Shown: positions 1-64,000 of the stretch, piece after piece
How the letters are laid out: the number at the start of each line of letters is the position of its first letter
How positions within the stretch are numbered: position 1 is the stretch's first letter
DNA from: a virus
Length of the DNA stretch: 64,000 nucleotides
IMG/VR virus record: IMGVR_UViG_3300031715_000003
Location: 30,225-94,224 of that record
Direction: 5' to 3' (one strand)
The notes under the pieces: model-generated
Told to the model about the DNA's origin: nothing
Database searches by the model: none
What the model saw: only the letters and a program-made list of their open reading frames with translations
Position numbers and translations under genes: made by a program

Positions 1-92
1 GGACAGCGCTCCGTCCGTCTTTTTCGTCCTGGTCTCTTCCGTAGGGAGGCCAGATACCGAGCGGCCTCGCTACGTTTTTGCTTTTTCGTCAT
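1..92 (-). CDS. Small basic protein (MTKKQKRSEAARYLASLRKR...), runs off window edge
   Basis: ATG at 92 with AAGGA SD, downstream of promoter at 103-136. Confidence 0.55.
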   Translation of the reverse strand, partial: MTKKQKRSEAARYLASLRKRPGRKRRTERC

Positions 93-102
93 CACGTTCC
101 TT

Positions 103-136
103 AGATAACATATCGCTTTTTTATCCGCTAGTCAAG
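103..136 (-). promoter_or_regulatory. Leftward sigma70-type promoter with shared spacer/operator
   Basis: Minus strand TTGACT-N17-TATGTT; spacer GCGGATAAAAAAGCG identical to promoter at 6102-6138. Confidence 0.7.
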
Positions 137-149
137 ATGGGATACGCTT

Positions 150-374
150 TTATTTTTTGTCCCCGACTGGCGTTTCTGGTTGCCACCATTGGATGCTCTG
201 GATGGAGTCGATCTGAAGTAGTCTCCGGGGATTGGTTCCGTTAAGAGCTTCTGAGATCAGCGTGCCCGCTGCTTCGAGTTCGCTAATGTACGAAATCGCC
301 TTTGCGTCCGATAGCGCATCGAAAGCCAAATAGATTCCGCGCATTTGGTCAACGCAAGTGGTGAAGATTTTCAT
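150..374 (-). CDS. Hypothetical protein
   Basis: MKIFTTCVD start overlaps upstream stop (ATGA). Confidence 0.6.
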   Translation of the reverse strand: MKIFTTCVDQMRGIYLAFDALSDAKAISYISELEAAGTLISEALNGTNPRRLLQIDSIQSIQWWQPETPVGDKK

Positions 375-625
375 TCCGTGCTCTTCTCGGGGAGAACCCT
401 TTCGGATCTCTTGTTCGTGCGGATCTTCTCCAGTGCGGCCATGGCGTATTCGGCACCCGCATGGAAGGCGTCGTTGAGGATATCGGCTTCGTGCTCTGCG
501 TCGTCCAGGGACTCGTAGGACGTGCTCCCGCAGATTCCATCGGGACGGCGCACCATCCATGACTTACCCGCGCCACAATGCTTGCATCCGGGTTTATCCA
601 CAACAACGGTATAGGGCTGTCTCAT
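371..625 (-). CDS. Hypothetical protein with CxxC
   Basis: MRQPYTVVV start coupled to upstream stop; GCKHC. Confidence 0.6.
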   Translation of the reverse strand: MRQPYTVVVDKPGCKHCGAGKSWMVRRPDGICGSTSYESLDDAEHEADILNDAFHAGAEYAMAALEKIRTNKRSERVLPEKSTE

Positions 626-1077
626 TTCATCGGACTCCTCTCCATCTGAATCTCGTTTCGTGCGGCGCAGAGCCGCGTGTACACGGGGAGTTCCGCGCCG
701 TCTCCGGGTTGGTACTCCCCGCAAATCTCCGTGAACAGCGCATCGCTTCCACTCAACCACTCGAGATGCTGGCGAATCTCTTGAAACCGTTCTCCCCAGC
801 TCGAAACAGCGTATTGCAGAACCCCGGTTGTGGGCTTGCGCTGGCGGGGAGAACGGGCCTGACGGACAACGGGCTCCCTCCAGCGCTTGCGCTTGGCATC
901 CCATACGGGCTCGGGGCGGATACTGGGGTCCAGGATGCTGGCCAGCCGCCAATCCGCAGTCCACCACTCGCGCGCCTTCTTGTCCCAACGGAAGCCAGCG
1001 GATTTGACTTGTGCGTTTTGAGACATCGATGCGCACGCCACGTAGCGTTCTCCCCGGTGGATTACGGGAATCATCAC
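622..1077 (-). CDS. Hypothetical protein, DUF5710-like motif
   Basis: QVKSAGFRWDKKAREWW motif; GTGA coupling. Confidence 0.6.
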   Translation of the reverse strand: MMIPVIHRGERYVACASMSQNAQVKSAGFRWDKKAREWWTADWRLASILDPSIRPEPVWDAKRKRWREPVVRQARSPRQRKPTTGVLQYAVSSWGERFQEIRQHLEWLSGSDALFTEICGEYQPGDGAELPVYTRLCAARNEIQMERSPMK

Positions 1078-1715
1078 CCGATTGTCAGGAGTGCGGGATT
1101 CAGTACGCCGCCGCTTTCGTTGGCCTTCTCTCCCTCTGTTCCGATCTGGGTCTTTAAGTTGTGCCAACGACGAAGGGCTTCCCCATGAATCCAACATTTT
1201 GCCAGCATTGCGACAGCGGCCCCGAACATAAATCCGGTGATACCCTCGTCGTCCGCAATGTGCGATGCGTCGTTCGCACAATTCTCCAAAGTGTCGCCGT
1301 TGGAGATTCTCGCTTCCATTAAGCGCGCCCATTTATCGGCGTAGCGAACCACTCCAGATCCGTAAGGATCGGTGTTTTTGGCGACCCAGGAAGCCCATAA
1401 TTCGGGATCGCGCAACGTCAACGTGCCCGGTGCTGTCAATAGCGCTCCTTTTAAAGCGGCATCCTTGCGGCGCTGGTCCTCCTCATACTGGCGCTGTTGC
1501 TCTGCGTATTCCGGCGAAGCCAACCATTTCTGGTGGCGTGTGTCGGACTCAGAGTCGTAAAAATTGACGATCTTGTCCACGGTATCACCGGGCCAAGCTG
1601 TCAGTTCTATATCATTGAATTTAGTGGTGACGGCGCTTTTGGACTCATCCGCAAGCGCGATTATGGCTTCGGCGCATTCGCGTATATGCTGGCCTGCCTT
1701 TGATTCGTAAGTCAT
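1074..1715 (-). CDS. Conserved phage hypothetical protein
   Basis: 213 aa, AAGGAG SD, DPYG...GITGFMFGAAV...CWIHGEALRRWHN. Confidence 0.8.
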   Translation of the reverse strand: MTYESKAGQHIRECAEAIIALADESKSAVTTKFNDIELTAWPGDTVDKIVNFYDSESDTRHQKWLASPEYAEQQRQYEEDQRRKDAALKGALLTAPGTLTLRDPELWASWVAKNTDPYGSGVVRYADKWARLMEARISNGDTLENCANDASHIADDEGITGFMFGAAVAMLAKCWIHGEALRRWHNLKTQIGTEGEKANESGGVLNPALLTIG

Positions 1716-1929
1716 TCAATTCTCCTTTTTTTCTGAGCAAATTCGCTCGCTAGTGGCGTCCCACAGGAGAGCCGTCTCCCCCGAGATTGGTCTCCCCCAA
1801 AGGAACGCCCTAAGCGCGAGAATCAGCCCTACTGTCCTCGCAAGCCTGTTGGCGGGTAGCACACGGCCATGAGCCGGCGCTCCACGCGGCGCCGGATGCG
1901 CCACACGCGGATCTTACGCAATATCCACT

Positions 1930-2343
1930 TCATAGTTTCCCTCCTTTCCGCAGGTTTAGTGCGAATCGAGCGCGCTTGCCGATTGCGCCGGGGAGTTTGG
2001 CCGCGGCGCGAAGTTTTCGTGCGGGGAGTTCGCTTCCGGCCGGAACTCCCAAATCGCGATGAAGCTGGCCCGGCGTCAACTTCGACGAAGCAACCTTGCG
2101 GAGCCACTCGCGCGCTACTTCGGACTCCTCGGAGCCGTCATCGTAACCGACTCGCCTGAAGACGTTCGCGCTTGCGAACCCACCGTACATGCGCGCATTC
2201 CACGCGGTGACTGCGGCCTTGGGTGTGGCCGCCACAATCATGGCGGGGCATCCCGAGCACCTGACTCCACCACAGGTCGCGACGCTGCGGATACGTTTGG
2301 CCTCACTGCCGCAAAACGGACACGGCAGAAGTTTGGTCTTCAT
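1930..2343 (-). CDS. Lar-like (restriction alleviation) Zn finger fused to paralog of small basic late protein
   Basis: LLPCPFCG...CSGC...AVTAWNAR; C-terminus 23/39 aa identical to 18702..18884. Confidence 0.75.
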   Translation of the reverse strand: MKTKLLPCPFCGSEAKRIRSVATCGGVRCSGCPAMIVAATPKAAVTAWNARMYGGFASANVFRRVGYDDGSEESEVAREWLRKVASSKLTPGQLHRDLGVPAGSELPARKLRAAAKLPGAIGKRARFALNLRKGGKL

Positions 2344-2567
2344 CGTTCTACCCTCCTTGCCGTGCGTTCCCGCCGGCGCGCAGCGGCGGCGTTCTCCGCG
2401 CCCAGCTTCCACAGTTGGTCATACGTTGCGGTGTAGGAATGCCTGGTTCCTTTGAGCCTGATGGTGATGTAGGTGGCGGCCAGCTCGATTACGATGGGTC
2501 GTATCTTGCCGCGCTCCCGCACCGATTGCAGCGTTTCGCGTTTGATGGGCTTGAGTGTGGTGGTCAT
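2340..2567 (-). CDS. Hypothetical protein
   Basis: Coupled ORF in operon. Confidence 0.65.
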   Translation of the reverse strand: MTTTLKPIKRETLQSVRERGKIRPIVIELAATYITIRLKGTRHSYTATYDQLWKLGAENAAAARRRERTARRVER

Positions 2568-2908
2568 CGCGCGCGCTCCCGTGGCTTCCAGTGCACGTCA
2601 TAGAACCAGAGCGACATCAGATAGGCGCAAGCAGCTTCCTTATGCTCATGTTGCGGCTGAAACGATCGCGCAATGGCTTGAACGTGGTTGAACGCCTTCA
2701 CTGTGTCGATCCCTACTTTAGGCGTGAACCTGACATCCTCTACTCCAAAGAAAAACATATCACTAAAGAAGCCATTCCAGAGCGTACGGCCGTGCTTGAA
2801 CTCCTCTGGGATGGCTTCGAAGGCAGGCATGAGCGAAAACACATCCGCTGGCCCGAAGGCCATATCCAGCCCGGTTACTTCGGTGGGAGCAGTGAAATCT
2901 GTCGTCAC
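2564..2908 (-). CDS. Conserved phage hypothetical protein
   Basis: DMAFG...RSFQPQHEHKEAACAYLMSLWF; GGAGG SD. Confidence 0.75.
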   Translation of the reverse strand: MTTDFTAPTEVTGLDMAFGPADVFSLMPAFEAIPEEFKHGRTLWNGFFSDMFFFGVEDVRFTPKVGIDTVKAFNHVQAIARSFQPQHEHKEAACAYLMSLWFYDVHWKPRERAR

Positions 2909-3423
2909 TTCGCAACCTCCTGCGGGAGTTCGCTTTCAGCCGATTCCGTTCTCCCCGTCAGCCAGAATTTATTGCCGTCTACAATTGCTTGGCAGATGAT
3001 GCGGAGTCGGTCGCGAGCGGATGCCGGGCGTTCTTCCTCGAATGGCCACGGATATCTCATAGGGCTCCATCCTTCGAAGATCGCCTCGACGCGCGTTCGG
3101 CTTGCTTTGTCTAGTGGTAGACGCGGAAGATAGATGTTGTCCTCAATGTAGAGGTATCCATTGGTGCGGAAATTGAGGTCAATTGCGTCCTCCCGAATGG
3201 CTTGGGCAACGAGAAATGCCCCGAGCGCGCAGACGTGGCACTCCACGCCCGACAATGCGAGCTGCTGAAGGTCGATAGGGCCATCGCCCTCCCATTGCTC
3301 AACCCGCACGTAACTTATTTCCGTGAGTTCGAGTTTTACCGGCCCCTTGTAGTCGTGGTCCAGGTATCGCAGCACGTCGGCTGCAAGCATTTCGATGGTC
3401 AGTGGTTGTTGTTCTTCGGACAT
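2905..3423 (-). CDS. Hypothetical protein
   Basis: Starts after leader element E1; CHVCALG motif. Confidence 0.7.
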   Translation of the reverse strand: MSEEQQPLTIEMLAADVLRYLDHDYKGPVKLELTEISYVRVEQWEGDGPIDLQQLALSGVECHVCALGAFLVAQAIREDAIDLNFRTNGYLYIEDNIYLPRLPLDKASRTRVEAIFEGWSPMRYPWPFEEERPASARDRLRIICQAIVDGNKFWLTGRTESAESELPQEVAK

Positions 3424-3432
3424 CAGTTGTTT

Positions 3433-3501
3433 GAGCCTCCTATTGCTCACCCGAGGGGAGCACGGTCGCGGGTGTGCTCCCCTTCGGCGCGCATCAGGAA
3501 A
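3433..3501 (-). promoter_or_regulatory. Structured 5' leader element E1
   Basis: TTTCCTGATGCGC-hairpin-TGAGCAATAGGAGGCTC before ATG. Confidence 0.8.
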
Positions 3502-3844
3502 CGTCTTTCACAACACGCAAAGCGACATCGTAAAGGCCAGGATTAGCGAAGTCTCCAAGATTGGCCTCGGATGAATGCTTGTTCGTCAGATGCATTCTGG
3601 CTTCCGAGACGTGCGCGTAAACTGCGCCGGAGCCTGGCCCTTCCCGCTCAATAGTCTTATCGCGCTGGTTGACCAGCATGTGAATCCAATACGATCCGTC
3701 GGTGCAGCGCTCAATATCGATCTCCCCGCCAGGGAACTTGACTCGGAAGCTGTCGTGTTCCGGCTTGCGCGGATTGCCCTCCAATTCGACACCAACGACG
3801 CTATCCCCAAAGGATTTGATTCTCAGGTGTTCGCCTGTTTTCAT
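3494..3844 (-). CDS. Hypothetical protein
   Basis: MKTGEHL after leader E2; stop lies inside E1. Confidence 0.7.
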   Translation of the reverse strand: MKTGEHLRIKSFGDSVVGVELEGNPRKPEHDSFRVKFPGGEIDIERCTDGSYWIHMLVNQRDKTIEREGPGSGAVYAHVSEARMHLTNKHSSEANLGDFANPGLYDVALRVVKDVS

Positions 3845-3851
3845 AGTTTGT

Positions 3852-3943
3852 GAGCCTCCTATTGCTCGATGGCCGCCGTCTCCGCGCGGAAAAGATAGGA
3901 GACTTGGGAATCTTGCCCCACGGCGGCCGTCGCGCACCAGGAA
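3852..3943 (-). promoter_or_regulatory. Structured 5' leader element E2
   Basis: TTCCTGGTGCGC-longer hairpin-GAGCAATAGGAGGCTC. Confidence 0.8.
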
Positions 3944-3971
3944 GCTGGCGCGCGCCCGCATTAGCCGGGTT

Positions 3972-4241
3972 TCATGCGATTATCCCGGCGAGTTTGTCGC
4001 GCAAGATGTCCAGGTGCAACTCGAACATCCGAACCGCTTCCTTGCGGGTCTTGAGGAGCCCAGGGCCGAACTTGCTGCGGTAGCTCCAAGTCCAGTGATA
4101 GCGGCCAACCTTGCGGATGGGATAGCCGTCGCTTCCAAAGTGGTCAACGTGCGTCAGGATGAAAGCCTCGTCCTCATCGAGCCGTCCGGCGCTGCGGGTG
4201 ACTAGTCCGCCGTAATCAGTAAAGGATTGGGGGGAGTTCAT
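3972..4241 (-). CDS. Hypothetical protein
   Basis: Coupled ORF, GAGGAG SD. Confidence 0.65.
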   Translation of the reverse strand: MNSPQSFTDYGGLVTRSAGRLDEDEAFILTHVDHFGSDGYPIRKVGRYHWTWSYRSKFGPGLLKTRKEAVRMFELHLDILRDKLAGIIA

Positions 4242-4474
4242 TGTCGGATCTCCTCTGTGCGGACGAAAGGGCCATTACCGAACTCCCTGATGTTGCGGTG
4301 GGCCTCGCACCTATTGGCGCGCGATAGTCCATCGGGTGATGGGATCACGCCCAGGCCGAGCAAGGCTTGGCGGGTACTTTCCGTTCTGGTGGTTATCAGG
4401 ACGTTGGTAGCGGGGTCTCCGCATTCGTGCCCATAGGTTCCGGGAGCGGCGAACTGGCATTTGGGGGAGTTCAT
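4238..4474 (-). CDS. Hypothetical Cys/His protein
   Basis: MNSPKCQ...HECGDPA...RCEAH. Confidence 0.65.
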   Translation of the reverse strand: MNSPKCQFAAPGTYGHECGDPATNVLITTRTESTRQALLGLGVIPSPDGLSRANRCEAHRNIREFGNGPFVRTEEIRQ

Positions 4475-4719
4475 TTCTGGCCCTCTTTCTGCGCCCAAGC
4501 GTTCTTTGCTCCCTTGGTGCTTTTGCTCTTGTAGCAGATGGCGCACGGCTTCAGCTCGTGCTGTTCAGCGTCTTTGCGATCGGCGTGGAGCACGTTCTTG
4601 GTTTTGCTCAGGTGCTCGCACTGAGAAGATGCGTGGTACGTCTTCCCATTGGGCGAGAAGTACACGGTTTCGGCCAGCAGCATCCCCGAAGCCAGAACGA
4701 AAGCGATGAGCTTATTCAT
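4471..4719 (-). CDS. Secreted small protein with Ada-like metal-binding motif
   Basis: Signal peptide; VYFSPNGKTYH...C...KPCAIC. Confidence 0.7.
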   Translation of the reverse strand: MNKLIAFVLASGMLLAETVYFSPNGKTYHASSQCEHLSKTKNVLHADRKDAEQHELKPCAICYKSKSTKGAKNAWAQKEGQK

Positions 4720-4889
4720 TAGCGTGCTCCCCCAATGACCGTCCCCTTAACCAGTGAGGCAATGTCATGGACAACGGACGTGCGCCAAATCCAGGCCAAG
4801 CCGATATTGTCGGTCCATTCATCTCCGTCCTCCCCGCAGCGGTAGTAATGGCCGTCCTCATTGACCACAAGGAAAAGATTGTGTTTCAT
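4719..4889 (-). CDS. Hypothetical 56-aa protein (not in ORF track)
   Basis: MKHNLFLVVNEDG after leader E3. Confidence 0.6.
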   Translation of the reverse strand: MKHNLFLVVNEDGHYYRCGEDGDEWTDNIGLAWIWRTSVVHDIASLVKGTVIGGAR

Positions 4890-4897
4890 GCTATTTT

Positions 4898-4958
4898 GAG
4901 CCTCCTATTGCTCATTGGGGGAGCACGTTAGCGGACTCCCCCAAGGCGCACCAGGAAA
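4898..4958 (-). promoter_or_regulatory. Structured 5' leader element E3
   Basis: TTTCCTGGTGCGC-hairpin-TGAGCAATAGGAGGCTC. Confidence 0.8.
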
Positions 4959-5047
4959 CAGGCTCCGAATCCCCACCGCTCGGAGCAACACGGTTCGCAC
5001 GTTCGCCTGCAGCCCGGAGACATCAGGTGCGAGCGATGTTGGGGTAA

Positions 5048-5335
5048 TCAGGCGCATTGAGCGTAATCCACGCCGCCGAGAGGCGTCATTTTGGCGCTCG
5101 CGCGCATCACGATCTCGCCGTCCTGGTATTCCTCTGCGGTTAGATGGACGACGATGGAGCGCTCACCGGAGTCCGCATAATCATATGAGTCAGCGAAATC
5201 CTCGAGCGCCTCAATGAGCGTGTCGCCCTCGGCCAGATCGTAGTAGTAGCCCATGACTTCATCGGCGATGCGGATCTCGCGCCCGGTGCCGGCTAGTTCG
5301 CTTTTATAGTTGTGCTGGTAAGTTCCGTTTGCCAT
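5048..5335 (-). CDS. Acidic hypothetical protein
   Basis: MANGTYQH, GAGG SD, D/E-rich. Confidence 0.65.
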   Translation of the reverse strand: MANGTYQHNYKSELAGTGREIRIADEVMGYYYDLAEGDTLIEALEDFADSYDYADSGERSIVVHLTAEEYQDGEIVMRASAKMTPLGGVDYAQCA

Positions 5336-5343
5336 ATTTCGCC

Positions 5344-5604
5344 TCAAAGCTGAACCAGAACGCGGTTAACGTCGTTCTCGAACGTGTAGACTTGGTCGCC
5401 GTTCTCCAGACCACCTTTCATGAGCGGTCCAGCCCATCCGAACTTCCGGCAGAGCGCGATGGCGGCTCCATCGTGGGCTTTGTCGGCGCTGTCGAACTGG
5501 CTGACCTTGACGGTGACGCGGTTCTTGGGATGGCCGGTTGTGGCGGAAACCGTTGATGGTTTGGTCACGTCGGCGCCGTGGTATCGGGTAATGATTGCTT
5601 TCAT
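5344..5604 (-). CDS. Conserved phage hypothetical protein
   Basis: MKAIITRYHG...AHDGAAIALCRKFGW; after leader E4. Confidence 0.75.
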   Translation of the reverse strand: MKAIITRYHGADVTKPSTVSATTGHPKNRVTVKVSQFDSADKAHDGAAIALCRKFGWAGPLMKGGLENGDQVYTFENDVNRVLVQL

Positions 5605-5611
5605 TTTGTGC

Positions 5612-5676
5612 GAGCCTCCTATTGCTCAGCCAGGGGAGAAGACCGAAAGCGTTCTCCCCTGAAGCGCACTAGGAAA
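5612..5676 (-). promoter_or_regulatory. Structured 5' leader element E4
   Basis: TTTCCTAGTGCGC-hairpin-TGAGCAATAGGAGGCTC. Confidence 0.8.
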
Positions 5677-6073
5677 CCACAGGGTCGGAGTTGAAGGACC
5701 AGCGCAGCTCGGTCACTTTGCCACGGACAAAACAACGGCCGTCCTGATGGCCTGAACGAGTGGAGCCGCAATTCAGGCATTTTTCCAGTTGCCGATCTCC
5801 CGACATGGCTTCTTGAGCTTCCATAGTCAGAACCAAATGCGTCACTCCAGGCAGTGCGATATCGGCCATTGGGCAGAACACCGAATAGCTGGCGGCGAGT
5901 TTCGTCCACCCGTCCGTTACGCTAGCGGCATCGGTGTATTCCACAAATGCATCCAGCCCATCTAACCGGATTCGCAGTTTCACCTTAAATCCGTTCTGGT
6001 CCGGAAGAATACCGTGGCCTAGCAGCCGTGCGCGACGGCTTGTGCCTTGCTCCACAAATTCCCTCAAGTTCAT
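5669..6073 (-). CDS. Hypothetical protein, first gene of leftward operon
   Basis: AATAGGAG SD in CAGGG/CCCTG hairpin; CLNC...H...C. Confidence 0.7.
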   Translation of the reverse strand: MNLREFVEQGTSRRARLLGHGILPDQNGFKVKLRIRLDGLDAFVEYTDAASVTDGWTKLAASYSVFCPMADIALPGVTHLVLTMEAQEAMSGDRQLEKCLNCGSTRSGHQDGRCFVRGKVTELRWSFNSDPVVS

Positions 6074-6101
6074 TGTTTCCAGGGCTCCTATTTCCCTGTG
6101 G

Positions 6102-6138
6102 AGATAAGATACCGCTTTTTTATCCGCAGTGTCAAGAT
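6102..6138 (-). promoter_or_regulatory. Leftward early promoter
   Basis: TTGACA-N18-TATCTT; near-duplicate of 103-136. Confidence 0.75.
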
Positions 6139-6205
6139 TTATTTTTGTTCTCCCCGCAAGTTTCAGAAAATGCTACCATAAAACCGAAAGCGTTCTCCCC
6201 TTAGT

Positions 6206-6820
6206 ATGTTGGTAGCACCAGAAAACGGGCGCATTCGAGGCAAGCGAGACATCCTCAGCAACCCAGAGCGGAAATTCGCGGATGCCATTGCTCAGGGCAA
6301 ATCGAAAGAGGACGCCCTCGCAGCCGCTGGCTACAGTTCCAAGTGCGGTAAATCCCAAGCCTGGAAACTCCTTTCGCGCAAGCGCGTGATCGACCGCATT
6401 GCGGAAACCAACATCGAAATTGCCCGCCAAGTGGCCGTCTACAGCGCGCGCTCCCTTAGCGAGATCCCAAACTTGGCTGAAGTCACCCTGAATAGAACCC
6501 GTATCGTGTCTTTCCTTGTGGTGGTGGCTCAGGAAGCAAGAAAAGCCGGGCAGTATGCATCAGCGATAACTGGAATGGTTCAAGCGGCTAAAGTTTCTGG
6601 CGCTTATGTTGAGCGAACAGAGCAAGCTGTTGAGTTTCAACTGCTTGAGAAGGCAGCGGCGGGCAACATGAGCGAGTTGACGGATGATCAGGTGGAGCGG
6701 ATGACGCGGGCGCTGGAAGTGATGGCGTGGGGCTCGGATAGAGCACGCATCGAAGCCGAAAGACGGAAACAAGGCATCATAGAAGCCAGCGCGGAAGCCG
6801 TTGAAACGAAAGATAGTTAG
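6206..6820 (+). CDS. terS: Terminase small subunit
   Basis: ERKFADAIAQG...AAAGYS...AWKLL HTH pattern of TerS N-termini; TGcTACCAT extended -10 upstream. Confidence 0.75.
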   Translation: MLVAPENGRIRGKRDILSNPERKFADAIAQGKSKEDALAAAGYSSKCGKSQAWKLLSRKRVIDRIAETNIEIARQVAVYSARSLSEIPNLAEVTLNRTRIVSFLVVVAQEARKAGQYASAITGMVQAAKVSGAYVERTEQAVEFQLLEKAAAGNMSELTDDQVERMTRALEVMAWGSDRARIEAERRKQGIIEASAEAVETKDS

Positions 6821-6864
6821 ATTTCCTACGAACAATTACCTTATTTCCTTGTATAATAGGCTGC

Positions 6865-7191
6865 ATGAGAAGCCATTTGTTACAAGAAACTCTGCCAGAG
6901 ATCAAGAAGCGCGGACGCCCACAGCGTATTGTTCGATGCGACTGTGGCGACCGAATGCCCTCGTTCGAGTTCCAGCACCACTATTCAGGCTGCGATGCGT
7001 TCTGGAAAAAGCACGGCGCCGTGGAGACGGATCAGGATATTTCGGTTCGTTGTTACGTGAAGCACGGAGTCAGCCTGATGAAGTGGTGCGAGGAGAACGT
7101 TGAAGGCTGGTCCAGCGCCTCATGGCAGGAGAAAGAGGAGGTTCTGGAAGCTGAGCACGCGCGGATCGATGAGATTCAGTTCTCGTTGTGA
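6865..7191 (+). CDS. Hypothetical protein
   Basis: TATAAT just upstream; CDC...H...C. Confidence 0.55.
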   Translation: MRSHLLQETLPEIKKRGRPQRIVRCDCGDRMPSFEFQHHYSGCDAFWKKHGAVETDQDISVRCYVKHGVSLMKWCEENVEGWSSASWQEKEEVLEAEHARIDEIQFSL

Positions 7192-7232
7192 GCCGGCTTG
7201 GATCGCGCGGCGGGCCTGGCTTCCGGCTTCGG

Positions 7233-7299
7233 CCCCTCCCTTCCTTCCCGACCACCCCACCCCACAGTACCCTCGCCCCCCCCACCCCCCACCCCCCCC
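7233..7299. repeat. C-tract cluster (G-quadruplex-forming potential on minus strand)
   Basis: Multiple C4-C8 runs in an intergenic gap. Confidence 0.8.
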
Positions 7300-7380
7300 T
7301 TCGATTTAATTCACCGATCAGCACGAAGTTGATTCTGGAAAGAAGGCCACCGGCCTAAGAATCAACGATATAAAATATAG

Positions 7381-7410
7381 TTGACACCGTGCTCAGTGCC
7401 GATGTAAACT
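7381..7410 (+). promoter_or_regulatory. Sigma70 promoter, probably leaderless transcript
   Basis: TTGACA-N18-TAAACT, ATG 7 nt after the -10. Confidence 0.7.
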
Positions 7411-7417
7411 TAACGCA

Positions 7418-7981
7418 ATGGAACGGAAGAGATATTGGGCGCATGTGGATGGAGCGGGGCAAGCGGGTACGGAGTTGATCACTTCAGGGTGGGGCGAATG
7501 GATGCCGGAGGCTGGCGACATCTTCACGATCGATGGAGTCTATGGAGTGAATCCTGATGGCGAAAGCTGGACAGGACGGCTCCAGTATTTTGCGATGCAG
7601 GAAAGTCCGAAGAAACTAGCCACTAATGGTAATGCGGTTTTGACCATCGCGCCCGCGATCATCCCAAGTGGGAAGTTCAGGACGGTAACGAACTCGCCGG
7701 CGAACGGGGCACGGATTCAACCGGTTGATCCTATACTCTTTGGAAGCGACCTCCCTAAGGGGAGAACGGTTTTGAAGACTAAGGAATTGAAGGAGTTAAG
7801 GAAAGCGCTGTCACAACAGCACGGGGCGATGGCCAAGATTGCTAGGTCGCTTGGGATCTCGAGGACGGCTGTATCGTTGGTGCTGAATGGGGTGAGCAAG
7901 AGCGAGAGGGTGTTGAAGGCTTGTAAGGCAGCGGTGAGGGGAGAACGCTTTGGAAACCAAGGTCCGCGGGTGGATAATTAA
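7418..7981 (+). CDS. Coat insertion-domain paralog fused to HTH domain
   Basis: N-half aligns with the phage's own coat (GDI...GVY.VNP...TG.LQ.F...TVTNSPANGA); C-half AKIARSLGISRTAVSLVLNG. Confidence 0.8.
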   Translation: MERKRYWAHVDGAGQAGTELITSGWGEWMPEAGDIFTIDGVYGVNPDGESWTGRLQYFAMQESPKKLATNGNAVLTIAPAIIPSGKFRTVTNSPANGARIQPVDPILFGSDLPKGRTVLKTKELKELRKALSQQHGAMAKIARSLGISRTAVSLVLNGVSKSERVLKACKAAVRGERFGNQGPRVDN

Positions 7982-8501
7982 GAACCGGTCGGATGGAACT
8001 GGATCGGCGAAGTTCAGTGAGTGCGAGCGCTATCGCTACACTCTGACCAGGAGTTTTGCGCCTGGGATAGTGATGCCGCGGCACGTGAACTTCATTATGC
8101 TGAACCCGTCGACCGCCGACCATAACCAGAACGATCCGACGGTGGAGCGGTGCGAGCGCCGGGCACGCGCTTGGAGATTTGACGGGCTGACGGTGACGAA
8201 TCTATTCGCGTGGAGGGCGACCGATCCGTCTGAACTACTCAAAGTGGCGGATCCCGTCGGGCCAGACAACGATTGGAATTTAGTGCACGAGGCCAAAATG
8301 GGAGCTGATTTAGTCGTATGCGGATGGGGCGGAAATAGCCGGTTCACACGCAACAGAGCCATCCATGTCGTTAGTCTCCTGTTGAATGCGGCCGTGCCGC
8401 TGACGTATTTGCGACTGTCGCAGAGGACTGGACAGCCTTGTCATCCTCTTTACTTGCCGTACTCCGAGTTGCCTAAAGTCTGGTGGGACGAGCGCGTCTA
8501 G
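7950..8501 (+). CDS. DUF1643 family protein
   Basis: RYRYTL, MLNPSTAD, DPT, NLFAWRATDP, GPDND, CGWG motifs. Confidence 0.9.
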   Translation: METKVRGWIIKNRSDGTGSAKFSECERYRYTLTRSFAPGIVMPRHVNFIMLNPSTADHNQNDPTVERCERRARAWRFDGLTVTNLFAWRATDPSELLKVADPVGPDNDWNLVHEAKMGADLVVCGWGGNSRFTRNRAIHVVSLLLNAAVPLTYLRLSQRTGQPCHPLYLPYSELPKVWWDERV

Positions 8502-8632
8502 GGAGAACGGATTTGGCGAACAACCGGCTTCATTTCACTTTGCGGCTCATTGGCGCTATTATGGCGGGCGGCATCACGGGAGTGGTGTTGGGCTGGCTGA
8601 CCTATCGAAACTGAGGGGAGAACGATAGCGAA

Positions 8633-9025
8633 ATGATCAAAAAAATGGAACAAGCGGACGGGCAGAGTTGCTGGAATAAGGCTCATGAGGAAGAAATGGT
8701 TTTCGTGCTGCTCGAGCGCGATCTAGCCGCCCCCTATGCGATACGGGAGTGGGCCAAGAAGCGGATAGAACTTGGCAAGAACACCACGGACGATCATCAG
8801 ATCAAAGAGGCGTTGGGCGCCGCGCTCTTCATGGAGAGACGAGATAAATCCGCAGAACTTTTGCCGAACGAGGCAAAACGACATACTTGGGAGTATGTCC
8901 ATATGTCCGACGGACGGCGCGTCAAAAGATGCAGCCTCTGCTGGTGCGCCTACGAGTTTGGATACGACTTGCCCTGTACAGCAAAGCCGAAAGAGCTGCT
9001 TAGGGAGAATGAACCAGGCTGTTGA
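8633..9025 (+). CDS. Conserved phage hypothetical protein
   Basis: VFVLLERDLAAPYAIREWA motif; GAGGGGAG SD. Confidence 0.7.
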   Translation: MIKKMEQADGQSCWNKAHEEEMVFVLLERDLAAPYAIREWAKKRIELGKNTTDDHQIKEALGAALFMERRDKSAELLPNEAKRHTWEYVHMSDGRRVKRCSLCWCAYEFGYDLPCTAKPKELLRENEPGC

Positions 9026-9051
9026 CGTACTCCCCCAAAGAGGCGCATAAT
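9022..9051 (+). promoter_or_regulatory. Promoter with dispersed motif overlapping -35
   Basis: TTGACG-N18-CATAAT; GTACTCCCC at 9027-9035. Confidence 0.6.
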
Positions 9052-9067
9052 CCAATCATCACGGGCC

Positions 9068-9280
9068 ATGACGGAAGAAGAAAAGCGCGCGCTTATTGCT
9101 GAGTTTCTTAAAGCGCTCTCCCCTGATGAGCGTGCACGTGTAGTGTGCGGGGCCAGCGGGGAGAACGCTTCTGAACCCGTTAAAGAAATCCAGAAAATTC
9201 CGGATCCGCGCTACCAATATAGACCACAGATCCCGGCTGACTACACGGTGCCGCCCAAGCCGGCAGGCTGGCTGAAATGA
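9068..9280 (+). CDS. Hypothetical protein
   Basis: ORF after promoter. Confidence 0.55.
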   Translation: MTEEEKRALIAEFLKALSPDERARVVCGASGENASEPVKEIQKIPDPRYQYRPQIPADYTVPPKPAGWLK

Positions 9281-9985
9281 AATGCTGCGACTGCGGTGCC
9301 ATCAACGTTCCGGGCAACCATCTCGGCACAGTACAGCGTTGCCGCCGCTGTCTCGACCGGCTACTGATCCGGACGCTTCGGCCCCACGTTCTTAAATCTC
9401 CGCTGCTGCGAAAATGGAACCAGGAGATTGAGGCAGTTCTGCCAAAACGGCTCTCCCGTGAAGAAAAGGAGGGGAGAGCGATATTGATCATGAAGGCTAG
9501 CAATGGAACCTGAACAAAGACTCCCTGCGATAAACGGGACCAATGCTGGAGAATGGAACCACTCTGAGGTAGAGTACAATGCCTGCCAGAGCACCAATGG
9601 ACCGATGAAGGATTGCCCGTCGTGCGGTGGGACTGGTAAGATTTCAGAAAGCGCACTACCATGAAAAGGCTCTTCTCCATCACCGGATGGGAGTACAAGT
9701 GGATCTTTGAAATTCGGCGTGGACCCTTCCGATCGTTTCACCTCATGATCAGACGTGAACTAAAGAGGTGGCTATGACGGTACTCCTCTCACGTCCTTAT
9801 CGTCCCGCCATGGCTTGTGAAGCGTGTTGCTTCGGGGGGAGTACGCACGCGGTCTGGTGCAGCAAAGCCCAAAGTTTCATGGAGGCGTGGGATGCTGTTA
9901 CGTGGCTCCCTGGATCGCCACGTGCCGCCAGAGAAGCCGCTATGCACCCGGCGTCTCACTCTCCACCGAAAGTGAACTCCCCCCA

Positions 9986-10564
9986 ATGAATACTGAACAG
10001 CAAACTCCAGAAGCCACATGCGATGAAATCGTAGCGGCCGTGTGCGATCTCCCCGAAATACCCAAGATAGGATGGACCGTCGCAATACGGCGGCGACTTC
10101 CATTCGATGCTCTCGGGAAGTGTCCCATGACCCAGCAAATTCCAGTCGTCCTCGAACCAGAACTCTGGGCCAAGGTCATCGCCTGCATCATGATGAATCC
10201 GAAAATCAAAGCTACGGCCAGATGGCTGAATCCTACGTCCGCCTCTAAACATTCGGGCCGAACTCCTCCCGTAACATTGGCCGACGCCATAAATCTAGCG
10301 CGGATGCTCGAGAAGTCTTTCCACGGGTGGCTGGCCGGAGTCTACGGCTCGGTTCTCAATGGGGAGGGCCGCGACGGAGATATCCTATTGACTCCGTGGC
10401 GAGAGGTTGCGATACCGCTGGTAGAGTTCGTGGAGAGCGCCACCAGCATGAAGATGTTGAAATCTGAGGCAGGGTTGATGGCGCACTCATATCTTATGAT
10501 GGATCGGGACGGCAGGATCTTCGACCTTCGCTGGACGTATCCGTACTCTCCGAGGTACCAATGA
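9986..10564 (+). CDS. Hypothetical protein
   Basis: MNTEQQ start overlapping upstream stop. Confidence 0.6.
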   Translation: MNTEQQTPEATCDEIVAAVCDLPEIPKIGWTVAIRRRLPFDALGKCPMTQQIPVVLEPELWAKVIACIMMNPKIKATARWLNPTSASKHSGRTPPVTLADAINLARMLEKSFHGWLAGVYGSVLNGEGRDGDILLTPWREVAIPLVEFVESATSMKMLKSEAGLMAHSYLMMDRDGRIFDLRWTYPYSPRYQ

Positions 10565-10887
10565 GTCCCAAAGAATCAACTCCCCTGATGGAGGCGTGGG
10601 CCAAAGAACTGGCGCGCCAGATGCTGGAGCCACGCGATGGCGACTCTTCCGAATCCGTTCTCCTACGAGTCGCGATCGCGCTCGTACAGGCTCGAGCAAA
10701 AGAAGCGCGGCATCTGGCCGGCGCATTCACCATCAAGAGCACCGACCCACATAATCCCCTCTGGGAATTTCACCGCTCCCTCGCGCGGCACCTAACGGAC
10801 CGCGAGCATCTACTGGAGCAGTTCGCCCTGGACATGGCTGGCTTTAAAGAGGAGACGGCGATCGAACTCCCCGGAATGCTTCAATAA
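10561..10887 (+). CDS. Hypothetical protein
   Basis: ATGA coupling, GAGG SD. Confidence 0.6.
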   Translation: MSPKESTPLMEAWAKELARQMLEPRDGDSSESVLLRVAIALVQARAKEARHLAGAFTIKSTDPHNPLWEFHRSLARHLTDREHLLEQFALDMAGFKEETAIELPGMLQ

Positions 10888-10905
10888 CAGACATAATTTT
10901 CTGCC

Positions 10906-10935
10906 TTGACTTTGTAGGGTATTCCGCCGTAAGAT
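10906..10935 (+). promoter_or_regulatory. Promoter of orphan pentamer-array RNA G
   Basis: TTGACT-N18-TAAGAT directly before array. Confidence 0.7.
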
Positions 10936-11056
10936 GGCCTTGCATCTCTCGTCGGGTCTGCTCCTGGCATGTCATCACGCAGCGCTACACGGCAACGCGA
11001 CGCAACGCAAGGAAATCGCACTGGGGGATAACAAACCAGAAATCGAACTCCCCCAG
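10936..11056 (+). ncRNA. Orphan pentamer-array RNA G (15 units) plus 3' hairpin
   Basis: ggcct tgcat ctctc gtcgg gtctg ctcct ggcat gtcat cacgc agcgc tacac ggcaa cgcga cgcaa cgcaa gg; C at position 3 in all; CTGGGGGA...TCCCCCAG hairpin. Confidence 0.75.
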
Positions 11057-11104
11057 GGCTAAATGGTTCAGTGATTCCGATAAAATGCAAGCAGGGAGAA
11101 CACC

Positions 11105-11272
11105 ATGGCGATCCTATCCTTTATACTTCTGGTTTTCGCATTTGTGCTTTTCGTTCTGGCGGGCTTGGGCCTCCCCAGTCCTCCAGTGCCGCGCGGCAAC
11201 CTGATCGGCTGGGGGCTGGCGTGTTGGGTTCTAGCGGAGATCCTAATGCACACCCCGCCATTGATTCACTGA
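11105..11272 (+). CDS. Small two-TM membrane protein (55 aa, not in ORF track)
   Basis: GGGAG SD; MAILSFILLVFAFVLFVLAG...GWGLACWVLAEIL. Confidence 0.7.
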   Translation: MAILSFILLVFAFVLFVLAGLGLPSPPVPRGNLIGWGLACWVLAEILMHTPPLIH

Positions 11273-11383
11273 ACGAACGGACGCGATACAATAGCGGACA
11301 TCGGGTCGGGCTCCGAAAGGAACCCGAAAATCAAACCCAACAATTTACCCTGTAAAAGGGGAGATCAACAACTGAAGCGGTAG

Positions 11384-11410
11384 AGAGCCGGGGGCGACCT
11401 CGGCTCTTTC
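11384..11410 (+). terminator. Intrinsic terminator-like hairpin
   Basis: AGAGCCGGGG-GCGA-CCTCGGCTCT-TTC. Confidence 0.55.
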
Positions 11411-11485
11411 CGTTATCCCCACCGAAACGTTACAATCTTGTGCATTGCAATCCATAAGATCTTGCGCTACACTTGTCCTTAAAGA

Positions 11486-11707
11486 ATGCCAGAAGATCTG
11501 CCGGTTTTCGACGAACGCGTGGAGTTTCAGGGCACAACATACCTGCGGGAGTTAACATCCGATGCTCTCCGAACTCTCGGCAGGATGGGCAAAGTAGTGA
11601 TCCTTAGAGATGGGACGGAGCGATTGTCTGCCCTCATTCCTTACGATCAATACGTCAAGCTTAATGAGATGGCCTTCGGTAAATCGAAGGAAGTTAAGAG
11701 CCAATGA
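11486..11707 (+). CDS. Phd/YefM-like antitoxin-fold protein
   Basis: TTYLRE...VVILRDG...ALIPYDQY pattern; own promoter TTGCAA...TACACT. Confidence 0.55.
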   Translation: MPEDLPVFDERVEFQGTTYLRELTSDALRTLGRMGKVVILRDGTERLSALIPYDQYVKLNEMAFGKSKEVKSQ

Positions 11708-11738
11708 CCGGTAGAGTCGGGGGAGAAAGAACACAACA

Positions 11739-12518
11739 ATGGAAGTTAAGATAACAGGAAAGCGGCTCGGGAAGCGTGCTCCTCGCTTGGATCCACGCAC
11801 CCCACAGCTTAAGAACTATATCCGAGTTACGCCTCCCATTCCGCCTCCCGAGGTCAGTTGGATCACCAAGGCAACCGCTGCGGAACCATGGCCCATGCTA
11901 GCCAACGACACGCTTGGGGATTGTGTTGAGGCCGCCCAACTCCATATGATCGAGCAGTGGATCTACTACGGATCTGGGACGGTCCAACAGGCCCACAACA
12001 ACGATGCCATCAAGCTATACGAAGCCGAGGGCGGATACGTGCCGGGGGATCCCAATACGGACAACGGAACCGACATGCTGACGGCCCTTAACTATTGGAA
12101 AAACACCGGTGCCAAAATAGGGACCGTAGTTCATAAGATCGCGGGATACGTGAAGGTGGATCCCACCAACGACACCGAAGTCCAGATGGCCATCTGGGTA
12201 TTCGGAAATCTCTTCACCGGGATACAACTGCCTTTGTCGGCCCAAGTCCAGACGTCTTGGACTGTACCGGCCGGCGGACCGTACGGGGATGGGTCACCGG
12301 GGTCGTGGGGGGGGCATTGCGTCCCGATAATGGCCCGCTCTCCCGAAAGCTGCACCTGCATTACGTGGGGTTCGGTACTGAAGATGAGCCACAATTTCTT
12401 CAGCGATTACGTCGACGAGTGCTACGCAGTTCTGGCCCCCGATTGGCTCAATGCCGCTTCCGTATCACCCGGTGGTCTTGATCTGGCGCAACTACAGGCA
12501 GACCTCGCGGCACTTTAG
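11739..12518 (+). CDS. Papain-like cysteine peptidase
   Basis: NDTLGDCV (Cys), GGHCV (His), ITWG. Confidence 0.7.
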   Translation: MEVKITGKRLGKRAPRLDPRTPQLKNYIRVTPPIPPPEVSWITKATAAEPWPMLANDTLGDCVEAAQLHMIEQWIYYGSGTVQQAHNNDAIKLYEAEGGYVPGDPNTDNGTDMLTALNYWKNTGAKIGTVVHKIAGYVKVDPTNDTEVQMAIWVFGNLFTGIQLPLSAQVQTSWTVPAGGPYGDGSPGSWGGHCVPIMARSPESCTCITWGSVLKMSHNFFSDYVDECYAVLAPDWLNAASVSPGGLDLAQLQADLAAL

Positions 12519-12529
12519 GAGAAGCCCAA

Positions 12530-12760
12530 ATGTGGATGACGGATTACATCAGAGAAGTAAAAAAGCAGTTTCGGGATCTGTACGGGTTCAAACCCACAGA
12601 TGACTGCTCGCCGGATGATCCAGTCTACGAAGAGGGGAAGGTCCCGGACGGAGTCTACCCGATGATCATCGAAGGGAAGATGGACTTTTTGGAAATTAAG
12701 TGCGGCAAAATTAACTGCTGCAACGAGAAACCAAAAGGACCGTTGCAGTACGTAGGATAG
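12530..12760 (+). CDS. Hypothetical protein
   Basis: AGGAG SD. Confidence 0.6.
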   Translation: MWMTDYIREVKKQFRDLYGFKPTDDCSPDDPVYEEGKVPDGVYPMIIEGKMDFLEIKCGKINCCNEKPKGPLQYVG

Positions 12761-12764
12761 GCAA

Positions 12765-13868
12765 GTGACTCCTGTCGCCCATCCCAACGTTCATCGCCCA
12801 TGGTCTCAATGGAGCGAAGAGCAGAAACTTCACGTCGCGACCTGCTATTCCAACCCCTTTCGATGGAGGACGCGGCGGGAACTGGCGGACGATTTTCGCC
12901 GGCACATGGAGCAGTCTCCCAACGTCATGCTTCACTTCGGGGAACTCGCTTATGGAGAACGCCCGTTTGAGGTCACGGGAGAAGATCCGCGGGACGTGCA
13001 ACTGCGAACCCACCACGAATTATTCCACAAAGAAAACATCCTCAATGCCGTAATCCGGCGCTTTCCTCCAGACTGGCAATACGGAGCCTGGATCGATGCG
13101 GACTTCCATTTCACACGCCACGATTGGGCCCTTGAGGCAATCCACCAACTCCAGCACTACGATTTCGTTCAGTTGTTCTCAAGCTACTCCGATGTGACCG
13201 GAAGAACTTACGGGCAAGGGCATCTGCCGACGCGCGTCAACACTGGCTTTGCATTCAACTATGTCCAGCGCGGCTGCGCCATGCCGGAGGGATTCCGGGA
13301 TGGTGGCTGGACCATTGCAAAAGAGAAAGGAGAAGGCTACGACGACGTAACCAAGAAATCCTCCATGCTCTCTCCCGGTGGCTGGGGACGGGTTCGGGAT
13401 GGCGTTGGGGCCACGGGCGGAGCTTGGGCGTTTAGGCGGTCCGCGTTCGATACCGTCGGGGGGCTCCTCGACAAATGCATCCTGGGACACGGCGACTGGT
13501 TCATGACGTTCGGGCTGGTGGGACAGACAGCTCCCGATATGCACCATGAGCAGTACACCGATGATTACAGGAATGTGATCGTTAGCTGGCAGCAAAACGC
13601 CGCCCGGCTACACAAGAACATCGGGTACGTGGATTGCTTTGCGGTCCATCATTTCCATGGGTCTAAGATCAAACGCGCCTATTCCCATCGTGATCTGATT
13701 CTTGCACAACACAGGTTCCGCCCATCAACTGATTTGGTTCAGGACTGGCAGGGCATCTATCAACTTTCTCCACACCGGCCAGAATTGCGGGATGCCATTA
13801 GGGCTTACTTCATCAGCCGCAACGAAGACGATCCTAATTTGTACGGCGGGGAAAAGACGCTGGTATGA
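12765..13868 (+). CDS. GT-A fold glycosyltransferase-like protein
   Basis: HKENILN, AWIDAD (DxD), GGAWAFRR, HHFHGS. Confidence 0.7.
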   Translation: MTPVAHPNVHRPWSQWSEEQKLHVATCYSNPFRWRTRRELADDFRRHMEQSPNVMLHFGELAYGERPFEVTGEDPRDVQLRTHHELFHKENILNAVIRRFPPDWQYGAWIDADFHFTRHDWALEAIHQLQHYDFVQLFSSYSDVTGRTYGQGHLPTRVNTGFAFNYVQRGCAMPEGFRDGGWTIAKEKGEGYDDVTKKSSMLSPGGWGRVRDGVGATGGAWAFRRSAFDTVGGLLDKCILGHGDWFMTFGLVGQTAPDMHHEQYTDDYRNVIVSWQQNAARLHKNIGYVDCFAVHHFHGSKIKRAYSHRDLILAQHRFRPSTDLVQDWQGIYQLSPHRPELRDAIRAYFISRNEDDPNLYGGEKTLV

Positions 13869-14138
13869 TCTGGCAAAACTGGGTTGGTCTTGGAATTGAG
13901 GCGGTGTGCGTAATGCTATTCCTCTGGAAAGAGGAAGATGGCGGGAAGCGAATTTTTTCCCTACTGCTGAACATCATTATTGCCGCTATGCTTTTGTGGA
14001 GATGAAGCCAATGGACATACCGGAACGTTGTAAGTTATGCGGCTGCAAACTAACTTTGGTGCAGGAGCATGCGGTAGATTTCGAATGCGGATCCAGATTC
14101 TACCGGGAAACGGGAAACTGGTACCGTGGTACTTCCTC

Positions 14139-14684
14139 ATGAGCCTAAAGTACCGGGAGTCCATCGTCGACCTCCACCAGGAACTCAAGTTCCCCATCGA
14201 GCAACTCAAACTGCAGAAGGATCGCGTCATTATCCGCGACCTCCAGGAAGAAGAAAAAGTCGGCTCGATCTGGATTCCCGAAGTCAGCCGTGACCAGTCG
14301 CGATTGCGCTGGGGCATCGTGGTGGCGGTTGGGCCGGGCGAAACATACATTGAGCGCGTCATTAGCCGCTACACCACGACTCCTGATGGATATCCAGAGA
14401 CCCATAGAATCCCCATCATGTGCAGCAAATGCAGGGGAGGACGCTTTGTGCGGATTCCGCCACGTCAAAGTCAGCAGGGCCTGGAACCGGGAGCCAGCCT
14501 CCCCTGCGAAAAGTGCCGGGGTACCGGTCGTGGGCGTCTTCCCCTGGACGTAAAGGTGGGGGACAAGGTACTGTACGACCGGCGCAGGGAAGCCGAGTTC
14601 TTCTGGCAAGGACAGCGCTACAACATCGTGTACGAGGAACAAGCGATAATAGGAATCTATACGGGGAGTTCGGATGGCGGTTAA
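14139..14684 (+). CDS. groES: GroES-like co-chaperonin with inserted CxxC zinc finger
   Basis: DRVII...GSIWIP...GIVVAVGPG...LDVKVGDKVLY...IIGI. Confidence 0.85.
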   Translation: MSLKYRESIVDLHQELKFPIEQLKLQKDRVIIRDLQEEEKVGSIWIPEVSRDQSRLRWGIVVAVGPGETYIERVISRYTTTPDGYPETHRIPIMCSKCRGGRFVRIPPRQSQQGLEPGASLPCEKCRGTGRGRLPLDVKVGDKVLYDRRREAEFFWQGQRYNIVYEEQAIIGIYTGSSDGG

Positions 14685-14970
14685 AGTTTCCGATGTAGAG
14701 AGCATGAAAGACATGGCTGGAATACCGGTTCATCCGGGAGACCGCGTTCTATGTTTCAATGCCGTCCCTTCAGGCTGGACCATGGATCAAGTCCGCGCTA
14801 AGATCAGAGGGGAATTGGAGCACCCGGGAGTACCTGGCGTGCTATTTGAGAAAAACGGCTTGCTGTACATTCGCCACTCCGATGGAGGAACCACTGGGTG
14901 CGATCCAAGTGATCCAGACTTCGGCGTCCGAGTTTTGACGCCATCAATGGGGAGTACGCATGCCGATTGA
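14674..14970 (+). CDS. Hypothetical protein
   Basis: GGGGAG SD, overlapping operon ORF. Confidence 0.6.
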   Translation: MAVKVSDVESMKDMAGIPVHPGDRVLCFNAVPSGWTMDQVRAKIRGELEHPGVPGVLFEKNGLLYIRHSDGGTTGCDPSDPDFGVRVLTPSMGSTHAD

Positions 14971-15358
14971 TTGGACAGCGCCGCTCGAATTCGCCACCAG
15001 AGAAGATCGGGCCATTTGGCCCAACGTGAAACTGCTCCACACGCTCTCCGGGGATTATCTACCAAGAGTTGTCGTAGCGGCCGATAGCAAAGGTAGGGAT
15101 GCTGTCCTGTTTTTTTCTGAAGACGGAACGGGTGACCGCGGGACTCTGCGCAATGTTCCGGGCAACGCTCTGGGTAGGGCTGCGTTTTTCGGCTACCATA
15201 AACAGCGGCAGCGCGCGTTCGATGATTATAAGATAGCGGTCGATTGGGCTGAAGCCAACCAGAATCTTTGGATCGCCGCAGCCTGGGCCGCCATCAAAGA
15301 ATACGAAAGTTCTGAGGGGAGTTCAGAAGCAGACTCCCCCGCAAAGGAGAAAACATGA
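14960..15358 (+). CDS. Hypothetical protein
   Basis: MPIDWTAPLE start, SD. Confidence 0.65.
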   Translation: MPIDWTAPLEFATREDRAIWPNVKLLHTLSGDYLPRVVVAADSKGRDAVLFFSEDGTGDRGTLRNVPGNALGRAAFFGYHKQRQRAFDDYKIAVDWAEANQNLWIAAAWAAIKEYESSEGSSEADSPAKEKT

Positions 15359-16098
15359 AACACAGACTGTTGGCATCCGCACTCCTCACGGCGTGCATGG
15401 CCTTTGGACAAACCAGCACATGGGTGGGCAGCACTTTGGTAGCTGGTTCAAATTGCTTAATTATGAACGGCGTACCTGCGGGGACATTCGTTTGCGACCC
15501 AGCAGGCAGCATTCCGGCGAAGCCACAAAAGCCACGGCTTCCCAACTTCACCAAGGCGCAACTCCTCGCCTCAGTCCATATAATCCCGGCCGCCAGCATC
15601 GCCGGTCCAGAGTATATGAAGGTGGCGAAAGCGATCTCCCTGAAGTCTGCCGCTACCGACGAATCGCAGATGGGAGAACTGCTCAATCGGCATGGCTTCA
15701 AGATCTTCGACTTCGACAAAGTCGATACCTACCTGTACAACAAGGCGCTACAGCAAAAGGCGGGAACCAGATGGGTTTGGAAGCCGCTCCGCACCCGCGA
15801 CCATGACTGGCTCCAGAATACCGGCCTAACGTATCGGCAATTTGATGGATTTGGATACGTCGATAACGTCAAGTACGTGCATGCGATTCCCGAAAAGACT
15901 CTTGATAAAATAGCCTGCCTGATTGACGAGATGCCCGAAGCCCTTTTTCTGGTGAGCGATTACGAAGTCATCAAGCCCGATCCATTCCTCGCCGTGACGA
16001 CTGCCGATATGCTAGAAGCCCATCGGCTATTCATCATCGACATGTGGGATGAGCCGGGCTTCGGGGAGAACGCTCCCAGTATCGTGGCTAGCAGGTGA
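15355..16098 (+). CDS. Secreted hypothetical protein
   Basis: Signal peptide ending AFG-Q; PDPFL...IDMWDEPGF. Confidence 0.75.
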   Translation: MKHRLLASALLTACMAFGQTSTWVGSTLVAGSNCLIMNGVPAGTFVCDPAGSIPAKPQKPRLPNFTKAQLLASVHIIPAASIAGPEYMKVAKAISLKSAATDESQMGELLNRHGFKIFDFDKVDTYLYNKALQQKAGTRWVWKPLRTRDHDWLQNTGLTYRQFDGFGYVDNVKYVHAIPEKTLDKIACLIDEMPEALFLVSDYEVIKPDPFLAVTTADMLEAHRLFIIDMWDEPGFGENAPSIVASR

Positions 16099-16102
16099 CG
16101 CA

Positions 16103-16435
16103 ATGGAGCCAACTAACTATTCCGGAGTAGGGTTGCAGCCGCAATATGTTGGGCCGGGAGCTTCGCTTGGTCAGCAAGTCAACAACGCTACCGCTCAGCC
16201 GGTCGAGCCGAACCTAGCCAAAAAGTTGGAAGAGGCCCAGGGATACCTTATGCAACTCCACGACATTCTTGGAAGCATCGAGGAATCGCTACAGGGGCCG
16301 CAACCCAACAAGAATGGCACGGCTGGTTCCACTGTTGATCGCGTTCTTTCAATCAACGAGCGCGCGGCCATCATCTCGAAACTTGCGGCCAACGCCGTCG
16401 GCTGGGCCGGCACCATCAAAGCGAAGCTATCATAA
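16103..16435 (+). CDS. Hypothetical helical protein
   Basis: ORF follows upstream stop. Confidence 0.6.
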   Translation: MEPTNYSGVGLQPQYVGPGASLGQQVNNATAQPVEPNLAKKLEEAQGYLMQLHDILGSIEESLQGPQPNKNGTAGSTVDRVLSINERAAIISKLAANAVGWAGTIKAKLS

Positions 16436-16609
16436 GCGTTCTCCCCCGATGATGCCCCACCTCCTCATTGCTGTCGGCGCGTTTTACTGCGGATTCCTCT
16501 GTGCGGTCGCGGAGGTATATCGCCGTGAGCGCACAAAGCACGGGTGGGAGGAACTGGAGCGCTGGCGCCGCAAATACATCCTCGGTCCAGGAGGGGTCGG
16601 AGAACGTCC

Positions 16610-16909
16610 ATGATCGCGCGCTTCGTACTTATATTTCTGCTGGCGTGGGGCGCAATGGCGTGGCAGGATCGTCCTATCCCGGACTATCCAGGGGACGACA
16701 ATCCCCAACACAATGGCCAACCGATGTGGTGCCAAGCGCGTGACGAGAACGGTCACAAGAAGAACTGCGGCGTGTGCGACATGCACTGCAGCCAGGATGG
16801 AACGCCTATCGAGTCTAACAAATGCCGGGTATATTGTCGGCATGGGGCCTGCCGCTGTCATCGTCCGTGCATCACCAGCACTCCCAAGGGGGAGCACGGT
16901 CGCAGTTAA
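16610..16909 (+). CDS. Secreted Cys-rich small protein
   Basis: Signal peptide, 9 Cys in C-terminal half. Confidence 0.65.
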   Translation: MIARFVLIFLLAWGAMAWQDRPIPDYPGDDNPQHNGQPMWCQARDENGHKKNCGVCDMHCSQDGTPIESNKCRVYCRHGACRCHRPCITSTPKGEHGRS

Positions 16910-16910
16910 T

Positions 16911-17114
16911 ATGCAAACCATGACGCGTGCAGAATGGGACATTTTAGCTGTAGCGACGGACGCCTTTGACGACAAGTTGAAAGCCAAACGTTGGCTAGAT
17001 CAGCCGAGCATTGAACTCGGTAATAAGCGCCCCATAGACATGGTCAACACCGTGGCGGGATACCGCGCGGTGGCGCATGTGCTCAACAACATCAAGTGGG
17101 GTATCCCTGCCTGA
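16911..17114 (+). CDS. Xre/MbcA/ParS antitoxin C-terminal domain (DUF2384-like), orphan
   Basis: AFDD...AKRWLDQP...LGNKRPIDM...G...V..VL..I.WG. Confidence 0.8.
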   Translation: MQTMTRAEWDILAVATDAFDDKLKAKRWLDQPSIELGNKRPIDMVNTVAGYRAVAHVLNNIKWGIPA

Positions 17115-17677
17115 TGCGGGCGCACGACGTCTTCCACCAAAACGATGGAGAGGTCACCAAGCAGTACTACGCCGACCTCTGCAAGTTAGGACCATTGGGG
17201 GAGATCGCCGTAGCGTTGTTCCGCGCGCAGAAGCGCTCCAGCCGGGCGAAGGATTACCGGCGCGGCCGTTTCAGGAGAGCGGCCTACGATGTGAAGTCCT
17301 GGAGCATGCAACAACTCTGCGGTCTGCTGGCCCTGCACGGCGGGGAGTTCAGATGGGGCTGGAAAGAAGATCCCGATGTACTGTTCGGACAAGACGCTTC
17401 GTTCGTGCTATACGTCGATCTCCCCCAAGGATTCGGCCAAGTCTCATTTCACTCTCCCAGCCGCATGGATGGTCCAGAGTACGTGGGCGAGTGGGACGGC
17501 CATAAAGGGATGAGCGAGGAGCGCATCATTGCGTTCTGCGATTGGGTAGAAAATGGCGTGTGGGCTACCCCCGTAAAGTTGAGCGTGCCGGAGATACAGG
17601 AGCAGTATAATCAGCACCTGTCGGTGATGATCGAAACCCAGATGTCACTTCTGGAATTGAGGACCTCCGATGAATGA
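17114..17677 (+). CDS. Conserved hypothetical protein
   Basis: LFRAQKRSSRAK...VLYVDLP...QVSFH...WDG. Confidence 0.7.
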   Translation: MRAHDVFHQNDGEVTKQYYADLCKLGPLGEIAVALFRAQKRSSRAKDYRRGRFRRAAYDVKSWSMQQLCGLLALHGGEFRWGWKEDPDVLFGQDASFVLYVDLPQGFGQVSFHSPSRMDGPEYVGEWDGHKGMSEERIIAFCDWVENGVWATPVKLSVPEIQEQYNQHLSVMIETQMSLLELRTSDE

Positions 17678-18071
17678 TCCCCGCACCCGTGCTCAACGAT
17701 GCTCCGATGCCGTAGCCCGGTTCTGCGGTTCGTGGTCCTTCATCATCGTCTTCACCGTGATCGTTCTCCTCTGGATCGGCGTCAACACCCTATGGCTGAT
17801 ATTTCGTGCGGTCTTCGACCCATATCCATTCATCGCCCTGAACCTGTTCCTCACTATCATTAGCACCTTCCAGGGACCGCTCATCATGATGAGCCAGAAC
17901 CGGCAGGCAGAGCGCGAGCACGAGGCCACGCTGAAAATTTTAGAGGAGATTCATAACGCTCTGTACAGCCTTCCGCCGAGCGTTGAACGTGCGGACGTTC
18001 TCTACGGAGGACACCTTCAGGATCATCCGTCATTGCGAGCGTCCTCCCCCTCTGATAACCTGAAGCCATAA
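17670..18071 (+). CDS. DUF1003 membrane protein
   Basis: GSWSFI...FDPYPFIALNL...PLIMMSQNRQ. Confidence 0.9.
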   Translation: MNDPRTRAQRCSDAVARFCGSWSFIIVFTVIVLLWIGVNTLWLIFRAVFDPYPFIALNLFLTIISTFQGPLIMMSQNRQAEREHEATLKILEEIHNALYSLPPSVERADVLYGGHLQDHPSLRASSPSDNLKP

Positions 18072-18102
18072 ACGCCACCACGAAAGTTGGAGGAATTGTT
18101 TT

Positions 18103-18186
18103 ATGGCCGAAAAATGGATAGCGGGTGCGATTAAACACGGCAGCAGTGGTTTCGGGTGCGTGAAATTTCCACGCCAGAAGCGATGA
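18103..18186 (+). pseudogene. Stranded 5' remnant of small basic protein gene
   Basis: GGAGGA SD + MAEKWIAGAIKH, then disrupted by endonuclease gene; intact copy begins MAEKWIQKANIKK. Confidence 0.7.
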
Positions 18187-18658
18187 GTAGCGTGCGGAAT
18201 CGGCCATGAAATCCTGGTTTGTATCCGAGTTGCTTACCGATGCAGCGCAGGCTGTGGCCCGCGCGGTAAAGTTCCTGGATACGCGGGAGCAGTTTCTCCC
18301 CGACAGTAGGACGATTAATCCATTCCATTATCTGCTTCAACCTAGCTGCCTTTTCTGGAGCCATGAACCCAACCTTTTCTGCGTAGATCCTAATGCTGTC
18401 TGCCCTGCAGATGTGCAGTGTCCGGCAGGGCTTACGGTTTCTTCTCCGTCTGATGGACCATTCGGAAAATTCGATGCCGAGCATCGCCAGGTATTCCTGG
18501 CATGTATCCATGAGGAGCGCATCAGTGTTGGTCACCGTAAGGTAGTAGGCCGTGTGCTTGCGTCCACTGGATTCCTTTCGAAAAGAAACCGAACCTTCGC
18601 CGTCAAAGAACCCGCGAAGCCAACCGGCCATGAAGTCTTTGGATACTTTTCGCAACAT
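18131..18658 (-). CDS. Free-standing LAGLIDADG homing endonuclease with C-terminal HTH
   Basis: WLRGFFDGEGSV motif; antisense to flanking operon. Confidence 0.9.
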   Translation of the reverse strand: MLRKVSKDFMAGWLRGFFDGEGSVSFRKESSGRKHTAYYLTVTNTDALLMDTCQEYLAMLGIEFSEWSIRRRRNRKPCRTLHICRADSIRIYAEKVGFMAPEKAARLKQIMEWINRPTVGEKLLPRIQELYRAGHSLRCIGKQLGYKPGFHGRFRTLLIASGVEISRTRNHCCRV

Positions 18659-18701
18659 GCCTTATATAGTAGCACTTGTAATCCAACTAAAGGAGTAGAA
18701 A

Positions 18702-18884
18702 ATGGCTGAAAAATGGATTCAGAAGGCCAACATCAAAAAGGGCGCCCTTCACCGGCAACTTGGAGTCCCGCAGGGAGAAAAGATCCCAGCCAAGAAACTA
18801 GCTGCCGCCGCAAAGAAGGGCGGCACACTTGGGCACCGGGCGAGGCTGGCCCAGACGCTCAAGGGTATGGCGAACCAAAAGTAG
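18702..18884 (+). CDS. Small basic phage protein
   Basis: KWIQ...GALHRQLGVPQGEKIPAKKL...RARLAQTL; AAGGAG SD. Confidence 0.8.
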   Translation: MAEKWIQKANIKKGALHRQLGVPQGEKIPAKKLAAAAKKGGTLGHRARLAQTLKGMANQK

Positions 18885-19114
18885 TGGCGAGCGAACTCCC
18901 CATCTGCAAGACCTGCGGAGCATCGCTTGATGGATGCCCTGTGGTCATTACTGAGGGGAACACGTTCCACAGATTCTGGACGGACTGCCGCAGAACCAAT
19001 GAACGTCTGAGGACCAGCGCAGCCGATCTCCTCGAAGAGAACCAGCAGTTGCGCGGACTCCTAAAGGCAGCGATAAAAACCGCAGAAGACAATGACCGCC
19101 GCAGGAAGCGATAG
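18884..19114 (+). CDS. Hypothetical Zn-finger/coiled-coil protein
   Basis: GTG overlapping stop; CKTC...FH...C. Confidence 0.55.
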   Translation: MASELPICKTCGASLDGCPVVITEGNTFHRFWTDCRRTNERLRTSAADLLEENQQLRGLLKAAIKTAEDNDRRRKR

Positions 19115-20682
19115 TGGCAGCCCTCAACCAAGAATCCGTAGAGAAGAGCGCGAGCGCATTCCAAGCGGAACTAGCGCGGCGCCGGGAATCTCGCCCTGAG
19201 AACCTCACCCGCTTCAAGGAAGACCCACTGGGCTTTATCCGGTGGGATTTCCCATGGGGGAGACCTGGGCCGCTCGAACGGTTCGAAGGCCCCGACGTAT
19301 GGCAGGTGGACTTCCTCACGGAACTGGGGGAACTCATTCGGAAGCGCGAGTTCGACGGAGTCAACTCTGTTGCGCCCATCAGGATGACGCGCACTGCTGG
19401 CAAGGGCGTGGGGAAGTCGGTAATGGCCGCCTTCCTCACCAGTTTCCTTTTGAAGTGTTGGAAACTCTCCAAGGGGACCGTCACGGCCAACACCTACGTC
19501 CAACTTGAAACCAAGACGTGGGCGACCATCAGCCAGTGGCTCAGAATGTCGCGATCGTCCTCCCCCTTTGAAATTCGCGACTCCGGCGTCTACCACAGAG
19601 TGGAGCGCAAGGCGTGGTCTTGCACTCCCCAGACATCGGACGAAAAGAACAAGGAAGCGTTCGCCGGCCAGCACGCCGCCACCTCAGTACAGTACTACAT
19701 TTTTGATGAGTCCTCGGCCATAGCCGATACCATCTTCAAGGAAGCCGAGCGCGGACTTGTGGATGGTATGCCCATGATATTCGTGTTTGGGAACCCGACC
19801 AAATCCACCGGTACGTTCTTCCGTATCAATTTCGGAGACGAGAAGGAACGATGGAACCACGGCATCATCGATTCCCGAACCTGTAAGATTCCCAACAAAC
19901 AGGAACTCGAAGACACCATCAGGCTGGCCCCGGGCGGGGAGGACGATGACGACGTCCGCGTCTATATCCGCGGACTTCCGCCATTGTCGAACCCATCGAT
20001 GCAGGTCATCGATCCTCAGCGAGTCTACGACGCGCAGAAACGGACTCCCGAAGTCCTGGATGACGAACCGCTAGTGGCGGGCGTCGACCTGTCGCGCGGC
20101 GGCGGCGACCCGGCCGTCGTCCGCTTCCGCCGTGGCAATGACGCGCGTAGCATTGCGCCTCGAAAGCTTTCTCCCCAGGAGACGCGCGATTCCATGCAGG
20201 TGGTAGGGTACTTGTCTGATTTGGCGAAGCATTCCTTTGGGGGGAGGAAGGTGGCGGCGTTCTTTATTGACGGGGGCTCCATGGGCGGCCCCATCATTGA
20301 TCGTCTGCACCAGCTCGGGCTGAATCAATTCATCGAAGTGCAGTTCGGAGGCGGAGCCCCGCAGCCGGATCGCTACGCAAACATGCGGGCCTGGATGTGG
20401 TTTCAATTGGCTGAGGCGCTGGGGAGTCGGCTCGCGATTGACAAGGACCCCGTTCTGGAATTGGACTTGACGTCAGTGGCACCAGGCAGGCGCGACAAAA
20501 AGAACCGATTTGTTTTGGAATCGAAGGAATCTATGAAAGCGCGGGGATTGGCCTCCCCCAATGACGGTGATGCGCTGGCCCTCACTTACGCGCGGACGGT
20601 AGGACCGCAGCGCCCAGAGCGCATTCCACCGAAAAGGAACTACAACATCAAGCCCGAGGCTGGTTCCTGGATGGGGCTATAA
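19114..20682 (+). CDS. terL: Terminase large subunit
   Basis: Walker A AGKGVGKS, Walker B YIFDES, FGNPT, nuclease GVDLSRGGGD and SPNDGDALAL. Confidence 0.95.
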   Translation: MAALNQESVEKSASAFQAELARRRESRPENLTRFKEDPLGFIRWDFPWGRPGPLERFEGPDVWQVDFLTELGELIRKREFDGVNSVAPIRMTRTAGKGVGKSVMAAFLTSFLLKCWKLSKGTVTANTYVQLETKTWATISQWLRMSRSSSPFEIRDSGVYHRVERKAWSCTPQTSDEKNKEAFAGQHAATSVQYYIFDESSAIADTIFKEAERGLVDGMPMIFVFGNPTKSTGTFFRINFGDEKERWNHGIIDSRTCKIPNKQELEDTIRLAPGGEDDDDVRVYIRGLPPLSNPSMQVIDPQRVYDAQKRTPEVLDDEPLVAGVDLSRGGGDPAVVRFRRGNDARSIAPRKLSPQETRDSMQVVGYLSDLAKHSFGGRKVAAFFIDGGSMGGPIIDRLHQLGLNQFIEVQFGGGAPQPDRYANMRAWMWFQLAEALGSRLAIDKDPVLELDLTSVAPGRRDKKNRFVLESKESMKARGLASPNDGDALALTYARTVGPQRPERIPPKRNYNIKPEAGSWMGL

Positions 20683-20723
20683 TGATGGACGGGTTAAGCA
20701 TTAGAGCTTCCTATCAATCGACT

Positions 20724-20762
20724 TGGGGGGAGTACGGCGACAGACGTTCTCCCCCCGTTTTT
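20724..20762. terminator. Hairpin built from two copies of the dispersed motif; ends terL and RNA H
   Basis: GGGGGGAGTACG...CGTTCTCCCCCC-GTTTTT. Confidence 0.6.
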
Positions 20763-20844
20763 CCTTGCGTTGCGATGCTATGCGCCGACGAGATTTGCGG
20801 AGACGAGATACGCCAGGCTCCGACGAGCGCCGACATGCCGTGAC
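20763..20844 (-). ncRNA. Orphan pentamer-array RNA H (16 units)
   Basis: gtcac ggcat gtcgg cgctc gtcgg agcct ggcgt atctc gtctc cgcaa atctc gtcgg cgcat agcat cgcaa cgcaa gg; TGgTATAGT extended -10 at 20854-20862. Confidence 0.75.
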
Positions 20845-20896
20845 TTCCTTACGACTATACCAAGATTATGGTATCTTCTGAAGCAGGAGATTCCTG

Positions 20897-21172
20897 ATGA
20901 CGAGTGCCAGCGGCAAGAGGCCCACACGGCCTGAAAAACGCAAAGTGCTTCACTTCCATGGAGAGCCAGCGCAAAACGGTTTTCTCATTCATCACAGATT
21001 GGAGCCCCGGAAAATTCCACGCGCTGGCGGAGGGAGTATGCCGGCAATGGATGACGTGGATCCGAAACCCTATATGGCCACCGACAAGCAGTCCGCGCTC
21101 GATCACATCAGCGGATTGATGGATCAAATGGGGCCGTCCGATCAGAGTCCGGACCAAGCCGTCGCAGGGTGA
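20897..21172 (+). CDS. Hypothetical protein
   Basis: AGGAG SD. Confidence 0.65.
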   Translation: MTSASGKRPTRPEKRKVLHFHGEPAQNGFLIHHRLEPRKIPRAGGGSMPAMDDVDPKPYMATDKQSALDHISGLMDQMGPSDQSPDQAVAG

Positions 21173-21396
21173 AATTCCCGCTGACCATGACCCGCATCGA
21201 TCCAGTATTGCTCCTGCTCTTCCTCGGGATGCTGGTCTTCACCGGGTTGTTGCTCCTCATCTCTAAGTGGAGTCCCAACGATGGCCAGACCTTCCAGGTA
21301 ATTTCCGGCTTGCTCACCGCCTTCTCTGGCGCATTCTTTCTCCGCATCAAGCCCAAAACCGAAGATAAGACACCACCGGAACCGCCGGGGCAGTAG
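21169..21396 (+). CDS. Two-TM membrane protein, holin-like
   Basis: Two hydrophobic helices, charged C-tail. Confidence 0.5.
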   Translation: MKFPLTMTRIDPVLLLLFLGMLVFTGLLLLISKWSPNDGQTFQVISGLLTAFSGAFFLRIKPKTEDKTPPEPPGQ

Positions 21397-21408
21397 AATA
21401 GAGGGAGC

Positions 21409-21846
21409 ATGAACGGTCTCCTCTGTCCTCGATGCGAAAAGCCGCTCTCGAAGCATCATGAGGGGGAGTGCCCTCGCCACCACGTCAGTCGGCGCTTCTT
21501 TTTGGGATTTTTGGGAACCGCATTTGGAGCCGCAGCGGCCGCAAGCGTTCTCCCCAATGTAGAACTAGATGCGCCCCAAGGCGACGGGATACTCGTAACG
21601 GCAACGCCCAAGATTCACTCTGGTGCCACCATCACGGCTGAGCATTGGGGAAATTGGTACTGGATGGGGACGTCCTCAGATCCGCGCGCTAGGGCGATGT
21701 GCGAGGACGCCAAGCAGATTGCCGCCCGTCGCCACCGCTCCGTAATCGTGAGGAACAATGGTCAGGTGGTATGCCATGTGGACTTCGACAAAAATGGGAA
21801 GATGGTGGTGACGGAATATCCCACCGAAGGAGATCGGCTTTTGTGA
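21409..21846 (+). CDS. Hypothetical protein with Zn knuckle and twin-arginine motif
   Basis: CPRC...H...C then SRRFFLG + Ala-rich h-region. Confidence 0.6.
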   Translation: MNGLLCPRCEKPLSKHHEGECPRHHVSRRFFLGFLGTAFGAAAAASVLPNVELDAPQGDGILVTATPKIHSGATITAEHWGNWYWMGTSSDPRARAMCEDAKQIAARRHRSVIVRNNGQVVCHVDFDKNGKMVVTEYPTEGDRLL

Positions 21847-22099
21847 AAGCGACGTTCGTTATCGAAGTGGACAACATCTCGGTTGGCGCGATCCCACAAC
21901 TTCAGCGCTACCTAGAGCGTCAGGTGGAACTGATCAGTTGGCCGGGAGGTCCATCCGGAAGTGTGCGGCGCTGCGAACGTGCTGCCTACAAGTTGGCGGA
22001 AATGTGCTCTGGCGCAGATATGGCGAACCAGACTCAGGGGGCATGCTTGGCACCTGGCCAGAGTCTTGAGGAGTTCTGCGACCTCTACGGGAGGTTTGC

Positions 22100-22396
22100 A
22101 TGATAACGCGAAGAGGACTGATTGCGGCAATCGCGGCGGTGTTTCTGCCGAGCCGCAAGCGTACTCCCCCAAATACGCTGTACTGGCGAAAGCCTATCCT
22201 GGTCCCCGTTACCCACGGCGACTGGCCATGGCTACAGCCGGTTTCAGAGCCAGAACTGGAGACTGAATCTGTCTGCCTTCTCACAAACCGCGCCATCGTC
22301 GGAGAAATGCTCGATGTCCTTCATCGGGACATAGTGATAGCCAAAAAGGTAAATCGCAGGTACGAACAGAGATTAGGAGCATCATGGCCAAGTTAA
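22100..22396 (+). CDS. Twin-arginine leader plus coat N-terminal fragment
   Basis: TRRGLIAA; 16/29 aa identical to coat residues 6-34; GGAGG SD. Confidence 0.7.
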   Translation: MITRRGLIAAIAAVFLPSRKRTPPNTLYWRKPILVPVTHGDWPWLQPVSEPELETESVCLLTNRAIVGEMLDVLHRDIVIAKKVNRRYEQRLGASWPS

Positions 22397-22614
22397 GCAG
22401 CAAGCCATCCGAGGGTACGATTGAATCTCCCCCCACAGCGCAGCGCCGGGCCGCGTTCAACACGGAGATGGGAATCCAGAACCGGCGAGTCACGGGGGTG
22501 ACACGGAATCTCTTGCGCGCCTACCAGCAGTCGCCCGGGAGGTTCCTACCCAAGACCAAGGCCCTGGACGTGCTGGCCAATATGCGGAAGCCCGGCGAGA
22601 AGGGGGCGGTATGA
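22384..22614 (+). CDS. Small basic hypothetical protein
   Basis: AGGAG SD. Confidence 0.6.
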   Translation: MAKLSSKPSEGTIESPPTAQRRAAFNTEMGIQNRRVTGVTRNLLRAYQQSPGRFLPKTKALDVLANMRKPGEKGAV

Positions 22615-23260
22615 GGCTTGTCGGCCTGTACGTGCGCGCGCATCGTACTGACAGAATCATGCTTAATCCGACAGGGCGAGGTCTCTACCGTCAGTTCCGC
22701 ATCGGGTCGAACCAGAACATCGATTGGTTTGAACGTCGCCATCCCAAGGCATTCGTTTTCCCTGACAGGTGGCACTGGAGGGGAGCACGCTCTTGAAGCA
22801 CAAGGAGTTGTACTTGCATTCACACCGATGGGTGAAGCATTCTGGGAGTAGAACGCACTCCTATTGGGTATCGCCGCACAACGGCAAGATTTACATCAGG
22901 GCGTTCGCGGTCCAGATCCAACGTGGTTACGACAAGAGGGCCATTTGTGAATCGCTCAAAAAAGAAGCAATGAAACAAAAATCGGCGCCACCGTGTGCGG
23001 CGCAAACAGAACCGCCAAAAGATGTGTCTGCCCCAGCGGCCGAAGGGGCGACTCTAGCGTGACGTGCCGCAAAACGGCGATATCGTTCTCATTAGGCAAT
23101 CGATAGGGGGCAAGACCCACTACTTCATGATCGATAACGTGAGCCCCGAGCGATATGATCGCACCGCCATCCAGGAGGAGGACGGAATCGCTAGGCTTGC
23201 CGTGCAGCACGCTTCTACAATTTCCGCCGACGTGATGGAGGAAGAAAGCAGGCTCCCCTA

Positions 23261-23524
23261 GTGGAACAACAACTCCCGCGATACCGCTGCCACAAAGAAG
23301 TGCGGTCCTTCAAGATCGACCAGATCAATCCTGGGAGACTGGACGGCCAAGGCCCTGGTGCCACACTCGTCTCGTTGACGATTCCATTGTCCATTTCCGT
23401 TGGAGAAGAGTATCTCCACAAGCATGACCCTGAGCCGGGTGGATATTACGTCCGGTACGCTGACGGATACGAATCGTTCTCCCCATGCGCTGCATTTGAG
23501 GAAGGCTATACGCTGATATCCTGA
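23261..23524 (+). CDS. Conserved phage protein (YRCHK...GGYYVRYADGYESFSP...FEEGY family)
   Basis: Recognisable motif set. Confidence 0.75.
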   Translation: MEQQLPRYRCHKEVRSFKIDQINPGRLDGQGPGATLVSLTIPLSISVGEEYLHKHDPEPGGYYVRYADGYESFSPCAAFEEGYTLIS

Positions 23525-23721
23525 TGCCAGAATTCCTCGAGCAAAAACTTCGCTCCGAATACGCCGCCAAAGGGAAGAAGGGGAGAGCGCTCGACGCGGT
23601 GGTATACGGCACTCTGAACACCATCGGGGCGATGAGGGGCAATAAAATTACAAAAAAAGGGCGAGCCATGGAGCGCAAGCACGAGCGTGATACCATTTCC
23701 TCTATGGCCAATCGAAAATGA
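23524..23721 (+). CDS. Small basic conserved phage protein
   Basis: MPEFLEQKLRSEY...YGTLNTIGAMRGNKITKKG. Confidence 0.7.
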   Translation: MPEFLEQKLRSEYAAKGKKGRALDAVVYGTLNTIGAMRGNKITKKGRAMERKHERDTISSMANRK

Positions 23722-24805
23722 CACCAGCGAACCAACTGCAAGGAATCCCGGAAGGCGTGGAGGTCATCGACTACTTGCCAGCCAGCTCCGATGATTTCGA
23801 ACTCCTCCGCTTCTTCGATGACCCCATCATCATCAAGGGAGGGCGCCCGCACGCTTCGATCTCGATCCGGGTTAAGCCAGCGCAAGGCTATTGCTTCATC
23901 GAGGGGAAACTCCTCCAGCAGGCCGATATCAGGGCGCTCGGCACGACGACGCTGCAAACATATTCGGCCACGAAGGTTCTCCCTCCGACCGTCATTATGG
24001 CAACCATCAAGTTTTCGGTGGAGAACGCTATCGATCAGGCAGCGGTGGAGCAGGCGCTGGAAGGGTTGCGCCAAGTGCGGGGATTCAATTCGTTGGAGAA
24101 GGCATGAATATGGCAGAACTAAATCCGATTACTGACGTAGAACGTTATATCGACGCCAAACTTCAAGAAGGATTGACGGCGCTGGAAATCAAGATCAAGA
24201 TTGCGATCGCCGTGGAGGATGCGCGCATCGCGCTAGCCCGTGCCCTTCAACTCGATGATGATCCGAAGAACAAAGCCAACTACAGCGCGGCACTGACGGC
24301 TCTGGGGGAATAGTGGACTTCGAGCGATATCTCCTTAAAGCCCTCGGTGGTGCCGATGATGGATTGCTCTCCCTGAGGGTGGAACCGCTGGAAGACGGAT
24401 CTGGCCACTACGTTTACGTGGACCCACTGGGCGATAAGGAAGTCTTTATGCTGAAAGGCAACGAGCTGGTCCCATTCGGATTTTTCGATCCCGCCGAAAG
24501 ACCAAAAGCGTTCTCCCCCGATGAGTCACCGCTTCAAACGTCCTAAGCAGTTCCTCAATCAGGGAACTCCCCTGGCGAGACTGCGGAAGCACGTAGAGCA
24601 GATCCAGACTCAGGAGCAGTTCGACGCCTTCCTGGAAAAGCTCAGACCTGATATTCGTGCCGCCGGACTCCCCATGATCGAATCCTGGCTAAAGTTTGCT
24701 CCTCGAAACCTTGCTACCAAGGCCAACGCATCACGCGCTGCCGAGTTAGCCGTTAGCGAGGGGGAGTACGCTGTAGAAATTGAGACCGGGCCTTTATTCT
24801 CCTAA
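23718..24805 (+). CDS. Run of four coupled hypothetical ORFs (23718-24107, 24104-24313, 24313-24546, 24521-24805)
   Basis: Overlapping start/stop codons. Confidence 0.55.
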
Positions 24806-25183
24806 GGCGGCCCACCACGGCAAACAATCGCCCTAGATTGGTATGCTTGTGTCCGATGTGCCAGCCTCCGCACTCCTCGCATTCGTAAGGAGTCATCCCG
24901 CCGTACCCCTTTTTGGTCATAGCGCGGCAAGCGTTCGATGCGGTTTCCCGATGCCGGTACCGAACCTTTCCCGTGGCTTCGCACGTCATCTCTCCCCTGC
25001 TGGGCCCTCCCGGCGCACTTTCCATTTTAGACCAGTTCTCCCCCAACATTTGCATTTCAAAACATTTCTGCTGTATAGTGTGAATCAGCGGGGACTTCCC
25101 CGCCAATAAGAGAAGAACACCGCACCTGACCCGTCGTGATGACGGTGATGGTCGACCCCGGAAGTTTCGGGGGGAGTTCATAG

Positions 25184-27418
25184 ATGGATCCAAACTCCGT
25201 CACGGCGATGTCGCCGGCGCAGGTCCATTCGTGGCCTGTGCCGATGAATCCCCAATCCTATTCGGGCCAAATTTTTACCGACGCCGACGCCGAAGACGCG
25301 TTCCTCAAAGAAGCGCTGGAGCGTTTCAAAACCGCCGAAGACGCCGAACGCAAGCTCCGCGAAGAGATGGAGGAAGACCATCGCTTTGCCTGCGGAACCC
25401 AGTGGCCCCAAACCATCCAAGCACAGCGCCATGCCCAGGATCGACCCACCCTCTCGATCAACCGCGTCCCTGAATTCGTCTCCCACGCCGTAAATAACCT
25501 TCGTCAGAACCGGCCGATGATCAAGATCGTCCCAGTGGGGGACGGTGCCACCACCGACATCGCCAACCTTCGGCAGGGGCTGGTCCGCCACATCCAGCAG
25601 AAATCCAAGGCGGAGACAGTTTTTGACGAAACGGCCCACATGATGTTCGAAATGGGGTTGTCGTGGATCCGCGTGGTGGCCGATTGGGCCAATCCTGAAT
25701 CTTTCGATCAGGAACTCTTTATCCGCTGGATCCGCAATCCCTTTACGGTCTACTGGGACCCGTTCTGCACGCAGCCGGACTGGTCCGACATGAAGTGGCT
25801 CTTCATCATCGAGGACCTTACCAAAGCGGAATTCCAGACACGCTTTGGGGAAGACGCACTAGCGATGAGTTGGCCCACCACGGAAAGCGGAAACTCCACT
25901 CCCTCGTGGTTCCCGGAGGGCAAGATTCGGATTGCCGAGTACTTCCGGGTCAAGATCGTGGAGGACAAGCTCTGCCAGCTTGAGGACAAGACCACGCGGC
26001 TATTCTCGGAACTCCCCAAAGGCATGTATTTCGTGGCCGAGGTAGAGAACGGCAAACCCGGCGAACTCGGACTTTTTGAAGAAGAGACGAAAGCGTATGT
26101 CGGCAAAGCTCGCGAGACCAATGTACCAGAGGTCTGGCACTACCTGATGAGCGCCCGCAAGGTGCTGTCGAAGACGAGGTGGTTAGGGTCGCGCATTCCC
26201 GTTCTCCCCTGCATTGGACACCAGACGGAATTTGAAGGCGAACTCAGCGTGGAGGGCATGGTGCGGTGGGCACGGGAACCGCAGCGCATGTACAACTACA
26301 TGTACTCCTCCTTTGTGGAAGCGGTGGCGCTTACGCCCAAGGCGCCGTTCATCGCGGAGGTGGATCAGATCCCGGATGGCAATGCAGAAGAGTGGGAGAA
26401 GGCGAACCAAAAGCCGGTTGCCGTCCTGCGATACAAGGCCAGGTCAGAAGGCGGCCAACTTCTTCCTCCCCCCATGCGGCAACCCGCCACTCCCGATATC
26501 GCGGCGTTTAGCGCCGGGCTGCAGATGTCGGATGCCAACCTCAAAGCCGTCTTCCGAATCTACGATGCTTCGCTTGGACAGCGGGGCCCCCAGGAGTCTG
26601 GGCTTGCGATCAATGCCCGCAAGGTGGAGTCCGATACCGGGATTTTCAACTGGGGCGATAACTTCCTGAGGTGCCTCCACAACGTCGGCTGGGTCCTGAA
26701 TGAACTCCTACCGTTCTACTACAACAGCCCGGGGAAGGTGATCCGCATCCTCCAGGATGATGACTCCCGCAAGGAAGTCGTAATGAACCAAGCATTCCTC
26801 GAACAGGGACAGAAAAGGATTTACGATCTCGAACAACAGGGGGAGTACGGAGTAGATATTTCGACCGGGCCATCCGTCCAGACGCTGCGGCAGGAGAAGG
26901 TCAAGGGCATGATCGAGTTTTTCCAACTGTACCCTGCAGGTCTCCAAGCCTGCGCCCATGTCCTGGTAAAAGAATTCGATTTCCCTGGAGCGGAGAAGAT
27001 TTCGGCGCAACTCGAGAAGCTTCTCCCACCGGCCCTGCAGACGCCCGATCCGGACTCCCCGCCTGATCCCAATCAACTTCAATCGCAGATCGGGATACTG
27101 ACGCAGCAGAACCAGCAACTATTGGCGGCCCTCAAGGAAGCGAGCGACAAATTCAACCTCGAAGCCATGAAGCAGTTGCACGCCGATTGGCGCAACCAGC
27201 AGACCCAGGAAGTGCAATTGGCACTGGGGCTGAGCCGCACGGGCTCCGAGGAAATCAAGTTTTTATTCGACCGGATGTTCAGCGAGATGGAGCAACTGCG
27301 CCAGCAAGTGGCGGCAGGCTCTCCGGGAACTCCGGCGACGCCGGGAGTGAACTCCCCTCCGGCGACTCCGACTTTACCTCCAACGGCGGGAGGGCAGACG
27401 CCGTCCGTGGGTCCCTGA
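25184..27418 (+). CDS. Portal protein, P22 gp1-like
   Basis: QWP...RPTLSINR...EPQRMYNY...PKAPF...ESGLAINAR...ISTGPS. Confidence 0.93.
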   Translation: MDPNSVTAMSPAQVHSWPVPMNPQSYSGQIFTDADAEDAFLKEALERFKTAEDAERKLREEMEEDHRFACGTQWPQTIQAQRHAQDRPTLSINRVPEFVSHAVNNLRQNRPMIKIVPVGDGATTDIANLRQGLVRHIQQKSKAETVFDETAHMMFEMGLSWIRVVADWANPESFDQELFIRWIRNPFTVYWDPFCTQPDWSDMKWLFIIEDLTKAEFQTRFGEDALAMSWPTTESGNSTPSWFPEGKIRIAEYFRVKIVEDKLCQLEDKTTRLFSELPKGMYFVAEVENGKPGELGLFEEETKAYVGKARETNVPEVWHYLMSARKVLSKTRWLGSRIPVLPCIGHQTEFEGELSVEGMVRWAREPQRMYNYMYSSFVEAVALTPKAPFIAEVDQIPDGNAEEWEKANQKPVAVLRYKARSEGGQLLPPPMRQPATPDIAAFSAGLQMSDANLKAVFRIYDASLGQRGPQESGLAINARKVESDTGIFNWGDNFLRCLHNVGWVLNELLPFYYNSPGKVIRILQDDDSRKEVVMNQAFLEQGQKRIYDLEQQGEYGVDISTGPSVQTLRQEKVKGMIEFFQLYPAGLQACAHVLVKEFDFPGAEKISAQLEKLLPPALQTPDPDSPPDPNQLQSQIGILTQQNQQLLAALKEASDKFNLEAMKQLHADWRNQQTQEVQLALGLSRTGSEEIKFLFDRMFSEMEQLRQQVAAGSPGTPATPGVNSPPATPTLPPTAGGQTPSVGP

Positions 27419-27440
27419 GGGATCCGCAGAAAAGAGAACT

Positions 27441-28706
27441 ATGGCAATCAGAATGGACTCGAACACTCAAGAGGATTTTCAGCAGGTCATCAAGCACTAC
27501 GGGTTGGAAAACCTACCCGAAGCGCAGGCGGCTTCCGAAGAGACTCCAGTGTCGGAACCACCCTCCGAATCCAAGGAAGAGCCTGGCGGGGAACCCGCTG
27601 GGGAGCCCAAGGATAAAAGCGCGGCCCCTCCGGAGGAGGTCAAAACAGAAACAACGCAGGAGGCTCCTCCTGTAGGGGAAACCGAAGACGAAAAGAAGAG
27701 AAAGAGTGGATGGGCCCGCAAGGTCGAGAAACTAACGGCCCAAGTAGATGCGATTCGTGAGCAACTAGAGAGCGAACGCGGCAACTCCCGTGGCCTCCAG
27801 GAACGCCTGGAGGAAGCGGAGCGACGACTTGCGGATGCGACGGGATCAGAACCGGAGCCTGAGGTAGAACAGGGCCCGGTTCGTCCCAAGCGTCCCAAGA
27901 CGCCGACCCTGGCAGAGCACGACGGCGATTACGAGAAGTGGAGTGCGGCTATGGTGCAGCACGATGTCCTCCTCGACAAATACGAGGAGGAGATGGAGCA
28001 GTACCGCACGCAAGTCACGGAACGGGCGATCGCTGAAAATAGTGCCAGGGCCGAACAACAACTCCGGGAAAACGAAATTGTCCGCAGTTTCGTGGATCGC
28101 CGGGATGCCGGAAAGAAGATTCTGGCCGAATCCTTGGATTCCGAGGAAGTCTCATGGGCCGAACTATTCGGGGATGGCAACGGCAATCCCGGGATTGTCC
28201 GCGACAGCTTCATGGACGCTCCTGCCGACAATCCGCAAGGTGGTGCGGCGGCGGCCAGGGACTGGATCAATCGCAAATCCAAGAATCCGGCTCTTTTGCT
28301 CTATCACTTCGGTCTTGATTCCATACACAGCGGCGCGGAGAACCAGCGCTTCCGCGATATGGATGCCTTCGATCAAATCGTCGAACTCAAGGCGCTAGAT
28401 GAGCGTTTGGGAGCGGAAATTGCGGCCAAGAAAAACGGCCGCACTGAAGCAGCCCCACCGCCAAGACAAGAGCGTACTCCCCAGCAGGAACCTCCCGCAA
28501 GAACACAACCACGTCCCGCCCACAGGGTACCGGAACCTCCGATCCCAACCGTCGGTGGCCACTCCATACGAGCGACCGCCGATTCAACGGCTCAACTGGC
28601 CAGACTCTACGAGGAAGGCCGTAAGACCGGGGATATGAGTGCCTACCGGCAAGCGCGGGAACAGCAGAGAGCTGCTGAAGTCGCGGCGGGGAGGATACGC
28701 CCTTAA
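27441..28706 (+). CDS. Scaffolding protein
   Basis: Acidic coiled coil between portal and coat; PEPPIPTVGG and DMSAYRQAR C-terminus. Confidence 0.85.
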   Translation: MAIRMDSNTQEDFQQVIKHYGLENLPEAQAASEETPVSEPPSESKEEPGGEPAGEPKDKSAAPPEEVKTETTQEAPPVGETEDEKKRKSGWARKVEKLTAQVDAIREQLESERGNSRGLQERLEEAERRLADATGSEPEPEVEQGPVRPKRPKTPTLAEHDGDYEKWSAAMVQHDVLLDKYEEEMEQYRTQVTERAIAENSARAEQQLRENEIVRSFVDRRDAGKKILAESLDSEEVSWAELFGDGNGNPGIVRDSFMDAPADNPQGGAAAARDWINRKSKNPALLLYHFGLDSIHSGAENQRFRDMDAFDQIVELKALDERLGAEIAAKKNGRTEAAPPPRQERTPQQEPPARTQPRPAHRVPEPPIPTVGGHSIRATADSTAQLARLYEEGRKTGDMSAYRQAREQQRAAEVAAGRIRP

Positions 28707-28732
28707 GATCCCGGCCGGGAGAACAAAACCGA

Positions 28733-29983
28733 GTGGCTAATTCATTTCTCACCATCGGCATGGTCACATACGAAATGCTGATGGTGCTTCACAACCTTGT
28801 GGTGGCGGCCAAGAAAGCGAACCGCAACTACGAGAAACAATTCGCGCGAGTGGGCGCCAAGATCGGACAACAGGTCCAGATCCGCAAGCCCCCGCTCTAC
28901 ACCGTCACGGATGGTCCTACGTTTGTCGCGCAGGATTACGCCGAAACCAGCGTCCCCTTGACGCTCAACAAGCACAAACAGGTGGGCGTTGAGTTCCTCA
29001 ATGATGACCTCGTGCTCAGCATGGACGATTTCCGTGGTAGATTCCTCGAGCCCGCCATCGTTCCCCTTGCGAACATTGTCGACACCGACATCATGTCGCT
29101 CTACACCATGGCTTGGGAATTCACCGGCACCCCCGGCGTCACCCCGGCCCAAGACCTGCCGTTCCTAGACGCCAAAACCCTGATAACGGCCAATGCCGCC
29201 GGCGGAAGAATGTGGCCCATGATCGTCAGTTTGACCACTGACGCTCGCCTGTCCAGCGGCCTGGCTGGACGCTTCAACCCCCAAAAGGACATCTCGGGTC
29301 TGTACCTTGAAGGTTCGATGGGGCCCGCTCTGGGATGGGACTTCTACAAGACTCAGAACGTCCAGATCTTCACCACCGGAGCATGGTCGGCCAGCGTCCC
29401 TGCGACCGGCATCACGGTGAATCTCGCCGGACAAACCGGTTCCACCATCAACGTGACTGGGGCGACCGCTGGTGTCAACAACATCGGTCTCCTCGGCGAT
29501 ATCGTCCAGTTCGCTGGTGTCTACAAGGTCAACCCCGTAACGTACCTCAACACCGGGTTGCTCCAAAACTTCGTCCTCACGGCCAACGTAAATTCGGACG
29601 GCGGTGGCAACATCGCGCTCCCCATCAGCCCCCCGATCATCATCGTGGGCAAGGGCCAGACCGTAACGAACTCCCCGGCCAATGGCGCGCAGGTGCTGGT
29701 GTGGGGGAATCAGAACGTCGCGCAGGTGGCCAGCGTCACCTCCGCTCAGTGCATGGGATGGGCCTCGGAAGCCGTCACCATGGCGATGGCCGATCTCAAG
29801 GTCTTCGGTGAAGGCGAGGGCGTAAAGTGCACCCGCATGGCCGACGACGATCTCGGGATGAGCGTGCTGTATACACGCGGAGTGGACATTCGCGAATTCT
29901 CCGAGATTTCGCGCATGGACATCCTCTACGGCATGACCATGCCTCGTCCGGAACACGCCGTCAGGGTGGCGGCGATGTCGTAA
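28733..29983 (+). CDS. Major capsid protein, P22 gp5-like
   Basis: AKIGQQVQIRKP, LSMDDF, RMDILYG...RPE; insertion domain about aa 226-325. Confidence 0.93.
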   Translation: MANSFLTIGMVTYEMLMVLHNLVVAAKKANRNYEKQFARVGAKIGQQVQIRKPPLYTVTDGPTFVAQDYAETSVPLTLNKHKQVGVEFLNDDLVLSMDDFRGRFLEPAIVPLANIVDTDIMSLYTMAWEFTGTPGVTPAQDLPFLDAKTLITANAAGGRMWPMIVSLTTDARLSSGLAGRFNPQKDISGLYLEGSMGPALGWDFYKTQNVQIFTTGAWSASVPATGITVNLAGQTGSTINVTGATAGVNNIGLLGDIVQFAGVYKVNPVTYLNTGLLQNFVLTANVNSDGGGNIALPISPPIIIVGKGQTVTNSPANGAQVLVWGNQNVAQVASVTSAQCMGWASEAVTMAMADLKVFGEGEGVKCTRMADDDLGMSVLYTRGVDIREFSEISRMDILYGMTMPRPEHAVRVAAMS

Positions 29984-30016
29984 GGGGGAGCGTACTCCCA
30001 AAGGAGAACCATAACC

Positions 30017-30886
30017 ATGAAAACCTTTAGACTGATCGCTCTCTTGTCTCTGGCCAGCGCCATTGGCTCTGCCCAATTGAACGTGACATCGACCACGCTC
30101 GCGGCTGCCGTTACGTCGGCCAGTTGTCCGGCGGCTGGCTGCACCGTGACGCTTACCAGCGCCACTGGTGTCGTGGCCCAAGGTCCCAACAACCAAATCA
30201 ATACCGTGCTCTACGTGGATCGCGAACTGATGTGGGTCACCAACTTCATCAGCGGCACCACTTACGGAGTGCAACGCGGCAAAAACCAAACGCGCCCGTG
30301 GACTCACTCCAGTGGCGCGACCGTCTACCTCGGACCTCCCACCAACAACTTCCTCGCTAACAATGGGACTTCGGCGGAGACTTGGGGGAGTTGCGTGGCG
30401 ACCAACGAATACAGTCTCCCCAAGATCTATGTCACAACCGGAGACATCTTCCAGTGCTACAACGGTGCGAATGGAGGGAATTGGTTCTTGGTCGGGAGTG
30501 GCACCGGGGTGACGGTAGGGAAGTCTCTTTCGGCCTTCTGCACCGGAACGGTCGGTAGCGCCGAGACTGAATTCCTCAACGACGCGGCCTGCTCTGGAGC
30601 CACCGCAAACCTCGCGAAAAACGTAGTCGTAACCGGTGGAACGCTGGCAAACCTTAGGGTTTACAGCACTGCGGTCGCCGTCGGAGGAACCAACAAGGAC
30701 GTGATGACCGTTTTCAAGAACGGCAGCGCCACCACCATCACCTGTACGATTGCGGCTTCGGCCGCGACGTGCTCTGACTCGGGTCATTCCGTCATGACGG
30801 TACCGGGTGACGTCATATCGTTCCAATTCGTGACCGCCACTTCCGATACCGCCGCCAATATGGTGGCCTCAGTCGGTCTGTACTGA
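30017..30886 (+). CDS. Putative capsid decoration protein with Sec signal peptide
   Basis: MKTFRLIALLSLASAIGSA-Q; TTLAAAVT, VDRELM, VQRG; Cys pairs. Confidence 0.75.
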   Translation: MKTFRLIALLSLASAIGSAQLNVTSTTLAAAVTSASCPAAGCTVTLTSATGVVAQGPNNQINTVLYVDRELMWVTNFISGTTYGVQRGKNQTRPWTHSSGATVYLGPPTNNFLANNGTSAETWGSCVATNEYSLPKIYVTTGDIFQCYNGANGGNWFLVGSGTGVTVGKSLSAFCTGTVGSAETEFLNDAACSGATANLAKNVVVTGGTLANLRVYSTAVAVGGTNKDVMTVFKNGSATTITCTIAASAATCSDSGHSVMTVPGDVISFQFVTATSDTAANMVASVGLY

Positions 30887-30898
30887 CACACAAGGGGA

Positions 30899-30932
30899 CA
30901 GGGGGAAGACGCTTTCGAGCGTTCTCCCCCTG
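30899..30932 (+). terminator. Hairpin containing dispersed motif
   Basis: CAGGGGGAA...TTCTCCCCCTG; similar to E4 inner stem. Confidence 0.45.
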
Positions 30933-30945
30933 AAGGGCCAAATAA

Positions 30946-31380
30946 ATGAAAATGCTGATGCGAATCTGGTGCGGTGCGTTGCTGGCCTTCATGTTATTTG
31001 TAGTGGGGGTATCGGCCGAGCCGCAGCAGGGCAGGATCATCACCATCACGGCGGGAACGGCCATCAGGCTGATTCTTAACCCCACCACCGTCAAGCCGGT
31101 GCTGGCCAACTCCATGCTGATCCAGGTGCAGCATGCAGGAAGTGGCCTCGTTTATGTCCTCAACGCCAACCCGCAGCAAACATGCGCCCTGGGGAATGCT
31201 ACGACGACGGAGGTGGCGGAACTGGCCCCAGCTACATCGACAGAGCCCGGGGGATCATTCACGTTCCCTAGCAATGGGTCGGCAACCACCGGTTCCAGCG
31301 GGTTCGATGTCCGGTACTGGTGCGTCGATGGATCCAACAGCGGCGACACCGTGATTGTGTCGTGGGATGTAAGGAATTGA
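30946..31380 (+). CDS. Putative virion accessory protein with signal peptide
   Basis: Hydrophobic leader ending VSA; beta-rich. Confidence 0.7.
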   Translation: MKMLMRIWCGALLAFMLFVVGVSAEPQQGRIITITAGTAIRLILNPTTVKPVLANSMLIQVQHAGSGLVYVLNANPQQTCALGNATTTEVAELAPATSTEPGGSFTFPSNGSATTGSSGFDVRYWCVDGSNSGDTVIVSWDVRN

Positions 31381-31393
31381 GAGGAGAACGTTC

Positions 31394-31669
31394 ATGAAAA
31401 CAGGCAAGACGGCCCAGGATTATCGGGAGACGGGCTGGAAGAAGCAGCCCAAGCCGCCCGAAAAGAGGCTGCCAGATCCCGGGAGCGAATTCCCCAAGCA
31501 TGTCGTGTGCTTCGACGGAGCGAAGCGGACGGTTAACTCCGCGGAGGAGGAAGCACAGTGTACCAGAGCTGCGGAGGTTGAACCACTGCCAGCGGAAGAG
31601 AAGAAAGAGGAGTCGGCGGCCGCGCCGGAGCCACCCAAGGAGGAAACTCCGACGGAGCATGCGGCCTAG
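31394..31669 (+). CDS. Hypothetical head-region protein
   Basis: EFPKHV...VNSAEEE motif. Confidence 0.7.
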   Translation: MKTGKTAQDYRETGWKKQPKPPEKRLPDPGSEFPKHVVCFDGAKRTVNSAEEEAQCTRAAEVEPLPAEEKKEESAAAPEPPKEETPTEHAA

Positions 31670-31681
31670 CTGTTTCTGGGT

Positions 31682-32050
31682 ATGGCCGAGGAACTTCGTC
31701 CGCTGACATACGCGGAGCGCAAGCGCGAAGAGCGACGAGAGAAATGGGAGTTTGCTTTCGGCAAGGAACGGACAATGCCATTAAGGGAAAATGCCACGCC
31801 ACAGGAAGTCCATGAATACCCCAAGTGGGTTACGGACCGCCAGACTGGACTCCGCATCATCGTCCACAGCCGCGAGGAGGAGGAGAGGCGCGCGGAGGCT
31901 CCTTCTCCTTTTCCTCCCTCAAATGAGGCGCCAAAACAGGAAGCGGCCAAAACCGAACTCCCCCAGAAGAAGCGCCGGGGAGCACCGTTCCCGTTCCGCA
32001 CCAATGCTGGATATGAAGAAATGAAACGAGCGCAGGACGCGGCCCAGTGA
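31682..32050 (+). CDS. Hypothetical head-region protein (paralog of previous)
   Basis: EYPKWV...VHSREEE motif. Confidence 0.7.
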   Translation: MAEELRPLTYAERKREERREKWEFAFGKERTMPLRENATPQEVHEYPKWVTDRQTGLRIIVHSREEEERRAEAPSPFPPSNEAPKQEAAKTELPQKKRRGAPFPFRTNAGYEEMKRAQDAAQ

Positions 32051-32805
32051 GCATCACGTTCATACAGCTAGCGTCCGATGCCTTGAGCGATATCAAGCAA
32101 CTCGGTATCGGCCAAAGCCCCAGTCCGGAGCAAATTACGCAGGCGTTAAATTACGCCAACCGGATGCTCGGTAAGTGGAGCACGCAGCGGCTGTTCCTCT
32201 ACACCGTTGCCAAGTTACCGTTCGCCGCGACAGCCAACGTCCAGGACTACACCATCGGGCCGTCCGGTGCTACCTTTACCGCTGTGCGACCGACATTCGT
32301 GGAAGCCGCCCAGGTGACGCCACCGGGGAGTTCCCTCTACCTTCCGCTGAGCATCCTGGACATAACCAAATGGGGAGCCATCAGGGATAAGGGCGCTACG
32401 TGTAGCGCGTCAGGCGTTCCACAGGACGTCTGGATTGAGTACGCCTATCCAAACCTCGGATTCCATCTGTGGACCATTCCGTCCAACGCCTGCACCATCT
32501 ACCTGTCGGCATGGCAACCCCTGCCACAATTCGTAACGGCCTTTGACGTTTTGAGCTTTCCGCTTGGGTATGAGGAAGCCATACAGAAAAATCTTGCCGT
32601 AGAATTAAGTCCGGCGTATGACATGCCCGTGGACCCTACTCTTGCGGCCCTAGCGATGGACGGAATGGCGAAAATACAAGCCGTCAACCAGCAGAGCCTC
32701 GGTGGTGCGCTAGGCGATAGTCAACTCCTCACGGCCCCGAATCTTGCGAATCCAAATCCCACGGCGACAGCGGCCCCGCCGCCGGGCTCCCCCCAGAGGC
32801 AATAG
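32047..32805 (+). CDS. Head-tail adaptor, P22 gp4-like, copy 1
   Basis: AL..I..LG.GQSPS...ALNYANRML..W; FPLGYEEAIQKNLAVEL. Confidence 0.8.
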   Translation: MSITFIQLASDALSDIKQLGIGQSPSPEQITQALNYANRMLGKWSTQRLFLYTVAKLPFAATANVQDYTIGPSGATFTAVRPTFVEAAQVTPPGSSLYLPLSILDITKWGAIRDKGATCSASGVPQDVWIEYAYPNLGFHLWTIPSNACTIYLSAWQPLPQFVTAFDVLSFPLGYEEAIQKNLAVELSPAYDMPVDPTLAALAMDGMAKIQAVNQQSLGGALGDSQLLTAPNLANPNPTATAAPPPGSPQRQ

Positions 32806-32808
32806 CAC

Positions 32809-33624
32809 ATGGGGAACTACATCAGCCCTAGCGTCATCAGTCCCTCAAGCTACACTGTCACGGCTTGGACGCTACAGGACATGATCACGCAGGCCATGCG
32901 GATGGCCCACGCGCTGAAGATGCCAGGGCAAGGCGCCAGCCCCAGCGAACTTCAGGAGGGGCTGGACGTTTGCAACCATATGGTAGACGGCTGGAAGCTG
33001 GAAAACCTCCTGATCCCGTTCTTCATCCGGACAGTTGTTTTGCTACAGACCAACCAGAAGACCTACGGCGTCGGGCCCGGTCAGGACTGGGACATCGAAC
33101 GACCAGAGAAGATCCACTACGCCAGCTTCCTGATCAATCCGAGCACCAGCACGGAATGCGAAATCCCCATGGAAGTGGTGCTGACGTATCAGGAGTTCGC
33201 CGCCATCGTGGCGAAGAACGTTACGGCATCCATCCCGCTGGCTATCTATTACCAGAACACTCTCCCCTATGGGACGGCGCAACTGTGGCCGGTCCCGAGC
33301 GCCACCACGACCCAAGTAGCGCTATACACGCAGTGGGCTCTCCAGGAATTCAATACGGTGGACGACAATCTCGTGACGCCCAAGGGATTCCGCGAGATGA
33401 TCATGTACAACCTGGCGGTTCGGGTACGGCAACGCGCCAGCGAGACCAGAGTATTGGCGGTCCCGATGGACCCCACGGTTTACCAGATGGCGCTTGAGAC
33501 GAAACAGCGGGTGAAAAATCAGTTCATCAAGCCCATATACGTCGGGTCCGATCCGGCAGCGATCGGACGCCGGCAGGGCAGGTGGTACGGGGGCATGGCG
33601 CAAGCTTGGACGCCGTACAGTTAA
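32809..33624 (+). CDS. Head-tail adaptor, P22 gp4-like, copy 2
   Basis: GQGASPSELQEGLDVCNHMVDGW; PKGFREMIMYNLAVRV. Confidence 0.75.
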   Translation: MGNYISPSVISPSSYTVTAWTLQDMITQAMRMAHALKMPGQGASPSELQEGLDVCNHMVDGWKLENLLIPFFIRTVVLLQTNQKTYGVGPGQDWDIERPEKIHYASFLINPSTSTECEIPMEVVLTYQEFAAIVAKNVTASIPLAIYYQNTLPYGTAQLWPVPSATTTQVALYTQWALQEFNTVDDNLVTPKGFREMIMYNLAVRVRQRASETRVLAVPMDPTVYQMALETKQRVKNQFIKPIYVGSDPAAIGRRQGRWYGGMAQAWTPYS

Positions 33625-33635
33625 GAAAGGAACCT

Positions 33636-33884
33636 ATGGCTTGGATAGCGGTAGAGGCGGGTCGGCTCATCAACACGGAATTCCTCTCGAACGTGGAGTT
33701 CAACCATCGTCTGAAGCACGGGCACTGCATGTCGGCTGGCGTGGTCATTGCGAGCGATAGCCGGATGGCCTACGACTACTTCTGGCCGCTCTTTCAGAAG
33801 ACCATCGCCGAACAACAGGCAGCGTCCGAACAACAGGTGGCGGCCGAAAAACAGGTAGCAGAAGAGAAGGCCAAGGGGGCCTAA
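33636..33884 (+). CDS. Hypothetical protein
   Basis: AAGGA SD; MAWIAVEAGRLINTE. Confidence 0.6.
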   Translation: MAWIAVEAGRLINTEFLSNVEFNHRLKHGHCMSAGVVIASDSRMAYDYFWPLFQKTIAEQQAASEQQVAAEKQVAEEKAKGA

Positions 33885-33887
33885 CGA

Positions 33888-35402
33888 ATGGCGCAGTGGC
33901 CGGGATTCTGCGGGCCGTCCTACAAACTGGAGTCCCCCAACGGTTCTCCCGACGAGACCATCAACTTCTACACCGAGACGCTCGAGCGTGGACCACGCCA
34001 GGGACAAACTCGGCTACGCCAGATCCCCGGTCTATCGATACTGCCCGGCTTCGTGACGGAGAGCACCAACGGATTCCCTGCGGGCCCTATCCAAGCGCTG
34101 TATGCCAGCGCTGGTGGAGCACGACTCTTCGCCGTAGCGGGTGGTGGAGTCTTCGAGGTCTTTCAGCCGCCGGCCAATCCTCCCTATACGTTGCTCGGAA
34201 ATGTGGGGCTGGCGACCAATCCCGCCACGATGGCGGCCAACGGATTCCAGTTGGCGATCGCCAGCGGCGGCCAACTCTACATCACTAATCTTGGGACCAC
34301 AGGTCCGGGCGTCATCCCCGTGGTCGACACTACGGGGCAGGAAGTGGTGGCGACGGCCGTGAACGTCATTGATCAGTATTTCGTCATCAGCCAGCCCAAC
34401 ACCAAGATCGTGCAGATTTCGAATCTCGCTCCCAATGGAGGCATTTGGGATCCTGCCGATGAGGCGGAAAAGGAAGGCTACGCCGACAATATCCAGCGGG
34501 TGTGGGTCGACGCTCCGGGGGGAGAACTACTCTACCTACACGGCACCGACACGATGGAAATCTGGCAGGACACTGGCGGATTATTCCCGTTCCAGAGGAT
34601 TTCCGGATGCGTCTTCCCCGTGGGCTGCGATTCCGCTTGGTCGATCGCCGGCATCAATGGACTCCACTTCTGGCTGTGGCGAGGCCAGATTTGGGTGACG
34701 CAGGGGACGATGGCTCCGGTGGTCGTGAGCGACTGGGGAGTAGAACAGCAGATCAAGCAGTACAGTTGGAACGACTGGCTGAACGCGGAAGGCTTCAGCT
34801 ACCTGCAGGGCCATCACGTCTTCTACGTCATCTCCTTCCCGTTCATTGGGGAAACGTGGTGCCTGGACTTCACCGAAAAGGCGTGGCATAGGCGGCTGTA
34901 CTGGCAGAACGGAGTATGGACCCGCTACCGGCCGAGGGTTTACGCCAATGCTTTCGGACTCGACATCGTGGGAGATTACGCAACCAACATGCTGTACGTG
35001 CTGGACCCCACGGTAGCGACCGACGCCACGGTGAACGGCGTGACGGCTCCCCTGCGGCGCGAGCGCATCGCTCCCTATTTGACCAGCGGGATGACGAATG
35101 TGCGGCATAATCGTATGACGCTCGACATGGATACAGGTGTGGGGCTGCAGGTTCCGGTGGGGCACGTAGGGCAGAATCCACAGTGCCAGATGCGCTACTC
35201 CAAGGACCGAGGCAAGAACTGGAGCCTGTGGCGGCAAGACAGTATCGGGGCGGCAGGCTTGGATCAAACGCGCGTCTTCTGGCCGCAGATGGGGAGTTCA
35301 CGGATCGGCTTGACCGTGGACCTCGTCATTACAGATCCCGTCATCACCTCGATCAACGCTGCCTACATCGATGAGAATCCGGGGACGTGGCCACGCCCAT
35401 AA
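33888..35402 (+). CDS. Tail hub / packaged DNA stabilization protein, P22 gp10-like
   Basis: GFCGPSY...INFY; YLQGHHVFYVISFP...WH.R; DMDTGVG...MRYSKDRG. Confidence 0.9.
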   Translation: MAQWPGFCGPSYKLESPNGSPDETINFYTETLERGPRQGQTRLRQIPGLSILPGFVTESTNGFPAGPIQALYASAGGARLFAVAGGGVFEVFQPPANPPYTLLGNVGLATNPATMAANGFQLAIASGGQLYITNLGTTGPGVIPVVDTTGQEVVATAVNVIDQYFVISQPNTKIVQISNLAPNGGIWDPADEAEKEGYADNIQRVWVDAPGGELLYLHGTDTMEIWQDTGGLFPFQRISGCVFPVGCDSAWSIAGINGLHFWLWRGQIWVTQGTMAPVVVSDWGVEQQIKQYSWNDWLNAEGFSYLQGHHVFYVISFPFIGETWCLDFTEKAWHRRLYWQNGVWTRYRPRVYANAFGLDIVGDYATNMLYVLDPTVATDATVNGVTAPLRRERIAPYLTSGMTNVRHNRMTLDMDTGVGLQVPVGHVGQNPQCQMRYSKDRGKNWSLWRQDSIGAAGLDQTRVFWPQMGSSRIGLTVDLVITDPVITSINAAYIDENPGTWPRP

Positions 35403-35880
35403 TGGTGGATATGCGGAAATTCATTATCAAGCAACTGTTGAAGATCCTGAATAGCCAATGGTTCAACCAAAGCCCCTGCCGCTATGGATTCATCGGAAAC
35501 GTTGATGCCTTTTCCTACGAAAATCTTATGTATGAGGAAAAGGGTCGGCCGGGCATAACAGTAAAGACAATTCTCGCGGAAGCCGATGCTTTTCGGTCAT
35601 GCCCCATGAGGAAGGCAGGCGTGACCGTCATCGAGGATGGGGTCGCGCGCGAGGCCGACATCTGGGACCTCCACGAACTACGCAATATGGGAGTCGAACG
35701 AAAATGATCGGACAAGAGGAAGAAGACCGTATTCCCCGCGATCCCGATTATTACACCGATGACGAGATTGACGAACTGCTTTTGAAGGCCCACGCTCTGG
35801 GTTATTCGCTTGATCCCGGTAGCGAACTGGAGGAATTGACGATTCGCCAACTTGAAGTGCTGGTAATGAGGATTCAGTAA
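35402..35880 (+). CDS. Two small inserted hypothetical ORFs (35402-35707, 35704-35880)
   Basis: Coupled ORFs. Confidence 0.5.
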
Positions 35881-37556
35881 TGGGTGCCGGACCAATCCTC
35901 AGCGCCTACACGTTGCGCGCACCGTACTCCCCCACGCCAATCGTGGACCCTTCAACGGGTGTCGCCACGCCCCAGATGGACCTCTGGCTGCGAAACATCC
36001 AGCCCACTCTCCAGCAACTCTCGGGAGTCAGCGCCATTCAGTACGGTGTCCGAGGAAATGGAAAAGCTGACGACACCGCTGCAATCCAGGCCACCATCAA
36101 CCAAGTGGCGGCTAACGGTGGGGGTGTAGCGCTGCTGCCGGTCGGCACATTCAATATCGGGACCGTCACGTTTCCATCGGGCGACATCCCCATCACGCTG
36201 GCGGGCCAGGGGCCGGCGAGCATTATCTTGCGAGGCAAGCAAACCGGAGCCGGCCAGGGACTCCTCGACATCAGCGGTTCGAACGTCACGTTCCAGGACT
36301 TCCTGATCGACGGTGCCACCACGATGCCGCAGGGGCTGCATTACAACCAGGACTTTTTGGGCGTTGGCGGTAACGATCCAATGGCGTCCTCCCTCACGCA
36401 AAACACCTCCATCTGGGTCCACAGCAATGTCAGCGGGTTCCGCATGGACCGAGTGACGATTCAGCACACGGGGGGATATTCAGTTCTGCTAGATGCACGG
36501 TCCGGAACGATAGAACTGGTCGATATCGTGCAGTGTTGGTTCCAAAACAACCGGCCGTTCCTATTCGGCACCATCGGCAACCCCGCGATTTACGGATCGT
36601 GGGGAGGCGGCATTCTGGCTCATGGAGCCGGGCAGACTGCTGGATCGGGAGTGGTCCAAACCCTCCTGGTGGCGCTCTGCCAGTTCCAACGCAACACGGG
36701 CAATTGCCTGTGGAGCCATCTCTACGGGCTGAATGAACTGCATCAAAACTTTCGTTTCATCGGCAATCACTTTCTGGATTGCGGGCTGGACGGAATAGAA
36801 TTCGGGGGGGTTGACGGCGGATCCGCCAGCGCCAATGTCTTCAGGCGTGTGGGCTACATCTGCCTGGACGACACTTCACAATCGACTCCCCGATGGGACC
36901 CGGTCGCACCCGCCACCGCCATAGATTCGAGTGGGGTCGTCAAGGCCGTTGCGCTCACGGGGAACTCGTTCACATCGGTGAACGGCGGCGCGATGGATCT
37001 AGACGGCCATGGCCAGAGCGCCATTGTGGGGAATGTCGTGCGGGTGCCGTATTTTGGTGAGCCAGAATATGATGAAGACCAGATTCCACTGACTGGTCCG
37101 ACCAACAGCGGATCGGCCAGCTATGGCGTCAACATGAACAACACGAGCCAGACCGCTGAGGGTGCTGCAAATGTCGAAATCGTGGGGAATTCGTTCATCA
37201 ACTTGGCGGGCGGATCGATTCGCCTCTATGCGGCGCGGTTCTGTGCGGCTAAGGCCAACCTGATCGTGTCGCCGGATGCGCCTGCGAATCCGCCCGTAGC
37301 GCTCGGACCCGTGGGGCCGAATCCCAATCAGCGATGCCACGATAACCGCGTTGCCCACAACGACGTCAGCTACGCCCCAGCTTCGTCGGAGCCAGTGGTG
37401 TTCGAGGACGACACCATTTCGATGTTCATGTCGACCGAGAAGAATTATGTGTTCGGCAACCAGCCGATAACGCCATCGGGGTCCAACGCCTTCGAGTTTC
37501 AGCCAAGTTCGCATTCGGGAAGCCCCACTTACGCTCAAACCGTGTGGTTCCCATGA
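35880..37556 (+). CDS. Tailspike/needle with pectate-lyase-like beta-helix
   Basis: PIVDPSTG...W N-terminus; YGVRGNGKADDTAAIQ; parallel beta-helix repeats; no signal peptide. Confidence 0.8.
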   Translation: MGAGPILSAYTLRAPYSPTPIVDPSTGVATPQMDLWLRNIQPTLQQLSGVSAIQYGVRGNGKADDTAAIQATINQVAANGGGVALLPVGTFNIGTVTFPSGDIPITLAGQGPASIILRGKQTGAGQGLLDISGSNVTFQDFLIDGATTMPQGLHYNQDFLGVGGNDPMASSLTQNTSIWVHSNVSGFRMDRVTIQHTGGYSVLLDARSGTIELVDIVQCWFQNNRPFLFGTIGNPAIYGSWGGGILAHGAGQTAGSGVVQTLLVALCQFQRNTGNCLWSHLYGLNELHQNFRFIGNHFLDCGLDGIEFGGVDGGSASANVFRRVGYICLDDTSQSTPRWDPVAPATAIDSSGVVKAVALTGNSFTSVNGGAMDLDGHGQSAIVGNVVRVPYFGEPEYDEDQIPLTGPTNSGSASYGVNMNNTSQTAEGAANVEIVGNSFINLAGGSIRLYAARFCAAKANLIVSPDAPANPPVALGPVGPNPNQRCHDNRVAHNDVSYAPASSEPVVFEDDTISMFMSTEKNYVFGNQPITPSGSNAFEFQPSSHSGSPTYAQTVWFP

Positions 37557-37593
37557 AAATGATCTACACTTCAATTAAAGGAGAAATTCCAGA

Positions 37594-38145
37594 ATGACCC
37601 GTCAATTCCGGGCCGCGCTCATCGGCGTTGCCCTCATTGCTTTCTTCGCGGTGGTGGCGCACTACGCCCCGCACGTGGCCGCGCAGTCTGCCCCGTCCTT
37701 CAGCAACACCGGCTCGTTCGCGGCGGTAACGACGCGCGTCTGCAGCGATGTCGCTAACGTTGGCTCGCAATACACCCAAACCGTGAACGGCGGCTTGAGC
37801 TACCTCTGTCTGGAAACCGGAAACCCCGCCACGCTTGGAACGGCAGCATTCCAGTGGCTTCCATTTGTGGGGCAACAGGGTTACATTACGGGGGAGAACG
37901 GTGCCAACAACGCGATCGCCACCCCGGTGGGCGTGGGGCCGGCGCTCTCGCCCGGCACTATCCTCTACATTCTGCTGGCGCACTCCCTACAGGCTGGTGC
38001 CGACACGCTGGCGTACCAAGGCGGAACCGCGACCGCGATCAAGAGTCACCGCAACACGGCCAACAACATTGGAACGGCTTACGCCACGGGCGGCGTTATC
38101 CAATTGGAGTGGGACGGAACGCAGTTCGAGGATATGTCGCAATAA
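37594..38145 (+). CDS. Signal-peptide virion accessory protein
   Basis: Leader ending VAA-Q; C-domain paralogous to 56369-57118. Confidence 0.7.
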   Translation: MTRQFRAALIGVALIAFFAVVAHYAPHVAAQSAPSFSNTGSFAAVTTRVCSDVANVGSQYTQTVNGGLSYLCLETGNPATLGTAAFQWLPFVGQQGYITGENGANNAIATPVGVGPALSPGTILYILLAHSLQAGADTLAYQGGTATAIKSHRNTANNIGTAYATGGVIQLEWDGTQFEDMSQ

Positions 38146-38147
38146 AC

Positions 38148-38720
38148 ATGGGCGTTGCCATCGTATCTCCATTCCCGCTCGCCCATGCCGATTTTCTGTT
38201 TCGATGGCTGAAGCAGCAACCACAGTGGAATTTTGATGACCATTCGTTTATCCACGCGGAGGAGAACGTTCGTAGTTGCCTTTACAAACGGGTGTCCAAT
38301 GGGGAAATCACATGGGAAGCCACTTCGGACGGCCAACCCGTGGGATTTATAGGGGCGAACGCGATCAATCATCATGTGGCTACACTTAGGGGGATTTGTT
38401 TTGATGAATGCGTCCACGGAACAGGAATTCCCCGTACCGCCATGCTAATGGCCCTAGACGTACTATTTGAGTTCAGTACAATTCATCGCGTGGAGGCCAC
38501 CTACTTCTCCGACAACGCCAGAGTGCGGCGTTTCCTCCGCAAGTTCGGATTCCGCATCGAAGGGACGTTGCGCCAGAGAGCCATCCGTGATGGTCATTCC
38601 CTCGATATGGAGATAGTGGGGCTACTGGCCGATGATTTTCAGAATTGCCGCGAACGACTTCGACAGAGCCTTGGTGAAGCTCATCTTGACGCATCCGAGG
38701 CTGTACCGACATCTGCATGA
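38148..38720 (+). CDS. GNAT acetyltransferase (RimJ/RimL-like)
   Basis: VHGTG...IHRVEA...DN...KFGFRIEG.LR. Confidence 0.8.
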   Translation: MGVAIVSPFPLAHADFLFRWLKQQPQWNFDDHSFIHAEENVRSCLYKRVSNGEITWEATSDGQPVGFIGANAINHHVATLRGICFDECVHGTGIPRTAMLMALDVLFEFSTIHRVEATYFSDNARVRRFLRKFGFRIEGTLRQRAIRDGHSLDMEIVGLLADDFQNCRERLRQSLGEAHLDASEAVPTSA

Positions 38721-39105
38721 CGACGATGCTCCAGACCGCGAAACGTTCTCCCCTCCGCAGGCTCCCGGACTCTTATCCTATGTGCTGGTCATCGATGAAG
38801 GAGAGCCAATAGGTGTGCTGATCGTATCGCATCATAGCCGCTATCTGTGGGAACTCCACATGGCCTTTCTTCCACTCGCATGGGGAGAACGCGCGGAGCG
38901 CGCAGGCCGCGAGTTCATCGAATGGGTCTGGAGCAAGACGAAATGCGTGCGGCTATTCGGCAACATCGTGCGGTCGAATCGGCTTTCGTTGCGGTTCGCG
39001 AAGCAAGCGGGGATGATGGAATTCGCAGTGCAGCCGCGCTGTTTCATGAAGCATGGGAGACTACAGGACATCGTGATGGTCGCGATTCAGCGACCGGGAG
39101 CGTAG
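38632..39105 (+). CDS. GNAT-fold protein (DUF2824-like tail-region acetyltransferase)
   Basis: WELHMAFLPLAWG...NRLSLRFAKQAG. Confidence 0.8.
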   Translation: MIFRIAANDFDRALVKLILTHPRLYRHLHDDDAPDRETFSPPQAPGLLSYVLVIDEGEPIGVLIVSHHSRYLWELHMAFLPLAWGERAERAGREFIEWVWSKTKCVRLFGNIVRSNRLSLRFAKQAGMMEFAVQPRCFMKHGRLQDIVMVAIQRPGA

Positions 39106-39106
39106 A

Positions 39107-40093
39107 GTGCCGTTTGCCGCTATAGCCGGGATCGGTGGGGCCACTAGCCTCCTGGGCGGAATCTTCGGCAGCAAGTCTGCCAAAAACGCCGCCAATGTGC
39201 TGCAGCAAGGCGCGGTTGGTGCCGGCAACCTCGTCACCAACGCGGCCAACACGGTCCAGCAGAACATCGGCGGTAACGTGGTGGCGGGGCAGAATCTGCT
39301 GAGCGGCGCCAACGCGGCGGGCCAGGGGCAGATCGCGCAAGGCGTAGCGGGCGCGCAGCAAACGCTCTCCCCCTATGTCCAGACGGGCAGTACCGTTCTC
39401 CCCACTATTCAGGCGCTGGCCAATCAGGTAGGGACCAATCGATTCAGTTTCGACCCCAACAATCTGGCCAACAACCCCGGCTACCAGTTCACCCTACAGC
39501 AAGGTCAGCAAGCCATCCAGAGGGCGGCTGCGTCCCAGGGGAACCTATTCTCTGGCGGAACACTGAAATCGCTAGCCAACTACACGACGGGCGCGGCCAA
39601 CCAGTTCGAAGGCCAGATGTACAATCAGGCGCTCTCAACGTTCCAGCAAAACCAGCAGAACGCGCTGAACCAGATCTCCACACTTCAGCAATTGGCTAAT
39701 CAGGGGCTGACGGCCAGCGGACAAGCCGCGAACCTTGGGTACCAGGGCGGTCTTGCGGGGGCGAACCTCGGCTATCAGGCTGGATCGGGAGCCGCTAATC
39801 TCGGGATGCAAGGCGCGCTGGCAGGCGGGCAGGTAGGGCTGGAAGGCGCGTCGGCGGCGGCGAATTATCTGACGCAGGCGGCCAACGCTAAGGCGGCGGG
39901 CATCACTGGCCAAACCAATGCATGGCTCCAGGGAGTCCAGGGAATCGGGAATGCGATCGGCGGCGGGCTGTTGGGCGGATACTACGGGAATTCGCTGGGC
40001 AGCATGGCCAACATCAACCCAAACATCGGGACCGGTATTGCCCCCGGCATGGTCTACAACACAACCGGAGGCGTGCAGTACCCGGGGTATTAA
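39107..40093 (+). CDS. DNA ejection protein, P22 gp7-like
   Basis: G/A/Q-rich; PGYQFTLQQGQQAIQRAAASQGNLFSGGTLK. Confidence 0.85.
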   Translation: MPFAAIAGIGGATSLLGGIFGSKSAKNAANVLQQGAVGAGNLVTNAANTVQQNIGGNVVAGQNLLSGANAAGQGQIAQGVAGAQQTLSPYVQTGSTVLPTIQALANQVGTNRFSFDPNNLANNPGYQFTLQQGQQAIQRAAASQGNLFSGGTLKSLANYTTGAANQFEGQMYNQALSTFQQNQQNALNQISTLQQLANQGLTASGQAANLGYQGGLAGANLGYQAGSGAANLGMQGALAGGQVGLEGASAAANYLTQAANAKAAGITGQTNAWLQGVQGIGNAIGGGLLGGYYGNSLGSMANINPNIGTGIAPGMVYNTTGGVQYPGY

Positions 40094-40113
40094 TATAGTA
40101 CGAGGCGTGAAAC

Positions 40114-40950
40114 ATGAGTCGTGATTTTGTTCGTAGGGCAATAGAATATATGTCGGATGAGGAATTGGAGAGGGTTGAGGGCGTTCTCTGCAATCCACTG
40201 CCGCGAGTCCCAAATCCTCCCCCTGCCACGGCGGCAGTGAAACGCATGGCGAGTAAGCTATACAATCCGCTGGAACATAGCGTCGTTCAGGCTTTCCTGA
40301 AGGCCGATGCTTGCAATCGTTTTGAGGTTGAGCGGTGCGGCTTCGTCTGTGCCCTCCTAGAATCTATCGTTAATCGCCTTAAAACCGCTTATTGGAACGT
40401 GAAGCAGGAGAAATTCGAGAATCGTGAGGACCGGCAGTTTTTGGAGATTCCAAGTTTTGAGTATCGCCGCTATTTCTGGGATGAATGTGACTGCGGTGCC
40501 GAGTCCCCGGTCCATGCAAAAGATTGCCGCCAAATCGCAGAGCATTCGGAATGGAACCGCCGACGTTTGGATGCCATCAGCGATCCACAGAAACTTGATG
40601 GGATGTCCGAGGAGGAAGTCAAAAAGTTAAGTTTCTGGGAAATCTTGCAGATGTCCGGCAGGGCCATTCACTTTGAGCGTAGCCCAGCGTGGGAAAAGAA
40701 GAATCCTCGCCCTCCCTGTACTTGCGGAGCCACCAAAGCATGGAAGCCACGCGACGAGCACCTGGAGACCTGCAGTCCAGGACTACCAAATATGCGGTTC
40801 GGCCCAGTCATCATCAATTGGTACAAATACCTCGGGCGCGGAACCTCCACCAACGTAGACTGGGATGAGGCTCAGTGGCGCGAGTGGTTCGATTCCGTCA
40901 TCCGCGCCATAGAAGAATGGGAAAGGCCAGCACTGGAACGCCTGCCCTGA
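40114..40950 (+). CDS. Inserted hypothetical protein (moron)
   Basis: CDCG, CTCG, INWYKYLGRG; interrupts ejection genes. Confidence 0.7.
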   Translation: MSRDFVRRAIEYMSDEELERVEGVLCNPLPRVPNPPPATAAVKRMASKLYNPLEHSVVQAFLKADACNRFEVERCGFVCALLESIVNRLKTAYWNVKQEKFENREDRQFLEIPSFEYRRYFWDECDCGAESPVHAKDCRQIAEHSEWNRRRLDAISDPQKLDGMSEEEVKKLSFWEILQMSGRAIHFERSPAWEKKNPRPPCTCGATKAWKPRDEHLETCSPGLPNMRFGPVIINWYKYLGRGTSTNVDWDEAQWREWFDSVIRAIEEWERPALERLP

Positions 40951-42569
40951 TGCCCATCGACCCCAATCTCGCCTTGATGACGTACAGTCCAGGTACGCAA
41001 GTGCCCTCCCCCTATGCACAGGCCACCCAAGCCCTGAACCTGCAGAGCCTAGCGAATCAACAGGCGATCAACCGGCAGGTCCAACAGGAGAACGCACTAA
41101 AGATTCAGGCGATGCAGCGCCAGCAACAGGACAGCCAAGCACTGGGGAGTGCGCTCCAGAAATACACCACGTTCGATCCCGATGGCAAGCCAAAAGTGGA
41201 CTGGGGCTCAGCCTACAATGAAGCGGTTCCACAGATGTCGCTTCAGGGCGCGCAGGCAGCGCAACAAGAGCATTTGGAGATGCAGCGGTCGGCACTCGCT
41301 ATGGAGCAGACCAAGCGTCAGAGCCTGTTGATGAACAATCAACTAATCGGGCAGGCGCTGTCCGCCGTGATGCAGGCGCCGGACGATCAGAAGGACGATG
41401 TCTACCAGCAGAAGATGACGGCGCTCAAGGGAGCGGGCATCGACACGTCCGGGTTCCCGCAGCAGCGTCCCAATGATGCCCTATTGAACGCGTATGCCGC
41501 GGGCGTCGGGTACACCGGCCAGATTCTTTCGGACGCGGATCGAAAGGCGCTCGAAGCGCAGCGCAAGTCCAAGGCGCAACTTCAGCAGACCCAAGAACAG
41601 AATCAACTGGCGGAAGAAGAAGCGAAACAACGACAGAGGATGAAGGCGGATGCAGCGACAGGCTACTTGGCCGTGGAGGCCGCTCCACCGGAACAACAAC
41701 AGGCCATGCACCAGCAATGGCTGGCGAATCTTCCGGACAAAATTAAGGCGGATTATGCGCCGTTCCAAACGTTCTCCCCGCAGAACGCCCAAGCCATCCA
41801 CAGAATGGCGCTGACGCCCGCGCAACTCATCCAGCAACAGAAGGAAGAGGAGCAGGAGCGCAAGGATCAGGCCAAGGAGAACAAGACACAGACGCCCAGA
41901 ACCGCCGACGAGGCCCTCGCGCTCGCCTCCGCAGCGACTGACCCAGCGGAAGCCGCTAGGCTCAAGGCGCTGGCGAACGATATGGTAGCGGCGCGGATCC
42001 GGGAGACCACCGCGACGCAGGGGGCGATCGAGGATCGTACTAGGATGCGGCAGGAACAAGATGACGCTGGTGCGTTCCGCAACATTCAGAAATCGGAGCA
42101 GCAGCAGTGGGACTTGGCTCAGTCGCTTGGTGACACCACCAAGATCCAGAACGGCGATAAATTCGTGGATCCACGCGATCCTAAAAAGACCCCGCAGGTC
42201 ATGACCGACGGCTTGCGGCAGCAACTTAACTCGGCTGTTGTGGACGCTCAAAACGAAGCCCGCAACCTGATGCACCAGAAGGGGCAGATATTTGATAAGT
42301 GGGGCAGGGTTCCGGGGAGTGTAGCGGGCGTTATGGGTAAACCGCCGACCCCCGCTTCGGGCGCGCCCGCAACAGCGTCTACGCCAGCACCCGCAGGCCC
42401 AAAATTGTCACCAGCACCAGCGTTCTCCCCCAAGTGGAAACAGAGAAACGATGTTCCTTCTGTCTACGCTTCCCAGATTCCGGAAGGGCAGATGGCGTCT
42501 GTTAATACTCCGGCAGGGAGCATCATGCTGGCGAAAAAGAACGGTAAGATGTACGAAGTAACGCAGTGA
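40950..42569 (+). CDS. DNA ejection protein, P22 gp20-like
   Basis: MPIDPNLAL start; Q/A-rich helical; position. Confidence 0.75.
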   Translation: MPIDPNLALMTYSPGTQVPSPYAQATQALNLQSLANQQAINRQVQQENALKIQAMQRQQQDSQALGSALQKYTTFDPDGKPKVDWGSAYNEAVPQMSLQGAQAAQQEHLEMQRSALAMEQTKRQSLLMNNQLIGQALSAVMQAPDDQKDDVYQQKMTALKGAGIDTSGFPQQRPNDALLNAYAAGVGYTGQILSDADRKALEAQRKSKAQLQQTQEQNQLAEEEAKQRQRMKADAATGYLAVEAAPPEQQQAMHQQWLANLPDKIKADYAPFQTFSPQNAQAIHRMALTPAQLIQQQKEEEQERKDQAKENKTQTPRTADEALALASAATDPAEAARLKALANDMVAARIRETTATQGAIEDRTRMRQEQDDAGAFRNIQKSEQQQWDLAQSLGDTTKIQNGDKFVDPRDPKKTPQVMTDGLRQQLNSAVVDAQNEARNLMHQKGQIFDKWGRVPGSVAGVMGKPPTPASGAPATASTPAPAGPKLSPAPAFSPKWKQRNDVPSVYASQIPEGQMASVNTPAGSIMLAKKNGKMYEVTQ

Positions 42570-42578
42570 TAGTAACCG

Positions 42579-42770
42579 ATGAGGAAGCACATGACCACTA
42601 AGATATCTGCTCGGCCTAAACCACACAAGAGCGTTGAGAAGAGCATTAATTTGGCATTCGATATCATCGCCACGATCAGGAAGTCAGGAGCAATGCAGGC
42701 GGTGGCGCTCAGCGCGCTTCGTGCGGCGATAGCGCACATCGAGCAGATTATGGGAGGTGAGCGAGTTTAG
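42579..42770 (+). CDS. Small hypothetical protein
   Basis: GAGGA SD before internal ATG. Confidence 0.5.
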   Translation: MRKHMTTKISARPKPHKSVEKSINLAFDIIATIRKSGAMQAVALSALRAAIAHIEQIMGGERV

Positions 42771-42814
42771 CTGACTTTAGGGTAAACGTAGCGCATCTGA
42801 CAAAATGGCAGAGC

Positions 42815-43126
42815 ATGGAAACCACGTCCGTCAGTTCCAAAAAATTCAGAAAGATCCTGTATGGCCGAGCGCGGTGCGCGCGCGTCGGTATAGAGGTTAA
42901 TTCTGACCATACCCTTAATATCCATACGGTTCTAGCCGACGAACTGGACCTCTGGCGCGGTGGGCTAAGTTTCCATGGATCCAGCTTTTTTCGGCGGAGG
43001 TGCCTCGACGTTGAGTTCGTCGGTGGCATTGAATTCAAGAGAGATTGGTGCCTGATCCTGGAAAACATCAGCGGCCACAATGCCGAGGTCGATTACGACG
43101 TCTACGAAAGAGTAAAGTATACCTAG
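42815..43126 (+). CDS. Hypothetical protein
   Basis: Abuts next gene. Confidence 0.5.
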   Translation: METTSVSSKKFRKILYGRARCARVGIEVNSDHTLNIHTVLADELDLWRGGLSFHGSSFFRRRCLDVEFVGGIEFKRDWCLILENISGHNAEVDYDVYERVKYT

Positions 43127-46100
43127 ATGGCCGACGCCGACACCCAAGGATGGTCGTGGGGGACAGCCGCACCACCACCGCAGGGCTCCCCTACGGAAGG
43201 ATGGTCATGGGGGACCTCGGCTCCTGAGCCGCCGACTCAGCCTCCAGCCACTAGGACAGTAAGACGGTTCGGACAGCCGCCGCAGCAAGTGCCAATTGGG
43301 CAACCAGCACCAGAAGATCAGGCACCCGCCGGTCCACCATTGAAGGCATGGAACTGGGATGTGATTCGGGCCTATCCCACGGTCATCGGCAGCATGGTGA
43401 ACTCTCTGCTGCAGACTCCCGTAATCCCCAAAGTCGCCATCTCGGCACCGACTACCGCTGAAGCCCTACAGGCCGCGTCCCGCGCACCTGGCGCGCCCGC
43501 TATTCTGCAACATCCCATCGTGCAGCGCGGTCTGGACATTGCGGCTGGCGCATCGCGGTGGGCGTTGGAGTTTGGCCGCCAGATGACGGCTCCCGCCAAC
43601 ATCGGGATGATGTTCGGCACCGAAGGCGTGGGACTCCTGCCGGGAGCGCTCTCCAAGATAAGCCAGTACCTGCCGCGCGCCATCTCAGGAGTGTTCAGTT
43701 GGCAGATGCTCAAGGGAGCCTATGATCAGGTCCCAGCGGTCAAGCAAGCGATCGACAAGGGAGATTACGCTGGTGCCGCATCCACCATCACGAGTATCGG
43801 ACTTCAGGGGCTGATGGGGGCGGCCGGTGCGCTCCATTTGGCATTCGATACCACGGGGAGATTCGCGCGATCGCTTGAGGAGCACAATGCCAACGCGGAA
43901 GTTGCGCTGCAAAAGGAAGCTCAGCAGCAAACTCCCGTGGGCCAAGGGGAGGGCACTCCAGTAGAGGGGCTGAACCGCCCAATGTCGGTCCGGACCGCCA
44001 CGCTTGGCCCCGATGGTTCTCCCTCAAGCTACGACGTAATCGATCCCGATACGGGAGAAGTGCTACATGAAGGGGATTACCCATCCGTAGCCAATTTCAT
44101 AAGGCAGTACCAAGCGCAGTCGATAGAAGGCGATATCGATAAGGCGGCAGAGCAAGGCTGGAGCTTTCCAGAAGAGCCGCCATCGTCACCAGAAGCACCC
44201 GCCCCTCCGGGAGAGGAGGTGATCCCTCAGGCACAAGCGGCAGGGGCGGGACCACAACAGGAGGTTCCCAGTGTCAGTGTGGGTGAAGGTCGAGGGGCTG
44301 AACAGCCAGCAACGGTGGGAGGAGGCGAAGCAGGAGTTGAAGGGGGCGCACCTGGAGGTGAACCACCCGTACCTGTACGGGGAGTTCCGCCACAGGGACC
44401 AAGCGGACTTGGCAGTGCTCAGCCTCAATCTGCTGCCGGGGGTACGGGCGAGCGTGCTGGAGCAGTGGCGGGATCTACCGGATCTGCGGAAGATGTAGTG
44501 ACGGGCGAAACCGACCTCCCCCTGGATACTCAAGGGGAACGTGACGCCAAGACCGATGCGAAGAAGGTTGCGGACGTCGACGAGGTCAACACCAGCCCGA
44601 AGCAACGCGGAGAGCAAACTGGTGCAGCGGTAGGGGAAGTCGCTGGTGTCAAACCACAACCTGACGAAGCACTTGCTCCGTGGAATCTGGGGCCAGAGAT
44701 TCAGGGGAGGCCGCAAACAGAGGTCAAGGCCCTGATGGACGACTACATCGTGAAGCGTCCTGATGAGGCCCCTCCTGGAGGGGAATCGTTCAACGATTTC
44801 AGCCAGCGATTCATCGGCGGCATCCAGCAGCAGATGGCGGATTACCAACCCGGACAGAAAATCCTCAACATCACGCACTCGATTGGAATCCACACGGCGC
44901 TGGCATGGAGCGAAAACGGTTCTCCCCAGGATAGATCGATCGACAATCAAGCGATGCTGGACCGGACCCACATGGACCCCGGATCGTTGTGGCGAATGAA
45001 TCCCAAAACGGGGGTCATGACGGAAGCAAAGAACGATGCCAAGCCGGGGATCTACTTTCAGCGGCACGCCGATACTGCATGGGACAATCTGAAGCCGGGG
45101 GAGGCCGTTCCTAACGCGGCAGATGCTGGAGCACCAAATCCAGAAGTAGCGCAGGAACCGCCCGCTACGCTTCCGGGGAAGGAGGAGGTTTCCTCAGTTA
45201 CGGCCCCTGTTCCCTCAGTTACGGCAGCAGTTCTCTCAGTACCTCCCCAAGAGCGTCCTCCCCTGCCCGACAGGATCATGTCAGCAATGCGGGCCCTGGA
45301 GCCGACGCCGGGAGTTCCAGTTTCGATGGAGCGGCTGCGTGCGGCACTCCCCGATGTTGGCAAGCCGGATTTCGATAGCGCGATGCTGCAATTGCGGCAG
45401 AACCAGCAAATCTACCTGCACCCGCATGACAGCCCAATGCGTCTTCCCCCAGAACAGCGCGCAACATTGGTGCCGAGCGCGGGTACGAACCCCAACAACT
45501 TGGATGAGCACTATGTTGCGGCAAGCGAAAGGGGGAGTACGCCAGCGGCAGCGGCGGGAAGAACTTCCATTGGGAGGACGACTCCCGCAAAAGGAACCCC
45601 GGAACGCGAGCAGATCGAATCTGAGTACGACCGTCTGCGGAAGGCCATCGACGAACAAACCCCAATAGTGGAGGGTCTTCAAGCCAAATACGATAAAGCC
45701 GGATACGGGACAAAAACGCGCGAGGCGGCGGGAAGGAAATTGGAGGTCGCCAAGGATAAGCTGGATGGTCTATATGCGGAACTAAATCCGATAACGAAGC
45801 GCTCCTACCGCGCCATGTTGGAGGATGCCGTGGAGTCCGATAACCCAATCCTCCGTCAAGCCGCAGGACTTAAGCTCGACGAGGAACTGGGAAGACGAAC
45901 CGGCGACAGATACAGCACGGTTGAAAAAACGCTAACCACTGAACTGGAGCCAATCGCCAGGGCGGCAGCAGTGAGAGTTGAGGACGGACGCGCCTATCTT
46001 TCTCCGCAACAGGAAGAGCAGGCGATCCGCAATGCTGCGGTATCAACCGCCAGGAATTATCTCAGTTTCCCGCTGACTGCTGAAGAGGACATCCCCAAGA

Positions 46101-49100
46101 GAATGGAGGGCCACGTTAGAGGAGAGCGACTCCAGATATTTCGAAACGAAGCACAGGAAGAGATTTCGGCTATCGACAATTTGATCCGAGAGGAAGGTCT
46201 CCAGCGATCGCGCGTTCCCAACGTGCGGGACATGTACGACTTTGAACAGATCAGCAAGGCCGTGGAGAACGAGCGCAAGGTCCTCGCAGACCGACAGGAA
46301 GAAAAGCGACTCATAGAAGAGCAGGATAAAGCGGCGTCCATCAGTCTCGCCGAGAGGCTGGAGCCGATTGGCGACTTGAAGCCAACCGCCAGAACCAAGG
46401 GGATCTGGAACGGAAATGTCATCCTGGGCAACAGTCCATTCGTCACCGATGGCACCATGATGATGCCGATCAGCGCCGTTCAGGGTCCTAAATCCATGGC
46501 CGGTCTTCCTCGAAAGGCTTCCGCATTGGCTGAAGCGGCTAAGACTCCCAGCGCTACGCCGGAGCAAGCGACGACCATTTGGGAAAGGTCCACCGGCGCA
46601 GATTTAAAGCCAGTTCAATTCCTCGGGGCGGACAGGAGTAACAAGACGGTAGGGAGCAAGATGCCAGCGTTCTTCGTGAATGCTGATGGCAACATTGTCA
46701 CCGTGGATGCCAACAAACTGGCATTTATAAAAAGCGCAATAGGGGCCGATGACATCAAGGCGTCCACGACATCCACGCGCGCGGCATCTCCGCTTGTTCT
46801 CTTCAGGGACGGCAAGCCATCCGCCCTACTAATGCCCTGGAAGAATCCAGCGATCACCCCAGATTTAGCGATCGCCAGAAGCGGACCAGCAGCAGATAAA
46901 ATTCCTGCTGGCTTGACTCCCGAAAAAGCAGGTGAGCGCGGTGCCGTCGCCATCACGCCGCCGAACGTGCGGGCCGCACTACAGACCGCTGGCTCGCCCG
47001 CAGCGCAGATGCAGCAATTCCTGGGAGCTCGCAACAATGCCGCCCGTGCCCTCCTCTCGACATTGAATGCGACCGGCATCGACAGCCGACTGGGGGAGAA
47101 GATCCGGACCTTCACCACGGGAGAACGGGATTACCGCGTAGCCGAAACCAATCAACTGCGAGATGTGCTACGGCAGCAACTCCCCGATCCACTCGACCAG
47201 GAAGCCTTGACGCTGCTGCGCGACTTCAAGAATCGGCCCAATGAACTCGCGGAGTTTCGCAACGGAACGCATCCCGAATTCCAAGCGCTCTCCCCCCAGC
47301 AACAACAAGTAGCGTCCCAAAAGATCATGCAGATGCGACCCGTGATCGACAGGGTGCTAAATCCCTCGCCAGCACTCCTGGCGGCTGACCAGGAACTCAC
47401 CAACTACTTCCGTGCCCATCTGGCGGAAGGGAAACAACTGGGTTTCCTGGACTCGAGCATCCCGGACGAGGAGTACATCACGCACGTGTTTGCGCCAGAT
47501 CAGAGAACGGCAGGATCCTGGATCGGGAGACTTTCGCGCGGGCGCCTCGGACCGCGAAAGTTCCGATACAACCTTCAGCGCTCCTACCCGACCGTTTTGC
47601 ATGCGGTACTCCACGGCGTCGAACCCAAGACGATCAACGCGCTGGACGCGCTGGGCGTCTATGGCGAGAAGTACGCCACCACCGCTGCCTACCACTTCCT
47701 CACGACGCTGCTGCGCAGCACGGCAACCGGAAAGTGGGGGACGCAGCCGATGCAACGCGCCGGCCAGATCCCGGCCGATTGGGTTCCGCTGGCACCCGAT
47801 CAGCCACTGTTCCAGCAAAAGGTGCCGTACCTGGATCAGGCCGGGGAGGCGAGGCTGGCATCGCGCTCCCTATATGTGCCGCCCGATGTGGCCAAGGCGA
47901 TGCACGCCATCACGGACCCCAATTTCATGGAGCGGTATGCGTGGTGGCAAAACGTTCGGCAGGCTCAACAGGTTGTCAAGATCGTTGAGTTGGGATTCTC
48001 TATATTTCACATGAAGGCGCTGGCGTTGAGCGCACAGGCCAATATGGGACCCGGGGCAGCCGCTGCTGCCCTTGTGGCCGATAAGGATAGTCAAGACTTC
48101 TTGGATGCCGAGAAGGCTTGGATGAGATTTGGGTTGACGACTCCCATTACTGGGAAGACGATTGAGATCTACAAGGCGCTACGGCCCACGTCTCTTCCGA
48201 CCGTCGGGGAAAAGATTCGGAACCTTCCCGGCATTAAGCAGGCAGACAAAGCCGCTGCGGCAATCTCCCACTTCACCTTTGGTGTCATGCAGCGCAAACT
48301 AAAGGTGATCGACGCCTCACTCAAATTCGCAGCCTGGTCCGATTCGCATCCCAACGCAACGGATAAAGAGACCGCAGAAGCGATGCGCCTGATCGCGAAG
48401 GAAATCAATGCCGTGTATGGCGGCCTCCATTGGGAGAACATGGGCGTGGGGAGAACGATAGTGGAGCTGTCGCGAGCGATATTTCTGGCCCCAGACTGGT
48501 TCTACTCCGACCTGGCGACGTGGAAATACGCTCTCCAGAAGGGTTTAACCGGCGATGCCGCGCGAGTCTACATGCTGTGGGGTGCCGTTTCGGCGCTGTT
48601 AGGAACAGCGGCTCTGAGTTGGCTCTGGTCCAGGAAGCTTTCGAAAGACCCCACGCGCGTTATTCTCGGGAAGGACCGCGAGGGCCACGACGTGGATGAC
48701 AATCTGTTCTTCGTGGGTGCCATTGGAGACTTATCAACGCTGATTCACAACGTCGCTAGGTATGGGGCGCTTGTGGGGACAGCCCGCACGTTCGCATCCA
48801 AGTTTGGGCCCGTCACCAAAACCGCCGTGGCGCTCTCCAGCAATAAAAGCGCGCGTGGTGGCAGCGACATCATCCCCAGAACCATCAGCAAGAGCGTCTA
48901 TACCGGCCAGCCGTTGCCGAGAACTGGTCCGCGCGGTGGCCGGTCGCGTCCTCCCACATGGGGCGAGAAGAACGTGCTCGGGGCAGAGGAAGCGGCCGGC
49001 AACACTCTCCCTGTACCATTTACCGTGACGACGATTGCGAAGATGCTGGCCAATCCCAAGGAGCACTACCGACTGAGCCAGTACTTCGAAGCGCTCATCA

Positions 49101-49132
49101 GCGGGCGTCAGCCACGGGCGGTGAATCAATGA
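43127..49132 (+). CDS. Giant ejection/polyvalent protein (gp16 position) with permuted histidine-phosphatase domain
   Basis: 2001 aa; TSP..R, GGES, ITHS and IYFQRHAD motifs; FLAPDW C-terminal region. Confidence 0.8.
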   Translation: MADADTQGWSWGTAAPPPQGSPTEGWSWGTSAPEPPTQPPATRTVRRFGQPPQQVPIGQPAPEDQAPAGPPLKAWNWDVIRAYPTVIGSMVNSLLQTPVIPKVAISAPTTAEALQAASRAPGAPAILQHPIVQRGLDIAAGASRWALEFGRQMTAPANIGMMFGTEGVGLLPGALSKISQYLPRAISGVFSWQMLKGAYDQVPAVKQAIDKGDYAGAASTITSIGLQGLMGAAGALHLAFDTTGRFARSLEEHNANAEVALQKEAQQQTPVGQGEGTPVEGLNRPMSVRTATLGPDGSPSSYDVIDPDTGEVLHEGDYPSVANFIRQYQAQSIEGDIDKAAEQGWSFPEEPPSSPEAPAPPGEEVIPQAQAAGAGPQQEVPSVSVGEGRGAEQPATVGGGEAGVEGGAPGGEPPVPVRGVPPQGPSGLGSAQPQSAAGGTGERAGAVAGSTGSAEDVVTGETDLPLDTQGERDAKTDAKKVADVDEVNTSPKQRGEQTGAAVGEVAGVKPQPDEALAPWNLGPEIQGRPQTEVKALMDDYIVKRPDEAPPGGESFNDFSQRFIGGIQQQMADYQPGQKILNITHSIGIHTALAWSENGSPQDRSIDNQAMLDRTHMDPGSLWRMNPKTGVMTEAKNDAKPGIYFQRHADTAWDNLKPGEAVPNAADAGAPNPEVAQEPPATLPGKEEVSSVTAPVPSVTAAVLSVPPQERPPLPDRIMSAMRALEPTPGVPVSMERLRAALPDVGKPDFDSAMLQLRQNQQIYLHPHDSPMRLPPEQRATLVPSAGTNPNNLDEHYVAASERGSTPAAAAGRTSIGRTTPAKGTPEREQIESEYDRLRKAIDEQTPIVEGLQAKYDKAGYGTKTREAAGRKLEVAKDKLDGLYAELNPITKRSYRAMLEDAVESDNPILRQAAGLKLDEELGRRTGDRYSTVEKTLTTELEPIARAAAVRVEDGRAYLSPQQEEQAIRNAAVSTARNYLSFPLTAEEDIPKRMEGHVRGERLQIFRNEAQEEISAIDNLIREEGLQRSRVPNVRDMYDFEQISKAVENERKVLADRQEEKRLIEEQDKAASISLAERLEPIGDLKPTARTKGIWNGNVILGNSPFVTDGTMMMPISAVQGPKSMAGLPRKASALAEAAKTPSATPEQATTIWERSTGADLKPVQFLGADRSNKTVGSKMPAFFVNADGNIVTVDANKLAFIKSAIGADDIKASTTSTRAASPLVLFRDGKPSALLMPWKNPAITPDLAIARSGPAADKIPAGLTPEKAGERGAVAITPPNVRAALQTAGSPAAQMQQFLGARNNAARALLSTLNATGIDSRLGEKIRTFTTGERDYRVAETNQLRDVLRQQLPDPLDQEALTLLRDFKNRPNELAEFRNGTHPEFQALSPQQQQVASQKIMQMRPVIDRVLNPSPALLAADQELTNYFRAHLAEGKQLGFLDSSIPDEEYITHVFAPDQRTAGSWIGRLSRGRLGPRKFRYNLQRSYPTVLHAVLHGVEPKTINALDALGVYGEKYATTAAYHFLTTLLRSTATGKWGTQPMQRAGQIPADWVPLAPDQPLFQQKVPYLDQAGEARLASRSLYVPPDVAKAMHAITDPNFMERYAWWQNVRQAQQVVKIVELGFSIFHMKALALSAQANMGPGAAAAALVADKDSQDFLDAEKAWMRFGLTTPITGKTIEIYKALRPTSLPTVGEKIRNLPGIKQADKAAAAISHFTFGVMQRKLKVIDASLKFAAWSDSHPNATDKETAEAMRLIAKEINAVYGGLHWENMGVGRTIVELSRAIFLAPDWFYSDLATWKYALQKGLTGDAARVYMLWGAVSALLGTAALSWLWSRKLSKDPTRVILGKDREGHDVDDNLFFVGAIGDLSTLIHNVARYGALVGTARTFASKFGPVTKTAVALSSNKSARGGSDIIPRTISKSVYTGQPLPRTGPRGGRSRPPTWGEKNVLGAEEAAGNTLPVPFTVTTIAKMLANPKEHYRLSQYFEALISGRQPRAVNQ

Positions 49133-49282
49133 GCCACCTCTGTGGAAAAACGTGCTGGCAATGCGGCAAGCCCATCAAGTACGGGGACTACTGTCTAAAG
49201 TGTTCTCCCCAGTGGCTCCTGATTGTGCTGGCGATTCTGGTGATACTGTTATGGTGGGCCACAAAATAGAAAAGGAGGCTAA

Positions 49283-49552
49283 ATGCCAAAGATCGAAAGC
49301 GAAGACGTGACCGTGCTCTGTATGGTAGTGAGAAAGCCGTTTCAGCCGGGCACGAAGATAACGGTTGAGGGAGCGGACGGGGAGGATCTGCGAGTCGCGC
49401 ACATACTCCTAGATATCCCGAAGCGGGGGCTGGAGGAGTGGTCAGACAAAGCATTTATGCAGGTTTGCGGCTCTGGATTGGTCCCGCTGTACGATTACCT
49501 GCGTGTAACACCCGGCATTTTCAAGGAAGGACCGTTGGTACCGGCCCCGTAA
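49283..49552 (+). CDS. Hypothetical protein
   Basis: AGGAGG SD. Confidence 0.65.
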   Translation: MPKIESEDVTVLCMVVRKPFQPGTKITVEGADGEDLRVAHILLDIPKRGLEEWSDKAFMQVCGSGLVPLYDYLRVTPGIFKEGPLVPAP

Positions 49553-49696
49553 GTTCTATGCAGGTAACGAAATGATGAGAATATGCCGCAAGTGTGAGCG
49601 GATCATTCGGGGAGATGATATCTTCCACCGATGCGCTCCCCTCTGGCTGTGGCCTGTCATCTTACTCATGGCCCTCCCCATCGCGGCGTTCGTCTT

Positions 49697-50137
49697 ATGC
49701 ACACTGGGAAAATAACGAAGACGGCGGGCTGCTATTTGGAAATCGCTGGGTCCTCGTACACATGCCAGCAGTGCGCTTTCTTTCGCCCCAAGGCCGACTG
49801 CCTCCTGTTCCCTCCCAACGAAAAGGTCAACGGCCCGAGCGGCGGTTGCAATTATTGGGTTCCCCAGCCGACGAAAGCGGTGGTGGTTCCAGAGATCCGA
49901 ACTCTCAACAAATCGACGCTTGGGTACAGCGAAAATCTCCACGGTTTCACCTGCGGAAGATGCTTACATTTCTCACCGCGGAGGCGGATGTGCGAGCGCG
50001 TCAGCGGCTCGATCGCGGCGGGCGGTTGCTGCAATTTATGGCAACGAGACCAACAGCGCGGTAGCCTCACGGATGCGGAGCTAAAAGCCCACCTCGCTTC
50101 TCCGCGGCATACGCTCGTGCAGATCGCGCACTCCTAA
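49697..50137 (+). CDS. Tandem HiPIP-like Cys-motif protein
   Basis: Two copies of Y...CxxCxxF...C...GGCxxW. Confidence 0.6.
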   Translation: MHTGKITKTAGCYLEIAGSSYTCQQCAFFRPKADCLLFPPNEKVNGPSGGCNYWVPQPTKAVVVPEIRTLNKSTLGYSENLHGFTCGRCLHFSPRRRMCERVSGSIAAGGCCNLWQRDQQRGSLTDAELKAHLASPRHTLVQIAHS

Positions 50138-50147
50138 ATAAAACTCC

Positions 50148-50184
50148 TTGACTTAACCGTAACGCCGTGTTACCGTAGAACGGT
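50148..50184 (+). promoter_or_regulatory. Promoter and operator of the Cas7-like module
   Basis: TTGACT-N17-TACCGT; ACCGT-AGA-ACGGT palindrome over -10 and start; leaderless ATG at 50185. Confidence 0.65.
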
Positions 50185-50313
50185 ATGAAGGTGAAGGCCA
50201 GTACGGTCAAGGTTAAACTGGACGGGATAAAGTGCGGACACTGTGGGCATGCCTGGAAACCGCGCACAGAAAGTGGCGCGAAGAAGTGCCCACGATGCCA
50301 GCACAAGCTTTGA
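50185..50313 (+). CDS. 42-aa zinc-ribbon protein (not in ORF track)
   Basis: KCGHCGHAWKPR...KKCPRCQ. Confidence 0.75.
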   Translation: MKVKASTVKVKLDGIKCGHCGHAWKPRTESGAKKCPRCQHKL

Positions 50314-50314
50314 G

Positions 50315-50404
50315 GGCGACGCAACGCGTGTCAACGCGCTACAATGCGCGGCGGCTCACGTCTGCGTAAGGCGAGTCTGGTCTGCTCCCGGCATCGCAAC
50401 GTAA
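50315..50404 (+). ncRNA. Pentamer array A (18 units)
   Basis: ggcga cgcaa cgcgt gtcaa ... ggcat cgcaa cgtaa then AGGAG SD; pyrimidine at position 3 in all, C in 16. Confidence 0.8.
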
Positions 50405-50416
50405 AGGAGAAATGGA

Positions 50417-50980
50417 ATGATTTCGGCAAAATGCCATCTTGAATCGATTTCGCAGTACTCCCAGAGCAAAGCTCATCGAGTTCCGCGCAATCAAAATGAA
50501 TCTTATGACCAATGGGAAGAGCGGACGTGGCGCGAACGCCTGCATGTGTCCGAGGATGGCCACATTTTTATTCCTCCCACTGCCATCAAAAACGCGCTCT
50601 CGGAGGCGGCTCAGTACCTCTCGATGAAGATTCCGGGGAAGCGCAACGCCACCTACACCAAGCGCTTCGTCTCGGGGGTTCTGGTGGCCGATCCCATAAC
50701 GCTGCCGATCACGGTCGATGAGGTCAAGTGCGAATGGCTTTTCCTGCCGGCCGATGGGAAGCGCGGTTCTGGAACGCGCGTCAACAAATGCCTGCCCCTG
50801 ATTGATCGGTGGTCGGGCGATGTACAGGTATTCATTCTGGACGACGAGATCAGCAAGGAGGTCTTCGAGAAGCACATGGATGTTGCGGGATCCTTGATCG
50901 GAGTTGGCCGGTTCCGCCCCTCGAAGAATGGATACTACGGTCGGTTCAAAGCTACCGTTAGGTCCTGGGAGTCGCAGTGA
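50417..50980 (+). CDS. Stand-alone Cas7/RAMP-like protein
   Basis: N-terminal strand CHLESISQY, FIPPTAIKNALSEAA (cf. RAMP IPgSslKGalR), C-terminal Gly loop GSLIGVGRFRPSKNGYYGRF; AAGGAG SD. Confidence 0.7.
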   Translation: MISAKCHLESISQYSQSKAHRVPRNQNESYDQWEERTWRERLHVSEDGHIFIPPTAIKNALSEAAQYLSMKIPGKRNATYTKRFVSGVLVADPITLPITVDEVKCEWLFLPADGKRGSGTRVNKCLPLIDRWSGDVQVFILDDEISKEVFEKHMDVAGSLIGVGRFRPSKNGYYGRFKATVRSWESQ

Positions 50981-50986
50981 AATGAT

Positions 50987-51134
50987 CTCGCGGCACGTCT
51001 TGGCGAGTCGCCTTCTGGCCAGTCCAGGCGCATCATGCTCTCGTCGTGGCCTGTCACCGCCTGTCGCTCAGCTAGGCACGTCTTGTCATGGCAGGTCTGT
51101 TCGCGTCTAGTCTTGGCACCGCATCGCATCTCAA
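50987..51134 (+). ncRNA. Pentamer array B (about 29 units, two phase slips)
   Basis: ggcac gtctt ggcga gtcgc ... ggcac cgcat cgcat ctcaa GGAG. Confidence 0.8.
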
Positions 51135-51144
51135 GGAGAATAAA

Positions 51145-51348
51145 ATGGCAAAGGAATCTAAGATATCCAAACTCATCGAGGAACTAGCAGAAGAAATGGC
51201 AGAGGATCTGGTGAAGAGTTTGACGATGGAGTTTAAAAAGATTTCGCCGGGAGCGAACAGGCTGGCAAATGGAAAGCGTAGGAGCACGCCAGAGGCTTCT
51301 GGCCCAAAGAAACCTGGTTGGAGCATAAGGGGTACGAAGAGGAAATGA
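51145..51348 (+). CDS. 67-aa hypothetical protein in Cas7-like module
   Basis: AAGGAGAATAAAATG; acidic helix plus basic tail. Confidence 0.7.
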   Translation: MAKESKISKLIEELAEEMAEDLVKSLTMEFKKISPGANRLANGKRRSTPEASGPKKPGWSIRGTKRK

Positions 51349-51349
51349 T

Positions 51350-51439
51350 TTCATGGCTCGTCCGGGCCCGGCATGGCAACGCTTGTCCTGGCAGGACTCG
51401 GCTCGTCTAGTCGTATCGTGGTATGGCACGGCATCGCAA
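51350..51439 (+). ncRNA. Pentamer array C (18 units)
   Basis: ttcat ggctc gtccg ggccc ggcat ggcaa cgctt gtcct ggcag gactc ggctc gtcta gtcgt atcgt ggtat ggcac ggcat cgcaa. Confidence 0.85.
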
Positions 51440-51449
51440 GGAGAATAAA

Positions 51450-51971
51450 ATGGCAGTAGAAACTAAAAACGGTAAAGATCCAAAGCGTCCTATTGGTACG
51501 ATCTCGATCGACACACGGGTCGTTTACGATCGTCTCAAGGCGACGCAGATCGGGGAGACCGTACTGTATGCCGATTTGACCAAGCTAATCGGTCGCGATA
51601 TCCGCGGCGTGGCTTCATGGGTACTCCAGAGCGCACGGCGCAAAGCCCTGCACGACGATCAACTGGTGTTCGGATCGGTTCGCAACGAGGGAGTACGGCG
51701 TCTGGCAGACACGGAGATCGTCGACACCGGGCACGACGCCATCACTCAGATCCACAGGCGGTCGGTTCGGTCCCTCAGGAAGCTGGCCTCAGTCCAGGAT
51801 TTCAGCGCTCTCCCCCCGCAAGATAAAGTGCGACACAATGCCTACGCTTCGCTGCTCTCCATATCGGCGCATGCCACCCGGGATAAGCAGGTCAAGAAGA
51901 TCGAACAAGCAGTGGAAAAGTCTCAGGCAGCTCTGGCGGTCCAGAGGACGCTGGACGCGCTCAAGGAATAA
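51450..51971 (+). CDS. Basic 173-aa protein, winged-helix-like N-terminus, partner of Cas7-like gene
   Basis: GETVLYADLTKLIGRD...SARR...SVRNEGVRRL; same 16-nt RBS as 51145. Confidence 0.75.
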   Translation: MAVETKNGKDPKRPIGTISIDTRVVYDRLKATQIGETVLYADLTKLIGRDIRGVASWVLQSARRKALHDDQLVFGSVRNEGVRRLADTEIVDTGHDAITQIHRRSVRSLRKLASVQDFSALPPQDKVRHNAYASLLSISAHATRDKQVKKIEQAVEKSQAALAVQRTLDALKE

Positions 51972-51974
51972 CAT

Positions 51975-52149
51975 GGCTCGTCGTGGCGAGTCTTCGCCTA
52001 GCAGGTCTTGTCATGACGAATCACCGCACGTCCATGCGAGTCCAGTCCGCGCTCCTCGATGCATATCGTGGCGATTCGTGGCGGCTCCTAGCATCGCCTG
52101 TCGGTGCACGGCATCTCCCGGCGAGTCCTGTCCCGGCAACGCAACGCAA
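51975..52149 (+). ncRNA. Pentamer array D (35 units)
   Basis: C at position 3 in 35/35 units; GTC 10, GGC 7, CGC 6; ends ggcaa cgcaa cgcaa gg. Confidence 0.85.
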
Positions 52150-52177
52150 GGTATTAATGTGGTCTTTTATAACGTTC

Positions 52178-52277
52178 TTCTCGGCGTGTCTGGTCAGAGC
52201 ACGGCAGGTCTGCGCCCGGCATTGCTCGTCTGCGCGCCACGTGGCGTATCAACTCCGCTCTAAGCGCGGCATCGCAA
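52178..52277 (+). ncRNA. Pentamer array E (20 units)
   Basis: C at position 3 in 20/20; ends ggcat cgcaa gg; AT-rich linkers both sides. Confidence 0.85.
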
Positions 52278-52322
52278 GGTTCTTTATCTCCCCAAAACTA
52301 CAGTAAAATGGTCTACATATTC

Positions 52323-52399
52323 AGCGTGGCGCTGGGCCCGTCATGGCTTAGCGAGACAACGCAAGGCTGGTCTGGTCTCGGCAACGCCGGGCAACGCAT
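52323..52399 (+). ncRNA. Pentamer array F (2 + 13 units)
   Basis: ggccc gtcat ggctt agcga gacaa cgcaa ggctg gtctg gtctc ggcaa cgccg ggcaa cgcat. Confidence 0.75.
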
Positions 52400-52516
52400 C
52401 GGATTTAAACGAAGACTGGCATTTATGTTGTAGAATCGTAGTCGTAAGCGTAAGGCCAAAGGTAGGGGAAGCGTCGTGAGACGCACTCCCCGCCATCCCG
52501 CAAGGGAGGAGGCACG

Positions 52517-54943
52517 TTGAGGAGAGCACTAACCATCATTGCGCTCCTGCTGGGTGCGGCAGTGCACGCCGCCGCCCAGTACGGCCTCGCGCCAGCCTTT
52601 GATCAACAATTTTTCAGCAACACCGGCTTGCCGCTCATCGGCGGCCAAATCTACACCTGCTACGCCGGAACCTCCTGCCCCGGCAATCCGCTGGCCAGCT
52701 ATACCGATTCCACCGGCGCAGTCCAGAACTCCAATCCCGTGGTCCTCGATGGATTCGGCCGCGCCTCCATCTGGCTAACGTGCAGTCTCGCGTACAAGCT
52801 CGTTCTTCAAGATGCCATGGGGAATACGCTCGTCACCTCCGACAACCAAACTTGCGGATCCGGTGGTGGCGGAGGCGGTGGAACCAACTACTGGACTCTG
52901 TCGGGGAGCACGATCTACAACAACAACGGTGGTGGCACGGAACCTCCGGGCGGCGCAGGCAACGTTCAGGTAGGGGCGGATTTCATCGCGGGCGGAAACC
53001 TGTGGGCCGGACAATCGCTCCGGATTGCCTCCAGTACCGCGCCTAACCACTTCATATTGCGGGCCAACAGCGGCATGGCTAGTGATGTGACGTGGCGGTG
53101 GGCCCAGCAGGACGCTATGGGGTGCTTGGCCAGCGACGGAATGGGCAACCTCAGCTTTCAGGCGTGCGGGGCAGGCTTGACCCCTGGAGGCTCAAATGGA
53201 AACGTGCAGTTCAACAGCAACGGGTATTTTGGGGGGAATTCCAACTTCAACTGGAACAATACGAGCCAACTCCTTACTGTCGTTGCGCAGACCAGTAGCG
53301 TAGCGGGGATTGCGGTTGGAACCGGCTACGTCCAGGCCGATGCGGGATTCCTAGCCACGCCGTCTACAGCGACGCAATACGATGTGGTCAACGCTCCTGG
53401 CGGCGGGATGTACGCGCTGTCGTTTACGGCCGCCAATTACATCCAAAGCGGCTTCGGAGCAACTAACCCGACAATGACGCCCGGCGACTCACCGCATCCC
53501 GGCGCACTCTATTGGAACACGACCTCTGGGGCGGAGCAGGTCTTCAATGGAACTGCATGGGTGTCGCTAGGGGGCGGTAGCGGATCCGCTGGAGGCTCCA
53601 ACACCGATGTGCAATTCAACAGTTCTGGAGCCCTCGGGGGAAGTGGAAATTTCACATGGAACAACGGTAGTCGGCTCCTCACCGTAACGTCGGCATCCTC
53701 TGGCGTGGCGGGGATCGCGGTCGGAACTGGCTACATTCAGGCGGATGCGGGCTTCCTTGCGACGCCCGGAACCGCCATGGCCTATGATTCGATTCAAGCC
53801 CCTGGCGGTGGATTCTATGGGAAATCCTTCACGGCCCTGAATTATATCCAGACTGGAAACGGCACTGCCATTCCGACGCTTACCTCTGGAGATAGCCCGA
53901 ACGCAGGGTGGATGTACTACAACACGACGAACGCGTGCGAGGAACTCTATAGCGGGACCGCATGGAGTTGTCTGGGGATGGCTGGCTCCAGTTCCCCGGG
54001 GGCTCCCAACAGTTCCGTGCAGTTCAATAACTCTGGTGCCTTAGGAGGTTCGGCCAACCTGATGTGGAACAACGGCAGCCAACTCCTGACCGTTACGGCA
54101 GCGTCTTCCTCAGTCGCTGGAATCGCGGTTGCTACCGGATTTGTTCAGGCAGATGAAGGATTTATCGCAACCTCCGGAACGGGCACCCAGTACAACGTCA
54201 TTCAGGCTCCTGGCGGAGGAATGGCCGCGAAGTCTTTCACGGCCGCGAACTACATCCAGACGGGGAGCGGCACCGTAAACCCCACCGCCACCACGGGCGA
54301 TACCTTCAACCCGGGCGCGCTTTACTACAATACAGCGAACGCCTGCGAAACCCTCTACAACGGGTCGGCTTGGGCCTGCATAGGGGGAGGATCAGGGGGA
54401 GGGCCATTCCCGTCGACATACTTTATCCCCGCAGCCAACTGCGTAACCGGGGCTCCTGGGTCTGGATGGTCGATAAGCTCCGGAGGATCGGCTTCCTGCA
54501 GGTCTGGTGTCCATAATGTAGGCGGCTACATCGCCATCAGCGATACGTCCTCAACGTTTGCCAGTTTTCAAGTAGAGATCCCGCTTGATTGGGACACGGG
54601 AGTCAACCCCTACATTCGGTTCCAGCTCGCTTCGACCGATACGGCGAGCGGCCACACCATCATCCCGCAGATTCAGGTCGCCTGCTACAAGGGAGACGGG
54701 ACCACTACGGATGATGTAGTCGCGAACGCAGCGCACTCCTCGAGCACCGTTACCCTGAACGGGAACGCGAACGCATTCTGGGCGACTTCCAACGTACAGA
54801 TGAACTCCACCGATGTTACGGGTTGTGTCGGTGGCTCCCTCATGCAGGTCACGGTCGGTCGCGCTACCGACACGGCGACCAGCGCGGAATTCTACGGCGC
54901 CACCATTACGTTCCCGCGATCGATCATGGTGCAACCGGACTGA
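52517..54943 (+). CDS. Tail fibre/spike with virion-attachment domain, three internal repeats and Sec signal peptide
   Basis: Leader ending AAA-Q; QFF..TG.PL.GG.IYT..AGT...PLASYTD.TG...SNPVVLD..GRASIWL; 3 x GGSN..VQFN...GIAV.TG..QAD.GF. Confidence 0.85.
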   Translation: MRRALTIIALLLGAAVHAAAQYGLAPAFDQQFFSNTGLPLIGGQIYTCYAGTSCPGNPLASYTDSTGAVQNSNPVVLDGFGRASIWLTCSLAYKLVLQDAMGNTLVTSDNQTCGSGGGGGGGTNYWTLSGSTIYNNNGGGTEPPGGAGNVQVGADFIAGGNLWAGQSLRIASSTAPNHFILRANSGMASDVTWRWAQQDAMGCLASDGMGNLSFQACGAGLTPGGSNGNVQFNSNGYFGGNSNFNWNNTSQLLTVVAQTSSVAGIAVGTGYVQADAGFLATPSTATQYDVVNAPGGGMYALSFTAANYIQSGFGATNPTMTPGDSPHPGALYWNTTSGAEQVFNGTAWVSLGGGSGSAGGSNTDVQFNSSGALGGSGNFTWNNGSRLLTVTSASSGVAGIAVGTGYIQADAGFLATPGTAMAYDSIQAPGGGFYGKSFTALNYIQTGNGTAIPTLTSGDSPNAGWMYYNTTNACEELYSGTAWSCLGMAGSSSPGAPNSSVQFNNSGALGGSANLMWNNGSQLLTVTAASSSVAGIAVATGFVQADEGFIATSGTGTQYNVIQAPGGGMAAKSFTAANYIQTGSGTVNPTATTGDTFNPGALYYNTANACETLYNGSAWACIGGGSGGGPFPSTYFIPAANCVTGAPGSGWSISSGGSASCRSGVHNVGGYIAISDTSSTFASFQVEIPLDWDTGVNPYIRFQLASTDTASGHTIIPQIQVACYKGDGTTTDDVVANAAHSSSTVTLNGNANAFWATSNVQMNSTDVTGCVGGSLMQVTVGRATDTATSAEFYGATITFPRSIMVQPD

Positions 54944-55986
54944 TGCAGATGAGGAGATCCATTACCCTAGCGTTGGCAGTTGGGCTTGCGGCCTACGCCC
55001 AGTACGTCCCTGTCCCATTTACCACCACCAGTTGTCTGGCGATCTCCCCGCCTGGCCCTGGCTGCGGGACCGGAACCAACACTATATTCCTGACATCCGC
55101 CAGCGGCACCTGGACGGTTCCGACCTGCTGGAACAATTCCAACAACTCGATTGAGGGAATTGGAGGAGGAGGAGGAGGTAATGGCGGTGGCTCTCCCGGC
55201 GTAGCGGGCGGAGGAGGAGGTGGGGAGTACGCCAAAGTCGTCAACCTCGCGCTCACGATAGGAGCCTCCATTCCCTACACGGTGGGGGCAGGAGGTGCCG
55301 GGGGAAACTCTGCCGGCAGCAACGGGGCCAACGGAGGCGCGACGTCTTTCAACACTACGACCCTCGTGGCACACGGCGGGGGCGGCGCCACCTCGTCTGC
55401 AGCGGGAGCAGGAGGAACTGGCGGCACCGGAACCACACTGCATAACGGCGGCTCCGGGGGAACAGCCGGGACCCACAGCGCTTTCTCCGGCGGCGGAGGC
55501 GCGGGCGGACCCAACGGTACGGGAGCGACAGGTGGCCCCTCCAATACTGTCGCCGTAGAAGCTGGAGCTGGCGGTGGAGGCGGTTCGGGAGGAGGGATGG
55601 CCGGCGGCGCTCCGTCCGCGAATAATGGAGGGGCTGGTGGTGCCAACTTCTCTGGAAGTGTGGCAGGTGGGGCTGGAGAGACCAGCGGCGGAGCGGCTGG
55701 AAACGGAGGGGGCGACGTCAACGGGGCCTCTGGGGGCGGTGGAGGCGGAGCCACATTTCTGATGCCTGGCAAGGGAGGATCTGGAAGAGAATGGGGCGCG
55801 GCCGGATCAGGCGGTGGCGGAGGCGGCGGCGGCGGAGCCAATTTCTTCGGGTCAGCCACTGGCGGCTCTGGCGGGTGTTTCGGCGGCGGAGGCGGATCCG
55901 GTTCATACGATAACGTGGACGGGGTTATGCCCGCCCCGGGAGGACCAGGCGCGCCTGGTTTGCTCGTAATAAAGTACACGAATTAG
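54943..55986 (+). CDS. Glycine-rich tail-associated protein with signal peptide
   Basis: Leader ending AYA-Q; GTWTVP...IGGGGGG...YTVGAGG...GLLVIKY. Confidence 0.8.
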   Translation: MQMRRSITLALAVGLAAYAQYVPVPFTTTSCLAISPPGPGCGTGTNTIFLTSASGTWTVPTCWNNSNNSIEGIGGGGGGNGGGSPGVAGGGGGGEYAKVVNLALTIGASIPYTVGAGGAGGNSAGSNGANGGATSFNTTTLVAHGGGGATSSAAGAGGTGGTGTTLHNGGSGGTAGTHSAFSGGGGAGGPNGTGATGGPSNTVAVEAGAGGGGGSGGGMAGGAPSANNGGAGGANFSGSVAGGAGETSGGAAGNGGGDVNGASGGGGGGATFLMPGKGGSGREWGAAGSGGGGGGGGGANFFGSATGGSGGCFGGGGGSGSYDNVDGVMPAPGGPGAPGLLVIKYTN

Positions 55987-55997
55987 AAGGAGAAAAG

Positions 55998-56366
55998 TTG
56001 AAACAGTTATTGTTCGTTTTGATGGCCGTGGCGGGATTCTCCCAGGAGTCTGGGGAGACCGCTCCAAAGCCAGAGGCCAAAAAGGAATACCTACTGACCA
56101 AAGAGGAATCGCTAACGGTGAAGCTCGATATCGCGCAGATCCAACTCCTCAATGAGAAATACAAGATTGATGACTACAACAAGGAAATAAAGCCCTGGAG
56201 CGCGGAACAGGAAGATGTCATCACGAAAGCCTGCATGAAGGTAGGGGTCGCCAAGGATAAGATCCGGAGCGACTGTGGGGTCTCGTTGGGGGCGAAGGAT
56301 CAGGCCGGAAACGAACTCCCCGCGAAGGTGTGGAAGATCGAGAAGGTGACGGCTCCGGCCAAATAA
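55998..56366 (+). CDS. Secreted helical protein (possible fibre chaperone)
   Basis: Leader ending GFS-Q; one Cys pair. Confidence 0.7.
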   Translation: MKQLLFVLMAVAGFSQESGETAPKPEAKKEYLLTKEESLTVKLDIAQIQLLNEKYKIDDYNKEIKPWSAEQEDVITKACMKVGVAKDKIRSDCGVSLGAKDQAGNELPAKVWKIEKVTAPAK

Positions 56367-56368
56367 AT

Positions 56369-57118
56369 ATGCGGTGGATCGCTGCAATTTGTCTGACTGG
56401 CGGCCTTGGGGCGCAATCCCTCACGACCGTAACCGACACCATCACCTGGGCCAACGGCGTGATGCCGAACGGCTACGCAACGATCCGTTGGCAACGATTC
56501 CTCAATGCTTCGAAACAGGTGGTGGCACCTAATTCCGTCGGCCTCGTTGTCCCGGTCACGAGTGGGGCCTTTAGCGTGCTGTTGACACCGACCGACACGG
56601 CAGTCCCGGTGGGGAGTTGCTATTCGGTAGCGTACTCCCTGAATGGAACCAACTATACCCGCACCTGGAATGTCCCTACCACTACGAACCAGGTCGGGTT
56701 GAGCGTTGTGGAGAGCGATACGCCCTGCACTCCCCAAACGGCCGCCGCGGTGGCGCTCTCGCAGTTGACCAACTCAGGCGCCAAGACCGGACAGGTCATC
56801 GCCTGGAACGGTGCATATTGGGCCCCGGCGCTCGGTAGCGGAAACTACGTCGGCACGGAGACTGGCACCAATAACGCATGGGCCATAGCGTTGACCGATG
56901 CCTCGGGGAATGCCGTCTCGCTGGTGGCCGGACTCGAGGTATGCGTGCAGTCGACCCACACGCTTCAGGCTGGGGCCAATACGCTGTCGTTCAACGGCAC
57001 GGCCAAGAACATCAAGAGCCACCTCAACAGCGGGAACAACATTGCGACCGCGCACTCGGGGCCGGGAATCGGATGCTTCATGTACGACGGAACGGGCTGG
57101 GAGGATTTAAGTGAATAA
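56369..57118 (+). CDS. Signal-peptide tail/virion accessory protein
   Basis: Leader ending LGA-Q; GAFSVLLTPT; GAKTGQVIAWNG; C-domain shared with 37594. Confidence 0.75.
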   Translation: MRWIAAICLTGGLGAQSLTTVTDTITWANGVMPNGYATIRWQRFLNASKQVVAPNSVGLVVPVTSGAFSVLLTPTDTAVPVGSCYSVAYSLNGTNYTRTWNVPTTTNQVGLSVVESDTPCTPQTAAAVALSQLTNSGAKTGQVIAWNGAYWAPALGSGNYVGTETGTNNAWAIALTDASGNAVSLVAGLEVCVQSTHTLQAGANTLSFNGTAKNIKSHLNSGNNIATAHSGPGIGCFMYDGTGWEDLSE

Positions 57119-60100
57119 AACATATACGGCGCTGCTGCTTCTGGCGGCCGGCTCCTACGGACAGGTCATCAACAATGGAGGAGGCGGGGGGGGAGGCGGA
57201 ACTCCCTTTATACCGGGTGGCCAAAATGGTGGCGTCTACCAGAATGTGGGGGGGAATCCTCAGGCAACCGCTACAGGAGGTGCCGGAACTCTCTGTTTCG
57301 TTGAAACTAATGGTGGAATACCGACGTGGGGTTCGTGCTCCGGCTCAGCCGCCACGGCGTGGAGTTCCCTCACGAATCCCTCCGCCAACGAAGCGCTAAA
57401 TATGGGGACCAACACCACCACCTTTACGCTCGGGACAGGCACGGGAACCAATAGCGGCTTCCTCTTCCAGGACACGACTGGCAATACGGGGACCGGCCCC
57501 GTTCTTCAGGTCGCAACTATTGGGACATCCACGATGTTGCCTGTTCAGATCACGGCCAAGGGAACGGCCAATGGCATCAACATGACGGCCGCAGGGCTCC
57601 TCCAAGCGATCGGCACTGGCGGCATCAACGCCACCCAAATCGCCGGCGCCGCACTCGGAACCACGACAGCCACCTCCGGCAACCTACTGATCGGCTCCGG
57701 TTCGCAATGGGTGACAGAACCACTCTCCCAGGACTGCACACTCTCCAGCGCGGGAGTCATTACGTGCCTCAAGACCAACGGAACGCTATTCACCGGAGCC
57801 GCAACGATGTCGCTCCCGGTATCGGTAGCCAACGGAGGGACGGGCGTCTCTACGCTGCCAGGCACCAGTGGTCAGTGCCTCATCAATAACTCGGGAGCGT
57901 TTGGAGCAGTGGCGTGCGGTGGCCTCACGCTTCAGACCAATGGGACCAACAACTCCAGCCAGACGACGCTCAACATACAGAACGGCACGGCAGCAAACGG
58001 CGTGAACGTCATGTTCAGTAATCCGAGTGCAGGCAACGTTAAGCCAGCGGTATTATTCACCAACAGTTTGAGCAGTTCATCAATCCTGGCTACGGATTCC
58101 AGCGGAAATGTCTCTACGCCAGCCAGTCCGGCCTGCAGCACTTATTTTTCGGGATGCAGCGGCGGAGGCGGCATCACTCAGTTGACGAGCGATGTTACGG
58201 CAGGTCCAGGAAGTGGATCTCAGGCCGCAACGATTCAGCCAGGTGTCGTTACGCTCGCGAAGATGGCTAATCTCACGGCCAACAGCATCATCGGGAACAA
58301 CAACGGATCTCCCGCCACGCCTATCGCGTTAACGGAGACGCAGGTCACGGCCATGTTGAATCCCTTCAGCAGCAGCCTCAAGGGTGTTGCCCCGGCATCC
58401 GGCGGAGGTACGACAAACTTCTTGCGCGCGGACGGGACGTGGGCGACCCCTCCAGGTGGAGGATCGGGCTGCAATCCCTCGGGCGGTGCCGGGGTTGTTC
58501 AGGCGTCCAACGGAAGCGGTGCGTGCCAGAACACCAGCATTACCGACAACGGGACTACGGTCAGCACGACAGAACCTATTAGCGCTGGTGGGACTATTAC
58601 GGCAGGCGGCTCAGGAGCGGGCGCTTTCGTTTTCCCCCAAGGGACCACGCAATCGGCCGCGAGCGGAACGTTTGTATTGCAAGCCCCACCAACGATCACG
58701 ACGCCCTATGAGTTGACGAGTTTCACAGCGCCGGGAACGGGATTACAATTTTGGACCAACACTAGCGGCAATATGCAAGCATCGTTGGTTACCTCAAGCG
58801 CAGCATGCTCGACATACTTCACGGGCTGTAGTGGAAGCACTGGAGTCTCCTCACTGAATACCTTGACTGGTGCGCTCACTATCGCGGCTGGTACCAATAT
58901 CACGGTCACGCCTTCCGGGGGCAATACCTTGACGATCGCGGCAGCAGGTAGCGGAGGAAGCGGCCTAATCAACACCGTAGCGACGGACTTCAGTATGACG
59001 GTTACCAGCGGAACGGTCCTAACGATGAGCGCCGGCACTTACGGCATCGGCTACGCGCAATACACCACTTTCGGGAGTACGACGTATACCCTATACCAGC
59101 GCACAATTTCCACAATTTCCTCAGCCACGCAAGCCGTCCTCACGCTGTCCTCGGCCCTTGCCAACTCTATCGCTGTCGGGGACACCTACTACGTGAGCGG
59201 GGCCACAGGGAGTGGATGCACGGGGCTGAATGGGCTCCAGACCGTGGTGAACATCGGCGGGGGCGGAACCCTCATCACCATCAACTACAACTCGATGGGC
59301 TGCACCTATGGAGCTTCCAGCGCGACATTCGGTGCGAATCCAGGCGCATCAGGAACTGGATACATCTACGGCGATAAGCTGGGCAACCTCACCATTATGA
59401 TGCCTGCAAGCGCCGGGATTTTAGTGAGCCCATCTGCTGGAATCTCGATCCAATCGGCCACTCCTGGATTCGCCGCCGGTAGTTGGCCAATCTCTCAATT
59501 CACGCTGAACAGCACGGGAAATGGCAATTGGGCGACCGCAGTCGATAAGCGCGTCTTTGCGGAAACCACCGCCCTCATCGCGTCCACCGGAATGCTGCTG
59601 AATGAAGCGGGCGGAGTCTGGACCGTAGGGATAGACCCGAGCGTAGTGCCGGAATTGGGTGCGGGCAACATTTGGACCGGATCAAGCGATTGCAGCGGAT
59701 GTGTCTATGCGGCCCCAATGCCGGTACTAGCGAGCGCTCCTGTGGCTTGTGTGGTGGGGCAGTATTACTTCAACACCGTAACCACTACGGGAAATTCCTG
59801 TATAGCAGCTAATACGTGGGGTGCGTCTCTTACAGAAAGCGCCGCTCCTATCGTCTTATCAAATAGTAGTGCGACGTCTGCCGTCACGCTGGCGACCTCT
59901 TCGATAGCTAGTGGAGACTATCTCATCACCTATGGGTTAGACCTTCATACACCCTGCACGACAGGAACTGGGCAGTTGTATCTCTCTATTGCATACGGTT
60001 CTAATGCCGCGCGAACGATCAAAACAGGAGACTGGGCATTGACGGCGACGCAGGGCGCTTCGGTACCGTTTAGTGGAGTCCTGCCTATTCATGTGGTAAC

Positions 60101-60212
60101 TGGGACAGCCGTAACCATTACTCCGACTCTAGATGCTACCGCTCCTAATGCCGGAGCTTGTACGACTGGTACGGCGACGTGGGATGGAAAGATCTGGATG
60201 GTGGGGAGCTAA
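57111..60212 (+). CDS. Long tail fibre/adhesin-like protein with signal peptide
   Basis: Leader ending SYG-Q; LPVSVANGGTG, VTLAKMAN, FLRADGTW, VSSLNTLTGA fibre motifs; many Cys. Confidence 0.85.
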   Translation: MNKTYTALLLLAAGSYGQVINNGGGGGGGGTPFIPGGQNGGVYQNVGGNPQATATGGAGTLCFVETNGGIPTWGSCSGSAATAWSSLTNPSANEALNMGTNTTTFTLGTGTGTNSGFLFQDTTGNTGTGPVLQVATIGTSTMLPVQITAKGTANGINMTAAGLLQAIGTGGINATQIAGAALGTTTATSGNLLIGSGSQWVTEPLSQDCTLSSAGVITCLKTNGTLFTGAATMSLPVSVANGGTGVSTLPGTSGQCLINNSGAFGAVACGGLTLQTNGTNNSSQTTLNIQNGTAANGVNVMFSNPSAGNVKPAVLFTNSLSSSSILATDSSGNVSTPASPACSTYFSGCSGGGGITQLTSDVTAGPGSGSQAATIQPGVVTLAKMANLTANSIIGNNNGSPATPIALTETQVTAMLNPFSSSLKGVAPASGGGTTNFLRADGTWATPPGGGSGCNPSGGAGVVQASNGSGACQNTSITDNGTTVSTTEPISAGGTITAGGSGAGAFVFPQGTTQSAASGTFVLQAPPTITTPYELTSFTAPGTGLQFWTNTSGNMQASLVTSSAACSTYFTGCSGSTGVSSLNTLTGALTIAAGTNITVTPSGGNTLTIAAAGSGGSGLINTVATDFSMTVTSGTVLTMSAGTYGIGYAQYTTFGSTTYTLYQRTISTISSATQAVLTLSSALANSIAVGDTYYVSGATGSGCTGLNGLQTVVNIGGGGTLITINYNSMGCTYGASSATFGANPGASGTGYIYGDKLGNLTIMMPASAGILVSPSAGISIQSATPGFAAGSWPISQFTLNSTGNGNWATAVDKRVFAETTALIASTGMLLNEAGGVWTVGIDPSVVPELGAGNIWTGSSDCSGCVYAAPMPVLASAPVACVVGQYYFNTVTTTGNSCIAANTWGASLTESAAPIVLSNSSATSAVTLATSSIASGDYLITYGLDLHTPCTTGTGQLYLSIAYGSNAARTIKTGDWALTATQGASVPFSGVLPIHVVTGTAVTITPTLDATAPNAGACTTGTATWDGKIWMVGS

Positions 60213-60215
60213 ATC

Positions 60216-61343
60216 ATGAAACTACTATTCGTTGTTGCACTTTACCCCGTGTTCCTGTTGGGTCAGAATGCCGCTTCTGGAACAGCTATGGGAAGCCCGA
60301 GCGGTACCGGGGCAGCTAATTTACATCTTACCAATATCGTAGACACGGCTATTACACAGCCGCTAATAACTGCCCCTGACCTTAGTAGCCTGTGGGTGGC
60401 AAACGGTGGGATTATAACCGGGGCTAGTGGCACAAACAGGCTTGTAGTCCAGAACTCCTCTTTAGACGCTTCCGGTATGAGCGCACCAGGAGTAACGCAG
60501 TTCGTTGGAACAATTGTTAATTCCACGTCACCTGACCCTAATGGTTATTGGGGACTTTATGCAGAGACATTGATTCCCACCACGAGCACCGTTAATTATA
60601 CTGGGTCAGATTATCTAGCACTCTATGGAGAATTCGATCACTTCGGAACCGGAAACGTGAGTAACGGAGTGGGTGTGGATGCGGAGTCATATGTAGAGGC
60701 TGGAGGAACCGCTACTAGCTTAGTAGGTCTTGAAGCGTTTTCTGGCAATTATGGAACTGGTCTAGTTACAGAGGCGGATGCTGTATACGCTGCCGTAAAC
60801 GGACCAGGCCCAATTACTACCGGTATAGGCGTGCACATAGACGCACCTGTAGCCGGTGGGGCTCCAGTGAATCTGGTGGGTTTACAGATTGAGAATCAAA
60901 CATCCGGGACGGGTACTAATTTTGCAATCAAGACAGGACTCGGAAAGGTACAATTCGGAGATGCGTTAGCGGTAACCGGTGCTTTCACGGTCGGAGCAGG
61001 GGCACCTCTTCCACCATGCGCGGACGCTGGAGGATCTCACCTGAACTGGACTAGCACAGGCGGTTTCGCGTGCGGAATAACCGTGGGCAGCAACCCGAAG
61101 GGCACGCTTTCGTGGGATTTTGGAGCGCTAAACGATGGGTCATGCAACAGCAAGACCTTGCCGTTGGGAGGAGCCTCATTAGGAGACCCGATCACCCCGG
61201 GATTTCCGGCAATTGCTTTCGCGGGTGCGATGACAATGTTTGTGAGCGCTATAGATACGGTGCAAGTAACGGTCTGCAATTTCTCTGGAAGTACTTCGGC
61301 CGATCCTGGAATATTAGCATTTATCGCAGAGGATACAAAATGA
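60216..61343 (+). CDS. Signal-peptide fibre-like protein
   Basis: Leader ending LLG-Q; beta-solenoid-like; WDFGAL...GASLGD...VSAIDTVQV. Confidence 0.75.
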   Translation: MKLLFVVALYPVFLLGQNAASGTAMGSPSGTGAANLHLTNIVDTAITQPLITAPDLSSLWVANGGIITGASGTNRLVVQNSSLDASGMSAPGVTQFVGTIVNSTSPDPNGYWGLYAETLIPTTSTVNYTGSDYLALYGEFDHFGTGNVSNGVGVDAESYVEAGGTATSLVGLEAFSGNYGTGLVTEADAVYAAVNGPGPITTGIGVHIDAPVAGGAPVNLVGLQIENQTSGTGTNFAIKTGLGKVQFGDALAVTGAFTVGAGAPLPPCADAGGSHLNWTSTGGFACGITVGSNPKGTLSWDFGALNDGSCNSKTLPLGGASLGDPITPGFPAIAFAGAMTMFVSAIDTVQVTVCNFSGSTSADPGILAFIAEDTK

Positions 61344-62938
61344 AGTCGTTAGTCATATTATTTACTTGTACCTGGTGTTGCTGTGCTCAGATACCAACTC
61401 TTGGCCTCAAGGTGCAATATGATGGCGTCACAGTAGGGAGTGGGGCGCTGACGGATCTTTCTGGTAATGGAAATAACTGCACCCTAACTGGCACAACACA
61501 GGTGGCGCAGGGAACCACCTTCAACGGCACAAGTGATATTTGCCAGTACACACCTGTTCTATCTGGGAATACTGACTTCACGATGCTTATTATAATGACT
61601 GGCTCCAATAATAATATCGTGTGGGAAGAAGCCGATTCCGCTAACGCTAATCACGCGCGCATGGGGCCTCAAGGAAACATTTCTGAATTGGTTGGTAGTG
61701 GAGGGTCTGCTGCTGTGCCGAACAACTTTTTGGCGCACTATGTGAATGGCGAATACCACGGCTATATCTTCCAGAGAGCCGGACGAAGCCTAAAATCGGG
61801 AAACATAGAGTCACCTTACTCCGTAACGTTGGACCTTGGAGGTAACCCGACTTTCACGGCTACCTGCGCCACCATTGGAGCACAGGGTTTTGGTGCTGGA
61901 TGCACAAGCCACAATGTCTACTGGGCGGGAACGATGGCTTATTTTCTTCTCTACGCGCGCGCTCTGTCCTTGAGCGAGATTCAGGCGGCTTATACGGCGA
62001 TTCAGGCAGCGGTTGTATCGCGACCGGTATTTATTCAGGATTATCACGCGTCCTTCCCTGTAACTGGCACGGTATATCAGAGACAGGGAGTGATGATTGA
62101 ATCTGGTCAACCGATAGAACCTACTATCGTTTGGGACTACACGGCTAATATCTGCAAAATGTGGATGTCAAGTGGAAGTAACATCGCATACTCAACATCT
62201 CCGGACTGTAAGAGCGCCTGGGCGACACCTACAACAGTGCTCAACGGTTATGGGGCCTCTTACGTTATACGTGTTGATTCTACGCATTATAAGATGTCAG
62301 CCCTGAACCGGTCCACTCTTGTAATAGACACCCTTACTTCATCGGACGGCCTAACCTGGACAGTATTAACCGCTGGCGCGATTCCTTTAGGTAGCTCAGG
62401 AGCGTGGGACAGCAATACAGTATATAACAGCGCGTGGTTGCGAGTTGACGCAACGCATTCGTATATGATCTATGAGGCTAAGGGGCCTTTAGGGATATTT
62501 CAATGCGGTGGCGCTACCTCGTCAGATGATGGAGCGTCTTGGACAAAAGTATCGGCCAACCCAATCATAGGTATCGGAGGAAATTGCAGCTATCCAATGC
62601 TATGGCAGTCACCTTCAGGACATTGGTATATGTGGGGTGGTCCGAATATATCAGGAGCATCGGGGAATGGCATGACTCGCTGGGATGCCTCCTCATTCAA
62701 TTCATTTTGGACGCCTATGCCGATGCCTCAATTTTTAGGGACTGCGCCGGATGAAGCGGTAGGATCATCAGGGCAAGCAGCCGACGTGATGCTAATGGGA
62801 GGTCCTACCGGAAATCAGACGTACTTATTCTATTCAGCGGTAATCTCGGGCGTTCAAGCCATAAAGTTGGCAATCGCCCAGATGCCTATGTCTCAATTAG
62901 TTCTTACCTCAGAAGGAGCAACATCCAGTGTTCCGTAA
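61340..62938 (+). CDS. Secreted LamG/ConA-like plus beta-propeller glycosidase-like protein
   Basis: Leader ending CCA-Q; DLSGNGN, YARALSLSEI; Asp-box-like SSDGLTW, SSDDGASW. Confidence 0.75.
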   Translation: MKSLVILFTCTWCCCAQIPTLGLKVQYDGVTVGSGALTDLSGNGNNCTLTGTTQVAQGTTFNGTSDICQYTPVLSGNTDFTMLIIMTGSNNNIVWEEADSANANHARMGPQGNISELVGSGGSAAVPNNFLAHYVNGEYHGYIFQRAGRSLKSGNIESPYSVTLDLGGNPTFTATCATIGAQGFGAGCTSHNVYWAGTMAYFLLYARALSLSEIQAAYTAIQAAVVSRPVFIQDYHASFPVTGTVYQRQGVMIESGQPIEPTIVWDYTANICKMWMSSGSNIAYSTSPDCKSAWATPTTVLNGYGASYVIRVDSTHYKMSALNRSTLVIDTLTSSDGLTWTVLTAGAIPLGSSGAWDSNTVYNSAWLRVDATHSYMIYEAKGPLGIFQCGGATSSDDGASWTKVSANPIIGIGGNCSYPMLWQSPSGHWYMWGGPNISGASGNGMTRWDASSFNSFWTPMPMPQFLGTAPDEAVGSSGQAADVMLMGGPTGNQTYLFYSAVISGVQAIKLAIAQMPMSQLVLTSEGATSSVP

Positions 62939-63377
62939 GCTTCTTTATGCGTTTCTTGCATTTCCTCTATTGGCTCAACCGCCCACTATTCGTGGGACGC
63001 TCGGCAGCGGATACGTGTTGCTCGGAAAACTGGTGTCCGCAAATCTAAACGTCACTACCGATCAGGCCATCACGGTCACTATTCCAGGAGGAGCAAGCAA
63101 GTACCAAGTGCAGAGCGTCACAATTACGAATGCCTCGACATCGTTGGGCGCGGGCCTCGCGGTGGGGGCGATATACACGGCGGCCTCCAAGGGCGGAACT
63201 GCGCTGTATTCAGCGGCTACAGTCTACACGAGCCTAACGGCAGCGACCGCGATTTATAACCCGGCCATCACAATAGCCACGTCCGCCAATGCGACAACGC
63301 TCTACTTCTCGCTCACGACGGCGAATGGATCGGCGGCCACTGCGGATGTGTACGTGTTCGGAACTCCTTTGCCATGA
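62928..63377 (+). CDS. Signal-peptide virion accessory protein
   Basis: Leader ending LLA-Q; ANLNVTTDQAI...LYFSLTTA...ATADVYVFG. Confidence 0.75.
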   Translation: MFRKLLYAFLAFPLLAQPPTIRGTLGSGYVLLGKLVSANLNVTTDQAITVTIPGGASKYQVQSVTITNASTSLGAGLAVGAIYTAASKGGTALYSAATVYTSLTAATAIYNPAITIATSANATTLYFSLTTANGSAATADVYVFGTPLP

Positions 63378-63987
63378 GAAATACAAAACTGAAGGTCATC
63401 TCGTTATTGATACTCGTTGCATTTCCGACTACGGCTAAACGAAGCGGCGGCGGCAATCCAACGCCGTGCTCGCCGTGCGTGCTCTCACTGGTCGCGAAAG
63501 ACTGGGAGCTGTCCACCTGGGTCTCCTCAGTGCCGACAATCCCCGTGAAGGACACCTCAACTGGCGCGTTGGAGTTCTCGTTCCCGCAGGCGTCTACAAA
63601 CACTTGGGCTGCGTATCTAACCTATTACACGGCCAAGCCCTACGACATCAGCGCCAATCATACGCTCTCGACTACGGTACAAGTTGACGTAACGGGTTCG
63701 CCGACATTCAACTACATGAGCGAAAGCTTCAACACCTGCGTGGTTCCGGCAAGCGCACGCCCGATGATCTGGGGCGCTGGCACGACGGCTCTTCCCGATG
63801 GCCGGTGGTGGTCGGATAACGTGGTCTATACGATAGTGCCCGGCACGGACACTCTAACGGTATCGCTCGACCCGAACATAAATTCGTGGTCCAACTCGAA
63901 TGGACAGATAGCAACCGAGGATGCCGATACGCTGGCGGCGTTTCAAGCGGCGCTCAAGAGCACGCAGTACTTGGCGCTGACATTCGG
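63374..63987 (+). CDS. Secreted carbohydrate-binding-like protein, truncated at contig end
   Basis: Open frame from ATGA overlap; MRNTKLKVISLLILVAFPTTA leader. Confidence 0.6.
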
Positions 63988-64000
63988 AGATCGGAAGAGC
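63988..64000 (+). other. Illumina adapter remnant
   Basis: Exact AGATCGGAAGAGC at the terminus. Confidence 0.95.

Follow-up and report, generated by a model that had tools for sequence, protein, structure and literature searches.

Signal peptides on tailspike and fibre genes of a P22-like tailed phage and a possible periplasmic route for its host-recognition parts

A circular genome of ~94,111 bp from a P22-like tailed phage, rated 98% complete, carries 20 genes whose products begin with leader peptides, and the sequences strongly support the view that these leaders are genuine Sec/signal peptidase I signal peptides. Twelve of the genes had been listed in an earlier sequence-only reading of the window (the whole stretch of 64,000 nt analysed here); all 12 leaders are present, and that list understated the case, with 8 more genes found, two past the circular junction and six elsewhere. 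The best explanation, to which we give about an even chance, is that host-recognition parts are exported by Sec, matured in the periplasm, and meet the cytoplasm-built particles at lysis. In the textbook account, tailed phages are assembled entirely within the cytoplasm. Literature searches returned no description of exported tailspikes or fibres in tailed phages, and periplasmic maturation of such parts would be a route new to the literature searched.

The window ends at the junction of the circle, where the 100 nt preceding a sequencing adapter (window 63988) repeat contig 1-100. Single-protein scans for close relatives of the phage found none, and an ESM Atlas search returned low-score viral clusters only. 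The adapter and the genes of the particle core lie as follows.

63988..64000, no strand: leftover Illumina adapter sequence that ends the contig
25184..29983, plus strand: head core, comprising P22-type portal, scaffold and coat, leaderless (Pfam P22_portal 2e-138, P22_CoatProtein 6.5e-22)
32047..37556, plus strand: tail core, leaderless, comprising two paralogous adaptor-like proteins, the gp10-like 33888 and the beta-helix spike 35880
39107..49132, plus strand: ejection proteins, leaderless, including a 2001-aa giant

The tail core matches phrog_12985 twice (adaptor-like) and tail-spike phrogs, and 33888, a gp10-like head-closure/hub protein, matches phrog_578 at 7.7e-57 as well as 7eeq_1 and 9vyg_M. 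The portal, coat, gp4- and gp10-like proteins and the 35880 spike had been read as leaderless; the same was found here, and it also holds for the scaffold and the ejection proteins. The leaderless spike is a point against the best explanation, in that the phage could be infectious without its exported proteins.

Leaders were called by a rule-based scan (a positive n-region, an uncharged hydrophobic h-region and a c-region whose -3 and -1 positions are occupied by small residues, all of it within ~14-35 residues) combined with conservation in homologues. By eye, 12/12 of the listed reading frames open with a basic stretch, followed by a hydrophobic core free of charges and by small residues at -3/-1. 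The scan called 18 of the 20 leader genes, missing 56369 and the gene at contig 4689, and scored 63374 only from an alternative TTG start. Gln occupies position +1 in 10 of the 12 listed proteins, the count given before, with a small-residue site ahead of each, and in 16 of the 20 genome-wide; 30946 and 63374 are the exceptions among the 12. The -3/-1 site and the +1 Gln are kept across hundreds of homologues, this Gln hardly varying in alignments A1 and A3, and in two families (52517 and 30017) the leader is retained as a feature while its sequence drifts. C-terminal sorting signals (PEP-CTERM, TM tails) were not seen in the leader proteins, and no T9SS domain appeared in Pfam scans. Sec export, which the sequence-only reading had proposed, with cleavage by signal peptidase I is strongly supported as a probable fate by the canonical leaders, the two conserved families, the +1 Gln and the Cys pattern described below.

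High-GC DNA gives long open frames, and codon 12 of 63374 is a TTG that could serve as an alternative start, being preceded by a ribosome-binding site. Both would suit an annotation artefact, in which the hydrophobic N-termini lie ahead of the true starts. However, no other in-frame start further downstream in any of the 12 is preceded by a ribosome-binding site. Most leader starts have an AAGGAG- or GGAGG-type site upstream or are coupled to the preceding stop codon, ribosome-binding sites almost never precede internal starts, and the leaders are conserved at the protein level in distant homologues. The possibility of downstream true starts, raised earlier as grounds for doubt, is hardly credible.

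The evidence for a virion part is most direct for one gene.

52517..54943, plus strand: tailspike or fibre of 808 aa with 14 Cys, TTG start with ribosome-binding site, GGGAGGAGG

This protein consists of a 20-aa leader (AAA/Q, the slash marking the predicted cleavage here and below), a head-binding domain at about residues 28-112, three fibre-module repeats and a C-terminal domain. Its family profile matches PDB 7eeq_A (4.9e-10) and 9vyg_m-o (6e-8), entries from the same solved tail machines that are matched by 33888. The predicted model matches the head-binding domains of Pan3, Pam1, P22 and Sf6 with rmsd 2.2-3.8; the Foldseek matches include 9vyg_m (1.2e-5, rmsd 2.2 over 84 residues), P22 1lkt, 8tvr and 8u10, and Sf6 7sg7. 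The leader had been described as directly preceding a podophage tail-attachment domain, and profile and predicted fold now identify this domain as the head-binding domain of a P22 gp9-type tailspike, located at the mature N-terminus. Known gp9-type spikes (P22 1lkt/8tvr, Sf6 gp14N, Pam1 7eeq, Pan3 9vyg) share with 52517 the fold, detectable sequence homology, the domain at the mature N-terminus, a gene between the ejection and lysis genes, and the presence of a gp10-like hub. They start at Met1 without a leader and are made in the cytoplasm, whereas 52517 begins with its 20-aa signal peptide. Indeed, Met1 of the leaderless relatives aligns with Q21, the predicted mature end of 52517. Homologues of the N-domain carry a leader in 40 of 51 cases by rule and in 7 more by eye (~47/51), the remaining four being truncated. 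In 30 of the 40 called by rule, the first residue of the predicted mature protein lies no more than 3 residues from the position equivalent to Met1. The gene lies past the ejection genes and ahead of the holin, and the order around it matches PBR31 and P26218. Because of the head-binding domain, the coincidence of the mature end with Met1 of relatives that have no leader, and a gene location ahead of the holin, as for tailspikes, 52517 probably belongs to the virion. The family provides a clean natural experiment, in which one head-binding domain occurs with and without a leader. A leaderless isoform from an internal start was considered and rejected; no ribosome-binding site precedes the GTG at codon 16.

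Two further leader genes lie beside the coat gene.

30017..30886, plus strand: coat-adjacent leader protein of 289 aa, GSA/Q, 8 Cys, candidate trimeric head fibre or decoration protein
30946..31380, plus strand: leader protein of 144 aa, VSA/E, between the coat and adaptor genes

The predicted 30017 consists of an N-terminal beta domain followed by a C-terminal C1q/TNF-like knob (AF2 pLDDT 86.7), with fold matches to phage fibre tips, BclA/ExsFA, C1q and Bd2439. It has no match in Pfam, PHROG, PDB or GenBank phages. Homologues number 1125; a leader is present in 99 of the top 150. In 18/18 IMG/VR viral loci a homologue lies directly 3′ of a P22-type coat gene, always with a leader and 6-8 Cys; coat identity among these loci falls to 25%, and 30017 is better conserved than the coat. 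Since it is coat-adjacent in all 18 loci and has a fibre-tip fold, virion membership is indirectly suggested. The sequence-only reading spoke of decoration and tail-fibre proteins. For 30017 a decoration role stands by position only, as it has no similarity to known decoration proteins and its fold matches are fibre-tip knobs; 30946, which has no family match, gains no support for such a role.

The remaining leader genes are found in the tail module, in a late cluster that crosses the circular junction, and elsewhere in the genome.

37594..38145, plus strand: leader protein of 183 aa with a 30-aa leader, VAA/Q, within the tail module, AAAGGAG site
54943..55986, plus strand: leader protein of 347 aa, AYA/Q, coupled to the 52517 stop, Gly-rich and fibre-like
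55998..56366, plus strand: leader protein of 122 aa, GFS/Q, charged, probably helical
56369..57118, plus strand: leader protein of 249 aa, LGA/Q, with a C-terminal tip domain common to 37594
57111..60212, plus strand: leader protein of 1033 aa, SYG/Q, 20 Cys, poly-Gly linker behind the leader
60216..61343, plus strand: leader protein of 375 aa, LLG/Q
61340..62938, plus strand: leader protein of 532 aa, CCA/Q, weak BNR/sialidase-like signal
62928..63377, plus strand: leader protein of 149 aa, LLA/Q, no Cys
63374..63987, plus strand: leader protein, TTA/K, 232 aa in all, its reading frame continuing over the circular junction
contig 182-4528: leader giant of 1448 aa, past the junction, following 63374
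contig 4689-7664: leader giant of 991 aa with beta-helix and Ig, following contig 182-4528
contig 7700-7981: holin, directly closing the run of leader genes
15355..16098, plus strand: leader protein of 247 aa, AFG/Q, beyond the 12 listed
contig 10.3-12.9 kb, minus strand: four leader genes outside the late operon

All 11 consecutive late genes from 52517 across the junction to the holin have a leader; the chance of such a run is estimated at ~1e-10 from the ~12% of leader-like genes elsewhere in the genome. The leader genes of the late operon are tightly packed and translationally coupled. Several resemble fibres: 54943 matches phrog_863 'tail fiber assembly' at 1.9e-11, 57111 shares 57% identity over residues 52-172 with a giant fibre of locus L070 that has a leader as well, and the C-terminal domain of 37594 is 41% identical to the C-terminus of 56369, the same tip being found in 37594 homologues on leader-bearing or coiled-coil N-termini. 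As a guess, 55998 could be a periplasmic helper of the fibres.

In the best explanation, heads, tail hub and ejection proteins would be made and assembled in the cytoplasm, and the tailspike 52517, the knob protein 30017 and the bulk of the 11-gene fibre/enzyme cluster would be translocated to the periplasm. The leaders would be adapted to a host in which most exported proteins start with Gln (the Q-rule). In the periplasm leader cleavage, disulfide bonding and trimerisation would take place, and a glutaminyl cyclase of the host would convert the +1 Gln to pyroglutamate. The holin encoded just past the cluster would then open the inner membrane and allow the exported gear to meet the particles. 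As a point against it, the separate compartments would demand efficient docking in the short lysis interval. No phage-encoded DsbA, signal peptidase or glutaminyl cyclase was found in the genome. If the explanation is true, completion of the virion relies on Sec, signal peptidase, Dsb and glutaminyl cyclase of the host, all of which become new host factors and defence targets; receptor-binding proteins would misfold when expressed in the cytoplasm, which matters for structural work and phage engineering; and pipelines that count a signal peptide against a structural role mislabel such genes. Among other phages, the filamentous coat proteins pIII and pVIII have cleavable signal peptides and are inserted or exported ahead of assembly, but those phages are extruded at the membrane without lysis, whereas the present phage is icosahedral, DNA-packaging and tailed.

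The Cys content of the proteins follows the leaders. Mature leader proteins contain 1.94% Cys, other proteins 1.04% (Fisher p = 1e-7), and Cys counts are even in 16/20 of the former and 33/58 of the latter, in line with the earlier remark that most of these proteins have paired Cys. Cys is absent from the three called ejection proteins (39107, 40950 and 43361). Within the 52517 family, a Cys pair with a 3-residue insertion (YTC..CPG, where known gp9-type spikes have YTY..TP) occurs in the N-domain of 33/51 homologues and 0/11 leaderless relatives; in 52517 the two Cys lie at about residues 48 and 54. These patterns bear on the idea that the leaders are translated and nothing is exported during infection, for example with Sec shut off or saturated late or with the leader acting as a membrane tether or a delay, so that fibres are added to particles while still in the cytoplasm and either retain the leader or lose it to another protease. 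This would fit textbook cytoplasmic assembly, and a paper on Porphyromonas gingivalis phages suggests that the prohead protease removes some capsid 'signal peptides' (PMC10367356). However, it leaves unexplained the -3/-1 site and +1 Gln in so many homologues, the confinement of the Cys pair to leader-bearing forms, and the doubled Cys content with even counts, and leaderless versions of the head-binding domain exist and work in other phages. It is regarded as improbable.

A stronger competitor, though still an unlikely one, holds that the leader proteins are exported but act on the envelope of the infected cell from inside as non-virion proteins, for example as capsule/EPS depolymerases easing release, in receptor masking or superinfection exclusion, or as free adhesins similar to MAT fibres. 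The beta-helix and Ig of contig 4689-7664, the BNR-like signal of 61340, the presence of the leaderless spike and the position of the four minus-strand genes favour it, and some of the 20 leader proteins, notably those four, may indeed be non-virion exported proteins. Leader-bearing exported fibres of bacteria share the middle repeat of 52517 (loci L003, L011, L017, L021, L025 and L049). The MAT fibres of Bdellovibrio bacteriovorus, exported, trimeric and phage-like, combine a signal peptide with a conserved beta-rich N-domain of ~130 aa and exchangeable tips, TNF-like knobs among them, a layout similar to that predicted for 30017, but they are bacterial adhesins on the predator cell, neither phage-encoded nor capsid-attached (PMC10769870). 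Against a purely non-virion role, the particle-attachment domain of 52517 lies exactly at the mature N-terminus, and 30017 is fixed beside the coat gene and conserved better than it. In addition, the cultured podovirus Cellulophaga phage phi18:3 (NC_021794) has three consecutive large proteins, gp085, gp086 and gp087, with leaders ending before Gln, detected in virions and annotated as virion/tail proteins from MS/MS, whereas its portal and other virion proteins are leaderless. By analogy, these are the sole precedent for the docking at or after lysis that the sequence-only reading had proposed and that the best explanation would require. The record is silent on the leaders and on their cleavage in virions, the host is a member of Bacteroidota, and gp085-087 have no sequence similarity to proteins of the present phage.

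The lysogen surface proteins that the sequence-only reading had offered as an alternative are weakened. As lambda lom and bor show, late genes can include some for exported proteins, and expression from a prophage as lysogenic-conversion (moron) proteins is conceivable on that ground. This is unlikely, because neither a tyrosine integrase (PF00589) nor a serine recombinase or resolvase (PF00239) was found in the circular, 98% complete genome. The genes are packed and coupled inside the late operon, and 30017 is invariably present among the 18 related loci. Prophage copies are essentially absent from 401 sampled Acidobacteriota genomes, with the 52517 N-domain in none and the C-terminal domain of 30017 weakly matched in one. 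Lysogenic conversion is consequently given a very small probability.

The Q-rule, in which Gln follows the signal peptidase I site, has been described for Bacteroidetes (PMC5837995, PMC10653852), and Q-rule proteins of P. gingivalis phages also copy the signal style of the host, but those genes have no known function and were read as host-modifying (PMC10367356), whereas virion parts are proposed here. The present phage also differs from the Bacteroidetes setting in its heavy use of Shine-Dalgarno sites and in the lack of enrichment of the Bacteroidota O-glycosylation sequon (25 observed versus 20 ± 4 expected). Because Shine-Dalgarno sites are frequent, a Bacteroidota host is argued against, and by its sequence the phage probably has a non-Bacteroidota host. 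In two Acidobacteriota genomes the site precedes Gln in 37/87 leader-like proteins compared with 8/85 in controls, and PF05096, read as a sign of a glutaminyl cyclase, was found at 2e-50 in one of the two MAGs; a Bacteroidetes MAG sample of 31 kb was too small as a Q-rule positive control. The Q-rule thus appears to extend to Acidobacteriota, and the +1 Gln of the phage leaders possibly matches the rule of a host in this candidate phylum. The sole organism-named match to the 52517 N-domain, on a contig of 3.6 kb assigned by binning to an Acidobacteria gp2 MAG, is weak evidence, and the result from the 401 genomes is neutral, neither supporting nor excluding Acidobacteriota for a virulent phage. 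A broader proposal, held tentatively and at somewhat less than an even chance, is that tailed phages of at least two Q-rule phyla (Bacteroidota and a second lineage that uses Shine-Dalgarno sites, perhaps Acidobacteriota) complete their virions outside the cytoplasm, with spikes, head fibres and accessory fibres that would be Sec-exported, pyroglutamate-capped, disulfide-bonded and attached when the holin fires, and that the gain of a leader by gp9-type spikes accompanied the gain of the disulfide loop. Leader style itself could serve host prediction for uncultured soil phages.

The window covers the terminal 64 kb of a viral contig with 94,224 nt. Its last 13 nt (window 63988-64000) are an Illumina adapter and the preceding 100 nt are identical to contig 1-100. 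Because of this exact end repeat, the genome is complete and circular (or terminally redundant) with about 94,111 bp, although IMG/VR classifies the record as linear; CheckV estimates its completeness at 98%. By Pfam, its portal (2e-138) and coat (6.5e-22) are P22-type. The gene set also includes a large terminase, ejection proteins, a beta-helix spike and a gp10-like protein for head closure, and portal identity to the closest cultured phages is just ~30-35%. Two neighbouring paralogues occupy the adaptor position, and their family reaches four copies in related loci.

Adaptor-position paralogues
Window 32047-32805: phrog_12985, 1.6e-26
Window 32809-33624: phrog_12985, 8.5e-25

The sequence-only reading had assigned Sec leaders to 12 ORFs, named here by window start (30017, 30946, 37594, 52517, 54943, 55998, 56369, 57111, 60216, 61340, 62928 and 63374). 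By a rule-based scan and reading by eye, all 12 open with a positively charged n-region, continue with a hydrophobic core free of charges and end in a small-residue -3/-1 site; the first residue after cleavage (+1) is Gln in 10/12, as claimed. The portal, scaffold, coat, adaptors, hub and 35880 spike are leaderless, again in agreement, and so are the ejection proteins. ORF 63374 ends at 232 aa once read across the circular junction, and eight more leader genes, six with +1 Gln, were found when the whole circle was read.

Additional leader genes (contig coordinates lie in locus L157, contig 1-20000)
Contig 182-4528 (+): giant of 1448 aa, after 63374 across the junction
Contig 4689-7664 (+): second giant across the junction, 991 aa; contains beta-helix and Ig domains
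Contig 10318-10512 (-): leader gene
Contig 10589-11356 (-): leader gene
Contig 11747-12286 (-): leader gene
Contig 12283-12948 (-): leader gene
Window 4471-4719 (-): leader gene
Window 15355-16098 (+): leader gene

The four minus-strand genes on the contig adjoin a TnpB gene and a gene for a membrane protein, and may encode non-virion exported proteins. Eleven leader genes form an unbroken run from 52517 to contig 7664, followed by a holin gene (phrog_689). Since leader-like genes make up ~12% elsewhere in the genome, we estimate the chance of such a run at ~1e-10; published phage genomes are typically reported with 0-2 signal peptides (PMC5723332). Cys amounts to 1.94% of the mature leader proteins vs 1.04% of other proteins (Fisher p = 1e-7), its count is even in 16/20 leader proteins vs 33/58 others, and the three called ejection proteins have none. 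Leader-bearing giant fibres also occur in three other viral loci (L053, L054 and L070), in the last of which a leader protein lies directly downstream of the capsid gene.

The case raised against the leaders from the start, namely that starts were mis-called and the true ones lie downstream, is excluded. Most leader starts either come after a ribosome-binding site of the AAGGAG or GGAGG type or overlap the upstream stop codon, the in-frame ATG, GTG or TTG codons downstream lack such sites (codon 12 of 63374 being the sole exception among the 12), and the leaders are conserved in homologues; by these sequence criteria they are judged to be conserved features rather than start-codon artefacts. 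If the leaders were translated and yet unused for export, the conserved cleavage motif, Gln and Cys pattern would be left without explanation. The best-supported reading is that they are signals of real Sec/signal peptidase I substrates.

In 52517, the leader had been said to directly precede a podophage tail-attachment domain, and both profile and fold bear this out. The family profile matches the 'Tailspike head-binding domain' of 7eeq (4.9e-10) and tail spike chains of 9vyg (6e-8), and both of these solved tail machines also have chains that match the gp10-like 33888. Modelled with AF2, residues 1-130 (pLDDT ~80 in the domain, low confidence in the leader) superpose on Pan3 (9vyg) with an rmsd of 2.2 Å over 84 residues, and also on the head-binding domains of Pam1 (7eeq), P22 and Sf6; the model's top 20 structure matches are all head-binding domains. 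Profile and model thus identify 52517 as a predicted tailspike with a particle-attachment domain. Among its 114 homologues in a 5.8-billion-protein set, 51 have the N-terminal domain; the leader is found in 40 of these by rules and in 7 more by eye, the other 4 being truncated, and +1 Gln is almost invariant in an alignment of 20 sequences. Q21 of 52517 aligns with Met1 of 11 leaderless relatives (Xanthomonas phage PBR31 tail spike, Rhodoferax phage P26218 gp26 and nine IMG/VR loci), and in 30/40 leader-bearing homologues the predicted mature residue 1 lies within 3 residues of this position (mode 0), so that cleavage would restore the usual N-terminus. Where leaderless forms read YTY..TP, leader-bearing ones read YTC..CPG, with a 3-residue insertion flanked by Cys (33/51 N-domain homologues vs 0/11 leaderless relatives), as would be expected if the gain of export permitted a disulfide. 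What this genome adds is a P22-type podovirus with a leader on a structurally defined head-binding domain, together with the coincidence of +1 Gln with Met1 of leaderless relatives and the Cys pair tied to the leader. The middle repeat of 52517 is common to bacterial exported proteins that also bear leaders; large ones in L003, L011, L017, L021, L025 and L049 (Micavibrio, Bdellovibrio, Bradyrhizobium and others) look like exported fibres of the MAT type. In these two cultured relatives, PBR31 and P26218, signal-peptide-like leaders are also seen downstream of the leaderless tailspike: in PBR31 orf035 (L155:8102-8927; 'putative structural protein'), the next gene, and in P26218_24 (L156:7708-8218), two genes past the tailspike of that phage.

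A leader-bearing gene held beside the coat gene is another addition. In 18/18 IMG/VR loci, a 30017 homologue directly follows the P22-type coat gene (portal, scaffold, coat, 30017-like, adaptors, gp10-like), and it holds at 43-54% identity where coat identity falls to 25%. All 18 have the leader, 17 have +1 Gln, and each has 6 or 8 Cys; among the best 150 of 1125 homologues, a leader is present in 99 and a site before Gln in 75. In the AF2 model (pLDDT 86.7), a beta domain at the N-terminus is followed by a C1q/TNF-like jelly-roll at the C-terminus, and the jelly-roll matches fibre tips of Agrobacterium phage 7-7-1 and phi812, BclA/ExsFA, C1q and Bdellovibrio Bd2439. Thus 30017 is a conserved head-module gene with a predicted fibre-tip fold. 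Its earlier name, decoration protein, agrees with its place beside the coat in all 18 loci, but similarity to known decoration proteins was looked for and none was found, so the name is drawn from position, and 'head fibre' may suit it better. Leader proteins 37594-38145 and 56369-57118 have a C-terminal tip in common (41% identity), which is also found on leaderless coiled-coil proteins and, in the 30017-family protein P0273, is fused to a 30017-type N-domain. This distribution indicates module swapping, and the layout of P0273 resembles the anchor-and-swappable-tip logic of receptor-binding proteins.

In the proposed route, outward-facing gear would mature in the periplasm and attach to particles from the cytoplasm once the holin has opened the inner membrane. 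Tailspikes added in vitro can complete P22 heads, which makes late docking of exported gear physically plausible by analogy. The empirical anchor is Cellulophaga phage phi18:3, in which gp085, gp086 and gp087, annotated as virion/tail proteins from MS/MS, all have a leader ending before Gln, whereas no leader is present on its portal or on eight further virion proteins. The bacterial analogue is the Bdellovibrio MAT fibre, in which a signal peptide is followed by a beta-rich N-domain of ~130 aa and by tips that are TNF-like or of other kinds. A search of the genome for phage-encoded DsbA, signal peptidase and glutaminyl cyclase found none. Exported proteins that stay out of the virion and act on the envelope are likely for some of the 20, and unlikely for 52517 and 30017. 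The other alternative, lysogen surface proteins, is made unlikely by the lack of lysogeny genes and by the tight coupling of the leader genes inside the late operon; domain searches found no tyrosine integrase or serine recombinase in the genome, and a virulent lifestyle is therefore probable.

The Q-rule (Gln at +1 of exported proteins, cyclised to pyroglutamate by glutaminyl cyclase) was published for Bacteroidetes, with Acidobacteria outside the groups analysed (PMC5837995), and five Q-rule proteins with no known function are reported from P. gingivalis phages (PMC10367356). By the same rule-based scan throughout, a valid site precedes Gln in 29/65 leader-like proteins of a Bryobacteraceae MAG and 8/22 of an Acidobacteria gp2 MAG, vs 3/32 in proteobacterial loci, 4/39 in CPR loci and 1/14 in Bradyrhizobium, a small sample that gives no sign of a Q-rule; pooled, the Acidobacteriota MAGs G001 (L135-L154) and G002 (L194-L200) give 37/87 vs 8/85. 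The Bryobacteraceae genome encodes a plant-type glutaminyl cyclase (PF05096, 2e-50). Shine-Dalgarno sites are seldom used by Bacteroidota. They precede 73% of the phage's called genes, a value somewhat inflated by the gene caller's preference for them, vs 16% of random positions, and 2/34 genes of the Cellulophaga phage; this phage shows no enrichment of the Bacteroidota glycosylation sequon. Together with +1 Gln, these features point to a Shine-Dalgarno-using diderm host with the Q-rule. The sole organism-named match to the 52517 N-domain, with its own leader, is on a short contig binned to an Acidobacteria gp2 MAG, and prophage-style searches came out negative across 401 genomes of Acidobacteriota; Acidobacteriota as host phylum is possible but unproven. 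A further addition is evidence that leader-bearing phage gear and the Q-rule reach beyond Bacteroidota.

The early region has a candidate anti-defence gene, window 1074-1715 (-), with a Tad4 domain (Type I Thoeris inhibitor, Pfam 2e-31). A GroES/Cpn10-like domain (1.3e-11) is encoded at window 14037-14684 (+), and phi18:3 has two GroES-like proteins too, besides its leader-bearing virion proteins. The IS605-type TnpB lies within the phage genome at L157:13738-14883 (-) (OrfB_IS605, 3.6e-22; Cas12f-like TNB domain). An ejection-type giant, window 43127-49132 (+), 2001 aa, carries a His_Phos_1 (histidine phosphatase) domain (3.9e-18, residues 453-600); counted from the GTG called as its start (43361), its 1923 residues include no Cys.

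What the first reader, a model, noticed from the sequence alone, without database searches (positions are those of the whole stretch)
50148..52399. Phage Cas7/RAMP-like protein interleaved with six 5-nt-period arrays: candidate RNA-guided system with a non-contiguous code
Seen: a self-contained module between the ejection and tail genes, ordered promoter, Zn-ribbon gene, array A, 187-aa gene, array B, 67-aa gene, array C, 173-aa gene, arrays D/E/F. Every intergenic space is a run of pentamers N-[G/T]-C-N-N. Position 3 is C in 35/35 units of array D and 20/20 of array E; the trinucleotide is mostly GGC, GTC or CGC; positions 4-5 are freely variable. Most arrays end in GCA(T/A)CGCAAGG or a close variant, and D/E/F are separated by AT-rich linkers. 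Established: FIPPTAIKNAL and a C-terminal Gly loop (GVGRFRP...GYYGRF) are hallmarks of the RAMP (Cas7/Csm3) RRM fold, which polymerises on RNA with fixed periodicity. No cas1/cas3/cas5/cas6 or repeat-spacer array is present. Inference: each array is a guide RNA; one protomer grips each constant trinucleotide and displays the variable dinucleotide for pairing. From memory this resembles recently reported VIPR-type viral systems (GGY/NN repeats); I cannot verify that here, and the NKC consensus would be a variant.
Basis: partly seen in the sequence, partly recalled or inferred. Interest (0 to 1): 0.97.

Follow-up and report, generated by a model that had tools for sequence, protein, structure and literature searches.

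The report
Phage VIPR system, G-K-C guides
This module of an uncultured 94-kb phage is a genuine VIPR system (a small Cas7-like protein plus guide RNAs built of five-letter repeats), a family first published in 2026; it is a divergent member rather than a new kind, and one guide spells the conserved motif of the system's own accessory-gene family.

Summary
The 187-aa ORF has a confident Cas7/Csm3 fold and is homologous to the solved SUSP1 Vipr protein (hhalign 96.5%). Ten pentamer arrays comprise 165 units, with C at position 3 in 162 and G/T at position 2 in 157. Eight arrays interleave with the genes and two are orphan RNA genes at 10.9 kb and 20.8 kb. In 103 of 104 related loci, period-5 arrays flank the vipr homolog.

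Differences from the SUSP1 reference:
- Only 26% of units are strict GGY.
- The 3' tail stays in pentamer register (GCAWCGCAAGG).
- The accessory 173-aa winged-helix protein is not detectably related to vap1.

New here:
- Across the clade the constant trinucleotide (GGC, CGC, GAC, GTC) co-varies with Vipr residues 126 and 165, which align to SUSP1's guanine contacts. This is suggestive only.
- Guide C encodes, under the published 1-nt-skip rule, the conserved motif of the vap family. The phage's own vap matches 20/24.
- Guide F's best match is also in the next gene downstream.

Expression and binding could not be tested. This scan has noted VIPR-like systems in at least 320 other genomes.

The parts
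50146..50177 (+). Promoter-like site ahead of the module (CCTTGACTT with TTGACT as -35; the -10 is uncertain)
   Evidence: Read. The 9-mer occurs only here and at orphan G's promoter. The consensus scanner did not call it.
50185..50313 (+). 42-aa zinc-ribbon-like ORF (CxxC..CxxC), a lineage-specific extra
   Evidence: Sub-threshold Pfam zinc-ribbon hits. Homologs lie beside vipr in only 2 of 104 loci.
50315..50399 (+). Array A: 17 G-K-C-NN units, candidate vrRNA upstream of vipr
50417..50980 (+). vipr: 187-aa RAMP/Cas7-like protein, homolog of SUSP1 Vipr
   Evidence: phrog_4652; more than 1,000 50%-identity clusters of relatives
50987..51134 (+). Array B: three register segments (50987-51036, 51038-51067, 51070-51134; 10+6+13 units), probably more than one vrRNA
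51145..51348 (+). 67-aa ORF with a helical N-terminus and basic C-terminus; no relatives found
   Evidence: No Pfam or PHROG hit. No homolog in 104 loci.
51350..51439 (+). Array C: 18 units. Units 1-12/13 are a guide that spells the vap family motif; units 13-18 grade into the tail.
51450..51971 (+). vap-like accessory gene: 173 aa, N-terminal winged helix (residues 18-85) plus helical bundle
   Evidence: Homologs beside vipr in 63 of 104 loci. AF2 pLDDT 91. PurR winged helix Z 8.1, ScpB Z 7.3. Not detectably related to SUSP1 vap1.
51567..51601 (-). Best match of guide C: vap codons 40-51, 20/24 informative bases, skip base on the wobble position
51970..52149 (+). Array D: 36 units in one register, probably two or three head-to-tail vrRNAs
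52178..52277 (+). Array E: 20 units, preceded by an AT-rich linker
52330..52399 (+). Array F: 14 units with an internal tail-like motif at 52356-52366
52598..52626 (-). Best match of guide F: codons 28-37 of the downstream 808-aa tail-fibre-like gene, 17/20, skip base on the wobble position (suggestive only)
10904..11058 (+). Orphan vrRNA gene G: TTGACT-18-TAAGAT promoter, 15 units (10936-11010), same tail, 8-bp G/C hairpin (11018-11058)
20725..20870 (-). Orphan vrRNA gene H on the minus strand: 16 units (20765-20844), same tail, G/C hairpin (20725-20756)

Best explanation
The module is a VIPR (Viral Interference Programmable Repeat) system of a tailed phage, of a type other than SUSP1's type II. 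By homology with the solved SUSP1 complex, the 187-aa Vipr should polymerise along each array transcript, one protomer per five nucleotides. It would bury the constant G-K-C trinucleotide and display the variable NN dinucleotides, which read double-stranded DNA as NN-x-NN (one base skipped) and silence transcription there. The 173-aa winged-helix protein is the clade's accessory (vap-like) partner. Ten arrays supply the guides: eight interleaved with the genes and two stand-alone RNA genes (G and H) with their own promoters and 3' hairpins. At least one guide (C) is aimed at the conserved winged-helix-coding motif of the vap gene family. My preferred reading, at roughly even odds against cis autoregulation, is that it attacks the vap of rival VIPR-carrying phages, while four mismatches in 24 spare the phage's own copy. 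Shown here: the fold, the homology, the array anatomy, the co-occurrence of arrays and gene, and the guide-to-motif match. Inferred: transcription, RNP assembly, DNA binding and silencing. The confidence given is for membership of the VIPR family and the mechanism by homology, not for the reading of guide C.
For: - Fold: AF2 pLDDT 93.4. Csm3 Z 11.9, with 34 chains at Z>=8 that are mostly Cas7-family RAMPs. Foldseek E 9e-8 to type VII Cas7.
- Homology to SUSP1 Vipr: phmmer E 0.015, profile E 2.8e-8, hhalign 96.5% over 132 columns.
- The residue aligned to SUSP1's Y3 contact R179 (our R167) is invariant in all 104 relatives, matching the near-invariant C at position 3.
- Arrays: 165 units, 98% with C3. 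103 of 104 related loci have period-5 arrays abutting the gene.
- The tail motif is enriched in the window and also closes arrays in 10 other loci.
- vap-like gene: beside vipr in 63 of 104 loci, with a winged-helix fold.
- Viral context: terminase, portal and major head protein; IMG/VR virus record 98% complete, no Cas1; no CRISPR-like array and no second vipr.
- Guide C, own genome: 20/24 on the phage's own vap under the 1-nt skip, against 16 and 17 under 0- and 2-nt skips. 1 of 300 shuffles reaches 20.
- Guide C, family level: mean 17.2/26 over 57 vap homologs against 7.2 for shuffled guides, with a maximum mean of 14.1 in 2,000 shuffles. The homologous codons are the locus-wide best match in 41 of 57 loci.
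- Guide C follows the family's commonest dinucleotide at three codons (39, 41, 43) where the phage's own gene differs.
- Precedent: guides aimed at rivals' VIPR genes, with lower self-match scores (paper 10.64898/2026.10.15.759431).
Against: - No RNA or binding data could be obtained, so expression, processing and vrRNA boundaries are unknown.
- Only 26% of units are strict GGY. The residues aligned to SUSP1's guanine contacts differ: D177 aligns to R165 and R138 to L126. Scaffold recognition must therefore differ in detail.
- No pseudoknot-like tail is predicted after the operon arrays.
- The accessory protein is not detectably homologous to vap1 (hhalign 5.7%).
- Against the rival-targeting reading of guide C: no better target than the phage's own gene was found in IMG/VR or the metagenome set. 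Over units 1-12 the own gene scores highest of the family members scored. Guide F also matches the adjacent own gene best.
- Seven of nine guides tested have no target above chance.
Confidence: 0.88

Rival explanations
1. Guides C and F act in cis on the phage's own genes. The Vipr-vrRNA complex sits on the 5' coding region of the next gene downstream (vap, and the tail-fibre-like gene). There it acts as a feedback brake or a transcriptional roadblock that insulates the module from the late genes. The match to relatives is then a by-product of motif conservation.
For: Each guide's best match in the whole 94-kb genome lies less than 200 nt downstream of its own array. Both are on the minus strand and in wobble register, and 0 of 170 other 3-kb windows reach either score. 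The own vap gives the best 12-unit score found (20/24), with the five 5'-most units perfect. For guide F the own gene scores 17/20 against 16/20 in the nearest relative. No better external target was found.
Against: None of 57 other loci has an array matching its own vap site, so this is not a conserved design. The published surveys of the P. fulva clade, type III and type V vrRNAs found no self-target at 80% or more. Four mismatches may abolish binding, since perturbing NN base pairing abolished silencing in the published reporter assay. The guide sides with the family consensus rather than the own gene at codons 39, 41 and 43. Guide F's score alone is reached by 9 of 300 shuffles.
Confidence: 0.35
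2. The arrays are mainly cis-regulatory leaders rather than trans-acting guides. Vipr binds the pentamer tracts in its own polycistronic mRNA, and because the tail runs into the Shine-Dalgarno sequence (..CGCAAGGAG..ATG), it controls translation of the following genes.
For: Arrays A, B and C abut the start codons. The tails of B and C are fused to AAGGAG and to an identical stretch up to ATGGCA. No terminator or structure separates array from gene.
Against: Arrays D-F and orphans G and H precede no such start codon, yet keep the same units and tail. G and H are stand-alone transcription units with a promoter and a hairpin. The NN positions use all 16 dinucleotides, as expected of guides. Guide C carries target information. 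In SUSP1, arrays of the same layout are processed to roughly 100-nt guide RNAs.
Confidence: 0.08
3. A degenerate or minimal CRISPR-Cas remnant (a lone Cas7 with decayed repeats) with no function of its own.
For: The Cas7/Csm3 fold.
Against: There is no CRISPR-type repeat-spacer array and no Cas1 in a 98%-complete genome. The closest sequence relative in the PDB is Vipr, not any Cas7. The gene plus arrays are conserved as a unit in 103 of 104 loci and in more than 1,000 protein clusters.
Confidence: 0.02

Closest known systems
VIPR type II, Escherichia phage SUSP1 (Vipr, vap1, four vrRNAs; PDB 36pp; bioRxiv 10.64898/2026.04.26.720920 and .720927)
   Same: Homologous Vipr protein of similar size (187 against 195 aa; hhalign 96.5%). 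The G-loop is conserved (GVGRFRP against GVGDWRP). There is one vrRNA array upstream of vipr and several downstream of the accessory gene. Units are 5 nt, with three constant and two variable bases. The system is phage-encoded with no cas genes. The 1-nt skip rule fits the one guide with a recognisable target.
   Different: SUSP1 units are almost all GGT-NN, set between a non-repeat leader and a roughly 35-nt structured tail. Here the units are G-K-C-NN (26% strict GGY) and the tail stays in pentamer register (GCAWCGCAAGG). Arrays abut or interleave with the genes, and one array runs 36 units. The residues aligned to SUSP1's G1 and G2 contacts differ (D177 to R165, R138 to L126). The accessory protein is not detectably related to vap1. 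There are two extra small ORFs.
Other VIPR types (I, III-VII) with 'a related consensus' and staggered arrays (same preprint, figs S17, S18; Methods list NNNGG, YNNNG, NNNNG)
   Same: A non-GGY consensus and long uninterrupted arrays are already reported. CGC-type arrays in this clade fit YNNNG. Accessory proteins with winged-helix-like domains are described for types II, VI and VII. A clade member is in NCBI nr (MBE0568909.1), so the published PSI-BLAST survey probably includes this clade.
   Different: The variants named in the text keep a G. Here and in related loci the anchor is C at position 3, with position 2 being G, T or A (GTC and GAC classes). I could not read the supplementary figures or tables, so I cannot assign a type or say whether this consensus is shown there.
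Anti-VIPR and solo vrRNAs (bioRxiv 10.64898/2026.10.15.759431)
   Same: Stand-alone vrRNA genes away from the vipr locus (orphans G and H). A guide whose predicted target is a gene of the VIPR system itself, in codon register, with an imperfect self-match.
   Different: The published cases are mostly on VIPR-null phages or satellites, and they target vipr or other vrRNAs. Here a VIPR-positive phage carries the guide inside its own operon. The target is the accessory gene, and the phage's own copy is the best 12-unit match found (83%).
Class 1 CRISPR backbone proteins (Cas7: Csm3, Cmr4, type VII Cas7)
   Same: RRM core, glycine-rich loop and thumb. The protein polymerises on a guide RNA with fixed periodicity (for Vipr).
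   Different: The period is 5 nt with three bases sequestered, rather than 6 nt with one flipped. There is no CRISPR array, no Cas5/Cas6/large subunit and no adaptation genes. Sequence similarity to Cas7 proteins is undetectable, and only Vipr is hit.

Membership tests
VIPR system | Vipr protein: a small stand-alone RAMP with RRM core, G-loop and thumb | tested here: met
   AF2 pLDDT 93.4. Csm3 Z 11.9, rmsd 2.6 over 146 residues. Foldseek E 9e-8. The G-loop GVGRFRP..GYYGRF is invariant in the family.
VIPR system | Sequence homology to an experimentally characterised Vipr (SUSP1, PDB 36pp) | tested here: met
   Profile E 2.8e-8. hhalign 96.5%, E 1e-9 over 132 columns.
VIPR system | Tandem 5-nt repeats flanking vipr, with a conserved trinucleotide alternating with a hypervariable NN | tested here: met
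   165 units, 162 with C3, 157 with K2, all 16 NN used. Arrays flank the homolog in 103 of 104 loci.
VIPR system | The conserved trinucleotide is GGY (canonical consensus; the paper allows 'a related consensus') | tested here: not met
   43 of 165 units are strict GGY. GTC (28) is as common as GGC (26), and CGC accounts for 15. The relaxed criterion of a related consensus is met.
VIPR system | An invariable 3' tail after the repeat tract | tested here: met
   GCAWCGCAAGG closes 8 arrays here and also arrays in 10 other loci. It differs in form from SUSP1's tail. A hairpin follows only in orphans G and H.
VIPR system | An adjacent vap accessory gene with a predicted DNA-interacting fold | tested here: met
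   Homologs of the 173-aa protein lie beside vipr in 63 of 104 loci. Winged helix at residues 18-85.
VIPR system | No CRISPR array or cas genes; the locus sits in a virus or provirus | tested here: met
   No Cas1, in a virus record 98% complete. No regularly spaced repeats. Phage structural genes are present. Only Cas1 was searched among the cas families.
VIPR system | Targets follow the 1-nt skip rule (NN-x-NN) | tested here: inconclusive
   Guide C matches vap only under the 1-nt skip: 20/24 against 16 and 17 for skips of 0 and 2. The family-level signal is strong. This rests on one guide, and no binding assay was possible.
VIPR system | vrRNAs are expressed as roughly 100-nt RNAs and co-purify with Vipr; the RNP binds dsDNA and represses transcription | not testable with these tools
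This needs small-RNA sequencing, pull-down and reporter assays.
VIPR type II (SUSP1 / P. fulva clade) | GGY-NN units, a pseudoknot tail and a vap1 accessory | tested here: not met
   Direct comparison with the SUSP1 locus. vap1 against the vap-like profile gives hhalign 5.7%. No structure is predicted after the operon tails.
CRISPR-Cas class 1 | A repeat-spacer array plus cas1/cas2 and effector subunits other than Cas7 | tested here: not met
   Only the Cas7-like fold is shared.

The most novel reading that the evidence does not exclude
In this large Vipr clade the scaffold is anchored on C at position 3. Positions 1 and 2 are read by two Vipr residues, 126 and 165, that align to SUSP1's guanine contacts. 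Changes at these residues (F to Y with G1 to C1; R to F/M/V/S/T with G2 to A2 or, in one locus, T2) retune which repeats a protein accepts. That would be a natural protein-RNA 'scaffold code' able to insulate co-infecting VIPR systems from one another. In addition, this phage would use two guides in cis on its own adjacent genes (vap and a tail-fibre-like gene), so that VIPR serves as a self-regulatory circuit and not only as a weapon.
Probability: 0.25. Interest if true: 0.6.

Novelty: new member of a known kind. Interest (0 to 1): 0.38.

Why it matters
VIPR is a very recent class of RNA-guided DNA recognition, and only type II has been studied in depth. This locus adds a well-resolved example from a large clade known almost entirely from metagenomes: more than 1,000 protein clusters, with only one distant relative among deposited phage genomes. 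Its scaffold consensus, tail and accessory protein all differ from the SUSP1 reference. The co-variation between repeat class and two residues at the predicted guanine pockets gives testable rules for scaffold specificity, which would be useful for building orthogonal VIPR tools. The guide aimed at the vap motif, with an 83% match to the phage's own gene, is a concrete case for measuring how many mismatches VIPR tolerates. It could also show whether phages use VIPR on themselves.

Tried and rejected
- Exact 9-unit IMG/VR scans. Guide C gave one 19/24 hit in an unrelated 176-kb contig. Guide G gave one element seen three times, 18/18 in the seeded units but with no extension, in a low-GC unrelated phage. 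Guide H gave none. All are consistent with chance.
- Metagenome scans for guide C. Eleven units gave no hit. Nine units gave 13 hits, none in a vap or vipr homolog.
- Guides A, B, D, E, G and H have no match above shuffled nulls in the phage's own genome or in the 104 loci.
- Conserved autoregulation: none of 57 other loci has an array matching its own vap site, and none encodes any family member's site.
- The last units of array D (GA, CT, CC) spell the dispersed GAACTCCCC motif, but the match does not extend: 4.9/16 in the flanks against about 4 by chance.
- A shared array-start motif, CATGGCTCGTC, is exact only in C and D and is not above chance at 2 mismatches.
- The period-5 peak at 42.7 kb is not an array.
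- Rfam gave no hit, so there are no hammerhead-type spacers.
- vap1 homology is not supported.
- The co-variation test by independent contrasts had no power, since only one contrast lies on well-supported branches.
As a result the sample of origin and the arrays next to the closest relatives (73-80% identity) could not be examined.
It was redone from coordinates.
- The paper's supplements are not held, so the VIPR type could not be assigned.
Full report
**What is in the sequence**

Between 50146 and 52402 the plus strand carries, in order:
- a promoter-like site;
- a 42-aa CxxC..CxxC ORF;
- array A;
- a 187-aa ORF;
- array B;
- a 67-aa ORF;
- array C;
- a 173-aa ORF;
- arrays D, E and F.

A motif-agnostic period-5 autocorrelation scan flags 2% of the 64-kb window. 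Seven of the eight flagged stretches are arrays and one (42.7 kb) is a false positive. Laid out in register, the arrays hold 165 units of the form [G>C,A,T][G/T]C-NN:

| Feature | Count |
|---|---|
| C at position 3 | 162/165 (36/36 in D, 20/20 in E) |
| G or T at position 2 | 157/165 |
| G at position 1 | 90/165 |
| Strict GGY units | 43/165 |

All 16 dinucleotides occur at NN. Arrays end in GCAWCGCAAGG or a near variant: 12 copies at up to 1 mismatch against 3.3 expected, with 0 of 100 shuffles reaching 12. Two further arrays of the same build lie far from the module. G (10936-11010, +) follows a TTGACT-18-TAAGAT promoter. H (20765-20844, -) follows a -10-like GTATAGT, read by eye only. Each ends in the same tail followed by an 8-bp G/C hairpin. 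The remaining 30 kb of the genome has no arrays.

**What the protein is**

The 187-aa protein has no Pfam family and matches only PHROG 4652, of unknown function.
- Its best hit among PDB sequences is "SUSP1 Vipr protein" (36pp). The E-value is 0.015 for the single sequence and 2.8e-8 with a 36-sequence profile.
- hhalign against the SUSP1 gene taken from KT454805 gives 96.5% probability over 132 columns.
- The AlphaFold model (pLDDT 93.4) is a Cas7-type RAMP: Csm3 at Z 11.9, and type VII and type III Cas7 at the top of the Foldseek list.
- The family is very large: 1,198 clusters at 50% identity reach E<=1e-3. It is almost entirely metagenomic, and deposited phages hold one 28%-identical relative.

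**What VIPR is**

Three 2026 preprints define the family.
- A stand-alone RAMP (Vipr) polymerises one protomer per 5-nt unit on vrRNAs made of GGY/NN repeats plus a 3' tail.
- The GGY bases are buried, and the NN bases read dsDNA while skipping every third base.
- Binding silences transcription.
- Loci carry a vap accessory gene, lack cas genes and CRISPR arrays, and are mostly viral.
- Seven types exist, some with "a related consensus".

This locus meets the family-level criteria (see Membership tests). The genome is an IMG/VR virus record rated 98% complete. It encodes terminase, portal and major head protein, and it has one vipr, one vap-like gene, no Cas1 and no CRISPR-like array.

**Do arrays travel with the gene?**

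I fetched 80 IMG/VR loci and 24 MAG loci encoding relatives. Period-5 arrays are present in 103 of 104, almost always abutting the gene. The exception is cut off at the gene's end. The order array, vipr, array, small gene, array recurs. The 173-aa protein has homologs beside vipr in 63 loci. Its model (pLDDT 91) has an N-terminal winged helix (PurR Z 8.1, rmsd 2.2 over 66 residues; ScpB Z 7.3) and a helical bundle. It is therefore this clade's vap-like partner. It is not detectably related to SUSP1 vap1 (hhalign 5.7%). The 67-aa ORF has no relative, and the zinc-ribbon ORF has relatives in only two loci.

**How it differs from SUSP1**

I compared it directly with the SUSP1 locus.
- SUSP1 vrRNAs are 11-16 GGT-NN units between a non-repeat leader and a roughly 35-nt structured tail.
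- Here the units are G-K-C-NN and the tail is two to four in-register [C/G]GCA[A/T] units followed by GG.
- In arrays B and C that GG is part of the Shine-Dalgarno sequence of the next gene.
- No structure is predicted after the operon tails, and Rfam finds no ribozyme.
- Array D runs 36 units without a slip, which resembles the "staggered arrays" the paper mentions.

**A scaffold code?**

Across the 104 loci the constant trinucleotide differs by locus: GGC, CGC, GAC or GTC-rich. C at position 3 is the shared anchor. The cryo-EM paper names the SUSP1 contacts: G1 by H17 and D177, G2 by R138 and W178, and Y3 by R179 and others. In my alignments these map as follows:

| SUSP1 residue | This protein |
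|---|---|
| D177 | R165 |
| W178 | F166 |
| R179 | R167 |
| R138 | L126 |

R167 is invariant in all relatives, which fits the invariant C3. The alignment column with the highest mutual information with repeat class is residue 126:
- It is F in all 79 loci of the G-first classes.
- It is Y or M in all 14 loci with C-rich position 1.
- It is L only in this phage and its closest relative, where position 1 is relaxed.

Residue 165 is R except in 15 loci, and all of those have a non-G position 2. On the best tree these patterns reflect about 7-11 changes. Only one contrast lies on well-supported branches, so the association is suggestive and not proven. F126 and R165 are also present in the GTC-rich loci, so the G/T tolerance at position 2 remains unexplained.

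**Targets**

I applied the published scan, a gapless NN-x-NN match on both strands with shuffled-guide nulls.

*Guide C.* An earlier first-reader note had claimed that array C matches the adjacent gene, and I confirmed and extended this.
- Units 1-12 match the minus strand at 51567-51601 (vap codons 40-51, skip base on the wobble position) at 20/24. One of 300 shuffles reaches this anywhere in the genome. Skips of 0 or 2 nt give only 16 and 17.
- At the homologous codons of 57 vap homologs the guide averages 17.2/26. Shuffled guides average 7.2, and the highest mean in 2,000 shuffles is 14.1.
- In 41 of 57 loci those codons are the best match in the whole locus.
- Read as codons, the guide's ideal target encodes T-Y-[DE]-[DE]-L-[SR]-[KN]-[LF]-[IM]-G-R-[DE]-[IM], essentially the family consensus.
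- Within the 12-codon footprint the phage's own gene (YADLTKLIGRDI) differs at four bases. Two are at A41 and T44. Two are Leu codon-family differences (TTG where the guide expects CTN, and CTA where it expects TTR).
- No other locus has an array matching its own, or any, vap site. No better target exists in IMG/VR or the metagenome set.

*Guide F.* Its best match in the genome (17/20) is at codons 28-37 of the next gene, again on the minus strand and in wobble register. Its score alone is reached by 9 of 300 shuffles, and no other 3-kb window reaches it. The nearest relative scores 16/20.

*Other guides.* The remaining guides have no match above chance.

**Interpretation of guide C**

Two readings remain open.
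- Rival-targeting. The published precedent is guides aimed at rivals' VIPR genes, with lower self-match scores. The guide follows the family consensus at codons 39, 41 and 43, where the phage's own gene differs. The feature is not conserved across the clade.
- Cis autoregulation. The phage's own gene is the best 12-unit match known. The five 5'-most units are perfect. Guide F shows the same adjacency, which rival-targeting does not explain.

I put these at roughly 0.5 and 0.35. A later check recorded in this scan warns that hosts tolerate 80% matches, so an 83% match should not be assumed to be functional.

**Novelty and verdict**

The system belongs to a published family. A clade member is in NCBI nr, within reach of the paper's PSI-BLAST survey, and this scan has already logged VIPR-like loci in at least 320 genomes. 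I therefore rate it a new member of a known kind with moderate interest. The value added here is:
- the C-anchored G-K-C scaffold;
- the in-register tail;
- the distinct vap;
- the residue-repeat co-variation;
- the vap-directed guide.

Noticed in passing
whole genome; in the window e.g. 10864-10872, 11045-11053, 24564-24572, 56313-56321: The 9-mer GAACTCCCC occurs 21 times in the window (0.6 expected) and 30 times in the 94-kb genome, in both orientations and with unconserved flanks. Two copies bracket orphan G, one of them forming the 3' arm of its hairpin. Its function is unknown, and it is not an extended vrRNA target.
   Followed up: partly
window 10904-10912 and 50146-50154: CCTTGACTT occurs exactly twice in the window: at the VIPR module's promoter-like site and at orphan G's promoter. 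This hints that the two are co-regulated. 4 of 100 shuffles give two or more copies.
   Followed up: partly
window 51126-51150 and 51431-51455: Arrays B and C end in an identical stretch (CAAGGAGAATAAAATGGCA) that fuses the vrRNA tail to the Shine-Dalgarno sequence and start codon of the next gene. This looks like a duplicated cassette, and it could couple vrRNA processing or Vipr binding to translation.
   Followed up: partly
loci L001-L104 (e.g. L045, L063, L099 GAC; L027, L080 CGC; L035, L036, L073 GTC-rich): Within one Vipr clade the constant trinucleotide of the arrays differs by locus (GGC, CGC, GAC, GTC), while C at position 3 is kept. L094 is an outlier, with a T-rich position 2, Y126 and T165.
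   Followed up: partly
OR003939.1 (Phage DSL-LC04) 22450-22857, minus strand: This is the only relative of this Vipr in the deposited phage collection (28% identity, E 9e-4). It is annotated as a helix-turn-helix transcriptional regulator, which is probably a mis-annotation of a Vipr-like gene.
   Followed up: no
window 43127-49132: A 2,001-aa ORF just upstream of the module has no tblastn match in 50,697 deposited phage genomes. By position and size it may be an internal virion or ejection protein, but this was not examined.
   Followed up: no
window 51145-51348: The 67-aa ORF between arrays B and C (acidic helical N-terminus, basic C-terminus) has no homolog in any of the 104 related loci and no family hit. 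It may be a lineage-specific addition or not a real gene.
   Followed up: partly

Follow-up and report, generated by a model that had tools for sequence, protein, structure and literature searches.

The window analysed here closes a virus record of 94,224 bp, taking up its final 64 kb, and includes portal, head-closure and tail genes. It carries a compact locus (50185–52400) that is recognizable from its sequence as a VIPR system, with a Vipr RAMP protein, a vap-like accessory gene and predicted genes for pentamer guides. Two of these guides, C and F, each lie directly upstream of a gene that they nearly match when two bases are read and every third is skipped, and the match of array C is more than chance. 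We estimate at roughly 60% the probability that guides C and F are aimed at rival relatives of this phage and that the phage keeps, next to each guide, a recoded version of the targeted gene that would resist it. Their code has already been published; a useful twist is the linkage to recoded targets together with probable escape by codon-family switching.

VIPR, a CRISPR-like RNA-guided gene silencer, was first described in 2026 in three preprints (bioRxiv 10.64898/2026.04.26.720920, 10.64898/2026.04.26.720927, 10.64898/2026.10.15.759431). According to these preprints, a small RAMP protein polymerises on a vrRNA of 9–16 pentamers, each GGY plus NN, that ends in a constant 3' tail; the protomer hides GGY and presents NN, which pairs with double-stranded DNA and passes over every third base of the target. 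The base left unread in natural targets is the wobble position of a codon, the "1 nt skip rule" (bioRxiv 10.64898/2026.04.26.720920). Competing phages and satellites are silenced in this way, and certain guides aim at rival VIPR loci; vrRNAs directed against rival VIPR systems, with lower scores against the carrier itself, have been published (bioRxiv 10.64898/2026.10.15.759431). Natural targets were called at a match of 80%, self-targeting at 80% or more was absent, and Vipr filaments can pair with RNA too. The code of two paired bases and one skipped that had been proposed in an earlier, sequence-only reading of this DNA is correct and amounts to a rediscovery of the 1-nt skip rule from the letters; since it was already in print in 2026, the code itself is no discovery.

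The VIPR locus and its arrays

Eight arrays of in-phase pentamers of the form nn-N-[G/T]-C were called in the window, six of them in one locus and two solo; shuffled genomes yielded 0–1 pentamer runs. An extra run of eight units (37207–37246) inside a coding region was treated as noise. The features, all on the plus strand except array H, are as follows.

50185–50313, + strand: ORF of 42 aa (translation) with a zinc-ribbon-like CxxC...CxxC pattern, opening the locus just before array A
50313–50397, + strand: array A, 17 units, ending in a CGCAA handle and the Shine-Dalgarno sequence of vipr
50417–50980, + strand: vipr gene, encoding a 187-aa RAMP/Cas7-like protein (profile, model and fold search)
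50985–51132, + strand: array B, two in-phase runs of 10 and 14 units with a register break between them
51145–51348, + strand: Lys/Glu-rich ORF of 67 aa between arrays B and C (no match in a family search)
51348–51437, + strand: array C, 17–18 pentamers nn-N[G/T]C from the array caller, in-phase run 51353–51437
51353–51422, + strand: variable guide part of array C, 14 units, of which the 12 units used in the sequence-only reading are 51353–51412
51423–51441, + strand: conserved 3' handle of array C, three units of GGC/GGC/CGC type plus AAGG
51450–51971, + strand: vap-like accessory gene, 173 aa, with a winged-helix-like N-terminal half (homologues beside vipr)
51561–51601, + strand: near-target of guide C, codons 38–51 of the phage's own vap-like gene, with the 12-codon stretch at 51567–51601
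51973–52147, + strand: array D, 35 in-phase units, probably more than one guide
52176–52275, + strand: array E, 20 units
52328–52397, + strand: array F, 14 units
52598–52632, + strand: near-target of guide F, codons 28–39 of the ORF 52517–54943, in a tail-fibre-like N-terminal motif
10934–11008, + strand: solo array G, 15 units, with the 3' handle of the locus arrays
20767–20846, - strand: solo array H, 16 units, with the 3' handle of the locus arrays

Over the 159 units, position 3 of the scaffold is C in 98%, position 2 is G in 55% or T in 40%, and the nn pair is variable. The canonical GGY scaffold is found in only 42 of the 159 units. The preprints state, however, that the scaffold may be "a related consensus" and name YNNNG-type repeats, so a scaffold other than GGY does not exclude membership in VIPR. 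The 3' end is nearly identical in arrays A–E, G and H (about three units plus AAGG), array F having a variant of it, ...CGCATCGG. In arrays A, B and C this end runs into the Shine-Dalgarno sequence of the following ORF. Array D is more than twice the published length of a vrRNA and may comprise two or three staggered or processed guides. In a distant relative (L002) the 67-aa ORF is absent from this position, and the order there is vipr, array and then vap directly.

A tRNA search of the window returned none, repeat-spacer arrays of CRISPR type were not observed, and the locus ORFs scanned included no cas gene. A TRAP-like leader-RNA regulator was considered as another identity for the arrays and rejected: the neighbouring protein is a RAMP/Vipr protein and not one of TRAP type, the spacers carry decodable information, and a scan of the window against Rfam at the gathering threshold returned no family.

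The Vipr protein and the reading of the scaffold

In a single-sequence search, the 187-aa ORF gave a weak match to PDB 36pp, "SUSP1 Vipr protein". A profile built from 46 homologues matched PDB 36pp_D (SUSP1 Vipr) with E=4e-12, residues 14–183 being aligned with residues 31–191. The AF2 model of the protein has a pLDDT of 97.2, and Foldseek, whose library covered entries released until April 2026, placed type VII Cas7 and Csm3 nearest among solved folds (E=5e-8). A G-loop-like motif, GxGRFRP...GRF, is conserved in the family, which comprises 1198 representatives at E<=0.001. Judging by its profile and predicted fold, the product of the ORF 50417–50980 is a Vipr protein.

The profile alignment places R165 and L126 opposite the SUSP1 residues D177 and R138, which read G1 and G2, respectively; SUSP1 W178 corresponds to F166, and R179, which holds the pyrimidine, to the invariant R167. 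The changes at R165 and L126, together with the retention of R167, fit a scaffold in which only C is strict, and we infer that the two are linked.

Arrays flank vipr in most of the 62 related viral loci. In many of these relatives (L004–L065) the scaffold is nn-[C/G]-G-C, and since GC is a palindrome the caller reports arrays on both strands with a 3-nt offset; the strand of an array must there be taken from the orientation of vipr and from the tail. The 3' ends of the relatives' arrays vary by clade (AAGG, AAGACAAGG or AACG).

Match of guide C to the vap-like gene

The first 12 dinucleotides of array C are exactly those listed in the sequence-only reading. Reverse-complemented and spaced as NN-skip-NN, they match 51567–51601 at 20 of 24 bases and 8 of 12 dinucleotides, as had been claimed. 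The codon register holds as well: position 51567 lies 117 nt, or 39 codons, beyond the start of the ORF 51450–51971, so the skipped base is the wobble base. The match weakens with length, to 20 of 28 (71%) over the 14 variable units and 22 of 36 over the 18-unit run. The handle of array C overlaps the Shine-Dalgarno sequence of the same ORF. RNA folding of array C gave a stability not above that of its own shuffles (z=+1.2), which is the expectation for a guide held by protein.

A homologue of the 173-aa ORF adjoins vipr in 38 of 49 dereplicated related loci, and the ORF is therefore regarded as the vap-type gene of this clade. Its AF2 model has the secondary-structure order H-E-H-H-E-E, as in winged helices; Foldseek matches of the model to winged-helix regulators are weak (E>=0.015), and a Pfam search with the ORF returned no significant family. 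The footprint of guide C corresponds to helix 2 and the following turn of the model, which is the most conserved stretch of the vap family, with Y40, L43, L46, I47 and D50 invariant in six homologues.

Over the 14 variable units, guide C matches the vap genes of three relatives (L059, L064 and L038) better than the phage's own copy, with 23/28 (82%) each and in frame, and that of L039 with 22/28. Against the family consensus the guide scores 23/28 and the own copy 20/28, and 6 of 37 homologues outscore the own copy on guide C. The L059/L064/L038-type best matches come from relatives that are only 28–31% identical in vap. On average over relatives, the own copy is no further away than the guide (17.2/28 and 17.0/28, respectively), and by this measure "escape" is indistinguishable from ordinary divergence.

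The eight of 28 read bases at which the own vap copy differs from the guide represent three amino-acid changes and two Leu codon-family switches, in line with the earlier suggestion that two of the mismatches can be synonymous Leu codons. The own residues L39, A41 and T44 are the changed ones: guide unit 13 reads AC. at position 39, where relatives mostly have T (four of five homologues); at position 41 the guide reads GA., and D or E is present in many relatives; at position 44 it reads AG., and most relatives have S. Among database homologues that have D and S at positions 41 and 44, the closest at the protein level is P0003 (57% identical in vap); P0002 is 63% identical.

Exact gapped patterns of guide C had no match in viral contigs (12 units and 9 units) or in genome contigs (10 units). 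The perfect target for which a search with the 12-unit pattern had been recommended was thus absent from the viral contigs scanned, the best relative reaching 82%, and neither the relatives' loci nor the gapped-pattern scans yielded a sequence matching guide C or F perfectly or at >90%. Searches for vap homologues returned none in viral contigs (single protein), genome contigs or INPHARED phages (tblastn); an alignment search of metagenome and viral contigs recovered only the 40%-identical L001 and L002/L003.

Guide F and scans across related loci

The best hit of array F (52598–52632) lies in the next gene downstream, in frame and at gap 1, and scores 17/20, or 19/24 over 12 units. At the amino-acid level the agreement is 8/8; the one doubly mismatched codon is the Ser codon AGC where the guide reads TC., a synonymous difference. 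In footprints C and F together, three of the four mismatched Leu/Ser codons are synonymous family switches, for which we estimate a chance of about 1e-3. The exact gapped pattern of guide F (10 units) had no match in viral contigs, and among 35 distant tail-fibre loci none scored above the own copy (at most 16/24). The closest homologues of the tail N-terminus are P0158 and P0167.

When 118 guides were cross-scanned between loci against 1.07 million positions (both strands), 32 hit diagonals were obtained at gap 1, 12 at gap 0 and 14 at gap 2. Shuffled guides at gap 1 gave a mean of 20.6 and a maximum of 27 in 25 trials, and this mean exceeds the values for real guides at gap 0 or gap 2. In dinucleotide composition the guides therefore look like codon positions 1 and 2 of coding DNA, which inflates gap-1 scores and makes such a control necessary. 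Taken with the near-targets of C and F, the cross-scan lends statistical support to a 1-nt skip aligned with the wobble base, as far as sequence comparison can indicate.

Comparison of the window's arrays with L001 and L002, and of the arrays of L001 and L002 with their own loci, gave nothing above noise. An array of the metagenomic VIPR locus L001 (3128–3267) matches this phage's portal gene (25184–27418) at 25802–25831 with 18/20, at gap 1, on the coding strand and in frame (p=1.6e-9, borderline after correction for the search space). Three guides of other viral VIPR loci match, with 17/20 at gap 1, the vipr gene of a locus other than their own (L035:1013–1067 in L019 at ~5341, L027:6640–6829 in L036 at ~5381, and L044:4868–4957 in L050 at ~2896); these fit the published guides that target vipr.

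Statistical support for the near-targets

The binomial estimate of 3e-9 per position in the sequence-only reading was reproduced (p = 3.3e-9). Its figure of 4e-4 over the window, stated before correction for the eight arrays and the chosen sub-window, is too low once such choices are counted: shuffled unit orders equalled the real score in 2 of 60 trials when segments of any length were compared with the whole window, which corresponds to a family-wise rate of about 3%. With segment length left free, a wrong-gap control (gap 2) also produced an equally strong match elsewhere in the window (21/26, p=3.8e-9). Equal scores from shuffles or other gaps, which that reading had named as evidence against itself, thus do occur over the whole window; within 49500–55000, by contrast, local hits appear at gap 1 only, as the in-frame near-targets of C and F. 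In this interval shuffles equalled the real score in 2 of 300 trials and never yielded a pair of arrays as good as C and F. Among the 61 twelve-unit sub-windows of all arrays, compared on both strands at gaps 0–2, the array C hit is the sole one with at least 20/24.

When the arrays are decoded into amino acids and set against all six reading frames of the 94-kb genome, only two of them rise above noise, C with 10/12 and F with 8/8 and 10/12, and the maximum over shuffled arrays reaches the value of C or of F in 1 of 100 shuffles each. No full-length guide matches the window at 80% or more at gap 1, and array A gave no self hit above noise against its own genome in base-level or amino-acid-level scans.

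Probable targets and function of the guides

Of the two functions put forward in the sequence-only reading, targeting of the homologous gene in a competitor gives the best fit: relatives reach 23/28 where the own copy reaches 20/28, and the own copy departs from the family consensus exactly at positions that the guide reads. The published vrRNAs against rival VIPR systems, with their lower self scores, offer a precedent. According to the model that we favour, the scaffold trinucleotide N-[G/T]-C would be held by Vipr and the two variable bases would pair with DNA, skipping every third. Guide C, with its 14 variable units and handle, would be aimed at the helix-2 motif of vap in related, competing VIPR phages; once bound, it would keep the rival's VIPR/tail operon from being transcribed. 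The own copy, differing at 8 of 28 read bases, falls below the published 80% cut-off; over 12 units the self match is 83%, above that cut-off, so that some self binding may occur. Guide F would relate likewise to the N-terminal motif of the downstream tail-fibre-like gene, and adjacency would keep each guide and its resistant allele together. The guides are presumably expressed and silence rivals, and the differences in the own copies would have been selected as guide-linked self-immunity. Immunity of the code to synonymous escape, also claimed earlier, was overstated, as three of the mismatched codons in the own genes are Leu (CTN/TTR) or Ser (AGY/TCN) switches.

The second proposed function, autoregulation in cis, is unlikely in our assessment. 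It would have the Vipr-guide filament bind weakly to the phage's own DNA (or mRNA) at 51561–51601 and 52598–52632 and thereby tune or time the expression of vap and the tail gene. Several features agree with it: both near-targets are on the coding strand of the gene directly downstream of the guide, 130–200 nt away, the handle of array C overlaps a Shine-Dalgarno sequence, the 12-unit self match is above the published cut-off, and Vipr filaments are able to pair with RNA. However, no self near-match of at least 17/20 was found in the 48 other related loci, which argues against a conserved cis-regulatory design. The synonymous family switches and the better-matching relatives are also more in keeping with avoidance than with use, self-targeting at 80% or more is absent from the published systems, and silencing of its own tail gene would probably be costly to the phage.

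Rather improbable is a third explanation, by which the guide was once derived from, or aimed at, this gene lineage and has drifted since, leaving a match without function. The self match is indeed partial, a perfect target was not recovered in the gapped-pattern scans, and on average the relatives stand about as far from the guide as from the own copy. Against drift stand the intact scaffold and handle of array C and the 23/28 agreement of guide C with the family consensus, which is what selection for hitting a conserved motif would produce, and the pattern is the same in two separate guides. Chance coincidence, with sub-window, gap and strand picked post hoc, has very little left in its favour: the gap-2 control, the whole-window rate of about 3% and the fall to 22/36 over the full run of array C are outweighed by the local and amino-acid nulls, by the hit being in frame and falling on the motif that the cognate vap family conserves best, by the match of guide C to that motif in several independent relatives and by the enrichment of the mismatches in synonymous codon-family switches.

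A tentative step beyond rival targeting, which we consider somewhat more likely to fail than to hold, is that each guide and its resistant allele form a linked weapon-antidote pair with immunity achieved in part by Leu/Ser(/Arg) codon-family switching, the sole synonymous way out under a code that skips the wobble base. The guides lie immediately upstream of the own recoded target genes, so recombination could not separate the members of such a pair. Were this true, VIPR would be a kin-exclusion device among close relatives, and the locus would show how an "escape-proof" wobble-skipping code gets escaped.

The locus is of interest on several further counts. A divergent VIPR clade that combines a relaxed N-[G/T]-C scaffold with matching substitutions at the G-reading residues offers a natural test of scaffold reading. 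Its carrier is a VIPR-positive phage with two guides, each directly upstream of a nearly matched gene, and its own copies of both genes are altered at bases that the guides read. The Leu and Ser family switches, finally, show concretely how a code described in the literature as resistant to synonymous change can be circumvented.

Comparison with known systems

The closest known systems appear to be the type II VIPR of SUSP1 and that of a Pseudomonas fulva prophage (bioRxiv 10.64898/2026.04.26.720920, 10.64898/2026.04.26.720927). Like these, the locus described here is minimal and phage-borne, with a RAMP protein of ~20 kDa homologous to SUSP1 Vipr and one accessory gene of putative DNA-binding type. 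Its arrays are likewise tandem pentamers in which a conserved trinucleotide alternates with two variable bases and which close with a constant 3' end, seen here at the DNA level only; the one-base skip falls on the wobble position, and there is no full-length self target at 80% or more. The scaffold differs, being N-[G/T]-C instead of GGY. In place of a pseudoknot tail, the arrays end in a short handle, CGCAAGG, which also serves the following gene as its ribosome-binding site. In the protein, the SUSP1 residues that read G1 and G2 (D177 and R138) align with R165 and L126, whereas R179 is kept (R167).

The vrRNAs directed against rival VIPR systems, including the solo vrRNAs of VIPR-null SUSP1-like phages (bioRxiv 10.64898/2026.10.15.759431), resemble guides C and F in matching genes of competitors' VIPR loci, in having wobble-aligned footprints and in scoring lower against self than against rivals. 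In contrast to those cases, the carrier here is VIPR-positive and has its own copy of the targeted gene beside the guide, and this copy contains Leu/Ser codon-family switches. Homology between carrier and target was excluded in the published cases. Another difference is the target, which here is a vap-type (and a tail-fibre) gene and neither vipr nor a vrRNA.

Class 1 CRISPR-Cas systems, with Cas7 and crRNA, share the RAMP fold (type VII Cas7 and Csm3 at E=5e-8 in Foldseek), the binding of one protomer per repeat period of the guide and the periodic flipped bases. In the VIPR locus, however, the period is 5 nt with 2 paired bases, compared with 6 nt and 5 paired bases in class 1 systems, and the guide is written directly in the genome.
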